In this document: one piece after another, positions 1-64,000 of the stretch | How the letters are laid out: each line of letters begins with the position of its first letter | How positions within the stretch are numbered: the first letter of the stretch is position 1 | The notes under the pieces: generated by a model | What the model saw: the letters and a program-made list of their open reading frames with translations, nothing else | Databases searched by the model: none | Told to the model about the DNA's origin: nothing | Source: Stegostoma tigrinum | Lineage: Eukaryota | DNA: 64,000 nucleotides | NCBI RefSeq assembly: GCF_030684315.1 | Contig: NC_081365.1 | Location: forward strand, 29,886,062-29,950,061 | Direction of reading: 5' to 3' | Made by a program: the position numbers and the translations under genes

Positions 1-1050
1 TGGTGGTAAGGGAGTTGATGCTTGTGGATGCAGCACCAATCAAGCAGGCTGCTTTATCTTAGATGATGTCAAGCTTTTAGAATATTGTTGGAGCTGCATT
101 CTTCCAGGCAAGTAGTGATAATTCCATCACACTCCTGCTATGTGCCTTGTAAATGATAGGCAGGCTTTGGGGATTCAAGAGGTGAATTACTCACTGCAGT
201 ATTCACGCCTTTGACCTAGTCTAGTAGTTCCTGCGTGTATGTGGCAAGTCCAATTCAGTTTCTGGTCAATGGCAACCCCAAAGATGTTGATAGTGGGGGA
301 TTCAGTGGTGGTAACAACATTGAATATCAAGGGGCAGTGGTTAGATTGTCTCAAACGTGACTTGACACTTGTCAAGCCGAGGCAGGATATCATCCAAATA
401 TCATTGCATTTGAACACTGGCTGCTTCAGTATCCGAGGACTCGCAAATGGCACTGAATATTGTTTGTCGATGACTGCACATCCCTACTTTTGATTTCATG
501 ATGGAGGGAAGGTCATTGATGAAGCATCTGAAGATAGTTGGGCCAAGAGACCACCATGAGGAATTCCTGCAGAGATGTCCCAGAGCCAAAAAACACAAAC
601 ATGCTTCGATATGCCATGTATGACTCTAATCAGTGCACAGACTTTGCTTGATAGCACTGTTGGTGACATTTTCCATCACATTACTGATGATCAAGAGTAA
701 ACTGATGGGGCAGTAATTGGCAGTGTTATATTTGTCCTGCTTTTTGCATATAAGATACATGGATAATTTTCCACACTGTTGGTTAGATGCAGGTGTTCTA
801 ACTGTACCGGAAGAGAATGGGCAGGGGAACAGCACATTCTGGAGCACAAGTCTTCAGGACTATTGCCTGAATTTTATTTTTGGTCAGGTTACATATCCTT
901 TACTCTATCCAGCACCTCCAACTATTTCTTGATTGAATTAGCTCAAGTCTGGTATCTGTGATGCAGGGGACTAGTGGGGAGGCTGAGATGGATCATCTAC
1001 TTGGCACTTAGTTGTTTACTTGTCCATCATTTGTGACTGGATGCGGCAGG
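1..1050 (-). mobile_element. Decayed CR1/L2-like LINE, reverse transcriptase region
   Basis: Minus-strand ORF pieces LGPTIFRCFINDLPS, ANYCPISLL and GVAIDQKLNW match non-LTR RT motifs; many frameshifts. Related copies at 18190-19075 and 46700-47500. Confidence 0.8.
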
Positions 1051-1067
1051 ACTGCAGAGCTTAGGTA

Positions 1068-1690
1068 TGGTCGCAGGAGTCTCATTGTCAGTTCTGGTGC
1101 ATTCCTGACATTCAGTAGTGTGGCCAGTATGTTAGGTCGTCTTGGGTCCTTGACGGACACTGACCACTAGAAATCACAGTAGCACACAAACCCACTGTCA
1201 CACTACGTCAAACACTCAAAGAACCAAAAGATCCCATAACCACGATATGCAGAATCAATGAAGTGTACAAAGTACCATGCAAGACTGCCAAAAACATTAA
1301 ATCAGTCAGTTAGGAAGGTAACCAGCCATTAGCAAAACGAACATTCCCTCATTTCGGTACACTCAGACAACAAAGGCCAATTCAACTGGAACGGCATGAC
1401 CATCCTAACTCAAGACAAGCTCACATCCTAGCTGACCACACACACGCATAGAAACTCAGAGGCCTGGTTCTCCACCAATAATCATATACAAACCTTGGCA
1501 AAAACGAACCAGAAATGCCAACACCTCTACAGATCGGAACACACATACTAAGCAGAGTAGAACTACATTGGTTCATTGGAGGCCACACTGATGATGTTAC
1601 CTAGCATGGTGACGAAACGTCTGAACTACAACCAGCCAGCTCGGCGAGCAAGTCACCCACAATCTAAGCTATGAATCTTCGAAAGAACCT
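1068..1690 (+). mobile_element. Penelope-like element 3' fragment with inverted 5' piece (1068-~1155)
   Basis: Plus strand reads RPLEITVAHKPTVTLRQTL followed by a decayed GIY-YIG region; the upstream part (..ELTMRLLRP) is on the minus strand; ends in a hammerhead-containing terminus. Confidence 0.7.
1588..1621 (+). ncRNA. Minimal hammerhead ribozyme core (PLE-associated)
   Basis: CTGATGA-t-GTTACC-tagcat-GGTGAC-GAAAC-GTC: both conserved core boxes, a 6-bp stem II (one G-U pair) and a GUC cleavage triplet. Confidence 0.75.
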
Positions 1691-1696
1691 TAAGCA

Positions 1697-1912
1697 GTGG
1701 AACAGTGATTAAGTAGTAGTTAAATAATTCAATATTTGTTCAGATCCCGAATTTTGTTTGTATTTTAAATGTGGTATAATAGTAAAGTGGGTTATCCTTT
1801 AAGCCTAGTAGATTGACTAACCAAATCAGGAACACTTGCCTCTAAATAGGATAAAAGTTAGGATCTAGGCTACCTCCTTGACGTTTTGAGATGGTTTGGT
1901 CTGGTCCATAAC
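1697..1912 (+). mobile_element. LTR-like 3' fragment
   Basis: Ends GGTCTGGTCCATAACA; homologous by eye to 9825-10080 (..GATCTGGTCCATAAGA). Confidence 0.5.
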
Positions 1913-2460
1913 ACCAGCATGATCAGTGGTACTGCTGCCAAGCCACTCTTGATGGTGGGCAGTGAATTCCCCCACCCGGAATACAGTAAGTACCTTTGCA
2001 GCCCTCAGTGCTTCCTACAAATGGAGGGGTACTGATTCATCAGCAGAGGGAGAATGGTACATGGTGATCAGCAGGTTTCCTTGCCCATGTTTAACCTGAA
2101 GCCATGAGACTGCATGGGGTCCAGAGTGAATGCTGATAACTCCCAGGGCAACCCCCTCCTAACGTATACTACTGTGATGCCATATCTGCCAGGTCTGTCC
2201 TGCCAGTGGGACAGGACATATCCAGGGATGCTGGCGGTGCAGGGACATAATCTGTAAGGCATGATTGCACGGTTCCTGACTGCATCAGGCTGTGGCTTGA
2301 CTAGTTTGAGAGACAGATCTCCCAATTTTGGCATTAGCTCTGAGATATTAGTAAAAAGGACTTTGCAGGGTTGACAGGGCTGTTTCTGCTAATAGCCTTT
2401 TCTGGTGTCTCAGTGTTTAGTTTCATTTCTTTGTTGAGACTTCGTAGCCATTGATGCAAC
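1913..2460 (-). mobile_element. LINE apurinic-endonuclease-domain fragment, probably the same element as 1-1050
   Basis: ORF 2068..2334 SIPGYVLSHWQDRPGRYGITVVYVR resembles the APE motif IPGY..R.DR...GGG...YV. Confidence 0.65.
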
Positions 2461-4224
2461 TGAGTACAAATGGTCACTGGATAAACATATGGATGACAAT
2501 AGAATAGTGTAGGTTAGATGGGCTTCAAATTGGTTTCACAGGTTGGCGCAACATCAAGGGCTGAAAGGCACTACTGCGCTATAATGTTCTATGTTCTATG
2601 AATGGCTTACTAGGCCACATCCAGACAATAAAAGAATATTCTACTCTATATTCTATATTAAACAGCCAATGGATATTTTAAATTGTAAATACCACCTGCA
2701 GGTGGCCCAAGAGAGAAATAATCCATGGATGCAGCAGCAGCCTCGGCCCCAGACATTTCGTCCCAGCTCAGGGAAGGGCCCCTTCCCAGACAGTACAGCA
2801 GCTTGAGGTATCTGTGTAGCTCAATGTCTGAGGTGTAGCCAAGGTGACTTAGTCCACAGACACCTCTGATTCACCAGCCCAATTCTCCACCACAGCCTCA
2901 GCTCCCATCAACCTGGTGACATCAAAACAAGGGCCCAGACATTTCTTGCAGCAGTGTCTGAGCACATGCAGGGCCTATTCTAGCTATGTAGATATTTACT
3001 CTAATTTTAAATAGCATATACACAGTAGGGGCAAAAGTGTTCTAGGTGTGAAACAAGTGAGCTATGACTAGTGCAAAAGAATAAAGAAATAGGATTCTGA
3101 AATTTCTCCAATAGTATCTCCAATCTCAAAGCCCCATTTCACATTTTCAAATGCATGCACAGCCCATTCTTTCGGTCATACGTTCCTCATCGATCTTTCT
3201 TATTCATTGAGTATGCACTGGCCCCTAGTTTAATTTTACCAATGGTGATAAATCCTTCAACCATCTTACTTCTAGAGTTTGGAAACCGCCTTATCCTACC
3301 AACAATTTTTGTCACCTACTCTAACTCTCATACTTGGATCAAACTCTTCAGTTTTCTTTTTAAAATTCACTCACAAAATGACGGCATCACTGAACAGTCC
3401 AGCATTTACTGCTTATCCCCAATTGCCCAGAGAGCAGTTGAGAGTCAACCATATTGCTATGCATCTGAAGACATGTATAGGCTAGACCAGGTAAGGGTGG
3501 CAGTTTCTTTTCATAAAAGGTATCGGTGAACAAGGTGGGTTTTTTTGAAAATTGACAATAGCTTCTTGGTCATTATGAGGCTCTTAATTCCAGATTTTTA
3601 TTGGATTCAAATTCCACCATCTGCCATGGTAGCGTTTAAACACAGGTCCCCAGAACATTAGTAGGGTCTCTCAATTAATAGTCCAGCGATAATACCACTA
3701 GGCCATCAATTCCCAAAAATTGCTTAGAATATTACGCAATGTTAAAGATAATACAAGTAGCAGTTGTTTATGTTAAACAAAATTAGTTGACTCATTAAGT
3801 TTCTTGATATATGTTAGTCAACTAAAATAAAACTAAAAAATTGCTGGAAACACTCAGCAGGTCTGAAAACATTCGTAGGGAAAGAAACAGTTAACTTTTC
3901 AGGGTAAGGTTTTCACATGTACAGCAAGCACAATATTTTGTTATTGCTTTGGTGTTTAATTCACTGCTATTTCTCTTCCAGGAATGCTGTACTTCCAGAA
4001 GTACAGATCTTCTCTTTGACGAGATTTCAGTTTCTTAGCTTGTTCAGTCTCGTGGCATTCCACTTCCCTTCTTAGGTTTGATGAAGTCCCTTGATATGAA
4101 ATATTAATTCAGTTTCTCTCTTCACAGATGCTATCAGACACAGCATTTGCGTTTTGATTTCACATTTTCATTTTCTACAGCATTTTACTTTAATGGGTCA
4201 ACTGACCAGGAGAAAATATTTACA

Positions 4225-4690
4225 AGGATATTCTCAGGATTGGAGGGTTTAAGTTTTTGGGAGAGGCTGGACCTTTTCTCCCTGGAGCATTGCAGGTTGA
4301 GGGGGTGACCTTATTGAGGTTTATAAAATCACGACAGGCACAGTTAGAGTGAATAGCTAAAGTCTTCTCCCTACGGTGGGTGAGTCCAAAACTAGATAGC
4401 ACTGGTCTAAAACTGAGAGGTGAAAGTTTGAAAAGGACCTGAGGAGTAACTTTTTCCACACTGAGGGTGGTGCCTAAATGGAACGAGCTGCCAAAGGTGC
4501 TGGAACAGGCTGGTATAATTATAAGATTTAAAAGGCATCTGGACAGGTCCACGAACAGGAAGGATTTAAGAGGGAAAAGGGACAAATGCTGGCAAATGGG
4601 ACTAGGTCTGATTGGGACATCTGGTCAGCATGGGCAATTTGGACTGACAAGGTCTGTTTCGATGCCGTTTAACTTTATGACATTGTCTTA
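4225..4690 (+). mobile_element. CR1-like LINE 3' fragment
   Basis: GDLIEVYKI-type and WNELP motifs; FKRHLD (ORF 4467..4691). Confidence 0.75.
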
Positions 4691-4766
4691 ATCAAACCGA
4701 CACTACCGTATTTTTTATTTTAAAAATGACAGATATAAAATAGCTGCCAAAAATATATCAACTAAC

Positions 4767-4939
4767 CTGTGACGGTGGAACACTATTAACATCTCTTTGG
4801 CTAGAATGATCCTGAAGGTCAGTACATAATCTTTTCTTCTTAGGGCTTGCAAGTGCTGATTCTGTTGATGTGTCTTTATTAATTTTATTCTCTTCCCACA
4901 ACTGGCCTTTTTTTTCTGTCTGTTCTATTGCACAAATAC
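4767..4939 (-). CDS. SENP7: SENP7 coding exon (last found in the window), phase 1 to 0
   Basis: Acceptor ttttttttgctctcag, donor gttagt; 173 nt; (G)ICAIEQTEKKGQLWEENKINKDTSTESALASPKKKRLCTDLQDHSSQRDVNSVPPSQ with an NLS-like PKKKR; phase matches upstream exons. Confidence 0.7.
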
Positions 4940-5134
4940 CTGAGAGCAAAAAAAACAATATTTTACAGTTTTCTACATAAACCATTTTTATTTAACTTCA
5001 AATAATCAAAATGCTTTTCAAGTACTGATATCAATCAATGGTATCCATTCTGCAGGCGTACTAGATTTCATAAGTTCAAAAGCTCGCAGAACTAACAGGA
5101 GGCCAAAGATAGCTGATCAAAACCAATTACTTAC

Positions 5135-5167
5135 CGGACTGGTTGTTTGAGAAATTAAATACAAAAC
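5135..5167 (-). CDS. SENP7: Candidate 33-nt SENP7 micro-exon, phase 1 to 1
   Basis: Acceptor cgttttgtag, consensus donor ccg|gtaagt; in frame (G)FVFNFSNNQS(G). Confidence 0.45.
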
Positions 5168-6059
5168 CTACAAAACGTAGGTCAAAGCATTTGAAAGATT
5201 GCTGTTCAATGAGCACAACAGCCTGTTGCGTGGTGGACATGGTTGAGATGGCAGAAGTTATACACACAGAAATTCTGATTACCCTCGGTCTTCTGTAGGT
5301 TTACCCACTTATCCGTCAACAACTTTTCTGGCCAGAAATCCGAGTATGGCCTTCTCCATATGCAGAGGAAATCAAGGAAATCCCATTCAGCATAGCAGTA
5401 ACGACGCAGGCCAAGTCACAAACTTTTTCATAATTCACCATTTACAGCTCATTTCAGCAGTTTAAATAATTCAAAAGACCCTAAAGCCATACCTACAGAC
5501 GGAGGAAATTTTTGTGGAGAGGGCCGTCATAGATGGCTGGATGGGATTGTCAGGTTTTCAATTTTCCAGCAATTCCCTTGAAGTCAGCTGCAACATTCAA
5601 CTTCAGTCCATATCGCAAAAAAGACTATCTGGCTTTTGGAATATCTACATAAACATCTTTAATGAGGAACCACGGACGGCATACAGAGAGGCATGGTGAC
5701 AATAGGATCAGGGTTTAAGGCACGGCCAGAACATGTACGTCACTTCTGTCGATAAGATGGTACCTCCTCAGTGACCCAAATGAGGAGTTCGGCATCACTT
5801 CACTCAAATTGTAACCAGAAATTGAGCTTCCTTTCCTGAAATGTGTTTTCACTGCGGACACTTCAATGGAACTTCATCTGAAACTAGCAAAACCTATCTC
5901 ACTGTAAATGAAGTGACATTATGTAAAAGACTTTTGAATGGTAGCATAGATTTACAAACTATTCATCCATCTCAGGGCCAAGGTTTGAATTTGAATAGTT
6001 TGGAAATATTGCACATATCCTTCTCCCTTAGGACTGAAAACACCTAGCTATTAAAAAAA

Positions 6060-6790
6060 GTATATGACGGAGAAATTCAGTAAGCCTGGCAGTATCTGTT
6101 TATCTGGCCACACAGTTAATGTTTCAGGATTGAAAGGGTCTGGAAAATAGTGGTTTTTCCTTTGTTGACAGAGGGGGAGGTGATGTGAATGGAACATACA
6201 GAAGACAAAGGAAGTGCTTTTAATCAAAAATAAGAGGGCACAGTTCAATGTCTACAGCAGTGAACTCCATGTTGAGTCCTGAAGATTGTAAAGTGCCCAA
6301 GTAGGAAAAGAGGTACTGTTCCTCTCTGTTGTGTTGAGCTCTGCTGGGAGACCGCACAGACACAGGACAGGCATCTTAGCATGGGAAAGAGATTTGAAGG
6401 TCCAGGTCATTCCTCTTCCTCCGTAACTACCCCAACCTACCAGAATCTTGTTGACTCTGTTCTCACTACAGCAGACCCAGTTTCTGCTTTCGCCCATGGT
6501 TGTTCAGTTCTATTTACAGTTCTATTACAACTCAATCTCATCTTCACTACTATAAATACTTCCTTTGCCTTTTGGTCTGGGCACCCTCCTTCTGTTCCAC
6601 TCGTTTTTTCTCCCCCCTGCTGTCAACAGCAAAACAACAGCACCATTTTCCATCCTCTTTCAGTTTCAAATTTCAGTTCTTCGTCAAATTTGAAAAGCCA
6701 CCACTTTCTCTCTCCAGAGACACTAGCAGTCCTGCTCAGTTTCTCCAACTGACTTTTTATTTCGGATCTCCTATATTCTCAATATTTTGC
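6060..6790. mobile_element. Old Penelope-like terminal fragments in inverted arrangement
   Basis: cagttaatgtttcagg at ~6112 and ctgctcagtttctccaac...ttttatttcggatctcc at ~6730-6770 resemble decayed PLE termini seen elsewhere in the window. Confidence 0.4.
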
Positions 6791-7895
6791 TTTTATCTAA
6801 CTATAAAATGCTCACCTAATCTAATCAGCACTAGGAGACAGTTAAACCATGTCAAAAACAAACGTAGCATTAAGTGATGCAGTGAAGAGAGGTCACACAG
6901 GCAGCTCACTTTCAGAATAGCAAATTTTACTTGTGCAGGAGAATAAGATTGAGCTAATTGAAAGTCTGTTCAAAATCAAGGCACCACAATGTTGCAACTG
7001 ATTTTCTGAAATGACTTCTGATTCTAAAACTTGTTTGAAATGAGGCTTTTATATAATACATAAAGACATGGAAAAATAGTCCAACAATGCTGTACTTTCA
7101 AATTCGCTTTTACGTTTAACCAGTGGCTATAAAAGGGATTGTGGAGTGAACATTACATGCCCCTGTGCATTATGTTTCAGCAGGGGGGCACTAAGTGGGC
7201 CAGAAACCTAACCCACCACATTCCCAACCACTTCTGAGCTAACCTTCTTAACACCGAGGTTGACCAAGTGCCAAAACCAACAGCAGGTTATGGATACGGC
7301 AATGGCATGGACTTCTTCTAGGTCCATCAATTCAACGCTGACTTTCTTTCCAAGGAAGATGGGTTGAAGGAGCAGCTTACTGCTACCTCCCACCCCCAGG
7401 TCTCCCTGCTCACTTACAGTTCTCAAAATCCTTCAACATACTGCATATTCCCTTGCCTTGTTTTCTCTCTATGAATACGATAAGCTGCCCCAGATTGAAA
7501 TTGACCTTGTTTTTCTGCCCACCTAACCAGTCCATTGATACCTTCCTACAGCCTACAGCTTTCTTCTTCAATACCAACCAGAGAGTCAATTTCTGTATCA
7601 TTTGCAAAATGCTTACTCATGCTCCCTATGCTCATGTCTAAACCAATGGAGTACAGATAAATTCACGGCTGCAAGTTCCATGTTTGTTAAAGAAATAACT
7701 GATTAAGAATTAGCCATGTATAGATGCTTCCCAAATTAATCATTAAATTGGTACTACTTTTTAGGACAGTAAGTTGACACTAGGTTTTGGTGTCAATAAC
7801 ACTTCTGGACCACAGTTCTCTTTCAAAAGAAAAAAGTGCAATACAAATAATCAGAATTAGTGCATCAACATACCAGATAATTTAATACTACACAC

Positions 7896-8011
7896 CTCTA
7901 TCCTCTTTCCCAGATATTCTTCTGGATGATGTACTAGTTTCCTTTGCTCTGGTTACATTTTCGCTCTGTTTCGAGATATTACATTCTGATCTCTTCTCAC
8001 ACTGCACTCCC
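7896..8011 (-). CDS. SENP7: SENP7 coding exon, phase 2 to 1
   Basis: Acceptor cttctctgttccag, donor gag|gtgtgt; 116 nt; (R)GVQCEKRSECNISKQSENVTRAKETSTSSRRISGKEDR(G). It is the only candidate I found that bridges the phase-2 donor at 22449 to the phase-1 acceptors downstream. Confidence 0.65.
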
Positions 8012-9429
8012 CTGGAACAGAGAAGTTGATGTAATTACCTCTGCAAAAGGTATCAATTCTCAAATTAACATTGTATGTGACTGATATGTTTATGAATCAT
8101 GGTCCTTTCAACTTTTTACGTGACCACAAAGTAATTTGAAAGGGCAGCTTGTGTTTGGCCTGCGCAGAAGCATGTAAGTAGCTGTGTAGCTTAGAGGAAA
8201 CATTGGTCATCACCAATGTTAAATATTGGAAGAGACTGTTTTGCTTTCATTACCATCCCAATAACAGCTTTCACTATCATTGCTCCAGCAAAATAGACAG
8301 TAGCCTCTGGTGGGCACACAAGTATATTTTAATGCAAAAATCCAGGAGTTATAGTCAGTCAGTAATTTGCTGCTTCTCCAAAGAATATTTTGTATAGGCA
8401 TTCAACATACCACAATGAATTGAATACCAACTGAGTTAACAAGAACTTTAACTCTTAGCCAGTTTGTCGCACTGTAAAATCTTAGGAAAATATACCTTGT
8501 TAAATGTAGTGCAACTTTATTTTTGTTAAAATAAAACAGCAAAACAACATCAGAATAAAGTGCTAAACATCCCAGTCATTGATGGTCTAAAGAAGCTAAC
8601 TTAATCTTTAAAAGGAACAAATTCCCCTGAGAATTTTAGCAACTTCACATTTTATTTACTCTGGCTTCATTGTCTTATAGTCTATCTTAATTCAACCTTA
8701 AATGATTTCCCCTCTCAAATCTAACATTTACATTAAACCAAAGAAAATGCTTTTTTGGCTCACTGGTTATGAATTCTTCAATGTGAAAAGCTGCTCACTT
8801 GCTTGCTATCATCTCTGTTGCTGCACATCAATAGATCTCAGTGATTGGCTACAAATTTAAAGTGTCATTGGGAAATGATAAAGTACCTCGAAAGTGATCA
8901 CTTATTTTCGTAGCAGTTTTATTCTTATAAAATCAACAGCAAAATCCATTAACAACAAAATTTGGGCCAATAAATACATTGCAATACTAGAGATATTCAA
9001 TTTTTACATAGCAATCATCCAATTGAATACTATAGATCTGCTAATGAATTATTTTGAACTTTTTTTTAAAAAAGGACTTAATTAATATTAATGAGAAATA
9101 AAGCAAAGTTATCAGCAGTACACTGTCTATTTTTGTGCGATAAGAGTTGCATGTAATAGGGAGCAATTCAACTGTGCCTGAAAATTGTTTTGGGTACAAG
9201 GTGAACCTGTTGAATTGTGATGCAGAAGACAGCAATTGCAAAAATAAAAACTAATTAGAAGGTGAAGTATGTAAGGAACACAGAGGTCAAGATGCAAATT
9301 TGTGAGGTGGAGCTGGCAAAATAGTCATGTCATTAGAAAAGCAATCCAGAATATCAAGCTAATATTCTGGGGCATATGTCTGAATTCCACCACTGCAAAT
9401 AGTGAACTTTCAAGTCAATTTGAGATGAT

Positions 9430-10080
9430 ATTATCACTTTAAGAGGTTTTTTTAATCCTGTTTTTGATTTGAAGAGAGGATGTAAAGCAAAGTGCCGAGC
9501 TGGCGACTGAGGCCACTGGAGTAAACAGATTGGGAGGCCTCGAACTTCTTTCAAACAAACAAACAAACAAAACAAAAAAAAACCAACAGCCTGAATGGCT
9601 GTGACCAATTCTCACATTAAGATTTCTCGGTTTTGGTTTCTTGTAATATCAAAAGCTATTGGAATCTCAACACAGTTGGAAGCCTTACGAATATCTCCCA
9701 GCTGCTACTCTGAATTTTCTCCTGATTTTTTTCTCCCCCCTCCTGGATTGAAGAACCGCATGTGAGAATCTGTATCCGAATTTTCTTCTTTTGCCAAGGG
9801 AGTGTTTATGGGATGTTACCATTTTGGAACAGTTAATTAGTAATAGTTGCTGTATCAATTATTCTGTTAAGTTTTCCAATAGAGTTGCTATTCTAAATTC
9901 TTTTCTTTGGTTGTACTTTAAAACTACAGAATTTAAATAAATTGTATTTTACTTAGCTTTAAGTAGTTTGACGGTCTCACTGCATCAGGAATAGACATGT
10001 TATATTTGCCTTCAAAATAAGGAAACATTAGGGTTTTGGCTACCCTAAAATATTTGAAAAGGTCTGATCTGGTCCATAAG
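9430..10080 (+). mobile_element. Probable solo LTR
   Basis: 3' end ..GATCTGGTCCATAAGA shared with 1697-1912; internal AATAAA; left boundary uncertain. Confidence 0.45.
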
Positions 10081-12277
10081 AATTTTTTCTTTAAAACACA
10101 GAATAAGATACCCTAATGATGGCCACTGTTGACTGATAGACAAACTCATCTGGTTCCCTAAATCCTTTTGGGAAAGGAACCTACGTTAACTAGTCTACCT
10201 ACATGTGACTCCAGACTCACAGCAATGTAATTGACTTTAATTGTCCTTTGGGTAATTAGGTAATTAGCAATGGGCAATAAATGCTAGCCTTGCCCATAAA
10301 TGAATTTAAGAAAAAAAATACAAGATTCAAGAAAAGAAAATAAATCGTAAAGGAAAGTCATAAAGGTCAATTCCAAGTAGGGTAACGAAGAGGAAAGAGC
10401 TTTTGCTGGAACAGAAAATCACAAAGGAGAGTAACAGCATTAAATTTCAACAAAGAGGGGAAAACAAAATAAGCTACACAGACTGGAATGCTCAACATTT
10501 GGAAAACAAACTGTGGGAATTAAAAGAAAAATATCACAGCAGGATTGGATCTAACAGTGTTTGCAGGAGCTTGGCTGCAATTTGGGAAAGTGTGTTATTA
10601 ATCATGTAGTGTCACAATATTTTAAGACAATCAAAGTAATGAGAGACAAGGGGAGTGCCAACTTTGGAGAAGGAAAGAATACTGTTGGGAACAAATATGA
10701 AAATGGAATCAACATTGTTTGAGTTTAACAGATGAGGAACTTGCAATGGAGACCCACACAACCGTGTGTCTGTGTGTGCTAAGTGCATCAGAGAGGAAGG
10801 GAAATTTGTTGACAGTTCAGAGATGAACAGGAGCAAAAAAAATACTGTAAGAAGTTTAATTATCAGCATGATTGTGATGGGGTGGGAATCAAAATCTTAA
10901 GTTGTAGATAGTGATCAAATTAGCAAAAGTTAAAGCAAGCTAACCAAGTACATAGGAAGTAACAAAAGTCAAATCATTTGAAAAATGATACCTCGACAAA
11001 TGTAGTGTAACTTTGTTTTGTTTTAGAAAGTCCATCAAAATAAAATGCTAAACATCCCAATTAACAATGGACCGGAGAAGCTAATTTAATCTTTAAGGAA
11101 CGTCAATTTCCCTGAGAACGAACAACTTCGCATCTTACTTATTTTGGTTTTAGCTATTTTCTTAATTAGGATTTCATTTAATCTTTAAAGGAATGTTAAA
11201 TTTCCATGGGCAGGAAAAGGCAATGCCTACAAAGTTGGTGGGAAAAAAATAACATGGGCGTTGAAGTGGGAGAATTGTAACTGTGCTTGTAATACGTAGA
11301 CTGTAACCTGTATAAAGCTTGGAGGAGTTCTGTAATTTGGCAAAGCAAGCATGTTAAAGCCTCTCTCCATGCACGCATGAAATAAATTATCTTCATCTGT
11401 TCCACTGGAGTCCTCTATCAGTTTGGAAAGCATCGTTACGACAGCTTGGCATAGTCAGCAAGATTTTGTGCCAAACTCTTGGGGTAACACTGCATTTGGG
11501 GGAGTAGGTTTTTGTTTAACCCCCATAGTTACAGCATAGAGTTGCATGGACAGATGTGAATGCGATATAAAGAATGTGAAGGAGAACTCAGGATAAGAGA
11601 TGCTGGATGAGAAAATAGCTCTCGGCTGGCACGTCAGGAGAGTATCAGGTAACCAAAGCCAAAAAGCTACACAGAGAGGTCAGACCCCTCAGGAACAACT
11701 AGCGAGACAGCAAGTCAAAGCTGGGCTGATCAGAAAGATAGGATAGTGCTAGCATGGAAAATAAATTACTCATATTAGAGTCAAGCAGGATAAAGTTGGT
11801 GAAACAGGAAAGGCTATAAACTTCAAGAAGTCTTCAAGGGCTCCATCATCAGGTTTATAGCAGAACAGTTGAAGTGATTAAGAGGGTGCTAAAAGAAGAG
11901 TGAAATCCACAGGGAATTGCTGGGAAACAAATTTTGATGGATGGATCAGAAGGAGGATAAAACAAAGAACAGGAGTGGGAAAGCGATCATCAGCACCTTC
12001 TAGCCTTACAGGATTCTACATCAACTCCACCACACTCCTGCAGCAGGCTTGAGGGGAACCAACTGGCCTACTCAAGGTTGCTTATGCTGTCTGCATTTTA
12101 AGTTTATAAATTGCTGAGAATCAAACAAAATTTCACATCCTTTATTGCCCATGCAGCTCTGACAGCACATAATAAGTGTAGTAAAACATTAAAAGAAAGC
12201 ATCAGCTAAATGCCATACATGTGATGAGCAGGCCTATCAGTATCCTAATGGAACTGTGGGCAATACCGAGAAAGGGA

Positions 12278-12409
12278 GAATGGGAACTGATGCTGGTGAA
12301 TCCGAGATAACAAAGTGTAGAGCTGGATGAACACAGCAGGCCAAGCAAGGCCTGAAACATCAGCTTCTGTGCTCCTAAGATGCTGCTTGGCCTGCTGTGT
12401 TCATCCAGA
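12278..12409. mobile_element. PLE-terminus fold-back element (internally deleted)
   Basis: ctggatgaacacagcaggccaagca ... tgcttggcctgctgtgttcatccag inverted arms; flanked by agaaaggga direct repeat. Confidence 0.7.
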
Positions 12410-12489
12410 AAGGGAACTAGATTAACCTAATTTGAGTTAATGCTAGAAAGGACGAGGAGATTGCCAGGGAACAACTGATAACAGTGGAG

Positions 12490-12735
12490 GAGAACCTACT
12501 TTTCCCAAAGAGTTGTGAAATCTGTGGAATTCACTACCCCAAAGTGCGATGGACGCTGGGAAAGTGAGTAAATTTAAGAAGTAGTTAGGTTCTTAATTGG
12601 TAATGGATTGAAGGGTTAAGGGGAGAAGGCAGAAAAATGGGGGTGAGGAGCATATAAGCCATAAATCGAATGGCAGAGCAGATTTCAATGAGCCAAGTGG
12701 CCTAATTCTGCCCCTATACATCTTATGAACTTATG
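12490..12735 (+). mobile_element. CR1-like LINE 3' fragment
   Basis: agagttgtgaaatctgtggaattcactaccc (LWNSLP) followed by a typical CR1 3' UTR. Confidence 0.65.
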
Positions 12736-13412
12736 AATGTTGTGACTGGTAATGATAAAACAGAATCCACAAGTGGAAGGGTTAAATGATTAGAGAAAAC
12801 AGTACATGCAACTGCCTGAGGTGCAACAGATTAGAGATTAATTATTTCTGTATGATAGAAAGGTAGAAGTGAAAGCAAGACCCAGTGTGAGAGGTAAAGT
12901 TTGCAACCAAGTGAGTGAGGCCATACAAGGTAAATAAGATGAGTGATACATGTACTCACTTGGATGTGAAAAGGAGAAGGTTGCTGGAAACACTCATCTC
13001 AACTGAAGCATTTTACTAGTTAATTTTCCATTTTGTTTTGCAGAACTAACCCTGAACAACTGGTCACAGTCGTTAAATTTACAGGAAAACATTATAAAAA
13101 TAGGAAGACCTGCAGATGCTGCAAACCAAGAGCAAAGACAGAATTTGCTGGAGAAGCTCAGTTCTGAGAAAGGATCACTGGGAAAGGGAAATATTAACTG
13201 TGATTTTTCATCGTAGATGTTGCTGAGCTTCACCAGCAACTTCTGGTTTTGTTACAGAGAACACTGTTTGGCATCCAATTCTTTTAAGATTAGTTTTCTT
13301 AGCAGAAGGAACAAAGAGCACCCAACGAACAAACACCCACGTTACAGATGAGACCAAGCTATACCACAAGCAATACAGAGTACATCATTCAACAGGGCAC
13401 TGAAATAGAAAG

Positions 13413-13564
13413 AGGTCAGAAATCACACAACGTCAAGTTATAGTCTAACTGGCTTATTTGAAAACACAAGCATTCAGAGCCTCTCTCCTTCTTCAGGCTC
13501 CGAAAGGCTGTGTTTTCAAATAAACCTGTTGGACCATGACCTGGTGTTGTGTGATTTCTGACCT
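13413..13564. mobile_element. Fold-back element of a second PLE-terminus family
   Basis: aggtcagaaatcacacaac...ttatttgaaaacaca / tgtgttttcaaataa...gttgtgtgatttctgacct inverted arms; centre on the minus strand is CTGAAGAAGGAG..GCTCTGAAT, a degenerate hammerhead. Confidence 0.7.
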
Positions 13565-16500
13565 TGGCAACCCCATTTCAACAATGGCACCTCCACATCA
13601 TAATAGGAGAAGAACAGACACCCCGGAAAATTGATGAATAACAGACTCTTTGGAGAGACTGGGTCATTCAACAAATATCTGAATTTAACAAGAGTAGGTT
13701 TTAGGTTATCAAGAAATTGACCTAAGCTAATCAACAATGATGAGATCATGCACAATAAAAGGTACTAGCTCACGGTACATGTTGTTCTAAGCATTTCCAA
13801 TATCAGTTTGCCTAATGGTATTTGGGTTGGACTCAAGCACTTTATACAGCTTTGGTCAAAGAAGTGATAACACTGGCCACTTATTTTAATGTAGAGGCTG
13901 GCTCCCAGTCCAAGAAAAAGATTGACTGAAACTATGATGCTGCTTGGCCTGTGTTCATCCAGCTCTACACATTGTTATCTCTGACTGAAAATTAGTCTGG
14001 TCAATGATATCACTTCAGCATTCAACACAAGGACCCCAACAGTAAATTCAATTGATTTGGCTTCAGTAGACTAAAAGGCTCGAATTCAAAACTTAAGGGT
14101 CTCAACTGAAGGAAGTCTTGAAAAAAAGGGACAAAAAAGATCCAGGACAGACAGACGGGTACAGATCAACACCTGATATGGGTAATTCAGAGTTTGAACA
14201 CAGTACTAGAAACTGATGCCTAACGTATTAATATATTGATCAAGGTGCAGGAAAATCTTTCAAATGAAGAAGTGATCAGGAATGATGTCTTCAGTACCCA
14301 CTGATCCTGGACCCACAGAAGGAAAGATCCGAGACAAATTCATATGGGTGAGGTACCTCTGAACTGGCTGCCAACACAGTGTTAAACATGCATACATGAA
14401 GGGCAATGTATTATGGATGACATGTTGACCAGCCATACTCTGGCATTCCCAGTTCTACCAGAAACAACAGGCATTAAGATGTTTTAAGGTAGACAATATT
14501 GGGTTCATTAGAAAAGATTATTATGTGAGGCATCACAACATCCCACCACATGGGTTAGAAACAGGGATAGATAAAATTACTAGTTTAGATGAAGTGTAGA
14601 AACATTTTCAGTCGAAAATGCTTATCTGATAACACCTAATAGAAGAGGCAAGATACTAAATAGAAAAAAGGAAAAAGTGTAGGAACTTCTTATGAGAACC
14701 AAGATACCACATGTAAGCAGGATAGATTGAAGAAGAGGATTGCACTGACTGAGGGGGGACAGAAGGAGAAATTGGCACACAGCATTGTACATAAGAAATG
14801 TATTAGTTCTGTAATTACAAACACACAGGACAGCAAAACATCCAAAATTCTCTTTGCCTTGAAGTAACTAATTCACAACACTAGATAGTATTGACAAGTC
14901 TTAAAATCTATAAGTTATTTTAACATTTTCTTTTGCAGGATGTGAGCAGCAAAGATGTTGAATTTATGAGTATGAAGTGAATCAGATCTTTATTAAAATC
15001 GGTTTGAAATATTCAATTATATGGAAAGCAAAGATTAGGATAAAGCATTACATCTGCTTTATGACTTGAAAGTTCTTTCAGGTGCAAGGTATGATCACTT
15101 GCATTTATAAAACACTTTTAACACTGTAAAATGTTCCAAGGTGTTTCACAGAAATAAAAATCAGCCAAAAGCCATCAAGGAGCTGTTACGTAAGTAAAGA
15201 TTGATCAAACAGGTAAGTTTTAAAGTTCATCTGAAAGAAGAAAGAGAAGGAGGAACAAGGAATCTGAGAAAAGGAACTCCAGGTTTAGCTGGCTATAGGC
15301 ACCAAAATGGTGGGGAATGTATGAGGCTGTAGTTAGAGGATGTCAATGTTTGAAGAGATGTCATGCTGGAGATGGTTACAGTGGTAGGGAAGGGAGAGGC
15401 AGGTTTTAGCCAATATATTCTAGACAGGTTTAATTTTGTGAGATGAAGCATTAAAGGAGTAAAATCATTTTATTTGATTCAGATAAAGATGAAGATGTGC
15501 TCAAAACCTTCTAGGAAACATTTTAATCTTTGTTTTGAAATGTAGACATCCATGCCAATCTACACACAAAATCTGGTTCGACAAACAATTGGTTAAACAG
15601 TTTTCAGAGTGTTTCAACACTAAAAATGGGGGAGGAGGTTTCAAAGTAGTGAATTTTATCTTAAGATCATGACATTTGATATGTAACAATGTCTCAATTA
15701 TTATGAAGTTTTAAATCTGCTTATCTACCCATATTTTGGAAGAGGTTCTGAACCTTCAACTTCAATTCCTCAGGTTACAGAATGCCACTGATTTAACGTG
15801 ACAATACGTTACACACTTGAAACATCTATTAAAAGAATTCTCAGTACTCAAGATCTGCTGGCCAAGAAACGGCTCAGATCATTTGCAATTTTATGCAAGA
15901 ATATCAAACCAGTTCAAGTGCAGCTATAGGCTTTTGGATGAATGAAAAGTTTCAAGCACAATGCCTGAACAATGGGAATCTTTTCATCAAGACATTTTGT
16001 GCCAATGTTAGACATGTTCCCAGGCCACATACTACTCATTAGAGGGACAGTAAAGCTAACTGAGCCCTAACTTTACAGAAACAATCCTTAGTTTTCTATT
16101 TGACAAAATTGCCACCTTGTGGCCTGGAAGTGAAATTGCTAATTTGTTTTTACTCATTCATTGGATGTGGGCATCACTTTTTGTTCGTCTCCAACAATCA
16201 AGCCAGACAGGGCAAGGATGAAAGTTTCCTTTCCTAAAGGAGTGGGAGCGAGGACTGGTGGTGGCTTAACCCAAGGGTCACCACAAGGCCGGGGGGGGTG
16301 GGGGGGGTGGAGAAGAGCTTAAGAAGGTGGGACCTTCATAGATTGTGATGCAAAGTGATCCCAACAACATGGGTTCAATTCCCACACCAGAAAAACAAAT
16401 CACCTACTTGGACATGGTCTTCCTTTGAATAAAATCTGTTCATTTGCTAAATAAATCGCTTCAGCTATGTGTTATAACCTTAATAACGTAAGAAGGAGCA

Positions 16501-17740
16501 GATCATACTGCCTCTTGAACCTGCTCCACTATTCAGTATGATTCCAGTTGCTCAGCAGCCTTAACGCTACTTTCCCATTGCTCCCCAAATCCCAAATTCC
16601 CAGGGACAGCTAAAAAGAACAGGGCATAAAGTAGCTGAAGTGGGAGGAAAGTAAGAAAAGACTACTTTGTATTGCATACACGTCATTTCCAATATCCTGA
16701 GCTACAAGGATACATAAAACAGAATTGTTCACATTATATGGATTTAAATGGCTTAACATTTATTGTCAAGGCTTCAATGTCTTGAGAAAGACTCATATGA
16801 AAGACTGATAAACAAGGCTGACATTTTCCAGCCATTACTGTAAGACTTCAGATTTAAGAGCAGAATTAGACCATTCCATCCATCAAATCTGGTCCACCAT
16901 TCTATCACTGATTCATTTAGACTCAGATTCATATAGCACAGAAAAGGTACTTTGACATAACTACCACTAGAGATGCACTAATCCTAATTTCCTGTACTTG
17001 CCCCATATTCTTGTGTTATTTGAAGTACTCATCCAAATATTTTTAAATGTTCTAAGGTTTCCAACCTCCATTACCCTCCCTGGCAGTGCAGGCTGATATA
17101 TTTCTCAACTCCATCCTCCTGCTTTCTCCCCTTAACCAGGTCCAAGGAATCATATGGATGGAACAAAACCAATGTATTGAAATTACCATTTCATCCCAAA
17201 AGCAATAAAATCAGAAATTATAGTCAATATCAAAACCTCAGATCTTCCATTTAATTTACATTGATCCATATATTAGGAGAAGAAAGGTTACCTGCTCAGC
17301 TTCAAAATGGTATTGAAGCTAGTACACATGAACTATAATTGACTAGCTTACTTGGCAGAGCACAGAAAGGAAAAATAAATTCACATACATGGGACTGGAA
17401 AGGTTTGCCCTCTCCCCTCCTCATCTCTCAAAAGGAGAAAATGGTGAAAAAGTAGCTGAAAGATACTACAATTATCTGAGAATTCTAGAATTTACAAATT
17501 TCATGGCAGTTTGTTCAAACAGGACTACAGTTAAACAACTGTGGACACAGGTCTCACTTTCACAAGTCATGGTCTCAAACTTGAAACTGGATCTGCTTTT
17601 ATCTTACTGATTGGAACCAATATTCTTTTCAAACTTATTACTTGCAGTTGTCTGGAAGTTTAATGTTGCTTGCTTTCTTCCCTCTGGGTTAGAAGGTAAT
17701 AACATTTCTCCTTCACTCAAGGAAACCTTAGAATTGGCTC

Positions 17741-17943
17741 AGAGATAATGGGAACTGCAGATGCTGGAGAATTCCAAGATAATAAAATGTGAGGCTGGAT
17801 GAACACAGCAGGCCAAGCAGCATCTCAGGAGCACAAAAGCCGACGTTTCGGGCCTAGACCCTTCACAGGCCCGAAACGTCAGCTTTTGTGCTCCTGAGAT
17901 GCTGCTTGGCCTGCTGTGTTCATCCAGCCTCACATTTTATTAT
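17741..17943. mobile_element. PLE-terminus fold-back element with 14-bp TSD
   Basis: Near-perfect ~80-bp inverted arms; direct repeat CTTAGAATTGGCTC at 17727-17740 and 17944-17957. Confidence 0.85.
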
Positions 17944-18189
17944 CTTAGAATTGGCTCCTTCATTTCGATTGAGCTAACTGTGTCCTAACTGAACTATGAT
18001 AGCTGTGTGATAAAAATAAATTTGAAAAATTGTTGCAATTGGCTGAGAGTGTGTTAACAAGAGTGCCCTCCTCAATCTGGTAGTAATTACCAAAGTGATA
18101 AAAGATGTTATCAAAGATGCTATTCAGCTATGTTTATTCATCAATAAATGGTTAACTAGTCCTCAACTCAAGTTCGGTCAGGATGACTG

Positions 18190-19075
18190 TTCCTGACTTA
18201 ATTTCAGCTTTATTTCAAACATGAACAGAAAGCTAAATTCCAAAAGTTCCAGGTTAAAGTGAATGTCTTTGCTATTAAGATGTTTATGTGCAACAAGATC
18301 TGGGCAATATCCAGAATTGGGCTGACAAGGGGCGAGTAACATTCATGCCACACAAATGCCAGCCTATGACCATCACCAATACCCCTTGACATTCAATAGA
18401 GTTACCATCACTTAATCCCTCACTATCAACATCCTGGGGGTTACCATTGACCAGAAACTCAACTGGACTCACCACATTAACACAGTAGCTACAAAAGCAG
18501 GCCAGAAGCTGGGAATACTAACTCACTAACCCACCTGCTGATTCCTCAAAGCTTGTCCACCATCTACAAGGCACAAGTCAGGAGTGTGATGGAATACTCC
18601 CCACATGCCTGGGTGAGTGCAGCTCCAACACTCAAGAAGCTTGACACCATCCAGGACAAAGCAGCCCGCTTGATTGGCACTACATCCACAAACATCCACC
18701 ACTGACGCTCAGTAGCAGCAGAGTGTACTACCTACAAGATGCCCTGCAGAAATTCACCAAAGATCTTCAGACAGCACCCTCCATACCCGGTGACCACTTC
18801 CACCCAGAAGGACAAGGGCGGCAGATATATGGGAACACCACCGCCTCCAAGTTCCCTTCTAAGTCATTCACCATCCTGACTTGGAAATGCATCGCCGTTC
18901 CTTCACTGTCACTGGGTCAAAATCCTGGAATTCCCTCCCAGTGAGCATTGTGGTCAACCCACAGCTGGAGGACTGTAGCGGTTCAAGAAGGCAGCTCACC
19001 ACCACCTCCTCAAGGGCAACTAGGGATGGGCAAGAAATATTGGCCAGCCAGCGACACCCACATCCCACAAAATGA
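18190..19075 (+). mobile_element. CR1/L2-like LINE 3' portion
   Basis: ILGVTIDQKLNWT, YKAQVRSVMEYS and SKSWNSLP motifs in shifted frames. Confidence 0.8.
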
Positions 19076-19879
19076 TTAGACAAAAAATAAATAGCATTTG
19101 GTAGGCACGGCACCAAGCAGCCCTTACAAAACTGAACATAAGAACACAAGAAATAGAAACGGGAATAGGTCATTCAGCTCCTCAAGCCTACTGTTCAGAT
19201 GATCTGACATACGACTCAAATCTGTTTTTGTACCAGCTTAGCATAACTATCACCTCCCTGATACTTCCAAAACCTTCAGTGATTTAGCCTCCACAATTCT
19301 AGGGAACAGAATTCCAGACACTGACTACCCTCTGGGACAATTCTGGTTTCATACGTCCACGAATCTCTCACTATTACTGTACTGATTATGTTAAAACCAA
19401 TGTTACAAAGTATCATTACTAGATACAGCAAAATTCATAAATCTTCATGATATATATATCCAAGTCAAGATGGTGAATGGCTTGGAGGGAACTTAAAGGT
19501 TGTAGTGTTTCTATATATACTGCTCTTCTAAATCAAAGTGGTCATGGGTTTGGAGGTGTCGCCCAAGGGCTATGGCAAATTTCTGCAGTGTTTCTTGGAG
19601 ACAGTACACTGCCACTGAGTATCAGTGAAAGAGGGAGTGGACGTTAAACAAATCAAGCAAGTGTCTTTGTTCTGGATGAAGCTCCTTGAGTATTTTTGGA
19701 GCTGCACCTATCCAGGCATGTGGGGAGTATTCAATCACACTCCTGACTTGTGCTTTATAGATGATGGGCGGGCACTGGGGAGTGAGGAGGGGAGTTATTT
19801 GCTGCAGTATTCCTAGCCTCTGAACTGCTCTTGTAGCGACTATAATGTATCTTCACAAAATGATCTGGTGATATTCCAT

Positions 19880-21000
19880 AAAATTGTAAAAGAAATTCAA
19901 GAATTCCAATCAAAATAGGTAAGCTAAGGGCTCATGGAATTGCACGTAACACAGTAGCATGTATAAAGAAGTGGTTAATGAATGGTAAACAGTGTGGGCA
20001 TAAATTATGCACATTCAAGTTGGCAGGTTGTATATAACAGGTTGGCATATGCATCATGGGACCCCAACAATTTATGATGTACATTAATGACTCAGATAAC
20101 AAGAGGAGTCAGAAACTAATTTTACTAATGATACAAACCTAGATGAAAAGGTCACAACCTGCATGAGAGATATAGACTGGTGAAGTGAGTGGTAAACAAG
20201 AGCAAAGATGGCATGTAATGTAGGAAAATTGTGAAGTTACTTGATTCAGTGTTAAGAACAAGCAGAATATTTTTACAAAATGTGAAATTTCTAAATATTC
20301 GTGTTCAAACAGCAAGGAATATAAAAAGTTAGTATGCAGGTACAGCACATAAGTAGGATGACAAACAGCATGTTTGCCTTTATTGCATGGGAACTGAAGT
20401 ACAGGAATAAAGAAGTTGTCCTACAATTGCCCACAGCTTTGGTAACATCAAATTTTAAACACTATGCAGGTTTAGCTTCCATATTTATGAAAGCATATTC
20501 TTGCATTGAAGGACGTACAGTGAAAGTTCAATGAACTAATCCCTGGGATAATACAGATAAATGGACTATTTATCCGATGGTGAGAGGCTGCATATACAAG
20601 GCTGAGTATATATTCTGAACTTTAGAAGAATGACAGATCAGCGCATTGAAACACAGAAAATATTGAAGGGGCTTTATAGAGTAGATGCAGAGAGATCATG
20701 TTCCAATCACGAAATCTAGAATACAGAGCTTAGTCTCCAGTTAGAGGCTGATTATTTAGGACCAAAATGAGAATAAGTTACTTCAGTCAAAAAGAGTTAT
20801 GAATGTCCATTCAGAGGGTTGAGGATGATACATCTTTGAATATATTTAAGACTGAATAGACAGATTTTTGGTCTGTAAGGGAATCAAAGGATATTTGGAG
20901 CTGGGAGGTAAAGCAAGTCGAAGCCCAAGTCAAGTCAAGATTAGGTTGAATTGTGGAGGAGGCCAAAAAGGCGACGTTGTCTACTCCTACACCTATTTTT
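19880..21000 (+). mobile_element. Old CR1-like LINE fragment
   Basis: Decayed motifs K.RAHGI, YIND and ..ELKYRNKEVVLQL..ALV (ORF 20334..20534). Confidence 0.65.
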
Positions 21001-22448
21001 TACGTTGTTGTGAACTCATCCAATGGTCAGAAATTCATTCTGACAGTAGTCAAGAGTACACCCAAAAAAATGGGTGCTATTTATCAAGGTAAACAATACC
21101 TTTCTGAAGCAGAAGACTTGAGGTCCTGTCAGCAACTTCCATTACTATATGTTTAACCAGAGCAGTGCCGCTGACTTTTTTTTTTAAAAATGTCACGGTA
21201 CTTTCATCTCAAGATCAAAAATTTACAGCAGGCATTTTACCCAAGTGCTTTATAAAGCTATCCTACAAGAAATGCTAGAGTATATGTACCACTGAATAGA
21301 AGTTTTTAAAAACAGTTGTACACATATCTTTTACGATTTCAAGGTAAAAGCAGTATGATGTTACAAAAGAATCCAAAGTATTTATTACAACCAATCTCAG
21401 ATCAGACCTACGAATGCTTCCTTTGTGATCATCTGCTGGAAAATCTTCTCCCTCTTGCACACCTGGAATGACTGTACATTTAAGATAACATTTTATCTCC
21501 AGTGACATTGCTCACTGGGTCAAAAGGACACAAGATAGATTACAGCCACATCATCTAGAAGTGGCAGCTTGCAACTACAACATCCAAAAGGATCTGTCTG
21601 GAATTCCCTTAATAACTGATTATACAAATATTTTTAATGTGAATGCAAAAAAAGTGGCCAAAAATCTTAACTGTGAAAATTGTGAAAGAAGATTGAGTAG
21701 GTGATGATTATTCTAATATTATTATTTACAGATTAACTGTATCACCAGTCATATGAACTTTGATACCAATGCATTGAGTAAGAAGAAATCCTATCCTCAA
21801 CTTAAATCTCCAAAACCATACAGAATTTGTGGTGTAATACGGGCAAAAACAGCATTGTAAAACAGTTCAGCTAAAAAAAAAGCAAACATTGAGTAAAAAT
21901 TCTCAACATGGAGAATTTGTCAAATTGAGAAACAGAATAATTCAACTTCAAACCAAAACCAAGCAGAAATCTTCCAACTGGGAGAAAAGCAAACAAAATA
22001 AAATTCTGCTGCAGCTCAGCTGAGTCATCCAGACTGAAAACGTTAACTTGCTGTGTCCCCACAGATGCTGCCTGGCCCGCTACGATTTTCAGCATCATTT
22101 GTTTTTTAAAAATTCCGATGGCCACGCAGCTGGAAAAAAAATTGAGTATCACTGTTTTTATGAAGTTATGAAACTGATGAAGATCAAATCACTTCAAAAA
22201 GGAGTTAATCTCCTTGGCATCATCCTAGGTGATTTCCAGGGGACAATGCACCTTTTCTAAAAGTGCATTGAAGACAAATGTAGAGGATCATAATTCAAAG
22301 CAGAGAAACTTTAAGATTAAACAAAGAATAATCCACAGGAAACTCAACAGTGCACAAGGTGATGTCTTTGCAGACTTCACAAAGAAAGAAACAAAACTGA
22401 TGCATTCATGCATGCAGCAGCTGGTTGAAGCATAGCTCATGAACCCAC

Positions 22449-22661
22449 CTGCTGGATAAAATGTTCGTATGACTATCTTGGTGAGATGATTTGGTTTCCA
22501 CGTGACAATTATCTTTTAGTTCACTGGTTGATGTGTAATTTTTTTTTGCATTTGCAGTGTCAGTACTTTCGACATTACTACAGTCTTGCTTTTTTAGGTG
22601 CAGCAAATGTTGTCTTCCTGAATCTGTCATCAGCACATCTCTGAGTACAATTCTGGCTTCC
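22449..22661 (-). CDS. SENP7: SENP7 coding exon, phase 2 to 2 (HP1-binding-motif-type exon)
   Basis: Acceptor gcactttgccag, donor cag|gtgggt; 213 nt; EARIVLRDVLMTDSGRQH resembles human SENP7 QLKVMLTNVLWTDLGRKF / IPRVILTNVLGTELGRKY (recalled sequence). Confidence 0.85.
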
Positions 22662-23816
22662 CTGGCAAAGTGCAACACAAATACAAATGTTTACAGAGGA
22701 ATTAGTGTAAGTACTACCAAAAAAGAGAAAAAATGTTTTTGTGGAAATTTATGATCTTGTCTATCAAAAGCAGAGCAGTCACTATTTTACAAATGTCCAA
22801 TGCTATTAGATGATGTTCAGCAAAACGACGTACCATGGAACATCTACTGCAGTTTTGCAATATGACCCCACCGCTGTCAAATTTCCTCCCTCTACTGAAG
22901 GGAGGTTGAGTTGAATTTCATGAACATCAGTTCAAAACTCATTTGAAGAAGTGTTCACAAAAAAGCTGAATTTGTGGCTTGCACATTCAGGCCACAAACC
23001 TTTGCCAAATGTTAAAGGTGGTCCATCAATGTCAACATTTAAAACACATTACTTGCCTGCAGTTGGATCGATTACTTTAGCCTCACCCAGATTAAAAAGT
23101 TGGATAGACTCTGTGAACGCCATCTGAAGCATCCAATGACATCTACCTCTTGAAATGGATTTCACTGCCTCAAAATACTTCTGGGTCTTTCTCATTTACT
23201 CAGAGCAACTGGCTCTAATTGAATGCTAGCTAATGGAAACAATCTTGTCAAGTAAAGCAAACATAAACATAGAGCAAAGCCTTCTGATTATGACTGGTAG
23301 GCTACAGAGCTTATGAAAGTGAATAAAGAATAGAAATGACGTTAGTTCTAAAAGGACAGTCAAAGCAAATGAAAAGATATATTAATGACATGTAAAAAGC
23401 TAAAGTAAAGTAATAAAAAGAGGACTGAGAGAGTATTATGCAACAAGAAGTTACAGGATTACCTCAGTGGACAAGGGCTAATGTTTAGCAACAAAACAGA
23501 GAGGTCAATATTACCACTAAATTCCAGAATAGGCATCGAGCAAATTATCAAATTGAGATTAACTATAGTTCAGATAATAAAAATATTTTTGGCAGCAAAC
23601 AGCATGGGATAAACAGAAAAAAAGTGATACCTTCCAACCATTTCATGGTGAAATTATTTTCTACTAGCATTTAAGCAGACTGATTGAAACAATATTTGAC
23701 ATTATCAATTCAACCTTATAAAAACAAGTAATAAGTAAATGCTTACAAAACAAAGGGATATGCACTGAAATCAGGACAAACATTTGTAAAAAAAGGAATG
23801 TTGATCTTATTCTTAC

Positions 23817-23938
23817 TTCAGCTGAACATCATCTCTTTGAATGTTGTGCTTTGCACCGCATTTCCTCCGTTGACTATAAGCAATCGAGTCTCGGTTTCTT
23901 GTTTTATTGAAAGTATTATAAGAGAACGGCCAGCGCTT
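23817..23938 (-). CDS. SENP7: SENP7 coding exon, phase 0 to 2
   Basis: Acceptor tgtctgttttcag, donor gaa|gtaaga; 122 nt; KRWPFSYNTFNKTRNRDSIAYSQRRKCGAKHNIQRDDVQL. Confidence 0.8.
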
Positions 23939-26061
23939 CTGAAAACAGACACAAAATCAAAATGTTTTAAACAAAGTTAATCTGTTATAACAGAAAAACT
24001 AGTAACATATATTGCCAGGATATTTATTGGAGAGAAGCAATGTTATGTACAGTACCTACTTTCTCTTTCTCCCAGAGATGTTAGTACATGGAATTGTTCC
24101 CTGGGAGTGGTAGACTGCAGGTCCTTGAATTTACTCAAGGTAGAGTCTGATAGACAAGGTAGTCAAGGGTTACAAGAGGCCAAACAGCAAAATGGGAATG
24201 ATGCTTGCAAATTTTGGATGTCTGCTCAAAAGGACCAAATGGCCTACAGCTGCTCAAAAGAGTCATTCAGGAGTGAATCTCCTGAATTTTACTTCCAGAA
24301 CAAAGGCCCATGTTTCAGTTCATCTTTGGAATCCAGGAGCAGAGGTGGACTGTGTTCTGTGAAGTTCTTTAAATTAAGTAATGAAACAAGATATAGTCTG
24401 ATGATTGTTTAAGAGCACAAGAAAATATAAAGATACGACACACAATAAATTACAACATATTATACTGGTTAGAATTCTTATACAAAGTATTACTCCCACA
24501 GACAACGTCTAACATATTTTTATTCCCCTTTCAACAATATATATTGAGAAACTAGTCTGCATTCTAACTGTCTGAAGCCAACAACTACTTCCACAGAAAT
24601 GGGTTACTGTTTCAGGTCTGTGATCTTTCATGATAAAGTTTGATTCACATCTGAAATGACAACCTTGTTTCTGTCTCAAAATACTTCAACCTCACCTCCG
24701 AATTTCCAGTATATTCTACTCTTATGTCAGACATCCAGCATCTGGAGCATTTTGATTTTGCATCACCGCCTCCCGAAAAACATGCTTGGTACTAAAAAGC
24801 ATAACCGGCATGATTGCTGGCCATAAAAAAAATACCTACTTTTGAAAAAGGACTGAAAGCAGCTTCAGGAAAACAAGCATATTGGCACTTATGTCAGGTA
24901 AAATATAACACAAAGAAATGTATCAACATGCTTTAGAAGAAATAATATAAAGGCAAGCTATGTGCACAAGATGGTAAAATATTGATGGAGTTGTTGGGGG
25001 GGGGGGGGTAACAAGGTCAGGGTAAGTTAGAAATTTTACTACTTAGAAGGAAGCCATTTGATCCATCATGTCTGCGTTGGCTCAAAGAGAGCTATATATA
25101 TCCAAACTGCACTTTCTAGCTTTTGATCCACTGCTCTATAGATTGCAACACTTCAGGTATTCATCCAAATATCTTTTAAGTGTGCTGAGTTTCTGATATC
25201 TAAAGTAAAGATTCTCAGACCATCAGCAACACTGACCGCCCATTAGAAAATCTGTGTTTCAACTAGTGGGTACCATTATAACACCACGCTTAAAATGTTA
25301 TAGAAGTCTCATGGATACACTAAATTATGCAACAAACTAAGTAAGCAAGCAAGGTTCAAGTTTATTTCTTATATTTTTATGCCAACTTAGTTGGTAGAGG
25401 CCACATGATAATGATATAGTGCGTTTGTCCTCAGTCTAGCCGTAGGGGAGAAAAGGGCAGTGGAAGGATAGAAGAATGAAAGCTTCCCTCTCGTGATCAC
25501 AATGTAATGATTTCAGCTGCAAAACATAAGATTGGGTTAATGGCCATTGGGCTGCTCAAAGGGTCATAGCAATAGCATAGATACTATAATGGTCACAAAG
25601 GATATGACAGCATTGTAGCTACGCTCCTGATTTAGCAACCAATATTCTGGGAGATTATAAATTCAAATTAAATAAATCTGGATTAAGTGCACTGTTATCA
25701 GTAATAGTGAGCATGTAACTATCGCATTGTCATCAAAAACTAATAGCTGTATTAATCACCTTGAAGAAAATAAACTATTCATCTTTGGTCTACATCAGTA
25801 ATTCAAGATCCACAGTAACTTGTTGGTTTTTACCTCTGAAATGATACACAGTTGTCACCACCAACTTCAAGAGCATTTACAGTGGACAATAAAATGCTGG
25901 CTATGCCAATGTCAACCATGAAAGAACAAATAAAGCATGAAGATCAGAAACTTATACAAGGTATACAAATTGAAAAGTCTTTCCAAGATAGGAGTGAAGA
26001 AAATTTTTTTTAAAAAAAAGGTAGAAAAAGAATCCGTTTATGAAATCCCACTTCAACTCAC

Positions 26062-26181
26062 ATGCGATGGTTTTAAATTTTCAATTCTTGAATCAGTAAG
26101 TCGGGATAGAGGAGAATGAGTCTCCACATTGTCCATCTCGGTGACCTTTTTCTTCTTTGGAATTTTAAATTTGTCCCCAGG
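26062..26181 (-). CDS. SENP7: SENP7 coding exon, phase 0 to 0
   Basis: Acceptor tttttcttctgtttctag, donor cat|gtgagt; 120 nt; PGDKFKIPKKKKVTEMDNVETHSPLSRLTDSRIENLKPSH with FKIPKKK and SPLS motifs typical of SENP7 N-termini. Confidence 0.85.
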
Positions 26182-27172
26182 CTAGAAACAGAAGAAAAAC
26201 ATTCAGTGTTTAAGTAAAACTTTCAAAAAGAATTAGAATGCCAAGACTATTCACTAAAGTAGTTCAAACTTCAAATGTAAAAACATCCATTAATTTGGAA
26301 TTTAAGCACAGACATTCCAAATGTCAGTAAAAACTAAATTCTATGCAATTCTGTGCAGTTAAGAAATAAAATCATGTGACAGAACAATCTAGATATGCAC
26401 ATTTAAAGGTGTTTGAATGGGCACCCACACAGGCCAATATTTTACAACATAACAGGCTGGATTCATGAAGCAGTGGAAATCACCAGCAACCTTTATATAA
26501 ATTTGACCTTTTATGGTCAGAGAGATGCTCCCTAAAAGTATTAATTTAGTATATCATTAAAAAACTCAATTACTCTTCATTTGGCAATGTTATTTTTTCA
26601 AAGGTTTTTACAGTGAGATATGAATAGTACAACAATATAGGAGGTTCTCATCAGTTCAATTAATTCTCATCAAATGATACTGAGGGAACCTCAATGATAC
26701 ATCCTCTAGATTATCTTAGGGCTACTGCCAAGCAACTTCTGAATACCTAACTACAGAAAATGCCACTCTGAGATTAACAATAACGATGGCAAATGTTAAA
26801 AACACTGCTGCCATAATCATCATAAAATGTGTATATATTAAAAGCAGTACGTCATTTTATGAAAATTAAATAACCTCAACTATAACAGCCATGAATCAGG
26901 CCAGAGAGGGTCACCTCTGCAATTTTAAATTGTGAATCACACTTTACAAAGTAGTTTACATGAGCGTGTTTACAGCTGTTCACAAAGTAGAAAGTTTCAA
27001 TTTTACCACATAATTGTAAAAATACAGAACTAAGTTGAGAGAAGAAACAATGCAGATAACATTGCCCATCATTCTATTCCAGGGAGCTGAGAATCAAATC
27101 AATATGTAGAAGATTCCAATCAGTTTTCCATCACAACATGACCAAAAGAAAAATCTACAAAAAGATTGTATC

Positions 27173-27325
27173 AGTGATAATGGGAACTGCAGATGCTGGA
27201 GAATCCAAGATAACAAAGCGTGGGGCTGGATGAACACAGCAGGCCAAGCAGCATCTCAGGAGCGCAAGAGCTTTTGTGCTCCTGAGATGCTGCTTGGCCT
27301 GCTGTGTTCATCCAGCCCACACTTT
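27173..27325. mobile_element. PLE-terminus fold-back element, ribozyme centre deleted
   Basis: Inverted arms gggctggatgaacacagcaggccaagcagcatctcaggagc / gctcctgagatgctgcttggcctgctgtgttcatccagccc; direct repeat ATCTACAAAAAGAT at 27153-27166 and 27326-27339. Confidence 0.85.
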
Positions 27326-28859
27326 ATCTACAAAAAGATGGCTGGTGGTGGCAGCAGCAATGGGGTGATCATAGTGGTTGCAGACCAACTACAATTTAAG
27401 CATTTCTAACTAGCTTTACAGAAGTGATGTCATTTATTTTGTTGGAGTGTGGGAGATACTAACAATGCAGATTTATTGCCTATCCAGTTGTCTCTACAGT
27501 TAGCTACGCAGCTGTGTTTTTACAACAATTGAAAAGCTTTCATGATCCTTATTTCTACCGACGTTAGCTCCCAACAATCAAATGCAATTTCTGTGCTTCG
27601 ATGACAAGATTTGAACTGGAGTTCAGAGTTACTAGACTTACGGCAAGATTAATAGGATACTGAGGTAACACAGTGTGAAGCTGGATGAACACAGCAAGTC
27701 AAGCAGCATCAAAACAGCAGGAAAGTTGATGTTTCGGGTCAAGACTGTGGGGAGAGGTTACTGCTTGCTTTCTTAATATATTGTCTATAATCCTAAGAAA
27801 AACTACTTGATGTGAGTTAACACAACTCAGAACAAATGCAAAATAATATGAAACATGGGGTAATATGGTCAGAGCTAATGGATGACAAAGTAAAAAGAAA
27901 CGACTAAGCAAAAATTCATTTTTAATCTCCTGGCTCTTTACAGAATGGAAAAATAAAGTGCTTATGGAGGAATCCTAAACAAAAATCACAAACAGTTAAA
28001 ATTCAACTGTTGTTAAAAAGAACTGCCTACTTTAAAAATAAAATATACTTTGGGAATTGAGAGAAGCAAAAAGAAACATCAACTTGAATTCCTCAGTTCC
28101 TTAACATAAACACAACAACAAACCACTTGCATATATACAGCAACTCTAACTTGGGTGAAGTACCACAAGCTACCTCACAGGAGAAAATTAACAAAGTGTG
28201 ACACCAAGCCACAAGATAAATTAACACACAGCCTAAAACTTGATCAAATGCATGGGTTTTAACCAAAAGCTCAAAGGGAGGCGGAGACAGTGAGGCAGGG
28301 ATGCCAAGGGAGGAAATTTCTAAGTCTAGGGCAGTGCTTCACAAACCCTTCCCCACTGAGAACCACTTCAAGGCTTGAAAATTATTGCAACCCCTTGGTG
28401 AGAGGTGGAGTATAGGATATTTGAGAACGAAGAGGAGAGTCAACCATTGCCACCTCGATACTCACAACTTTACCTGTGGTCCCAAACCCAATTTTAGGGA
28501 GCCTGGCTTAGAGTCTAGGCAGATGACAACTATCAGAGTAGAGGAATTCATAACAGGATGTGCAAGAGACCAGATGTTTTGGACTGCAGAGAGCAATGAA
28601 GGTTGTAGAGATGGAGCCTCAATTTGCAAAGTATCAGAATGTCCCATGAAAACTCTAACATAACAAAGAATATTCAAGAAAAGCAATGAAGGAGGAGCCT
28701 GCAAAGCAAGTTGACAATGACAGTCTAATCGTAGACTATGTATAAAGTATTGTGTTGACTGAACTGCAAAAAAATGTTGCCAAAGGCACCTTTTGTTACA
28801 AGACAATGCAATGTTCAGGACAGGACAGGAGCCCCACAAAGAAATTAAAACTGCAGTCA

Positions 28860-29560
28860 GTGTTGAAAAAAAAAGTTAATATTCTCTCATTTATTTCCAA
28901 ATGAATTCCTAAGTGATTTCTCCAAAGTGAAGGGGACTAATGCTCAAGAAAATAGGATGCAAGAGATGATATCAGGTTCAAACTGTTGGAGAGTAATCAC
29001 CAACAACTGGTCAGGTCGGCACAACAGCGAGGGCCGAAGGGCCTGTACTGTGCTGTGTTCTATGTTCTATATGTAACGTGTCATGTCTACATTTAATTTG
29101 GAAATGGCCAGAATGCTGATTAAATCAGAGCAATTAACCAAGCCTCACATTCTAATTCTCTAGAATTTAGAAGGTAAGGGTGACCTGATCAAAAACTTCA
29201 AAATTTTAACAGGAGAAGATGGAGCAAATAAAGATAAAACTATTTCTACGGGTTGGGGATTCTACAACTAGGGGACAAAGTGTGAAAGTTAAGGCCAAAC
29301 CATTCAAGTGAGCAGTTAGGAAGTACTTCTACACACAAGAGGGCCTTAGGGGTTTAGAACTCGCTTCCACAAATGGCAGTAGATGCAGGATCATTATTCA
29401 TTTTAAATTTGAGATTGATTTTTTTTTCTTAAGCAAAGGTATTAGGCGGTATGAGCCAAAAAGTGAGTACATATGAAGTTTGAACAGCAATCAGCCACGA
29501 CTTCATGAAGGGTAGAACAGACTTGAGCGGCTGAATGGCCGACTGCTGCTTCTATGTGCA
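28860..29560 (+). mobile_element. CR1-like LINE 3' fragments, with a short (TTCTATG) tail insert at ~29010-29070
   Basis: SLEFRR.RGDLIK.FKIL-type motif at ~29158-29210; gggccgaagggcctgtactgtgctgtgttctatgttctat tail. Confidence 0.65.
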
Positions 29561-30375
29561 CATATTCACAATATTGAAAAAAATACAGAAAGAGTAGCCT
29601 ATTCAATATCCATAGTCCCGTGGGAATACAATCTTTCCATGGCTGCACAAGCTTGTTATAGGTATCTAGGGAATCTATTAATCGTCAGGGTCCCAAATCC
29701 CCTCTTCTTTGAAAATGTTTAACATGTTTCTTTCCAACTGCAGGACATGATTGTGAGCAATCTCCAAACTGTAACCAATAAAATGTTTTTGTTTTGAAGA
29801 ACAAAATAGTTTCTAAAAACGGTATCCCAAGACAAGTGACAGAATGCAACAGCAAGACAGCATTAGATAACACACCAAAAAGATGAATAGCATGTCTGCA
29901 TGATTTATTAAAAAAGTTTAGTTAAAAAAACATCTAAATATATTGGACATGCTGAAAACCGAAAACAGCCTGTCCATGAAAACTGATCTCGAAGAAACAC
30001 TAGAAGACATGTTTCTTCTAAATGGAGAACTGTATTGACATTGTTACTGATTACCTCAATTCACATCCATAAGCTGAAGCACCAAATCTGTGAAAGAAGG
30101 AAGACCTGTACCTCATTTCAATTCTTTGCTAAATCAAGGAAGTAAAGCAGCTGCCTCACAGCCCCAATTCGGGCTTGACCAGTGTCAGACAGTCACTCAT
30201 AATCATACAGCACAGAAACAGACCGTTCAGTCTAACTGGCCAACCATAATTCCAAACTAAATGAGTCCCACCTGCCCGCACTTAGCCCATATTTCTCTGA
30301 AAATTTCTTATTTGCATACTTATGCAAATGTCTTTTAAACATAAAACTGTACCTGCGTCACAAATGGCAGCTTAT

Positions 30376-30720
30376 GATCCTATAGATATGGACACTGGTG
30401 GAATAGAAAGTGAGAACTTGGTGATCCTATCGGTGTTGTGGAAGGGGAAGATAAGGGGTGAGGGCAAAAAGGGCCAAGGATTCTATCAACCACAGTGGCT
30501 GGCAAGTTTCGGTTGAGGAAAAAAAATTGAAGCGCACATTCCGGGGGCCAACTTGAAGATAATGGGATCATCAGAACAGATGTGATGAAGACAGAGAAAC
30601 TGGAAGAACGGCCTGGAGTCCTTACAAGAAGCAGATGAGAGTTTATAGTCAAGGTAACTATGGGATTCTATGAGCTTGTAACAGATGTTGGTGGCTTGTC
30701 TAACTCCAGAAATGGAATCA
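30376..30720 (-). mobile_element. Penelope-like RT C-terminal fragment
   Basis: ORF 30486..30725 ATNICYKLIESHSYLDY..SASCKDSRPFFQFLCLHHICSDD is homologous to the PLE at 45400-45540. Confidence 0.7.
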
Positions 30721-31049
30721 TTCATGTCAACAATTTTAGTTTAATGCTTTCAAAGGTTTTTTTTATTAAAAATAATTGAACAAACAAAATATTCAGTGGT
30801 TCAAAAAAATACTGATTGCAGACTACCAAATGTAAATTTACAGTATACAACAATACAAGTAGATGTCAAAGTGTCATTCAGATACAGGTTGCTGAAAATA
30901 ACCATTAAAAAAAACTTGTTTCTTCAACTTTTAACTGGAGATTTTTCATGTAAAGCCATTAAAAAGAGTCCTTTCTTTCTCTGTTTCTTTCTCAATCCAG
31001 TCTCTTATCCCTCACTTCTTTCTCTCAGCACCAATATGACAATGAATTA

Positions 31050-31248
31050 GTGATAATGGGAACTGCAGATGCTGGAGAATCCAAGATAATAAAATGTGAG
31101 GCTGGATGAACACAGCAGGCCCAGCAGCATCCCGGGAGCACAAAAGCTGACGTTTCGGGCCTAGACCCTTCTTCAGAACGTCAGCTTTTGTGCTCCTGGG
31201 ATGCTGTTGGGCCTGCTGTGTTCATCCAGCGTCACATTTTATTATCTC
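31050..31248. mobile_element. PLE-terminus fold-back element with 13-bp TSD and intact hammerhead core
   Basis: ~80-bp inverted arms; direct repeat TGACAATGAATTA at 31037-31049 and 31249-31261. Confidence 0.85.
31149..31176 (-). ncRNA. Minimal hammerhead ribozyme core
   Basis: Minus strand CTGAAGA-a-GGGTC-ta-GGCCC-GAAAC-GTC. Confidence 0.75.
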
Positions 31249-31839
31249 TGACAATGAATTAACCCTCTCTAATTCACACTTCCTTCTTAGTCCTTGCACT
31301 GTTAGTTTCACACCTCTTTAATCCGATTGGCTAAGCCAATATCAGAATTGCATAGTCTGTTCATTCAGGTCACAAAGGCCCTGATTCTATCACTTTGTCA
31401 TCAATTCACACTTAAAGCAAATGGGCAACACAAAAGTAATCAATCAATCTGTACCGGCAAGGGTAAGCTTAACTCAGGAACTGGTGCCCTACTCCATCAA
31501 ATTAGGGACTAGTCATAACAATAAGGGTATTATTTGAGGGTGGTAATCAGAAATGGAGACAACTAAAGAAACAGGGTAAAGTTTCTATAGACTAGTACAG
31601 ACAATTCATTCAAAACTGAAATTGCAACAGATCCTCTCATGGGACAGCTACAAAAAGCCAATTTTGTTTTTAATAAAGATTTTAAAAATGAAGTTTGCTT
31701 CAGAACTTGAGAAGAGAACTGTTCTGAAAAGACACCATTTTTCAACTGCTGGGTACAGATGCGATGGTCCCACTTCTAGCAGCACAATCAATCAGGGAGC
31801 TGATAATGCAATGACATAAGAGACACAACCAAACAAGTA

Positions 31840-32995
31840 AGAGTGATCTACATAGGCTTCAGTAAGGCTTTTGACAAAGTTCGGCACGGTAGACTGGTTA
31901 GCAAGGTTAGATCACACGGAATACAGGAAGACCTAGCTATTTGGAATCAGAGCTGGTTTGAAGATAGGAGACAGAGGATGCTTTTCAGACTAGAAGACTG
32001 TGACCAGCAGTGTTCCAGATGGGCCAGTGCTGATCTGGATGTCAACCTAAGAGGTATGATTAGGAAGTTTGCAGATGACACCAAAATTATCGGTGTAGCG
32101 GGCAGCCAAGTAAATTACAACTGGCCCTTGATCAGTTAGGCTGTTGAGCTGAGAAGTGGCAAATGGACTTTAAATTTAGAAAAATGGGAGGTGCTGCATT
32201 TTGGAAAGACAAATCAGGGCAGAACTTATACACTTAAAAAGGTAAGGTCCTGGGGAATGCTCCTGAACTAACAGACCTTGGAGTGCAGGTTCATAGTTCT
32301 CTGAAAGTAGAGTCACGGATAGACAGGATAGTGAAGAAGGCATTTAGTACGCTTGCCCTTAATTGGTCAGTACATTGACTATGGGCGTTGGAGGTCATGT
32401 TGCGCCTGTACAGCACATTGGTTAGGCCACTGGAGTAATACTGCACTCAGTTCTGGTCTCCCTGCTGTACGAAGGATGTTGTGAAACTTGAAGTGTTCAG
32501 AAAAGATTTACAAGGATGCTGCCCCGGTTGGACGGTTTGAGCTAAAGGGAGAGGCTGACTAGGGGCTATTTTCCCTGGAGCCTTAGAGGCTGAGGGGACC
32601 ATTATTCAAATTAAACTAGCCCCATCTGCCTGTGCTTGGCCCATTTACCTCTGAACATTTCTTACTCGTGTATTTATCCAAATATCTTTAAACATAACTG
32701 TACCTGCATCCACTATTTCGACTGGAAGTTCATTCCACATGGTGTCAGAAATTGTGCCTTATAATCCCATAGATACAGAGGCTGGTGGAGTGGAGAGGAG
32801 AAAACTTGGGGATCCTATCATTGTTGTAGAAGTGGGAGGGAAGGTAAGTTTTCAAAAACGATAAGGGGCATAGAATAGGAAGCATTTAGAGGGATGAGGA
32901 CCAAATGCTGGCAAATCAGAATGGACAAATTTAGGATATCTGGTTGGCATCGACAAGTTTGACCAAATGGTCTGTTTCCATGCTCTATGACTCAA
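31840..32995 (+). mobile_element. CR1-like LINE fragment (RT to 3' end), interrupted at ~32605-32850
   Basis: IYIGFSKAFDKVRHGRLVSKVRSHGI and KFADDTKI motifs (ORF 31843..32139). Confidence 0.85.
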
Positions 32996-33687
32996 TGAGA
33001 AATGGGGCTTTAAAGGGTGTGAGTGAAAAACATTTATTGTGATAAAACTCTGAAAAAGGGAAACAGTATTTCCCGTTATTGAAAATGCTTTTAAAAATAA
33101 TAAAGAATTATTCATGATCAGCCAAAAAAAACCTTAAATCTTTAAAACAATGCCTGATGTCTTTATATCCAAAACTAAAACAGCTCAACTCTAAGAACCT
33201 TCTTGAAGTGCTACAAATAGACCCAACTAGCAAAAGCTTAGTCTGGCAATGTGGCCAATTTTAATGATCAGGGCTGGCTTCCAGCAATATGCTTTTCTTT
33301 TAATAAAAACTGGCATAAAAGATCTCAAACTCAATTCATACAGAAAGTACATTGTGCTCAAACTTCCTCAATATTTTACATTAGCTTTTCCAATTATACA
33401 CAAAGTATACTGGAAAAAACTGTACCCTGGTGGCATTACTTTTTCCAATTGGTGATTGCCTCAGAAATGATGCAGTCACAATGCAATTTATATTTATCTT
33501 CACAGCCCTCTAAATTGAATATATGACATAAAACACAATTACAGTGAACAATTGGCATTCTAACAGCACAAAAAGAGTACTCTATAATCATTCATTGCCT
33601 TCGCTAGGAAACCATAGCAGAATAAACTATACAAGCAAAAGAAAGTTTCATAGTGAAGTGTAAGTTACAGAACCAACAATGAAATAC

Positions 33688-33747
33688 CTTTAATGTCCCT
33701 GGTCCATCCTGGCCAGCTGGTTGAGTTGCTCCCCTACGTCTATCCAT
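33688..33747 (-). CDS. SENP7: SENP7 first coding exon (whole exon 33766-33688, ATG at 33747)
   Basis: Acceptor ttcttgtacatag, Kozak-like caaATGG, MDRRRGATQPAGQDGPGTLK (human begins MDKRK), donor aag|gtattt, phase 0 matching the next exon. Confidence 0.75.
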
Positions 33748-34779
33748 TTGGGCAGCAGTAGGATCACTATGTACAAGAATACAATTTACACAATTGTTTG
33801 AATGCCAAACAAAGAGGTTACAAGCATTTTTGTCAGTATTTGTAATTTGAAATACATGGAAAATATTAATAGTCTGCTATTTTATAATAGTGAAGGCTTT
33901 AAAATGACGTTTCTAAAGAATGCCCAGTATGAAATTAACATTCAGATAAATAAAGCATTATTTAGCACAATGAGCAGGTGTTCAACAGGCCATATTACTG
34001 CTATTCAATTACATATTTAACCAGGTTGATGATTTTTCCAAGAAGGTACCTGGCAAAGTATAGTATACATTAAATACCTGAAGAAAGAGTAAGTTAGCCA
34101 ACCAAGTGGTCAATACCAGCAAAAAAAAAGCATAATTGAAGGTTTTAACAGAAAATGAGAATTTGACATGTACCTCATAATATTCATGAATGATGAGACA
34201 TTTCATGAAGTAATTAAAATCGGTTTGAATAACTAAATTATTTTTTAAAAATTATGAAGTATATAGGGAAAAAAAAAGACCTTGTACTGTGGAATACACT
34301 GCAACATGTAGCTTGATGGAAACAGATTTGATTCAAAGGAAGTTGAATAATTGCCTGAAGAGAGAATTTATATGGGGTCACAAGAAAAAGCTAAGGGACT
34401 GTGGCTAGTTGAGCAGCTCTTTTTGTGAGCCAGATGGGTACAAAAGGACAGATGTCCCCCCTCCTTCTGCGTTATAACCATTCTATGCTTCTGGCTTTAG
34501 GAAACATTTCTAAATTAACCTGTTGAGAGAGGTTATTACACTACGCTGAAGAAGGTGGGATTTGAACCTGGGCCTCCTAGTTGAGAGGTAGGGACATTAC
34601 CACTGCCCATCAAGAGCCTATGATTCTATTTTATTGCAAAATTCTACATTGGATTTAACAACTGTGTAATTAAATAGACTGTGGAAGGAGGCACAAGGTT
34701 ACCTGACAGAAAATTGTTCAATAGCAATTGGATAGACGTCAGTGAAGATACACTCAAAAGTGAAACTTGCAACCCCATA

Positions 34780-35215
34780 AATACTCAGTGGAGTATTTCT
34801 CATTTTGGCGTAGTTCCGGGTTACCACAGTGTGTTGTCGCTTGTTTAAATAGTGTTTACAAGCAACTTTGTTTGTGGGTGTTGGGGTGGTTACTGTCGCA
34901 ATTAGGTACATGGCCAGTATGTGTGGCTTTACTGTGTACCTTTGTCAGGAATTCTGCATTAGCCCTGCCTTCTACCATAATGACCAGGAATGGGGGCTGT
35001 TTGTTCTTGTCCTCTTCCATGGCGAATTTGATGCCGGTGAGAGTATTGTTTATTAGTTGATGCGCCTCCTCTGGTTTGGTCCATTTCATGACAAAAAAAG
35101 TGTTGTCCACTTATCTGATCCACAGTTTGGGTTGGATTCACAGAAGGGCCATGCTTTGGAGTCTCTGCATCACTGCTTCTGCTATTAGTCCAGAGGTTGG
35201 TGACCCCCTGAGTGT
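34780..35215 (-). mobile_element. Penelope-like RT fragment
   Basis: DNTF..IKFAMEEDKNKQPPFL..TKVHSKATHTG..SNHPNTHKQSC is the PLE RT thumb pattern. Confidence 0.8.
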
Positions 35216-35566
35216 CCCATTGATCTGCTCACAGATTTGGACATTAAAAGGTAGAACAGGTCATGAGGCATAGGTCCTAAGACTACGTGAAATTTTCAAC
35301 TGATGGCATACAAATCCCCTAATGTCTTCAAGATAATTGTTCTTACTTTTCTTTCAATGAAATTCTCTTATGTGATTTGTTATTATTCTTGAACATTACC
35401 CAACGATACTTAATTCCCAGAAGTTAGTTAAGTATATGATGCAGTGTCATGGGCACCCAAGAATCTCCATGGAACAACAGAATGGATACTAGAGAGAGTT
35501 CCCATGAATGGAAATACTCTGGTGAGAAAAATATTTGTTTTTCTATACAAAACATTCAAGGCCATA

Positions 35567-35651
35567 TGGGTCTAGGCCCAAAACATCAGCATTCCTGCTC
35601 CTCTGATGCTGCTTGGCCTGCTGTATTCATCCAGCTCTACACCTTGTTATC
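35567..35651 (+). mobile_element. Single-arm PLE terminus
   Basis: gggtctaggcccaaaacatcagc...gatgctgcttggcctgctgtattcatccagctctacaccttgttatc; ccatat repeated on both sides. Confidence 0.7.
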
Positions 35652-37616
35652 CCATATTATATACCTTTGCTTTTGCACACCACTCCACCCAAGAAATCTA
35701 TACATCCACCTCCACATTTATAAACTTGTAATTGCATGTTTTAATTTAAAAATTCAGGATTTAAGAAACAAGATATTTCCTGACTGAATTCACAAATCAT
35801 TACCTTCCAACTGAAAAGGGAATTTAGGAAAATATATTTCTTACTTGAAACTTGCTGTCTTAGCGGGTACTGGGAGCAAAAGGCAATTGACGTTTTTAGA
35901 ACGAAACAGGATAGGTACTTTAGAGAAACAAAACTCCTTTCAGATGTTCCTTAAAACCTATCAATTTAACTAAACATTAACCAAAGCATGATTTTCATTG
36001 GGTCAATATCCAACATTGTGTCACATCTTTAAAACCACCTTGGGAAAATTTTCCATGCTCAATATGCTCTATAAAGATTAACTGTTGCTGAGATGTACAG
36101 TAAAAACTTAAACCAAAGATAAAACAACCTGCACAACTGATAACTGCCAAGCAACCAAAATGGTTAACAAGATTAAAAGCTATTAGCTGTACTGTTATTC
36201 TGTGGATCAAATAAACAAATTTAAGACTGAACCCGAGTGGCAAGTTATTTTCTTCTTCTGTGCCTCAAAAAAAGTAGGCAGTAGGAAATCCACATCATTG
36301 GAATTCAACTAGTGTGAAAACCATTCCTTCAAAGCTGTACATGACAAATGTACCAACAGATTCACATATTTACAGGAGATCTCCTGCAGTTTGAACAAGA
36401 CAAGCAAAATGATTCCCCTACTTTTGAGGCCACAGAATGCTGTCACAATTGAAAAATGTTCTGCATTAAAATGACCATGAAAACAAAAATCAAAAAACAA
36501 TTTTAAAATATACACAGATCACTTTTCCAACAGACTTACCACAAAGCCACAATCTTTATTGTGCAGCATTGCAAAAGTCTTCATTCACAGGCCAAATGTT
36601 TGTTCCTGTTTATTGCAAAGAACTTTGCTTTCCACAATAGATTAATGTGCTCCTGGTACTATAGTTGTGTGAAAGCGCTGTTTAATTCTATATTTGTGCA
36701 AGGGCAGCATATCAAAAGCAAGACAAGAAAAGGACTGTCATACTTCACTCTTTATGTAATTGCTTAAATTAATTGTGTTGCAGGTCACATTTGTGGCCTG
36801 AACATGGGACAATCTGGTTTAGCTATTGTTTTAGTCTTCCAGGTGTTTGAGATATTCTGAGATCCACACAGCATTCAGATGGATTCGGCAGAGGATGATG
36901 CCTTGGAAAGACTAAATTTCTGTTTCAGTATGGAGTGGTCGAACTTGAAATTAATCTCGAGATAAGAATGGTTAAATGATTTTTTTAAAAAAATCAATGA
37001 GTTTTGTAAAACAGGGATTTTCAAAGTTTGGATTCTAAATGCTTTTCTGTCCATTTTCTACAATTAAAGACCAAGGCCAACTCAAACTGTATTGCCTGTT
37101 TGGGTGAATAGTTTAATAATTAAAATAGGGGCAGTCACACAAGAATAGACATTTAAGAGAGACATCAGAGAAACACAATCAGCTGTCAAACTATACCCTA
37201 ACATTTGTGACGCATAGTGATGCCAAAAGCATGGGATCAACTCCCACACCAGCTCAGATTACCATCAAGTGGTCTTCTTCTCAACCTCCCTCCTCACCTG
37301 AGGCATGATGACCTTTAGGTTAAACCACTGCCAGTCATCTCTAACATGAGCTGCCCTACGGTCCAGTCGGCTATGGTAATTTTAGCTTTATAACCTTAGA
37401 GAATTCTTTAAAAAAAGATAAGCTGATGGAAGTGCTAGTTGTGATTTTTCTCCAGTTCTGACAAATTCAAAACGATGGGTGAAATGCACAGCTCTAATCA
37501 AAACAACAGACCAATCAGAAAGATATATGTCCTGTTCAATAATGCAGGTTACTGAAGAGGCTTTGCATGCACAGATACCTAAAGTAGGGTTCTTCATGAA
37601 CAATTTTCATATAAAG

Positions 37617-40600
37617 TGAAATTAACACCAGAAGCCAATATCCCATTAACAAGTCACCCTTTACTTACACGTGCATTGTGCTTGACACTGGTCTGGCTTC
37701 CTTAGAGCTAGCTCTCAGAATGAGCAGAACTTCAGATAGTCTTGTTTATATCTATTAGCTAGGGTTCCCTGACTGGGGCTGTTAACCTGGTCCAATCAGG
37801 GCATTCATATTCTATGGAGGTCCATCTGGCTGACCTCATTACAATCAGTACAAGAAGGTACACATAAATTGGTCCTTCTCATGTTGGCAAGATATAACTA
37901 TCATTATGTCACAGGGTTCAGTCCCAGGGGCTGAGCTTTTTATGTTATATAAATTAAGTGGATAAAAAAGGTACCATATTTATGGTTGCAGAATTTGAGG
38001 CTGTTAACCTGATACAATCAAGGATCTCATACCATTAAATCCATTTGGCTGACCTCATTACAATCAGTCCATCCCATCCCCTCTAAGTCCAGGAACACAG
38101 CCTGGTCTTTTACTTGTAGCCTCTTATGGAGCGTTTTTGTACCAGGCCCGGTTCCTCTGACTCATCCTTGTATACAGGCAGTGTGTATACAATCATAGCT
38201 CACCTCCTGTGTGTGGTGCATCTCAGAAGAAATTCATCCTCTTCTTCAGGAGGTAAAGGCGCAGAGGTTGCAAAATTCACGCCCATCTATCTCAGCCTCT
38301 GGAGGTTTATCAGACACTAGACGGATGGGAAGAACTCACGGAGTTCCAGCTGCCTTTCCAGCTGTTTCGAGGGGCCAGCAATCTTTTGCTCCTACCCTCT
38401 ATGTACGTTTGCAGCTTTCACGTAGTGTACAAAGTTCGGGTAAGTAAGGCAGACCTGAACCTGGACCACAAGACCTGACCTCACACCAATTGTGCCTCTT
38501 ATTCAAACAGGGCTATTTCTGTAATTTTGGTACCAAACTGTCTCTCTTACTTAGGGGACCTTATGTCTGGCACTGACATTCCAGATGTTGTTGTTTCATC
38601 CCAGGCTGGGATGATCAGATTTAACCTGGTGCAGAGAGTCTTCTCCCCATTAGCAACTCTGCTGGATCTGGCCCTGTACTTAACGGATGGTCCGATAATT
38701 AAACAGGAACCAGGACAAGTCTGCTATCAAGTGAAGCTCCAGGCTGTTTCTTGAAACTCACCTTCAAAGTTTGGTCTGCTCTGGCAAACCACTGGACGAT
38801 GGATGATATGGAACCTTGCTTGTATATCGAATAGCATTCAACTTAAAGGAAATACTTGAATTCCCTGCTGGTAAACAATGGCCCACTGAGTGTGATCAAC
38901 ACTTCGGAGAGAAATCCATGTATTGCAAAAGATGCTTGTAGCTTTTCTACCATCACCCACATCTTTCACAAATGAACTCTCTGCAAATCCAACTCTGAGT
39001 GGACATTCACAATGGCCAAGAACATTGAGCCCATGAAAAGGACCAGCATAGTCAACATGTAACCACATCCAAGGTTTACCTGGCCATTCCCAAGAACATG
39101 GGGGTGTTGCTGGTGGTAATTTGTGGGCACTCTGGGCACAGCTCAGCCAACACAGCTGTATCTGCATCCAATCCTGGCCGCCAGACATAACTTCTTGCCA
39201 AAGATCTTCATTTTGGACACCCTTGGTGGAATTCAACCGGTATCTGGTAGCAACCTTTGCTTGGGACAATCATCTTTCCCACCATAATAAAATTTCTTCC
39301 GCGATCTGGTCCAGGTCCAGAAGCATTTCATTTCTGGTTGTGATGGCCTTTCTGTTTTCCCAACCACCACCAGCTGCTTGAGTTTTACTAAGACCAGATC
39401 TTTTCGCATGCACAGTCTTATATTATCAGCTTTGACTAGAAGGGTGTCCAAAAAGTTTAAAACTTTTCAGACCTTTCCAGCAATGAACCACTGGAGGCAT
39501 ATCTGCCAGTGGGTGGAAACTCAAGGCATCCACATTTGCTACTTAAAATACCGCCAATGTTCCAACTTGTAACTATATGCACAGAACAAGAGCCCACTGC
39601 TGAATTTGACCTGAAGCTATGGGTGGCAAAGCCTTGTCCTCTTTCAGTAGCCCTAGCAGGGGTCTGTTACTATTCAAATTTATGCCTGTAAAACATATTG
39701 GTGGAACTGTCTCACACTAAAGATGACAGCCAAATCTTCCTTCTCTATCTAGGCATACTTACACTCTGCATTAGCTGAAGTCCAGGAAGCATAATGCTGT
39801 TGGGCGATCCTCTCCATTGGACCATTTGTGAGCCAACACTACCCCAATACTGTGTGGACAGGCTTCACGTATCAGCACTAGGTCTCACTTGGGATCAGTC
39901 AGCAAACAGTGTAGACAATGACAGCTGCTTCTTCATTTCCCTAGAGGCTAAATCTTGGCAACAAGACCATTTCCAAGGCTGCCCCTTTTTCAAAGCAGAT
40001 GCAAGGCTGCCAAGATGGAGGCTAGGTTACATACAAAAACTTTCCACCATAATTCACCAACACAAAGAAAAACTTAAGCTCCAGTACAGACATAGGAGCC
40101 AGGGAAGCTTTGCTCACCCTCACTTTATCATCCAATGGTCTAGCCCAGTCTCGTTGGTACTGTAGCCCAAGTAGGTAACCTGGAGTGCCTCAAACACACC
40201 TTTTCCTTCCAAGGCAAACGACTGTCGTGGAGAAAGGTCTATGCCCAAGTTCTCCAAGTCCTCTATTTTTTTTCATGTTGCTGCCATACAGCAGTAGTGC
40301 TTAATTTTCCAGCACCCAAGTGCATAAGTGCGAGGCTCAGTAAAACACCCAGTATACAAATAGCTTTGTTAACATGCTACCACCACCTAGGACCACTTTA
40401 TTGGTCATCCCTGTTATTAACACTTCATCCAATTAGGTGGCAAATGGGCTACACCCTGTAAAATGTTCTCCATCATCCAGTGAAAAATGGCACAGTCTGA
40501 AGATACCGCAAATGGCAGTCTTGTAATATTGGTACAAACTCTCATGGGTATTAATTGTAGCATACATCTGGGAATCCTCATCTAACCACAACGCAAGTAC

Positions 40601-42460
40601 GCATAGCTCATGTCTAGCTTCATGAAAGACAACACCCCTGCCGGCTCTGCATATAAATCACATGTGATGGATTGTATATCTATCTAACTGTGGAAAGAAG
40701 ATTACTGTTTGTTTAAAATCCCGAAAAAGGCGAAGCAACCAATCAGGCTTCACAAAAATCTGTACAACTGCTGCTGGCCATTCCACAAACTGGACTGGTT
40801 CGGATAATTCCTCTGCTTTCTGGCATGACTTCTCCTCTACTTCTGCAAATGACACTGGGCAGGGCCTGGCAGAATTGTTTCCTGGTCAACACGCAAGGTG
40901 GCCTTGACTCTTTTGAGAGCCCCTAGACCTTCCTGAAAAACTTCCAGTACTTAGTTAGAAAAAGACTGCCTGAGTGAAGTTCTAAATAGAAAAAGTGTTG
41001 AGCCGATCAAGGTGCATCCTTCTCAACCAACCACACCCCATCAGGTTTGGGCCAGAGCCTTTTTAATATAATCAGTAGTATCTAAACCAGTTGCTTCTCA
41101 TGCAAGATCAGAACCAAAGTCATACTTTTAACGTGTAAGGGTACCCCAATATAGATTCTGGCTGAGGTCTTATGCAAACTTAAGGGTTGGTGGCCAGAGC
41201 AAATTTTGTTTAAGATTGATTCAGCAATTGCTGATAAAGCTGCACTGACATTGGCCTCCATTAGAACTGGGTACCCATTTAGGTAGACATTTATTGGGAT
41301 TGGTTCTGATTTGGATGCTGGTGAGCAATTTAACTGTTTCAAGCCACAGGAGGTGGGCTTTCCAGGGTGTGCAGTCTCCTGGATACCAACCTATGAGTTC
41401 TCTAATTCAATTCAGGCTTAGTGGGTCTCTTTTGCCATCATAAGTCCACATACCAGTAACAATCACAATGCTTACTAGCCTGGATTCTAAAGAAAATGCT
41501 AACCACTTGGCAGAGGCTTGGCTTTATTTTGGGTTTTTGCTGTGGGCTGACCTTGTACTCCCTCTGTTCAGGATATGACCTGAATAAGGTTATGCAATTA
41601 TCCTCACTCAAGTGCTGTCCCACCAAGCTCAGTCAGCCTAGCAAAGGTGTCCGCTTCCATTGGCAGACCCTGCAACTCATATGCTCCACTTGCCACATTT
41701 CCAATGATAAAGACAGTGTTGTTCATGTCTGAAGTCCAATTGGGCTTCAACTAGTAAGCGTTTTTGCTCAGTTACATCAGTAATTCCACATGCCAAGTGA
41801 GCAAACAATCTCTCAGCACCTTATTAAAAGTTAAACTAAAGTGACAGGCCTCTGCCAGTCAGCTTAACGTAGTCAAAATTCCAACATGGATTCTCCTGGT
41901 TCTCGAACTATCAAGTAAAGCTGATAGTGTCTCAGAATTAGAGAAGACTTAGGATTATAAATTCTAAGATTGTAAATGTCACATCTTGAAAAGGTTTTAG
42001 TATCCAGTGAATGTCAGACTCCTAATAAACGAAAAGCTGCGGATCCACAAGCTATCAGGAGAATTACTCATTGCTTTTCATCTGCCCCAATGTCACTTGT
42101 CCTGAAAATGTAATGCACTCTGTCCACATACTAGGCCCAATCTTTAACATCAGGATCAAACGAGTCAAGCTTCTCAAAGAATGGCGTGATGCCTGAAATG
42201 CTTACCCCAAGATGACTGTTGCATGCAAATTTTTTTAAAAGTTTTTTCTTCCTCTCATAGCCACTGAAATTACTCGACAGAGGCTGGTATCCCATCTCCA
42301 AGTCGCCCTTTATTTACATGTGCATAGTACTGTATCTGACACTGGTCTGGCTTCCTCAATATCAGGTCTCAGAGTGAGCACAGCCTCTGACACTGTTTAT
42401 ATCTGTCAGCCAGGGCTCTTTGAGTGGACCAGGTTACCAGCCCCAGTCATGAAACTCATT
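37617..42460 (-). mobile_element. Decayed Gypsy/Ty3 LTR retrotransposon (K02A2.6/Mag-like)
   Basis: Homologous LTRs at 37617-37852 (TG..CA) and 42265-~42460; PBS-like TGGCTATGAG next to the 5' LTR; purine tract at ~38071-38084; gag start (PFFEKLDSFDP..DW), protease, RT (PVQFVEWPAAVV..KPD..RLFRDFK) and integrase (WEWPGKPWMWLHVDYAGPF) remnants in Gypsy order. Confidence 0.9.
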
Positions 42461-43089
42461 TTTTTTGTAATGAGGTGAGCCAGGTGGACTTCATTCACTA
42501 CAAAGAAGAACTCGTCCTCCTTAACTAAGTGTGCAAAAAAAATCTGAGTTTCAGTCCAAATCAAACAAAATCAAGATTGTAAACCGTCTACTAAACCTAA
42601 AAATAAAATAAATGAATTGCCAAATCAGAGAAATTTAAACATAAAGTAGTTGTGGGATAAGTGTACAATATGAACATTAAGCTTAAGTAACTCAACACCA
42701 CTACCTTACGCAGAGGATGGCGAATAGAAGCCATAAATTGCTGCATGCAAAAATTATAAAAGCACTTATTCAAGAACTACAACGCGATCTCTTTCACAAT
42801 ACTGGATATGGATGGAAAGTAGAGAACGTTCCATAGGCAATGTCAAGTGGATGCCACCATGATTTGGAAAAATGTCTTCAATGAGCAAATTAAATTTTTA
42901 AAAAATGATTAATCTGTTCATTTATCTCTCCCCATAGATGCTGCGAGATCGGCAAAGTTATTCCAGTAATGTTTTAAATACCTTTATGGATGACTGTTGT
43001 TTTACTGCAGTATTAAAGCAATTGCAGTGTCTGAAAAAAAATCATCCTTCGTGCCCATGATTTCCAAAAACTCTCCTAACCTCACCAAG

Positions 43090-43240
43090 AGACAGTAGGA
43101 ACTACCGATGCTAGAGAATCTGAGATAACAAGCATCACAGGAGCAGGAAACCATTTCTGAAGAAGGGTCCAAGACCCAAAACGTCAGCTTTCCTGCTCCT
43201 CTGATGCTGTCTAGCCTGCTGTGTTCATCCAGCTTCACAT
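43090..43240. mobile_element. PLE-terminus element with mutated hammerhead
   Basis: CTGAAGAAGGGTCCAAGACCC-AAAAC-GTC (GAAA changed to AAAA), preceded by a partial inverted arm. Confidence 0.7.
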
Positions 43241-44149
43241 GGTTTGATCAGTTGTCAGTGTGGCCTTGAAAATATACTGAAGACTGTGGGATTAAACTGA
43301 AGCCTCCTGTTTCTTTGAAGTCTCTCAAAGGATACCCACCAAACCTTGTCAGCAGTCCCAGGGATACCTCATAGAGAACATGTTGGGAAATTAACTACTG
43401 AAGGCCACCTCGTTAGCACTAACCTTTCACCCAGTTACTCTACAATTTCTGTTATGTATTTACATTTCAGATTTCCAGCACTTAACAGTATTTTATTTTT
43501 ATAATAGCATGTTTGGTGTGTTTTATTTTTCTGGTCATCTTTCCTGTGAACTCAGTTTGTTTTTACCACAACCTAAATATTAAAACACTTTTTTTCCACG
43601 TGCCTTTATCAACCCAAGTTCAGTTTCACGTTGATCAGGAGAAACTACTGTGGAAAACATCTTGACTCAATGAGCAATACGATATAGAGGGACTACAACA
43701 AGTGAATTTTTAGGTCAAAAATCGGTGCGAGATGCTAGTCATTCAACTGTCGTTTCCAGACAGATTTGTTTACACTGCGCCGAAACTAAATAAAAATCAC
43801 ATCAAAAGGCATTTGCAAATTTCCTGACTCAAAAAAGAATTCGCATTTCTCCCCACCACCAAGACGATGCTGGTCTACGAGCAAGTGAATGAAAATCGGA
43901 GGTTCAAGTGTTACTAAAGTGTAAGTGTAGATTGTATTTGACAGATTTGTAGAAACTGATGTTATTTCTCGCCCCACTCCCAAACATAAAAGACTTGTAT
44001 CCGCACAAGAAGGAAACAAAAACAAAACAAAGTACAGCTGTCAGTCAACTGACGACAACAACACCCAGACCGAACTGCAAACGTCCGAAATTAATGGTCA
44101 ACAACAAAACACCCACCTGAGGGGCGAGCTGCTGGGGTCTGCACCGGGA

Positions 44150-44650
44150 AATTGTGACGCAAAAAAAAGCCACAGGAAGAAAATGAAAGCACAAGCAGAC
44201 CCCGGGACAATGACGGGGCCCCGGGCTCACTGCTTTCCGCCCGTCATCCGGCACGAAACTCGGTAACGGTCAGAGCCCACATCCACGGGCCGAGACTGTG
44301 ACTGCAGGCCCTGGGACGGGACCGACCCGACTACAACCGGCCCCGGCCCACAGCCAGTGCCAGGCCTAGGCCCTGCGGCCGCCTTTCCAAGCCTACCTCA
44401 CTGGAAATGAAGAAATACCAACAATCTCTCTCTCCTCCTTTCCGCCTTCTCTCTCTCTAAGGAAGGAATCTTCATCACACCGGAAGGGGAGGAGCAAAAA
44501 AAAATTAACCTCCACAAAAAGAGGGTTAAGTCACTCCAAGTTGGCCGACAACATGTTGGAAAAAAAATTTCTCTCTACCTTTACAATGATAGGGAAAGCA
44601 CCATGGCGTCACGACATGCCTGTGGCTCTACTGAAGTCACCCGTTTTGAA
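44150..44650. promoter_or_regulatory. CpG island / SENP7 promoter
   Basis: GC- and CpG-rich against an AT-rich background; ETS-type CCGGAAG at 44480-44486; ATGGCG and CGTCA at 44603-44611. Confidence 0.75.
44397..44480 (-). other. SENP7: Probable non-coding exon 1 of SENP7
   Basis: Minus-strand tandem donors cca|gtgagg and gag|gtaggc at 44402/44397 inside the CpG island; transcription start not determinable. Confidence 0.55.
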
Positions 44651-44906
44651 TAACATAACGCAGTTTTGGTTATTACGTAGTTAAAAATTACATTTATCCG
44701 TTGTGCTTCTCTTTGGTGTTTGTAACACAAGAGTAGCGTCTGTATTCCACGAACGTTTATGTGGTTAGCACTTAGCTAAACCACCTGTAATCTTCTGTTA
44801 GAATTCTCTTGATAAAAATCAAAAGCTAGACAGGAGATCGCCTAAAAGGACTCGACCCCTAGATTCGGTTGGCAGCAGGTGGTGAGGGAGCAAACGACGG
44901 AAAACC

Positions 44907-46692
44907 ATAAATAACAAGGTGCTCCTAAGATGCTGCTTGGCCTGCTGTCTTCATCCAGCTCCATACTTTGTTACCTCTATAAAAAGGTGTAGAGCTGGAT
45001 GAACTGAGCAGGAAGGGTCTAGGCCCAAAACGTTAGCCTCCACTGACACCCCCATCCACTTATCTGAACTCATCCTCACCCTCAACAACTTCTCCTTTAA
45101 TTCCTCCCACTTCCTACAGACAAAGGGGGTGGCAGTGGGTACCCGCATGGGCCCAAGCTATGCCTGCCGCTTTGTAGGGTACATGAAACAATCCCTCCTC
45201 CAAAGTGACAGTGGCCCTATCCCCCACCTCTTCCTCCATTACATTGATGACTGTTTCGGCGCTGCCTTGTGTTCCCACGAGGAGCTCGAACAGTTCATCC
45301 ACTTCACCTACACCTTCCACCCCAACTTCAGTTTACCTGGACCATCTCTGACGCCTCTCTCTCCTTCCTGGACCCCTCTGTCTCCATCTCTGGCATCCAC
45401 CTGGAAACCAATATCCATTTTAAGCTTACCGACTCCCACATCTACCTAGAATATTCCTCCTCTCACCCACCTTCCTGTAAAAAGGCTATCCCCATTCCCA
45501 AGTACTTCGCCTCCGCCGCATCTGCTCCCAAGATGAGGCATTCTACTCCCGAACATACCAGATTTGCTCTTCTTTCAAAAACTGCAACTTCACCTCCACA
45601 GTGATCGAAAATGCCCTGAACCGTGTCTTCAGCATTTCCTGCATCTCATCCCTCACACCCCCTATCCGTAATAATAACCAAAACGGAATACCCCTCGTCC
45701 TCACGTACCACCCCACCAACTTCCAAATCTAATGTCATCCTCCGACATTTCTGCCATCTGCAATCCGACCACACTACCAAAGACATTTCTCCCTCCCCAC
45801 CCTTGTCTGCTTTCCAGAGGGGCCATTCTCTCCATGACTCCCTTGTCCACTCCACACTCCCCTCCAGTCCCACCATGCCCACCACTTTTCCCTGCAACCG
45901 AAGCAAATGCTACACCTGCCCTTATACTTGCCCACTCACCCCAATCCCAGGCCCTAGGAAGACTTTTCACATCAAACAGATGTTCACCTGCTCATCTGTT
46001 AATGTGATATACTGTATCCACTGTTCCCGTTGTGGCCTCCTCTACATCGGGGAAACCAAACGGAGGCTTCGGGACCACTTTGCGGAACACCTACGCTCAG
46101 TTCGCAACAAACAACTACACCTCCCAGTCATGAACCATTTCAATTTCCAACCCCCAACTCCTCAGACGACATGTTCATCCTGGGCCTCCTGCATTGCCAC
46201 AATGACACCAACTGAAAGATGCAAGAACAGCATCTCATATTTCGCTTAGGAACCTTGCAGCCCAAGAGTATCAATGTGGATTTCGCAAGCTTCAAAATCT
46301 CCTCTCCCCCGACCACATGCCAAAACCAGCCCAGCTAGTCCCCGCCTCCCGAACCATTCCTCCCATCTCAAGCCCTACTCCCAACCCGTGCCCACTAACC
46401 TCATCCCGCAACCCCCCCCCCCCCCCCCCCCCGACCTGTCGCCTCCCTAACTCCCCACCTACATTCACCTTCACTGGCTCTAACCCCGCCTCTTTGACCT
46501 GTCTGTCTCCTCTCACCTTATCTTCTCCTTTATCCATCTTCTATCTGCCTCCCCCGTCTCCCTATTTATTTCAGAATCCCCTTACCCTCCCCCATTTCTG
46601 AAGAAGGGTCCTGACCCGAAACGTCAAGCTTCCCTGCTCCTCTGAAGCTGCTCGGCCTGCTGTGTTCATCCAGCTTCATACTGTGTTATCTC
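44907..46692 (+). mobile_element. 5'-truncated Penelope-like element (RT + GIY-YIG + terminus) with rearranged terminal pieces at its 5' end
   Basis: GVAVGTRMGPSYA..FLHYIDDCFG (RT) and NVIYCIHCSRCGLLYIGETKRRLRDHFAEH (GIY-YIG); a few frameshifts and stops; pyrimidine-rich 3' region; ends ..ctgtgttatct. Confidence 0.92.
46598..46625 (+). ncRNA. Minimal hammerhead ribozyme core in the PLE terminus
   Basis: CTGAAGA-a-GGGTC-ct-GACCC-GAAAC-GTC with a perfectly paired stem II. Confidence 0.8.
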
Positions 46693-46699
46693 TTCTGCC

Positions 46700-47500
46700 C
46701 ATAGCCAAGCTGCTTTAGTACAGCTATAACACTGGTGCATATCGAACAATGTGAAAAAATGCCTAATTATGTACTGTACACAAAACAGAAGACAAATATT
46801 ACTCAGCCAGTAATTGTCCCTTCAGTTTATTCAGTAATGAGTAAAGTGATAGAAAGTGTCATCAAAAGCATTATCAAGAAGCATTTACTCAGCAATAATC
46901 TTCTAACATTCAGTTTGAATCCTGCCAGGGTACTCAGCTCTTGACCTCATTATAATCTTGGTTCAGATATGTAGAAAAGTGTTGAATTTCAGAAGTGTTG
47001 TGACAGTGACTGCCCTTGACTTCAAGGCTACATTTGTCTGAGTGTGGCACCTAGCAAAATTAGTCAATGGGAATTGGGTAAAATCTGTTTGCTGGTTGGA
47101 GTCATACCTAGCCCGAAGCAAGATGGTTGTGGTTGTAAGAGATCAGTCTCACAGCTCTAGGTCATTTCTGCAAGACTTCCTGAGGGTAGTAACCTATGCC
47201 CAAGCATCTTCAGCTGCTTCAATTACCTTCCTTCTAAGAAGTCAGAGTTGGGAATGTTCATCATCATTCATCACTCCTCAGATACTGAAGCAGTCCAAAT
47301 GCAGCAAGGCCTGTACAATAGCCAGGTTTGGCCTGACAAGTAACATTTGTGTCCACAACTACCAAGCAATGACCATTTCTAATTACAGGAAGTCTAATCA
47401 TCACCACTTGACATTCAATGGCATCACTAGCACTTAATCTCCCCATATTAATATCCCTGGGGCCACCATTGACCAGAAATTGAACCAGCCATCTACATAC
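46700..47500 (+). mobile_element. CR1/L2-like LINE fragment
   Basis: SKVIESVIKSIIKKHLLSNNLL, ALDFKA, WLESYL motifs. Confidence 0.75.
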
Positions 47501-47594
47501 CACGGCAACAAGAACAGCCTAGAGGTTAGGGCTAGGAAACCTACTGTGATTAAAAAAGGAATGGGTAGGCCATTCAGACCATCAGGGAGCCAAA

Positions 47595-47910
47595 GCAAGC
47601 AGGGTGGCTCAGTGGTTAGCGCTTCTGCCTCAAAGCGCCAGGGACCCAGGTTTGGCCCCAGCCTAGGGCAATGGTCTGTGTAGAGTTTTCATGTTCTCCC
47701 TGTGTCTGCATGGGCTTCCACCAGGTGTTCTGGTTGCTTCTACAGTCCGAAGATGCGCAAGTTAGATGGATTGGCAATGGTACATTGCCGATAATGTCCA
47801 GGGATGCATGGGGAATGCAGAGTTAGCAGGACAGAGTGGGATGCTCTTTGAGCAGTCAGTGCAGTCTCAAAAGGCCAAATGGACTCTTTCCAGATTATAG
47901 GGAATCTAGA
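47595..47910 (+). mobile_element. tRNA-derived SINE (HE1/V-SINE-like)
   Basis: A-box TGGCTCAGTGG at 47605-47615, degenerate B-box, central ttctccctgtgtctgcatggg domain and CR1-like tail. Confidence 0.8.
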
Positions 47911-49889
47911 ATCAAGTGTGTTCACCATGTAACACAATTATTGCTGATTGGACCATCCATCGCCTTTTAGCCACACTACAACCTTTTATACCAGTGATAA
48001 GGATCTATCAATTTCTACTTTAAATAAACTCAAAGACTGAACCACCGTTGTATTCTGCGGTAGAGAATGCCAAAGATTCACCTCTTTCCAGTTAAATAAC
48101 TTCTCACCTCAGTCTGAAATAGCACTCCCCTTATTTTTACATTGTGCACCCAACTGAAGACTCACCAACTGGGGAAAACCTAACCTGCACCTACTTCATA
48201 CATTACTTTAAGTATTTTCTGGATTTCAATAAGATCACCCATCATTCTTTGAAACTCTAGAGAATACCAGCCCAGTTTGATGGATCTCTCTTCACAGGAT
48301 AATCCCATTATCCCAGGAGAGAGTCTGGTGAGCCTTTTTTCAAATTATTCCCTTTATTGACACTCTGCAGAACAAAGCATGATTGGCATCACATCCACAA
48401 ACATTCACTCTTTACACCAGTGACACTCAGGATTAGGACAGTATACTAACTACAAGACACTGCAGAAATTTAGCAACACTCCTTAAACAACATCTTCCAA
48501 ACCCGTAACCACTATCATCCAGAAGGAGATGGGCAGCAAATAAATGAGAACATGACATCCTGCAAGTAACCCTCCAAGCCACTCTTCATCCTCATTTGGA
48601 AATATGTCACCATTCCTTCACTGTCACTGAATCAAATTCCCATAACTCGCTCCCCATTCAAAATTCTGACTTCAAGACACAAACAGATCATCCATGATCT
48701 TACTGAATCTTGCAGCAGATTACAGGGGCCAAATTGTTTACTTCTGATCCTATTTAACATGTTGGTACAATGTTGTACAGATAGTAGAAGATCTTCAGAT
48801 CTTGGAGAAATAACTGCCATGTTGGTCTTCCTCATTGTCCCTTTAACAATGGATATTACATCAATGTAACATGTAATTAAGAACCATCATATGATAAACA
48901 ACATCTTGTTTAAGACAACAATCTCTTCTTGCTAGAAGAGAGTGGTTTTCTACTGCTGCATTAGACCAAGCAGTGTCAGTAGATCCTGACTAGAAAACTG
49001 AATGATACTAGTAAAGCTACCAGAAAGCTCACACAAGCAGCTGAGGATTCATTTTTAAATGAGATGAACAAAGTCAACTTCCATGGCCTGGGAATTTGTT
49101 TAAAGATGTTCTGCCACCCTGTGGCTTGGGGGATTTTGTTCTTTTAGTAAGGTAAAAACAGAACCGATAACCTCATTACTTTAGAACCTAAAGGCGTAAT
49201 AAAACAGAAAAAAATTTAACAGTAGTAGTGGACTATTTGTAACTCATCAAAATCAGTTATAATAAACTCTCAAGTTCCAATACAAAGTGAATTTTTAATT
49301 GTAAATTAGGTAGCATCTACAAGCCATCTGTTTAAGATCAGCTGAATTTCTTTTACAACCAATTGTCTAAGTAACATCAATGAGAGTTGGACGAAAACGT
49401 CCTTAATTTTGCATTTAAATTTGCTCCTGAAGAATTGAATGAGTGGCAACACCTGAGTCAGAATTCGTTGAAAGGAGGAAGAGTTTATATATTCATTTAA
49501 GTAAAAACTTAATTGGTGAATTATCTAAACTCAAACACACTTTCACTTGGTAGTTACGAAATATTTTAAAACCATTTTCATTAACTGTTTAAATACTTTC
49601 AGAAGTCAGACGAAACTAGGTTATAGTCCAACAGGTTTAACTAAAATCACAAGCATTCGGATTGTCGCCTGGAGCCTTCTGACCTTGTCCACCACAGTCA
49701 AACGGGCATCTCCACATCGTGGCTACCAGTTAAACAACTACTAAACCAATGGTATCAGCAAATTGGCCCTGGGGCTATATATAGCCCCTGAAACCGATCC
49801 GTATAGCAAAGTATAGAAATCAACTTAATGCCGACGGCCTCGTGAATGAATAGGTAATTCGAAAGGCTAAGTTGAAATTCATTAAGAAA

Positions 49890-50942
49890 ATGGAAGAACC
49901 AGCGATTCATCAGCAGTTGGAAAGTGCCGAAAGACTGAAAAAATTCAAATACTACTTCAATGAAAAAGGGCAACTGAGGCACATTGAAACAAACGAGCCA
50001 TTTGTCTTTAAACAAAGTAATGCAACTAACTGGAGCCACCAAAGGTACAAAGCCTTTGGGACAGCTCTGGCCGAATACGTCTACGAACTATTGGAGAAAG
50101 AATGTCTGTTGAAACGAGTCTATGTTCCCATTGATGCAGCAAAGGATGACGGAAAAAGTTTCTGCTTCATGAGTGAAAGGGCTCTGACCAATTCTTCCAA
50201 ACTGATTGTTCTGCTGCAAGACCGTGGAGTGATGCGGGCTGGTACCTGGTCCCAGCAATTGATTCTGCACGATTGCTTGGACACCGGCACGCAAATCCCC
50301 TTCATTAAGAAAGCTTTAAGCGAGCGGTACGAAGTGATCGTGTTAAATTGCAATGACCGCTTTACGGCTGTTAAACAAGGCGATGACGCTGAAAAAAAGC
50401 AACTTGATTCTGATGAAAGGGAATCAAAGCTTGAACAGACACCAATGGGGGATGTTGAAAGTGTTGAAGCGTACACCACCTACATTTGGGACCAGTTTAT
50501 ATCAAAGTTTCCTGACAGGAGTGTAGCTTTTATAGCACATGGCTATGGCGGGTTGCTATTTGTGAATCTCCTAAATGAACGTAGAGATGTCATGAGCAAA
50601 GTTTATGCTGTGGCCTTCATAAACTCTGCTCATGATGCAGATCACCAAAACGTTGAGCAAGGTGGCCGGGATTGGATTGAGAAACATTGCCGTAATTGGT
50701 TGCTGAGCCCCAAGCCTCTAGACAAACCTGTCCCCTCTTTAAGGATGGGCTGCGCGCAGGTTTCTGCCGGCACTGAAAAGCCTGAGTGGGCACCCACAAC
50801 GTGCTTTCACTCTATCTTCAAGCACTTGAAGAAAGTTTCAAACATGCAGAATGCTGATCGGATCATTCGATCGCCAATCGTTACAAGAAGTTTAAGTAAG
50901 AAAACTACAGAAAGCAATAAAAGATGTAGATTTGTTGACTGA
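49890..50942 (+). CDS. FAM172B: FAM172B / Arb2-domain protein (FAM172A paralog), 350 aa, intronless CDS
   Basis: Uninterrupted ORF from aaaATGG; motifs YYFNEKGQLRHI.T.EPFVF, YVYELLEK, GTQIPFIKKA, WD.FI, AHGYGGL and VSAGT align with FAM172A; position between SENP7 and TRMT10C matches the human FAM172BP locus. Confidence 0.9.
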   Translation: MEEPAIHQQLESAERLKKFKYYFNEKGQLRHIETNEPFVFKQSNATNWSHQRYKAFGTALAEYVYELLEKECLLKRVYVPIDAAKDDGKSFCFMSERALTNSSKLIVLLQDRGVMRAGTWSQQLILHDCLDTGTQIPFIKKALSERYEVIVLNCNDRFTAVKQGDDAEKKQLDSDERESKLEQTPMGDVESVEAYTTYIWDQFISKFPDRSVAFIAHGYGGLLFVNLLNERRDVMSKVYAVAFINSAHDADHQNVEQGGRDWIEKHCRNWLLSPKPLDKPVPSLRMGCAQVSAGTEKPEWAPTTCFHSIFKHLKKVSNMQNADRIIRSPIVTRSLSKKTTESNKRCRFVD

Positions 50943-50951
50943 GCTTTGTCA

Positions 50952-50957
50952 AATAAA
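50952..50957 (+). terminator. Candidate polyadenylation signal of FAM172B
   Basis: AATAAA 9 nt after the stop codon; more distal sites are possible. Confidence 0.35.
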
Positions 50958-51687
50958 TCAATGGTATTTGATAACTTGTAAGCCCTCTACAACAGAAACG
51001 TGTTTCTCCACTGATGTTTTCTCTAGCGTGTTTTAAGCTTTCTAGCTACACATTATTTTGCTTTATGAATGCTATGCAATGACTTGTGCACTTAGGAACA
51101 CTATTTTTGTGCGCAGGCTAAATTTCAAGCTAACCAACGAAGATTTTTTTTACTTCGCGGTGACTATACATTCGAGAGACGGTTTTTTTTTTGTTTTGCA
51201 GCGTTCTTCTGATCGGTCAGATCATGCCAGTTAATATCTGTGGCCTATTGCTGCATACGGGAGCCTGGGTGGTGGGGCAGCTATTTAAAACATCGAATTT
51301 TCGATCTTTTCAACACTACCCTCTACAAAGCAATTAAAGCTTTCTGTAGTGCGACTTACATGAATGTTCAACGAATTCTTGACTGTCCTCCTAAGAATAC
51401 ACCCAGTAGTATAATAATGTATTTCGATACCAGGAACTTTGTCCGATCGCATTGTTAGCTGCCATCGAATTGGTATGTGAGTGGTTTAATGTGAACTTCG
51501 ACGATTTTTCTTTCTTGATTTTCATAGTAAGTCACTTATATGGTCTTTTAATTTTTATTTTTTTGGTCAGTGGTCTAGTGTGTATCTAAATCGTGTCACA
51601 GGCCACAATAACGTTGAAGAACTGGGCAGCTTAATTATAGAATAGTCTCTGATGCATTCATTGTCTCTATGGTGTAGTTCTAATTTT

Positions 51688-51969
51688 GGGCGGCACGGTG
51701 GCGCTGTGGTTACCACTGCTGCCTCCAGCATTAGGGACCCAGGTTCCATTCCAACCTCGGGCAACTGTCTGTGTGGAGTTTGCAGTGTCCCCCGTATCTG
51801 TGTGCGTTTCCTCCCCTACACACCTTGTGGACTGGCCGTGCAAAATTGCCCATAGTGTTCAGGGAGGTGTAGATTAGGTGGGTTACAAGGGGATGGGTCT
51901 GGGTGGGATGTCCTGAGGTTCTGTGTGGACTTGTTGAGCCAAAGGGCCTGTTTCCACACTAGGGATTCT
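51688..51969 (+). mobile_element. tRNA-derived SINE (HE1/V-SINE-like)
   Basis: gggcggcacggtggcgctgtgg A-box, ggttccattcc B-box, tail gggcctgtttccacactagggattct. Confidence 0.8.
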
Positions 51970-53174
51970 TAAAAACTGCACACAGTGCTCCTGAAGAGGC
52001 CTCAATGTTCTGAACGTAACTTCCATACTCAAAAGGACTGAGCAATGAAGGCAAGCATGCTGAATGCCACCTTTTAACCAACCTCTCTACCTGTGTTGCA
52101 AATTTAAGAATTATGTACCTGAACCTCCTTTGAGTCTCGGTTCTACAACACTTCCAAGAGCCCTACCATTCGTTGCATAAGCACTGATATTGTTTGTATT
52201 ACCAAATCCTGGAGAAGCTGTCTCTTTTGGAATCCCTTTAATCAGGAATCCACCTACAATTAACCTTCAGGACTGGCTTCAAAAACAAATAAAGCTTGTT
52301 TGGTTTCTTTTCCAACAGCCCCTTTTCCTCACCACAAACTATTCTAATGTACATGATTAATTTCCAGCTGCAATTCTAGTTCGATTAAAACATTGAAACC
52401 ACAAAATTGAGGTGAGGATTCTTACACAATGTTTGCAATATTGTACTTTTACCTTCAAATGTGAAGTTGGTTAGAAGAACCACAATAAAATAAAAAAATT
52501 ATGGAATACATTTTAATTGCACGCAAGGTGAACAAAGATCATTGTGCTCCAATTGCTGCATACCTGGCAAACAAAATCTTCTCTGATCTATGTTGAGTTA
52601 ACTGAAACCAGCTGGCTCAGTGGTAAGGGGTTTTACACCTTGCCCCATCTACAGTCTGAAGGAAGCACCAAATTGTTGTTCATGACTTAGTGATAGAACA
52701 TATGCATGTGTCATACAAAGAGACAGGTGTGTGAGGACAAGATTAGGTTAGAACATTGTGCCTCTGCTGATTAAATAATTTGGAAACAGTAGGATCGCAC
52801 TTGATTAGTCATCTTCTCAATGCATCACAAAATTACATCCTGAACCACATGTCTGTATGAGCAACCTTATTCGGGACAGTAAAATAACATTGAGGGGAGA
52901 AAACCACCACCAGTTGGCGTGTCTGTTGACACTTTATATCCATACATTAGAACTGTGTATGGCGTGCTAGAATGTGGGTTCAAGCCACCTTCCAGCAGTA
53001 AGTACTTCTGCTCCATAGGAAAACTTGGAGATTGTGTTTTTTTTTCATTCACCAAGGAGCATGAGCTTACATGTGGGTTAGAAACCTACCACCTTAGCAT
53101 GGGAATGATGTGTAAGTGAAGAAACCGTATTTCTCCTTCCCATTGAAATTATGACTTCTTTTCCATATACAGGG

Positions 53175-53180
53175 TTTATT
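53175..53180 (-). terminator. Candidate polyadenylation signal of TXNL4B
   Basis: AATAAA on the minus strand ~385 nt after the stop codon. Confidence 0.4.
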
Positions 53181-53563
53181 TCTTAGATATATATTTTTAA
53201 ATAAAAAGCTTGGAAAATCTCCTGTCCCGAGAATTCCTGTCAAGTGCTAATTGGGAAAACACCAATTGTCAGTGAAATAAAGTAATTTTCCAAAGCTAAT
53301 CTTTAAGGCAAGTTTGTGGTGGCAGACCTGCCAATGAGCGGAGATTTGCAGCTGCAGAAAACTGAAATTTTACACAATAGGGGAGCATAACTCTTCGTGT
53401 GGAGTCCATTCATCATGATTCTTACAAGAAATTTCTCATCAATTCATGTTGTGGACTATCCACTTTGCATCAAATCTCAATACTCTTCAACAACTGGACA
53501 GTTGATGTCTTGAAATTGCATTCTGTTCAAGTATTTGCAAAACACAGCACACTGTCAATCCAT

Positions 53564-53729
53564 TTAGATGCCATGATAAAGAAGGTCATACTTTGGGACA
53601 TTCCTTGGATCAATAGGGCTGTGTACTATTAGCTTTCCTCGCATTGCTCCTCGGAATATTACTTCAATTAAATCTATGAAGTCTTGCTTTGTTTTGAAAC
53701 ACCCAATAAACTTTGTATGATCTGGAGAC
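53564..53729 (-). CDS. TXNL4B: TXNL4B coding exon 3
   Basis: Acceptor ttttgttttag; (G)[54 protein letters not shown]. Confidence 0.95.
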
Positions 53730-53999
53730 CTAAAACAAAACAGAATAGAAACACATTTTTACCAATGTTCGCAATTTTACTTTCAAAAATCCAATGGAAT
53801 TAAATGATTCATGTTAATATACTTATAAATAGCAAGAAGACGCGAAGCAGGATTGGGCTATGTTGCAATCAGCTGGGACTAAGTTGGGAATTTACACACA
53901 GAGGTTCAGGGCTCAAGGTACTAAATTAATAATTTCTATCACACTTTCCCAAGGAAGAACACGTTGCCCAGATGAAAGACAATGTTCAGAGATTGGAAA

Positions 54000-56800
54000 A
54001 GTTTCAAACTGATGAGGCTGTCTGTACTTAAATTTGATAAGTCACTAGAATCACCCAAATATAGAAGCAAATGAGAGTGGAAATTACAGAGGCATTGGTA
54101 TAATTTTTCAGTCCTCCTTATACACTGGAGTGGGGGTAGTGCCAGATGTCTTCAGAATTACAAATGCTATACATTTGTTTAAAAGGGTGTAGAAATAAAC
54201 CCAACAAGTGCAAGTCAGTAAGTCTATCTTTGGTAGTGGAGAAGCTTCTGAAACAATAACTCTCAACAAAATTAATAGCTGTTTGGGCAGAATAGGTGAA
54301 TAAAGGAAAGCCATTTTGGATTTGAAAGGGGAAAATCATGTTCAACTAATGTTCTGAAGTTTTTTAAAGAAATAAAAGAAAGAGAGTTGGCGAGGATAAT
54401 GTTGTTTAATGTGTACAGGGACTTCCAAAAGGAATTTGATATAATACGACAAAACAATGTCAGCAAACCTATAGCTCAGGGAATAAAAGGCACAGTAACA
54501 ACATTGATATGAAATTGACCTAGTAACCAGAAACCGGGAATTGTGGTTAACATTTTTTTTCAGACTGGAAGAAGCTTAGTAGACAAATTTCCAAGGGTTT
54601 AATGTTTGGCCCTTGCTTTCCTATATATATTGACGACCTAGACATTTGTATACAGGAAACAATATCAGATTTTGAGGATATGATATAATTTGTGAATTGT
54701 GGCGAGCATAGAATACAGCTGAAATAGGTCAAAGAGACAAGTTGGTGAAAATGAAAGTCAGTGCACAGAAATGGGAAGTGATTCATTTTGTTAGGAAGAA
54801 TGTGGAAAGACAATATAAAAGAGTTCAATAATAAAAGCAATACAGGAGCAAAGGGATCTGGGTATTTTTGTCATAAGTCATTGAAAGCAGTAAGACAGTG
54901 TGACCCAGTGGGAATAAAGTTTGACTTGATTTATTATTGTCACATGTACTGAGATATAGTGAAAAGTACTTTTTGCATGCTATTCAAACAAATCACAACT
55001 TACATAAGTACATCAGGGTAACAGAATGCAGAATAAAATGCTACAACTAACAGAAGGTGCAGTGAAAGATCAACTCTCATAAAAGAGAGGTCTGTTCATA
55101 AGTCTGATAACAGCGGGGGACAAGTTGTTCCTGAATCTGTTGGTATGTGTTTTCAAACTTTACTAGCTCCTGCCCAATGGAAGAGGGTAGAAGAGAGTAC
55201 AAGTGGGATGGGAGGGGTCTTGGATTATGTTGGCTGCTTTCCTGAGACACTGAAAAGTGCAGACGGAATTATGAAAGGAAGGCTGATTTTTTGTGACGGA
55301 CTGGGGTGTGTTTACAACTCCCTGTGACTTCCTGCAATCTTGGGGAAAGCAGTTGCCATATCAAGCGGTGATACATTCAGAAAACATGCTTTCTATGGTG
55401 CATCGATAAAAATTGGTAAGATCATTGTGAACATGGCGAGTTTCCTTAGCCTGACAAAGTAGAAGCATTGGTGGACTTTCTTGACTGTAGTGCGATATGG
55501 ATGGACCAGGACAGATTGGTAATATTTACTCCTAGGAACTTCAAACTCTTGACCATCTCCACCTCAGCACCATTGATACAGAGTTATGTCCTCCACCCCT
55601 CTTCCTGAAGCCTATGACTAGCTCCATCATCTTGCTGACATTGAGGGAGAACTTGTCGTCTTTACAACATACCACTAAGCTCTTGCTCTCTTTTCTGCAC
55701 TCTGTCACATCGTTGTTTGAGATCTGACCCACTCCAGGGGTGTCATCAGCAAATTTGTAAATGGAATTACAGCCGAATTTGGCCACACAGTTGTCTGTGC
55801 AAGAAGTAATAGTAAGGGACTGAGTATTCAGCCTTGTGGGGCACTGGTGTTGAGGATTTTTGTGGATGAAGTGGTGTCGCCTATCCTTACCGATCTAGTA
55901 CTTACTCCACTCTGGCTGATATCATGCCGAGTCAAGAAACTGAGTGTGTGCAAGCTGTAGGAACAAGGCTTCAAGCAATGCTGTGTATTTGGTGGTATAA
56001 CACATACATCTCAGGTAGAGTCCTGATTTATAGAAATTATTGGCTGATTGCAATGAGGTAAATGGGGCAATGCCTGAGATTAATAATAGCATTTGATAAG
56101 ATGGCATTTGAAGATGCAATCACTAATCTTGACCATTCATGTGAGGTCACTGAACTTTCTGCAATGCTACATTCTCTGTAATCTTCTCCAACTCAGAAGT
56201 GTGCTAGGTGAGCTTCCTGCAGATATAGCAAATTTCCAGGAGGGTCAGGAAGTCAAGGGTCAAGCTGCAGAAAATGCAGCAGAGTCCTAGGTCACAGAGT
56301 TTAGAGACGAGTTTGATTGGAATTATCGTTTTGAAGGTGGAGCTAAAATCAATAAGTTACAGTCTTATGTGGGAGTCCTTGATATCCAAATGTTCCAAGG
56401 ATGAGTGTTTACAGTATCCTGGACTTTATTAACAGGGGTACAGAATACAAATGGGAGGAGGTTATGTTAAATTTGTATCAACTATTGGATCAGCCTCAAC
56501 TGGATTACTGCATCCCCCATGGACTCTACATGTTAGGGAAAATGTAAAGGCGTTACAGAGAGTGCACAGAGGATTCACAAGAATGGTTCCAGGAATGAGG
56601 AGCTTCCAGAATGTAGATAGATTGAAGAAATTAGGACTATTTTCCATGGAGGAGGTTAAGTGAAGATTGGTTGTAGTATTCAAAATCATGAATGGTGGTG
56701 ATGAAGTAAAACTGTTTCCACTGTTGTAAGAATTGAGAATGAGAGGGTACACATTTAAGGTAATTGGCAAAAGAGGCAATGGAGACACGAGGTTGACTGG
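54000..56800 (+). mobile_element. CR1-like LINE remnant (54000-54920 and 56405-56800) split by an antisense LINE
   Basis: DFQKEFD, YIDDLD and ALQRVHRGFTRMVPGM..RLKKLGLFSME motifs on either side of the insertion. Confidence 0.7.
54921..56405 (-). mobile_element. Rex1/Babar-like LINE fragment
   Basis: SIYKFADDTPGVGQISNND...LNVSKMMELVIGFRK (ORF 55541..55786). Confidence 0.75.
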
Positions 56801-57156
56801 GTTTCGAGAAGAAAATGTTTCCTGGAGACAACAGAATCAAAGATGGTAGTGTGGCAGTGTTAAAATATGTTTAATGCCACTGAAATAGGGACAACTTAAG
56901 ATAAGATTTAACAGATTAAAAGGTAAAATGCGAGCATCGGCAGAATTATGGATATTGAAGAGTTGCTAACAATTAAGAGCAAAGATTTCAAGCAGTCATT
57001 TTCAATAGAGAAACTGTTTATTGGCTAATTTTAATTAATTGTTACCCCTATCAGAAAAGGCGAATAGAAATAGTGTTTCTTCACTCCATATTGATCAAGA
57101 TATTTAACACAACAAATCAACATCGACAAACATTTTTGTAAAGCAAAATATCTTAC

Positions 57157-57308
57157 CCATAGTCCACCTTCATATGTTGGCCATTGAAGAAAAAAACTGT
57201 GGAAGGAATGTAACTGATGTCAAAGTAGCGAGTGTATATAGGCACACTGTCAACATCCACCAGGTAAATAGCTGCCATTTTACTCAGGTCATGAGCAGTT
57301 TTTGAAAG
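57157..57308 (-). CDS. TXNL4B: TXNL4B coding exon 2
   Basis: Acceptor ttgtttcactag, donor tgg|gtaaga; 152 nt; LSKTAHDLSKMAAIYLVDVDSVPIYTRYFDISYIPSTVFFFNGQHMKVDY(G). Confidence 0.96.
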
Positions 57309-57671
57309 CTAGTGAAACAAAGGTGAAAAAAAACTTGATATTGAGACTATAATCAAGATAATTATTTTGCCTCGGAAGGAAAACTAGTGTAAACATGTTC
57401 ACCAGATTTAAACAATAGGCTTTGACAAATCAGATCAGGTTTGAAGAGACTGAAATTATGTTTCCTATATCTTGTTCTTTGTGACAAGAGAGTTTATAGA
57501 CTTTCTCAGTCTTACTCCTCATTCTACATCAGCATCACAGGTGCTTCATAGTATGTGCTCAAACAATTAATACCCATTACCTGTTTCTTAAACTTAAAAA
57601 AAATAACATTGAGATTAACTAGACATTAATAACCTGCTGAATTAACAATAAGAAAAAAAAACATAGTTCAT

Positions 57672-58165
57672 TATATGAAGGATGTGGAAACTTTGGAAAG
57701 GGTGCAGAGGAGATTTACTAGGATGTTGCCTGGTATGGAGGGAAGGTCTTACAAGGAAAGGCTGAGGGACTTGAGGCTGTTTTCATTAGATAGAAGAAGG
57801 TTGAGAGGTGACTTAATTGAAACATACAAAATAATCAGAGGGTCAGATAGGGTGGATAGGGAGAGCCTTTTTCCTAGGATGGTGATGGCAAGCACGAGGG
57901 GGCACAGCTTTAAATTGAGGGGTGAAAGATATAGGACAGATGTCAGAGGTAGTTTCTTTACTCAGAGTAGTAAGGGAATGGAACGCTTTGCCTGCAACGG
58001 TAGTAGGTTCGCCAACTTTAGGTACATTTAAGTCATCATTGGACAAGCATATGGACGTACATGGAATAGTGTAGGTTAGATGGGCTTGAGATCGGTATGA
58101 CAGGTCGGCACAACAGAGGGCCGAAGGGCCTGTACTGTGCTGTTATGTTCTATGTTCTATGTTCT
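57672..58165 (+). mobile_element. Relatively young CR1-like (HER1-type) LINE 3' end
   Basis: Open KDVETLERVQRRFTRMLPGM..RRRLRGDLIETYKI..TRGHSFKL; (TTCTATG)n tail. Confidence 0.9.
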
Positions 58166-59613
58166 TATCTCAGCATATATTTCAGCAATTGTTTTGTATT
58201 GGCAAAGATCAAGAAGGTATCTCAAATCAAAATTTTGCATAGAATCTTGTTTCAGGGAACATAAAGAGAATTATCTCAAAAATGGAATGTATTCCTTTGA
58301 CTGCACACATTTCAAGAGCTGCTTCACTTACTTCTGAGGGTATTTTGAGGGAATAATTTTACATTTAGATAAATTTTATTCACATTTATAAATTTATTTA
58401 TGTGTATTTTATTATCTATAATCAACTTCTTGTACCTTGATATAATTTGCCAACAGATCCTCAAGTTTGATTCACTGAGGAATTTATGTATCTTAAATTA
58501 CAAGAACAAATCTTGAAAGATTAGCTACCAAAGAATCATTTTTCAAGTTATTTTCAATACATTTATCATTGTTGTCATTAAACCAGTTTTATTTGTTTTT
58601 CAGCAAGTTTGTGTTGTCAATGCGTTCCAACTTGCAGGTGACAATATGCATGAAATATTTTCCCATCAATATTTTCCTCTGCCAAAAGGTATTCAAGTAT
58701 GTCCTTCTGAACATTTAAAAATTTAAACATGCAAACTTAACTTCCAGCAAACTCATTGAGGTGTCCTTATGCAGCACGTTATGGATCAGTATTTAAATTA
58801 ACAACATATATTTATGTTGCAGAATTACATAGTTAAATATCCTAAGGTTCTTCACAGTAGGTAACAAACGCCACGGAACAGAAGTCAATATTAGGACAGA
58901 TGAACAAATGCTTGGTCAATGAGATAGGTTTTGAGGAGTAACTTATAAGAGGCAAAGAAGGAAAGAAAAGGGTAGGGAAAATCCAGTGCATAGATTTAGG
59001 TTAAAGTCACAAAAAAGCTAAAACTGGAGGGGTACAGGCCACAGTACTCCATAAGTAGTTGGGATTGGGAAAGGTCACAGAGATTGGGATGTATGAAGTC
59101 ATAGAAGCATTTGAAAGCAAAGAATTTACATCTGTGGTTGTATTGTAGTGGCAACAAATTAGTTCAGCAATAATTTGGGTTTAATCATCTCATCATCTCA
59201 AATCTTAAAACATAACAATCTATTTTAAAATGCAGTGTCTGATTAAACAAACATTACCTGCATGCGCCACCACAGTACAATAAACACAAGATACACTTAA
59301 TCTCTTTAGTGTTTTCAGCACTTTTGGAAATTGTACTATTTTCTTTCCGAATAGTTTTCCTGAATAACAATGAAGTGTTAATTTACATAGCACCTCATTC
59401 GAGAAGTTGCATTTACAATTTCGTGATTAAAAGTCAAGAAACATTGTGGGCTGAAGGGCCTGTTCTGTGCTGTACTGTTCTATGTTCTATGTTCTAATTC
59501 TACCAACTGAACCAAGCTGATTCTACAAAGTATTTTCCCTGCTAACAATGAACGCAATTCAGAATAAGCCAACAGAAGCAACTTTGTTAATTATGTTTGG
59601 TAACAACTCTTAC

Positions 59614-59745
59614 AATTTCATCCAGTTGTAAACACACTGGGTCCTGATCACGACCGAAACGCAGAACCAGTACCCTCTCTGCTACGGTCTTTATAACGTG
59701 GTCAACGTCTTTCTTAGTTTGTAACTTTGGCAGCAAGAAGCTCAT
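59614..59745 (-). CDS. TXNL4B: TXNL4B (Dim2, thioredoxin-like 4B) coding exon 1
   Basis: MSFLLPKLQTKKDVDHVIKTVAERVLVLRFGRDQDPVCLQLDEI, donor att|gtaaga; the three exons total 132+152+166=450 nt, i.e. 149 aa plus stop. Confidence 0.96.
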
Positions 59746-60383
59746 TTTCTCCACGTTCAAGGGAAACGCGAATCGAAAAAAAAAGTTAAATCAAAATTCA
59801 CAAGCGACATAGGCGGGGAAAGCCAGCCACGAACCGGATGTAAACTGTCACAGGACTACTTCAAAACAATTCCCCAGAAACACAAAAGCAAGAATTAGCA
59901 AAGCACTGCTATGTAGTAGTTATGCAGCGTGATTAAAAAAAGCCTCAACGTTTGCCATGTATTATTCGATAATAAATGACATTACAAAGTAATGCAAGTT
60001 ATAAACACTCTGCGGGTGAACAAGGATTGGAAATTGAAGGATGCGTAAATTGAATTGGGCGCATGCAACATTATTTTTAATATTATCCCAGCAGTGTTTT
60101 ATGACATCGGTTGCTAATGACTAAAAGTAAAATCTTACAAATCACCAGCCATTTTATGATTTTAAAACTGTGCTTTAAATACGAGTCTGCATTTTTCATG
60201 TGTAGTGCTAGTTTCTTTAATGTATAGGAAAGGATGAGTTAAGGAAGTATGGAAAGAGACGGACAGGTGCTGGGTGACCTTCCCCTTCATTCAGACGGCT
60301 GCAGTTTGTGTGAATTAGATCCGGGCAAGGTTCTAGACCACGTTCCAAATCTGAATTTCGTACCGGACTTCATTCTTTCTTCC
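59746..60383. promoter_or_regulatory. Bidirectional TXNL4B/TRMT10C promoter region, including probable TRMT10C 5' UTR exon ending at 60383
   Basis: Divergent genes; CpG enrichment; GGCGGG 59812-59817, CCGGAT 59834-59839, NRF1-like GCGCATGC 60059-60066; donor tcc|gtaagt at 60383 and acceptor ..aacag at 60847. Confidence 0.65.
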
Positions 60384-60927
60384 GTAAGTTCGCAGGTGTT
60401 GTTTATTGTGCAATCTCTACTGTTGGGTATCGTTTGTTTGTTCGTACATTCATTTATGGTGTATTAATGTAATTGAAATTCAAATACTCTGTATGCATCC
60501 CTGCAGCCCGAACAAGGCGGGTTCTTGAAATTAACCCAGTGGCAGAGGCACCCGTTGGAAAGCCCATCTGCAATGATGTTAATTGCGGAAAGGATCATAC
60601 TGTGAGCTCAAATTGAAAAAAAAATCCGTTTTATTATGATACTATCCAGCAAGGTCTCTCTATAAAGAAGGAATGTAGAAAATTGGGAGGGAAGGAAAAG
60701 TGTGCTATGTGCATTCGTTTAACACTGCTGTGGTTTTGAGAAAATTAAGAGCTTTGTGTTTCAGTACAAACAGATTTGTCAAGAAATGATATTTAACTTG
60801 GAAAACATATTTAATAATCCATCTAATTTTTTTTCTAATAACAACAGGTTTTTAACATTTCGTGGGATTTATTTGAACGTTGTGGAGACTGTTTTTCAGC
60901 AATTTTTGTATTTTCTTGGAACTTATT

Positions 60928-62223
60928 ATGTGGCTCCGTGTTGCCCATTTTTTCCAAACTTTTGCTGGTCTGCAATTAAAGACTTGTGTGAAGAATAAAG
61001 TGCCTTTAATCAAGTGTCAATTTATGCCACCCCACAGGACACTAGTTTTAACATCATGCATAAAGAATGAGGAGAAAAAAGTCAGCCCTGATAAATTAGA
61101 CTTGGATATTTGGAAGACTGTTATGAAAGAAACTGCATTAGAAACTCCCAACCTGTGCCCCTCTGAAGATCCTGTGGACTCATTCTCTGCTGCTACAAGA
61201 GAATTGGTTCAAATGTGGCGACTGGCTGGGAAAGCTGTGCCAGAGAACCTAACTGAGGAGCAGCTGACCATTGTTCAAGAACTACCTTCCAAATCTGCAA
61301 AGAAAAAATATCTCAAGTATCTAGCAATCAAAGAAGGCAAAAAGAAAGCAACAAAGGAGAAACAAAAAATAAAACAAGAACAAGCAAAGTATCAAAAGGA
61401 AAAAGAAAATGAAGGAGGAATTGAATTAAGGAACACATTTCTTTTGCAATTCTGGCAGCGGTCTTTTGATGTAATGTACAATTGGAGGGCTGCTCAGTCT
61501 ATGATGTTTGGTCAGCCACTGATATTTGATATGAGTTATGAAAGCTACATGGCACGGCGAGAAATGGAGAACACTATCTCTCAGCTACTAGAGTGTGAGG
61601 GGTTCAACAGAAGATCTTTAGACCCATTCCACTTATATTTTTGTAACATGATCCCAGAGGGATCATATCATAAGGAGTTTTTGAAACGTTATGGGGATGC
61701 CTGGGATAGACTCTTGATAACGGTAACAGAAAAGTCATATGTTGACGTTTTTCCCAAAGACAAGCTTGTGTATTTAACTGCGGATTCACCTTCTGTATTG
61801 AAGAGTTTTCAGCATGATAAAATCTACATCATTGGGTCGGTTGTTGATAAGTCAATTCAGACAGGATTGTCCCTTGCAAACGCAAAGCGTTTAAAGTTGG
61901 CAACAGCACGCCTTCCTTTGGATGAGTATTTGAAGTGGGATGTTGGTGCAAAAAACCTTACATTAAATCAAATGATCAGCATTTTGCTTACTGTGAAAGA
62001 CACTGGTAACTGGCAAGAAGCTCTCAAATTTGTTCCAAAAAGAAAGCATGAAGGATTTTTACCAATTCCAGAACAGAAGTACTGCAATCAATCTAAAAGT
62101 TACCAGAACAAGACAAGAATCGACAAGGGACCAATAAAGAAAACCAGGAGGCAAAAGTCAACTTTAAGTCAAGGTGTAGAAAGATCATCAGACAGGAAAA
62201 GATGGTGGCTGGAGGAAGATTAA
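60928..62223 (+). CDS. TRMT10C: tRNA methyltransferase 10 homolog C (mitochondrial RNase P protein 1), 431 aa, single coding exon
   Basis: First in-frame ATG at 60928, basic presequence-like N-terminus; motifs QSMMFGQPLIFDM, DPFHLYFCN, VYLTADSP, YIIGSVVDK, ATARLPLD and W.EALKFVP of the Trm10 SPOUT domain. Confidence 0.96.
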   Translation: MWLRVAHFFQTFAGLQLKTCVKNKVPLIKCQFMPPHRTLVLTSCIKNEEKKVSPDKLDLDIWKTVMKETALETPNLCPSEDPVDSFSAATRELVQMWRLAGKAVPENLTEEQLTIVQELPSKSAKKKYLKYLAIKEGKKKATKEKQKIKQEQAKYQKEKENEGGIELRNTFLLQFWQRSFDVMYNWRAAQSMMFGQPLIFDMSYESYMARREMENTISQLLECEGFNRRSLDPFHLYFCNMIPEGSYHKEFLKRYGDAWDRLLITVTEKSYVDVFPKDKLVYLTADSPSVLKSFQHDKIYIIGSVVDKSIQTGLSLANAKRLKLATARLPLDEYLKWDVGAKNLTLNQMISILLTVKDTGNWQEALKFVPKRKHEGFLPIPEQKYCNQSKSYQNKTRIDKGPIKKTRRQKSTLSQGVERSSDRKRWWLEED

Positions 62224-62393
62224 AGATCCTTAAAACATTTTAAGTGCTGACTTGCCTGAAAGAAATAGCTTTGTTAGTACACCGAATTTCATACTGCATT
62301 GATGTATCAAAAGATGCAAATCTGACTGTTGTGTATATCGCTGCTTATCAGTGTCTTGATTTTAGACCATAATTATGAGAAAAACTGCAAAGC

Positions 62394-62399
62394 AATAAA
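62394..62399 (+). terminator. Candidate polyadenylation signal of TRMT10C
   Basis: AATAAA 170 nt after the stop codon. Confidence 0.55.
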
Positions 62400-64000
62400 A
62401 ATTGTGTATTTAGCTTCAAGGTCAAATAGAGAATTATTCACTGTTTAACTGAAGCATACATACTAGGGTCATTCCAAATTGGATCCCTAGTTAGTGTGAG
62501 TGGGCTGAGTTCAGCCAGGTCTCTTTGTGATATTCCAAATTGGATTGCTTCTTCAGGACTTTGACCGTGTAAAAAATTATCCAGGACTCACCAATTTGTT
62601 ATCTATTGATTCTTACTGGCAGCAAGAACAGGATTAGGCAAATTGATTTTCCACCTACCCACTTGCCCTGCAAACATTCTGGCAAGAATTCTATTTGAAT
62701 AACAACAACTTGAACAACCAGTGGCAGAGTCATCATTCCATTCCATTCCATTCAATTTCATATCCAGAGTGATAAATTACTGGACAATCTTAGTAGGGAA
62801 TAAAATGACACTTTTAACAAATTGCATCTGTATTAAGTTAATCATTATTTCTCAGAATAGTTAAGGGGGAGCTGAGAACATTGTATTTGGCCTTACCCTC
62901 TCTCAACCAGACAACCATTAAAAAGCAAACCGACTCCTCACTGTTGGTAGCTGTTTAGGGTCCACTGTTGAGATTACTTTGGTGTGAATTTTAAATGAAT
63001 CAATGACTGGGATTATATTCAATAATTAGTACAATCACTTCCCCTGCTGTAATTCGCTAAGTAGAATTAGTAGAATAACTAAGGTACTTGAGGACTTGTG
63101 GTTTTTGGTATGAGTGTGAGCTACGTTGTTTAGGAATGGTAGAGTTATAAAAAGAAGTAAAACAAATTATTTGAGAGGGGGGCAACACTTACTGCTACCA
63201 AAGCAGTCAAACTCAACTGAAGCGGTTAAGAAAACAAGATTAACCTGGCAGTTAGAAATCTACCACATACCATAATAAGTCATTCTTGCAGAGCTTTCTT
63301 TCAAACGATTCACTGCCAAAAAATGCCAGTTCAAAACAGAATATCTATCTGATCCACAAAAAGTTATATCTGCCCTGAAAGGTTGAAACAAAATTGTCAA
63401 ATGTGCAAAGGAATTTCACCAAATAACTTGATGGAGACAATTTATAGTCTTCATTTAATTTTAGTATTTGTTTTAAAAACAAATCCGACATGAAAGAAAC
63501 AGTTCTGAAAAGATATGGCAGCAGGATGGGTAAGTGCAATTAGAACTATTTAGTCACATAGGGCTGAATGGTTCATTACCATAATGTAAGTTCAATGAAT
63601 GAAGTCACTGTAGGTCTGATTGGGTTATAGCTATATATTTTCTCTAAACATTTAATTTCAATAAATTAAACAATGTCAATAAAGACTATAATTTAGAACA
63701 AAATAATTGGAAAACATTGGTTGTAGTAAAATGCAAGCAAAAGTCGTGCATTGCTTTTTCAGAAACATTTTAGTGGTGTGCCAACCTAACATAGCATTTG
63801 TTGAAGTTATGTTGACATAATTGTGTACATATGTATGATTCTGTAAAAGTCAATGTGATTGAAAATATTTCAAATCTGACAGTTGAGAGATGGAAGCATC
63901 ACTGAAGAACAGAAGCTTGGACATTTTATTGCATAATGTTTTTAAGCTGGGTGATTTTTTTGATAGCTGCATGTTGTAATTTCTATGTATGAGTATATAT

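Follow-up and report, generated by a model that had tools for sequence, protein, structure and literature searches.

Nine loci related to the end of a PLE

Whether the short fold-back repeats in this stretch of Stegostoma tigrinum DNA are a mobile family of their own or are left behind by the integration of a Penelope element (PLE) is the question raised by the locus. In the window, meaning the whole 64,000-nucleotide stretch analysed, nine loci (named below by their approximate starts) had been annotated as copies homologous to the terminus of a coding PLE, and this homology was confirmed for all of them, as each aligned to 46596-46692. Positions in the repeat are given as 'ref' numbers counted from the tail end of the PLE terminus, with ref 1 as the tail end and ref 36 as the tailless end. 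The fold-back shape ascribed to all the copies was found, cleanly, in five, whereas 13935, 27665 and 35567 each consist of a single arm, and 44907-45037, previously listed as one of the copies, is a tangle of four pieces within a complex insertion. The series present in the window runs from single arms via fold-backs to an ORF-bearing copy (Table 1).

Table 1. PLE-related features of the window and their limits.
Feature	Coordinates	Strand	Description
Fold-back	12273..12408		Tail-bearing antisense arm ref 1-78 (12273-12347), sense arm ref 114-54 (12348-12408); 9-bp direct repeat at 12269 / 12407
Second repeat family, same build	13092..13251		One-sided extension; inverted arms 13133-13161 / 13223-13251; decayed hammerhead-like centre
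Third repeat family, same build	13413..13600		Inverted arms 13413-13482 / 13495-13564; hammerhead-like centre; extension on right arm
Single tailless sense arm	13933..13982	+	Ref about 86-36; exact 9-bp direct repeat at 13923 / 13982
Fold-back	17741..17945		Tail-bearing antisense ref 1-123, two spacer bases, sense ref 114-36; 14-bp duplication 17727-17740 / 17944-17957
Fold-back	27167..27329		6-nt filler 27167-27172, tail-bearing antisense ref 1-100, sense from ref 100; 14-bp duplication 27153-27166 / 27326-27339
Single tailless arm, diverged subfamily	27663..27754	-	Ref 36-118 plus 9 nt resembling PLE 3' UTR; 9-bp duplication, one mismatch, 27654-27662 / 27755-27763
Fold-back	31049..31248		Tail-bearing antisense ref 1-130, sense ref 106-36; 13-bp duplication 31037-31049 / 31249-31261
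Single tailless sense arm	35568..35651	+	Ref 120-37; flanking repeat of 6 bp, within chance expectation
Older fold-back	43088..43249		Tail-bearing antisense with internal gap (ref 1-44, then about 79-97), sense ref about 136-37 with mutated core
Complex 5' end of ORF-bearing copy	44907..45037		Antisense stub, sense ref 93-36, antisense ref 38-71, sense ref 123-98
PLE ORF, 5'-truncated, frameshifted	45021..46329	+	RT core; CX2-5CxxC linker at 45893; GIY-YIG endonuclease motif, internal CxxC, at 46004
PLE 3' pseudo-LTR end	46590..46692	+	Whole minimal hammerhead core 46598-46625; tailless end at ref 36

Fixed outer ends and variable inner ends

The inverted arms measure 86 nt at 17741, 48 nt at 27173 and 71 nt at 31050, with a complementarity of 96-98%, and the hairpin at 31049-31249 folds with z = -19. 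The sense arm had been said to stop at TTATC(T); it ends at ref 36-37 in seven of nine cases, the PLE's own end counted, but at ref 54 in 12273. At 27173, the alignment reaches ref 41 and is followed by a small deletion and then the TTATCT end. On the outside, one arm of every clean fold-back (5/5) is extended by a 35-nt tail, which is present on none of the three single arms and is absent from the PLE end.

The inner ends of the tail arm and the tailless arm lie at ref 78/114 (12273), 123/114 (17741), 100/100 (27173), 130/106 (31050) and 97/136 (43090), a different pair in each of the five fold-backs. The tailless arm extends further in at 12273 and 43090 and the tail arm does so at 17741 and 31050, the two being equal in the remaining case; therefore, barring later deletion, neither arm is always a self-copy of the other. 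The inner ends were expected to lie near the ribozyme, and 12 of 15 fall at ref 92-138, an interval chosen after the data had been seen; arms from the same element are also not independent observations. The lengths of 15 arms beyond ref 35 (mean 71, sd 19 nt) are tighter than exponential (P = 7e-5 to 4.5e-3) in a test that omitted three pieces, namely the 44907 stub, 45012-45037 and the ORF-bearing arm.

Several subfamilies, separated by up to about 24%, are represented among the arms, and within a locus the paired arms differ at 1-10% of sites (one difference in 79 sites at 17741). Two variants at 31050 and one at 27173 occur on both arms of their locus but on no other arm of the window, so that a common template or a later gene conversion is needed for these loci.

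A decayed PLE and incomplete ribozymes

The PLE described as coding retains recognizable RT and GIY-YIG regions, but its reading frame is truncated and shifted. Its Pfam matches (RVT_1, E 0.0014; GIY-YIG, E 0.0056) are both below the curated cut-off, and it is 58-76% identical to P0001 in three pieces. The C-terminal GIY-YIG endonuclease has a CxxC between GIY and YIG, as in EN+ PLEs, and the linker that precedes it reads CNRSKCYTC, which fits CX2-5CxxC. The segment 45021-46692 is a decayed PLE, putatively of the Neptune/Nematis type, as the linker motif suggests. As its terminus and the young arms disagree at 14-16 of the 61-79 sites compared (about 19-24%), this PLE is a relative of these arms and not their parent.

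The copies had also been called hammerhead-bearing, a description that fits 31050, where the whole CUGANGA...GAAA-C-GUH core is present, but not the other eight named copies, where it is missing. Minimal type I hammerhead cores with a 4-bp helix II and an ACGU helix III, predicted to self-cleave, are complete at 46598-46625 on the plus strand and at 31176-31149 on the minus strand; the latter is that of 31050, and its 3' part is base-paired in the hairpin. Only 3' halves of the core are found at 17741, the core of 43090 carries a G-to-A change in GAAA, and 27173 has no core, its arms overlapping in a palindromic AGCT that lies immediately 3' to the predicted cleavage site. In ref numbering, the ribozyme cut falls at 100 and helix II at 110-122. 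No hammerhead family was matched in an Rfam scan of the window. Three microRNA families matched the hairpins, all below gathering scores; a microRNA identity was rejected and the matches were taken as generic stems. The lone sense terminal strand had no extra structure compared to shuffles in any of the six sequences folded (z -0.3 to +0.9), and therefore no conserved stem is claimed at the start sites. An ATG-led frame of 27 codons crosses the tail, a lead only, and was matched by none of 120 retrieved proteins.

Target duplications and empty sites

Flanking direct repeats of 14, 14 and 13 bp are present at 17741, 27173 and 31050, respectively (P = 1.5e-4 to 4.5e-4 with random flank pairs), so that the 13-14 bp repeats annotated initially stand for these three best copies but not for the other six. 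The repeats of 12273 and 13935 are of 9 bp (P = 0.005), that of 27665 is of 9 bp including one mismatch, and that of 35567 is of 6 bp (P = 0.18). A target duplication was also sought at 43090, at 44907-46692 and at the two further fold-back families, and none was found there. The length of the duplication is therefore variable, at 9, 13 or 14 bp.

Orthologous sites were compared in organism B, a relative at a divergence of about 7% (188 differences over 2689 aligned bases), with contigs of runs X7 and X13. At the three sites tested (27173, 27665 and 31050), organism B is without the insertion. Its contigs join 27166 to 27359 with 13 letters between them and 27653 to 27755 with none, skipping exactly 27654-27754, and in X7 only they join 30963 to 31249 with 60 letters compared to 285 in the window. 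The target duplications are single in organism B, so both the empty sites and the single-copy repeats that the initial annotation had put forward as checks were found. The copies are true insertions. The repeat family is carried elsewhere in organism B at very high depth.

Relation to known elements

Inverted pLTRs, a 31-bp one-sided tail, 9-10 bp duplications and palindromic junctions have been reported for complex PLE insertions (Arkhipova et al. 2013, PMC3846280), and an inverted 5'-truncated copy with a 30-40 bp tail is given as a typical PLE form in the Fig. 2 legend of Craig et al. (2021, PMC8557442). The one-sided 35-nt extension is thus the published PLE 'tail', an identity missed when the asymmetry of the arms was first noticed, and the architecture is already known. 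The canonical EN+ PLE insertions of these two papers share with the shark units the head-to-head inverted 5'-truncated pseudo-LTR, the tail at one end, the variable duplication, the palindrome or overlap at the inverted junction and the minimal hammerhead in the terminal repeat. All the hallmarks of such an insertion are found here, namely ORF domains, a hammerhead core, an inverted copy, a one-end tail and a variable duplication. The canonical elements are described there as having such ends around ORF-bearing bodies, plus solo pLTRs, whereas both arms of the shark units are shorter than 140 nt, enclose no ORF and far outnumber ORF-bearing copies. No passage treating an ORF-less two-arm unit as a class was found in the literature searched. 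Paired minimal hammerheads on opposite strands 100-700 bp apart, and many lone motifs from truncated PLEs, have also been reported (Cervera and de la Pena 2014, PMC4209133).

The animal non-LTR retrozymes (Li, Clavereau, Pollet 2026, bioRxiv 10.64898/2026.07.22.740005) are likewise non-coding and derived from PLE terminal repeats with a related type I hammerhead, but they are head-to-tail tandems with a whole ribozyme per unit, whereas the shark units are head-to-head and eight of the nine have no whole core. As element class, the fold-back stubs are mostly ordinary, and their build has been published.

Origin of the fold-backs

In L1 twin-priming inversions, both target strands prime RT and the inverted 5' piece is joined by microhomology, with two different parts of one RNA being copied. 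In the shark units, by contrast, a single terminal segment is the source of both arms, with two fixed start sites. For the Poseidon element PAc of Anolis carolinensis, both strands are cut and extended, two adjacent RT start sites define the tail and a dimer is predicted; the sections consulted make no mention of fold-back products (Frangieh et al. 2024, PMC11167929). According to the same text, the PAc start lies 111-118 nt beyond the point where hammerhead stem II begins, and the shark outer ends lie at about 120 and 85 nt. The CX2-5CxxC linker of the shark element is lacking in Penelope/Poseidon, and this biochemistry comes from a clade different from that of the shark PLE.

Each unit is made of two short head-to-head copies of the PLE terminal repeat between target duplications, and was probably formed anew at its site by two-strand priming on the element RNA and joining of short cDNAs. 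By analogy with the Anolis biochemistry (PMC11167929), a staggered cut 9-14 bp apart would yield two primers on the target strands, the first starting at the tail end (ref 1) and the second at the tailless end (ref 36), and each cDNA would extend about 35-135 nt. The inner cDNA ends would then be joined with 0-4 nt of microhomology, mostly inside the ribozyme, leaving units that would mostly be dead on arrival. More tentatively, the cDNAs may stop mostly in the hammerhead region because the RNA 5' end or a folded ribozyme lies there, in which case the short arms would be run-off copies and not random truncations. The support observed here comprises the empty sites with a single copy of the duplication, the two outer ends fixed 35 nt apart and the variable inner ends. 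As the centres of all the window fold-backs differ and the two further families fold back alike, integration products are likely and a single MITE or retrozyme family is not; independent formation at each insertion, one of the two readings offered initially, agrees with these centres and with the empty sites.

It is unlikely that the fold-backs arose by self-priming, the route put forward for the Penelope elements of Adineta, in which a single cDNA (or else an antisense template) would bend back at a short palindrome and serve as its own template, and the endonuclease would afterwards remove the tail at one end. The AGCT palindrome at the 27173 junction and the variants common to both arms of 31050 and of 27173 speak for it, and self-priming and tail resolution by endonuclease are proposed in PMC3846280 and PMC8557442, respectively. 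However, both arm asymmetries occur (12273 and 43090 compared to 17741 and 31050), so that one-way copying needs later deletions, and the tail corresponds to two RT start sites in vitro (PMC11167929). A MITE-type DNA transposon made from PLE ends and moved by a transposase is very improbable: the units are short, non-coding, high-copy and of inverted-repeat build, but the inverted repeat is not terminal, with 35 nt outside it on one side, the duplication length varies, the five centres differ, and single arms have duplications of their own (13935, 27665). An assembly artefact is more improbable still. Among the listed contigs of organism A none bridges a hairpin centre, and the assembly may itself derive from X1 or X2, but single-copy contigs from both organism A samples connect flank and arm on either side of 27173, 27665 and 31050, the arms are not identical to each other, and the duplications are single in organism B.

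That a sizeable share of the units are non-autonomous mobile units, with a hairpin formed once, transcribed and re-inserted whole by the PLE enzyme, is quite unlikely. Movement in trans needs only PLE termini, according to PMC3846280, and in read contigs a small number of centres are seen repeatedly, at depths of about 18-51 times single copy, two of them in both organism A samples and one having 8-11 nt inserted between its arms. Tail-to-tail joints (28 and 13 contigs in X1; 19 and 9 in X2) and 'goes back 97' joints (14 and 13 contigs) were found in several contigs, and a complex shared centre is poorly explained by independent events. Against this, the five window fold-backs share no centre, the recurring joints amount to less than 0.01% of the arm depth, the ribozyme core is seldom whole and is partly paired in 31050, and recurrence can also be obtained by segmental duplication, carriage in another repeat or microhomology hot spots. 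It is similarly doubtful that some stubs are a class of non-autonomous shark hairpin retroposons, formed once by two-strand priming and copied whole without tandem ribozymes, with tens of loci per centre and tail-to-tail dimers. The retrozyme/MITE-like class proposed initially did not hold in the window, where no non-LTR retrozyme array (head-to-tail, at least two units, a whole hammerhead in each) was present. No tRNA, 5S or 7SL family indicating a SINE head was among 11 Rfam matches at E up to 1.

Recurring joints have mostly inner ends at ref 39-93, shorter than the window copies, and tandem-like joints occur elsewhere in the genome. The recurring pairs of inner ends include ref 71/80, which carries the insert, 74/84, 129/93 and 39/76. 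In a 4.6-kb stretch, 1335 joints were counted, the deepest of the 15 listed reaching 1145, compared to about 22 for unique DNA and 1.6e7 within an arm. The counts for X1 and X2 are lower bounds, in which centres matching the reference do not register as joints. As these counts are partial, reference-like centres are hidden and short contigs mask high-copy junctions, a dominant centre is possible. The depth ratios (tail/arm 0.25-0.71; arm/unique 4e5-2e6) are inflated by short contigs and are not copy numbers. Pattern scans of metagenome and viral contigs gave no matches; two metagenome loci matching the tail pattern over only 22-23 nt, inside bacterial-looking coding sequence, were rejected as chance.

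Significance and further families

The formation of tandem and inverted PLE structures is an unsolved part of the cycle according to Craig et al. (PMC8557442). At about ten loci per 64 kb, outer ends, inner ends and duplication lengths could be tabulated in this genome for a very large number of copies, a natural experiment on PLE integration that could separate two-strand priming from self-priming and show if the cDNA stops at the ribozyme cut, inside the ribozyme or at the RNA 5' end. Shark annotations may carry this repeat under a wrong label, as a MITE, a microRNA hairpin or an unknown repeat, and, speculatively, perfect hairpins dispersed in introns may supply double-stranded RNA. The second and third families of Table 1 may also be of PLE origin, as judged from their build, and a single copy related to the third lies at about 49599-49720.

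Anatomy of the fold-back copies and their coding relative

Five fold-back copies, named by their starts, had, besides the sense arm, an inverted one extended by a 35-base tail (ref 1-35; ref positions count inward from the outer tip of the longer 31050 arm). The two arms overlapped by 0-4 nt at their junction, and at 27173 both began with AGCT, which immediately follows the predicted ribozyme cut on its 3' side. The initial annotation had described the family as hammerhead-bearing, which held for 31050, the one fold-back or single-arm copy with a whole core, and not for the other named copies; the 3' part of that core was base-paired inside the hairpin in the predicted fold. On the sense strand, ATTATCT closed both outer ends (ref 1-12 at 17741-17752 and ref 35-48 at 17775-17788) and, judged by sequence, is a candidate signal for two RT start sites. 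The tail-bearing arm lay on the left in all five copies (chance 1 in 16, not significant).

Penelope-like (PLE) and other features of the window
Feature	Position	Sense-arm end (ref)	Inner ends, tail/tailless arm (ref)	Flanking direct repeat	Remark
Fold-back	12273	54	78/114	9 bp
Fold-back	17741	36-37	123/114	14 bp
Fold-back	27173	aligned to 41, small deletion, then TTATCT	100/100	14 bp
Fold-back	31050	36-37	130/106	13 bp
Fold-back	43090	36-37	~97/136	non-significant or absent
Single arm	13935	36-37		9 bp
Single arm	27665 (-)	36 (start)		9 bp, one mismatch
Single arm	35567	36-37		non-significant or absent
Complex 5' end of the ORF-bearing copy	44907 (arm 44919)	36-37		non-significant or absent
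Decayed PLE ORF	45021-46329	36-37 (PLE end)			5'-truncated, frameshifted
PLE-like ORF fragment	30262-30731 (-)				tblastn E 1e-9; ~320 bp left of 31050
PLE-like ORF fragment	6157-6339 (-)				tblastn E 0.002
PLE-like ORF fragment	34865-35134 (-)				tblastn E 1.1
Tail frame, 27 codons	31049-31130 (-)				ATG-led
Further fold-back family	13092-13251				one-sided extension
Further fold-back family	13413-13600				one-sided extension; related copy ~49599-49720
Possible fourth fold-back family	22038-22097				homologous arm
Tail-to-tail fusion	44978/44979				joins a tailless end to the outer end of another arm
Lone whole hammerhead core	1588-1621				6-bp helix II; different repeat family
Arb2-domain protein	49854-50942 (+)				single long open frame; Pfam E 1.5e-54
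tRNA m1G methyltransferase	60877-62223 (+)				single long open frame; E 4.8e-34
Very high-depth short repeat	29012-29070				TTCTATG-run end; copies at 2539, 58101, 59440
LINE-like fragment	57633-58031

The decayed ORF matched whale shark and zebra shark proteins at 77-80% identity over residues 60-180 of one frame, which marks the window as shark-type DNA. Its RT core, CX2-5CxxC linker and GIY-YIG motif with internal CxxC follow the same layout as that described for Neptune and Nematis PLEs in the available text of Craig et al. (2021; PMC8557442). A zebra shark protein, P0002, has a C-terminus encoded across the terminal sequence that the young arms share (12 of 14 residues matched at 31176-31135), which independently links the arms to an ORF-bearing element. 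The frame running through the tail was uninterrupted in 31050 and 27173, whereas a single base disrupted it in 17741, and it matched none of 120 retrieved proteins; by analogy with Adineta and Anolis elements, it may be an ORF start.

Insertion sites

The 13-14 bp direct repeats reported in the initial annotation were upheld at 17741, 27173 and 31050 (chance P 1.5e-4 to 4.5e-4); elsewhere the flank comparison gave 9 bp (chance 0.005 at 12273 and 13935), non-significant repeats or none. Contigs of 4 among 19 listed runs were aligned to 26900-31500. In organism B, a relative diverged by 7.0% from the window (188/2689 aligned bases; runs X7 and X13), all three insertions of this region were absent (27173 and 27665 in both runs, 31050 in one), and the skips left the duplication in single copy, as expected of empty orthologous sites; the skip at 27665 exposed its imperfect duplication. 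Single-copy contigs of both samples of organism A (X1 and X2), one possibly the assembly's own source, ran from flank into arm, and none of those listed bridged a hairpin centre. As organism B holds the family at other sites, the family predates the split between A and B and was still active afterwards.

Mobile units or integration products

No two fold-back centres in the window were alike, which fits the independent formation favoured in the initial annotation. The arms were drawn from subfamilies up to ~24% apart, single arms flanked by duplications occurred, and two more families, 13092 and 13413, had an identical one-sided build. The retrozyme and MITE readings were each rejected on their defining tests within the window, and with them the mobile class of that kind offered as one of two readings in the initial annotation; retrozymes are tandems with whole ribozymes in the available text of Li et al. 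(2026; bioRxiv 10.64898/2026.07.22.740005).

From X1, 173,388 contigs were aligned and 1335 joints (contig alignment jumps) passed; among the 15 of these listed, the deepest reached 1145, whereas depth was ~22 in unique DNA and 1.6e7 at one position within an arm. In 1408 contigs, loose ends clustered at the tailless end; those beyond ref 130 (1635 contigs, agreement 0.35) began like the PLE 3' UTR, and hence some arms are longer. Several centres recurred at ~18-51 single-copy depths, and tail-to-tail joints (31052-31085 and 31047-31084) were found in at least 28 and 13 contigs of X1 and at least 19 and 9 of X2, with none counted in X7 or X13; such joints could be unit dimers or insertions into the element's own end. 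Because of these recurring centres and joints, and because counts are incomplete and reference-identical centres do not appear as joints, a minor fraction of fold-backs may re-amplify as units.

The fold-backs are real and abundant, and likely represent minimal PLE integration products of a build already published for PLEs. The available text of Arkhipova et al. (2013; PMC3846280) describes inverted pLTRs, one with a 31-bp tail, together with duplications of 9-10 bp, an allele in which the site is empty and solo pLTRs, and that of Craig et al. gives an inverted 5'-truncated copy plus a 30-40 bp tail as typical. Minimal hammerheads are mostly lone and sometimes paired on opposite strands in the available text of Cervera and de la Pena (2014; PMC4209133). 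For the whale shark, the accessible parts of a preprint (10.1101/443036) report Penelope-like elements expanded in introns, and those of an eLife repeat table 10.85% unclassified. The available portions of PMC6155905, PMC8969392, PMC7561263 and PMC8455134 contributed no specifics, and a literature search that lay largely outside subscription journals and wholly outside Repbase and Dfam turned up none that deals with fold-back PLE units of sharks lacking an ORF.

Proposed origin of the two arms

For Anolis Poseidon, the available text of Frangieh et al. (PMC11167929) reports a predicted dimer, cutting and extension of both target strands, two adjacent internal RT start sites that bound the tail, and extension to the 5' end of a template that is mostly uncleaved RNA. 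By analogy, one of two primers 9-14 bp apart would begin copying at ref 1 and the other at ref 36, and the two short cDNAs would be joined head to head. Synthesis would halt at the ribozyme or the RNA 5' end, the weakest step: 12 of 15 inner ends lay at ref 92-138, an interval picked post hoc, and arm lengths were tighter than exponential (P 7e-5 to 4.5e-3, with paired arms non-independent and three pieces left out), which suggests such a stop. The available text of PMC3846280 also notes palindromes at the inverted junction and proposes self-priming, in which a one-way self-copy of the cDNA makes the second arm; here this is improbable, since tail arms both longer and shorter than their partners occur, and it would give both asymmetries only with later deletion. 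Private variants were common to both arms within 31050, and likewise within 27173, which requires that the two arms derive from one RNA or were converted later. Priming on both target strands is also a feature of L1 twin priming.

Other features of the window

The lone hammerhead core had no second copy of its repeat within the window. The LINE-like fragment, which had no Pfam match, presumably resembles the end of a CR1-type LINE ORF. The Arb2-domain frame may be a retrocopy or a single-exon paralogue.
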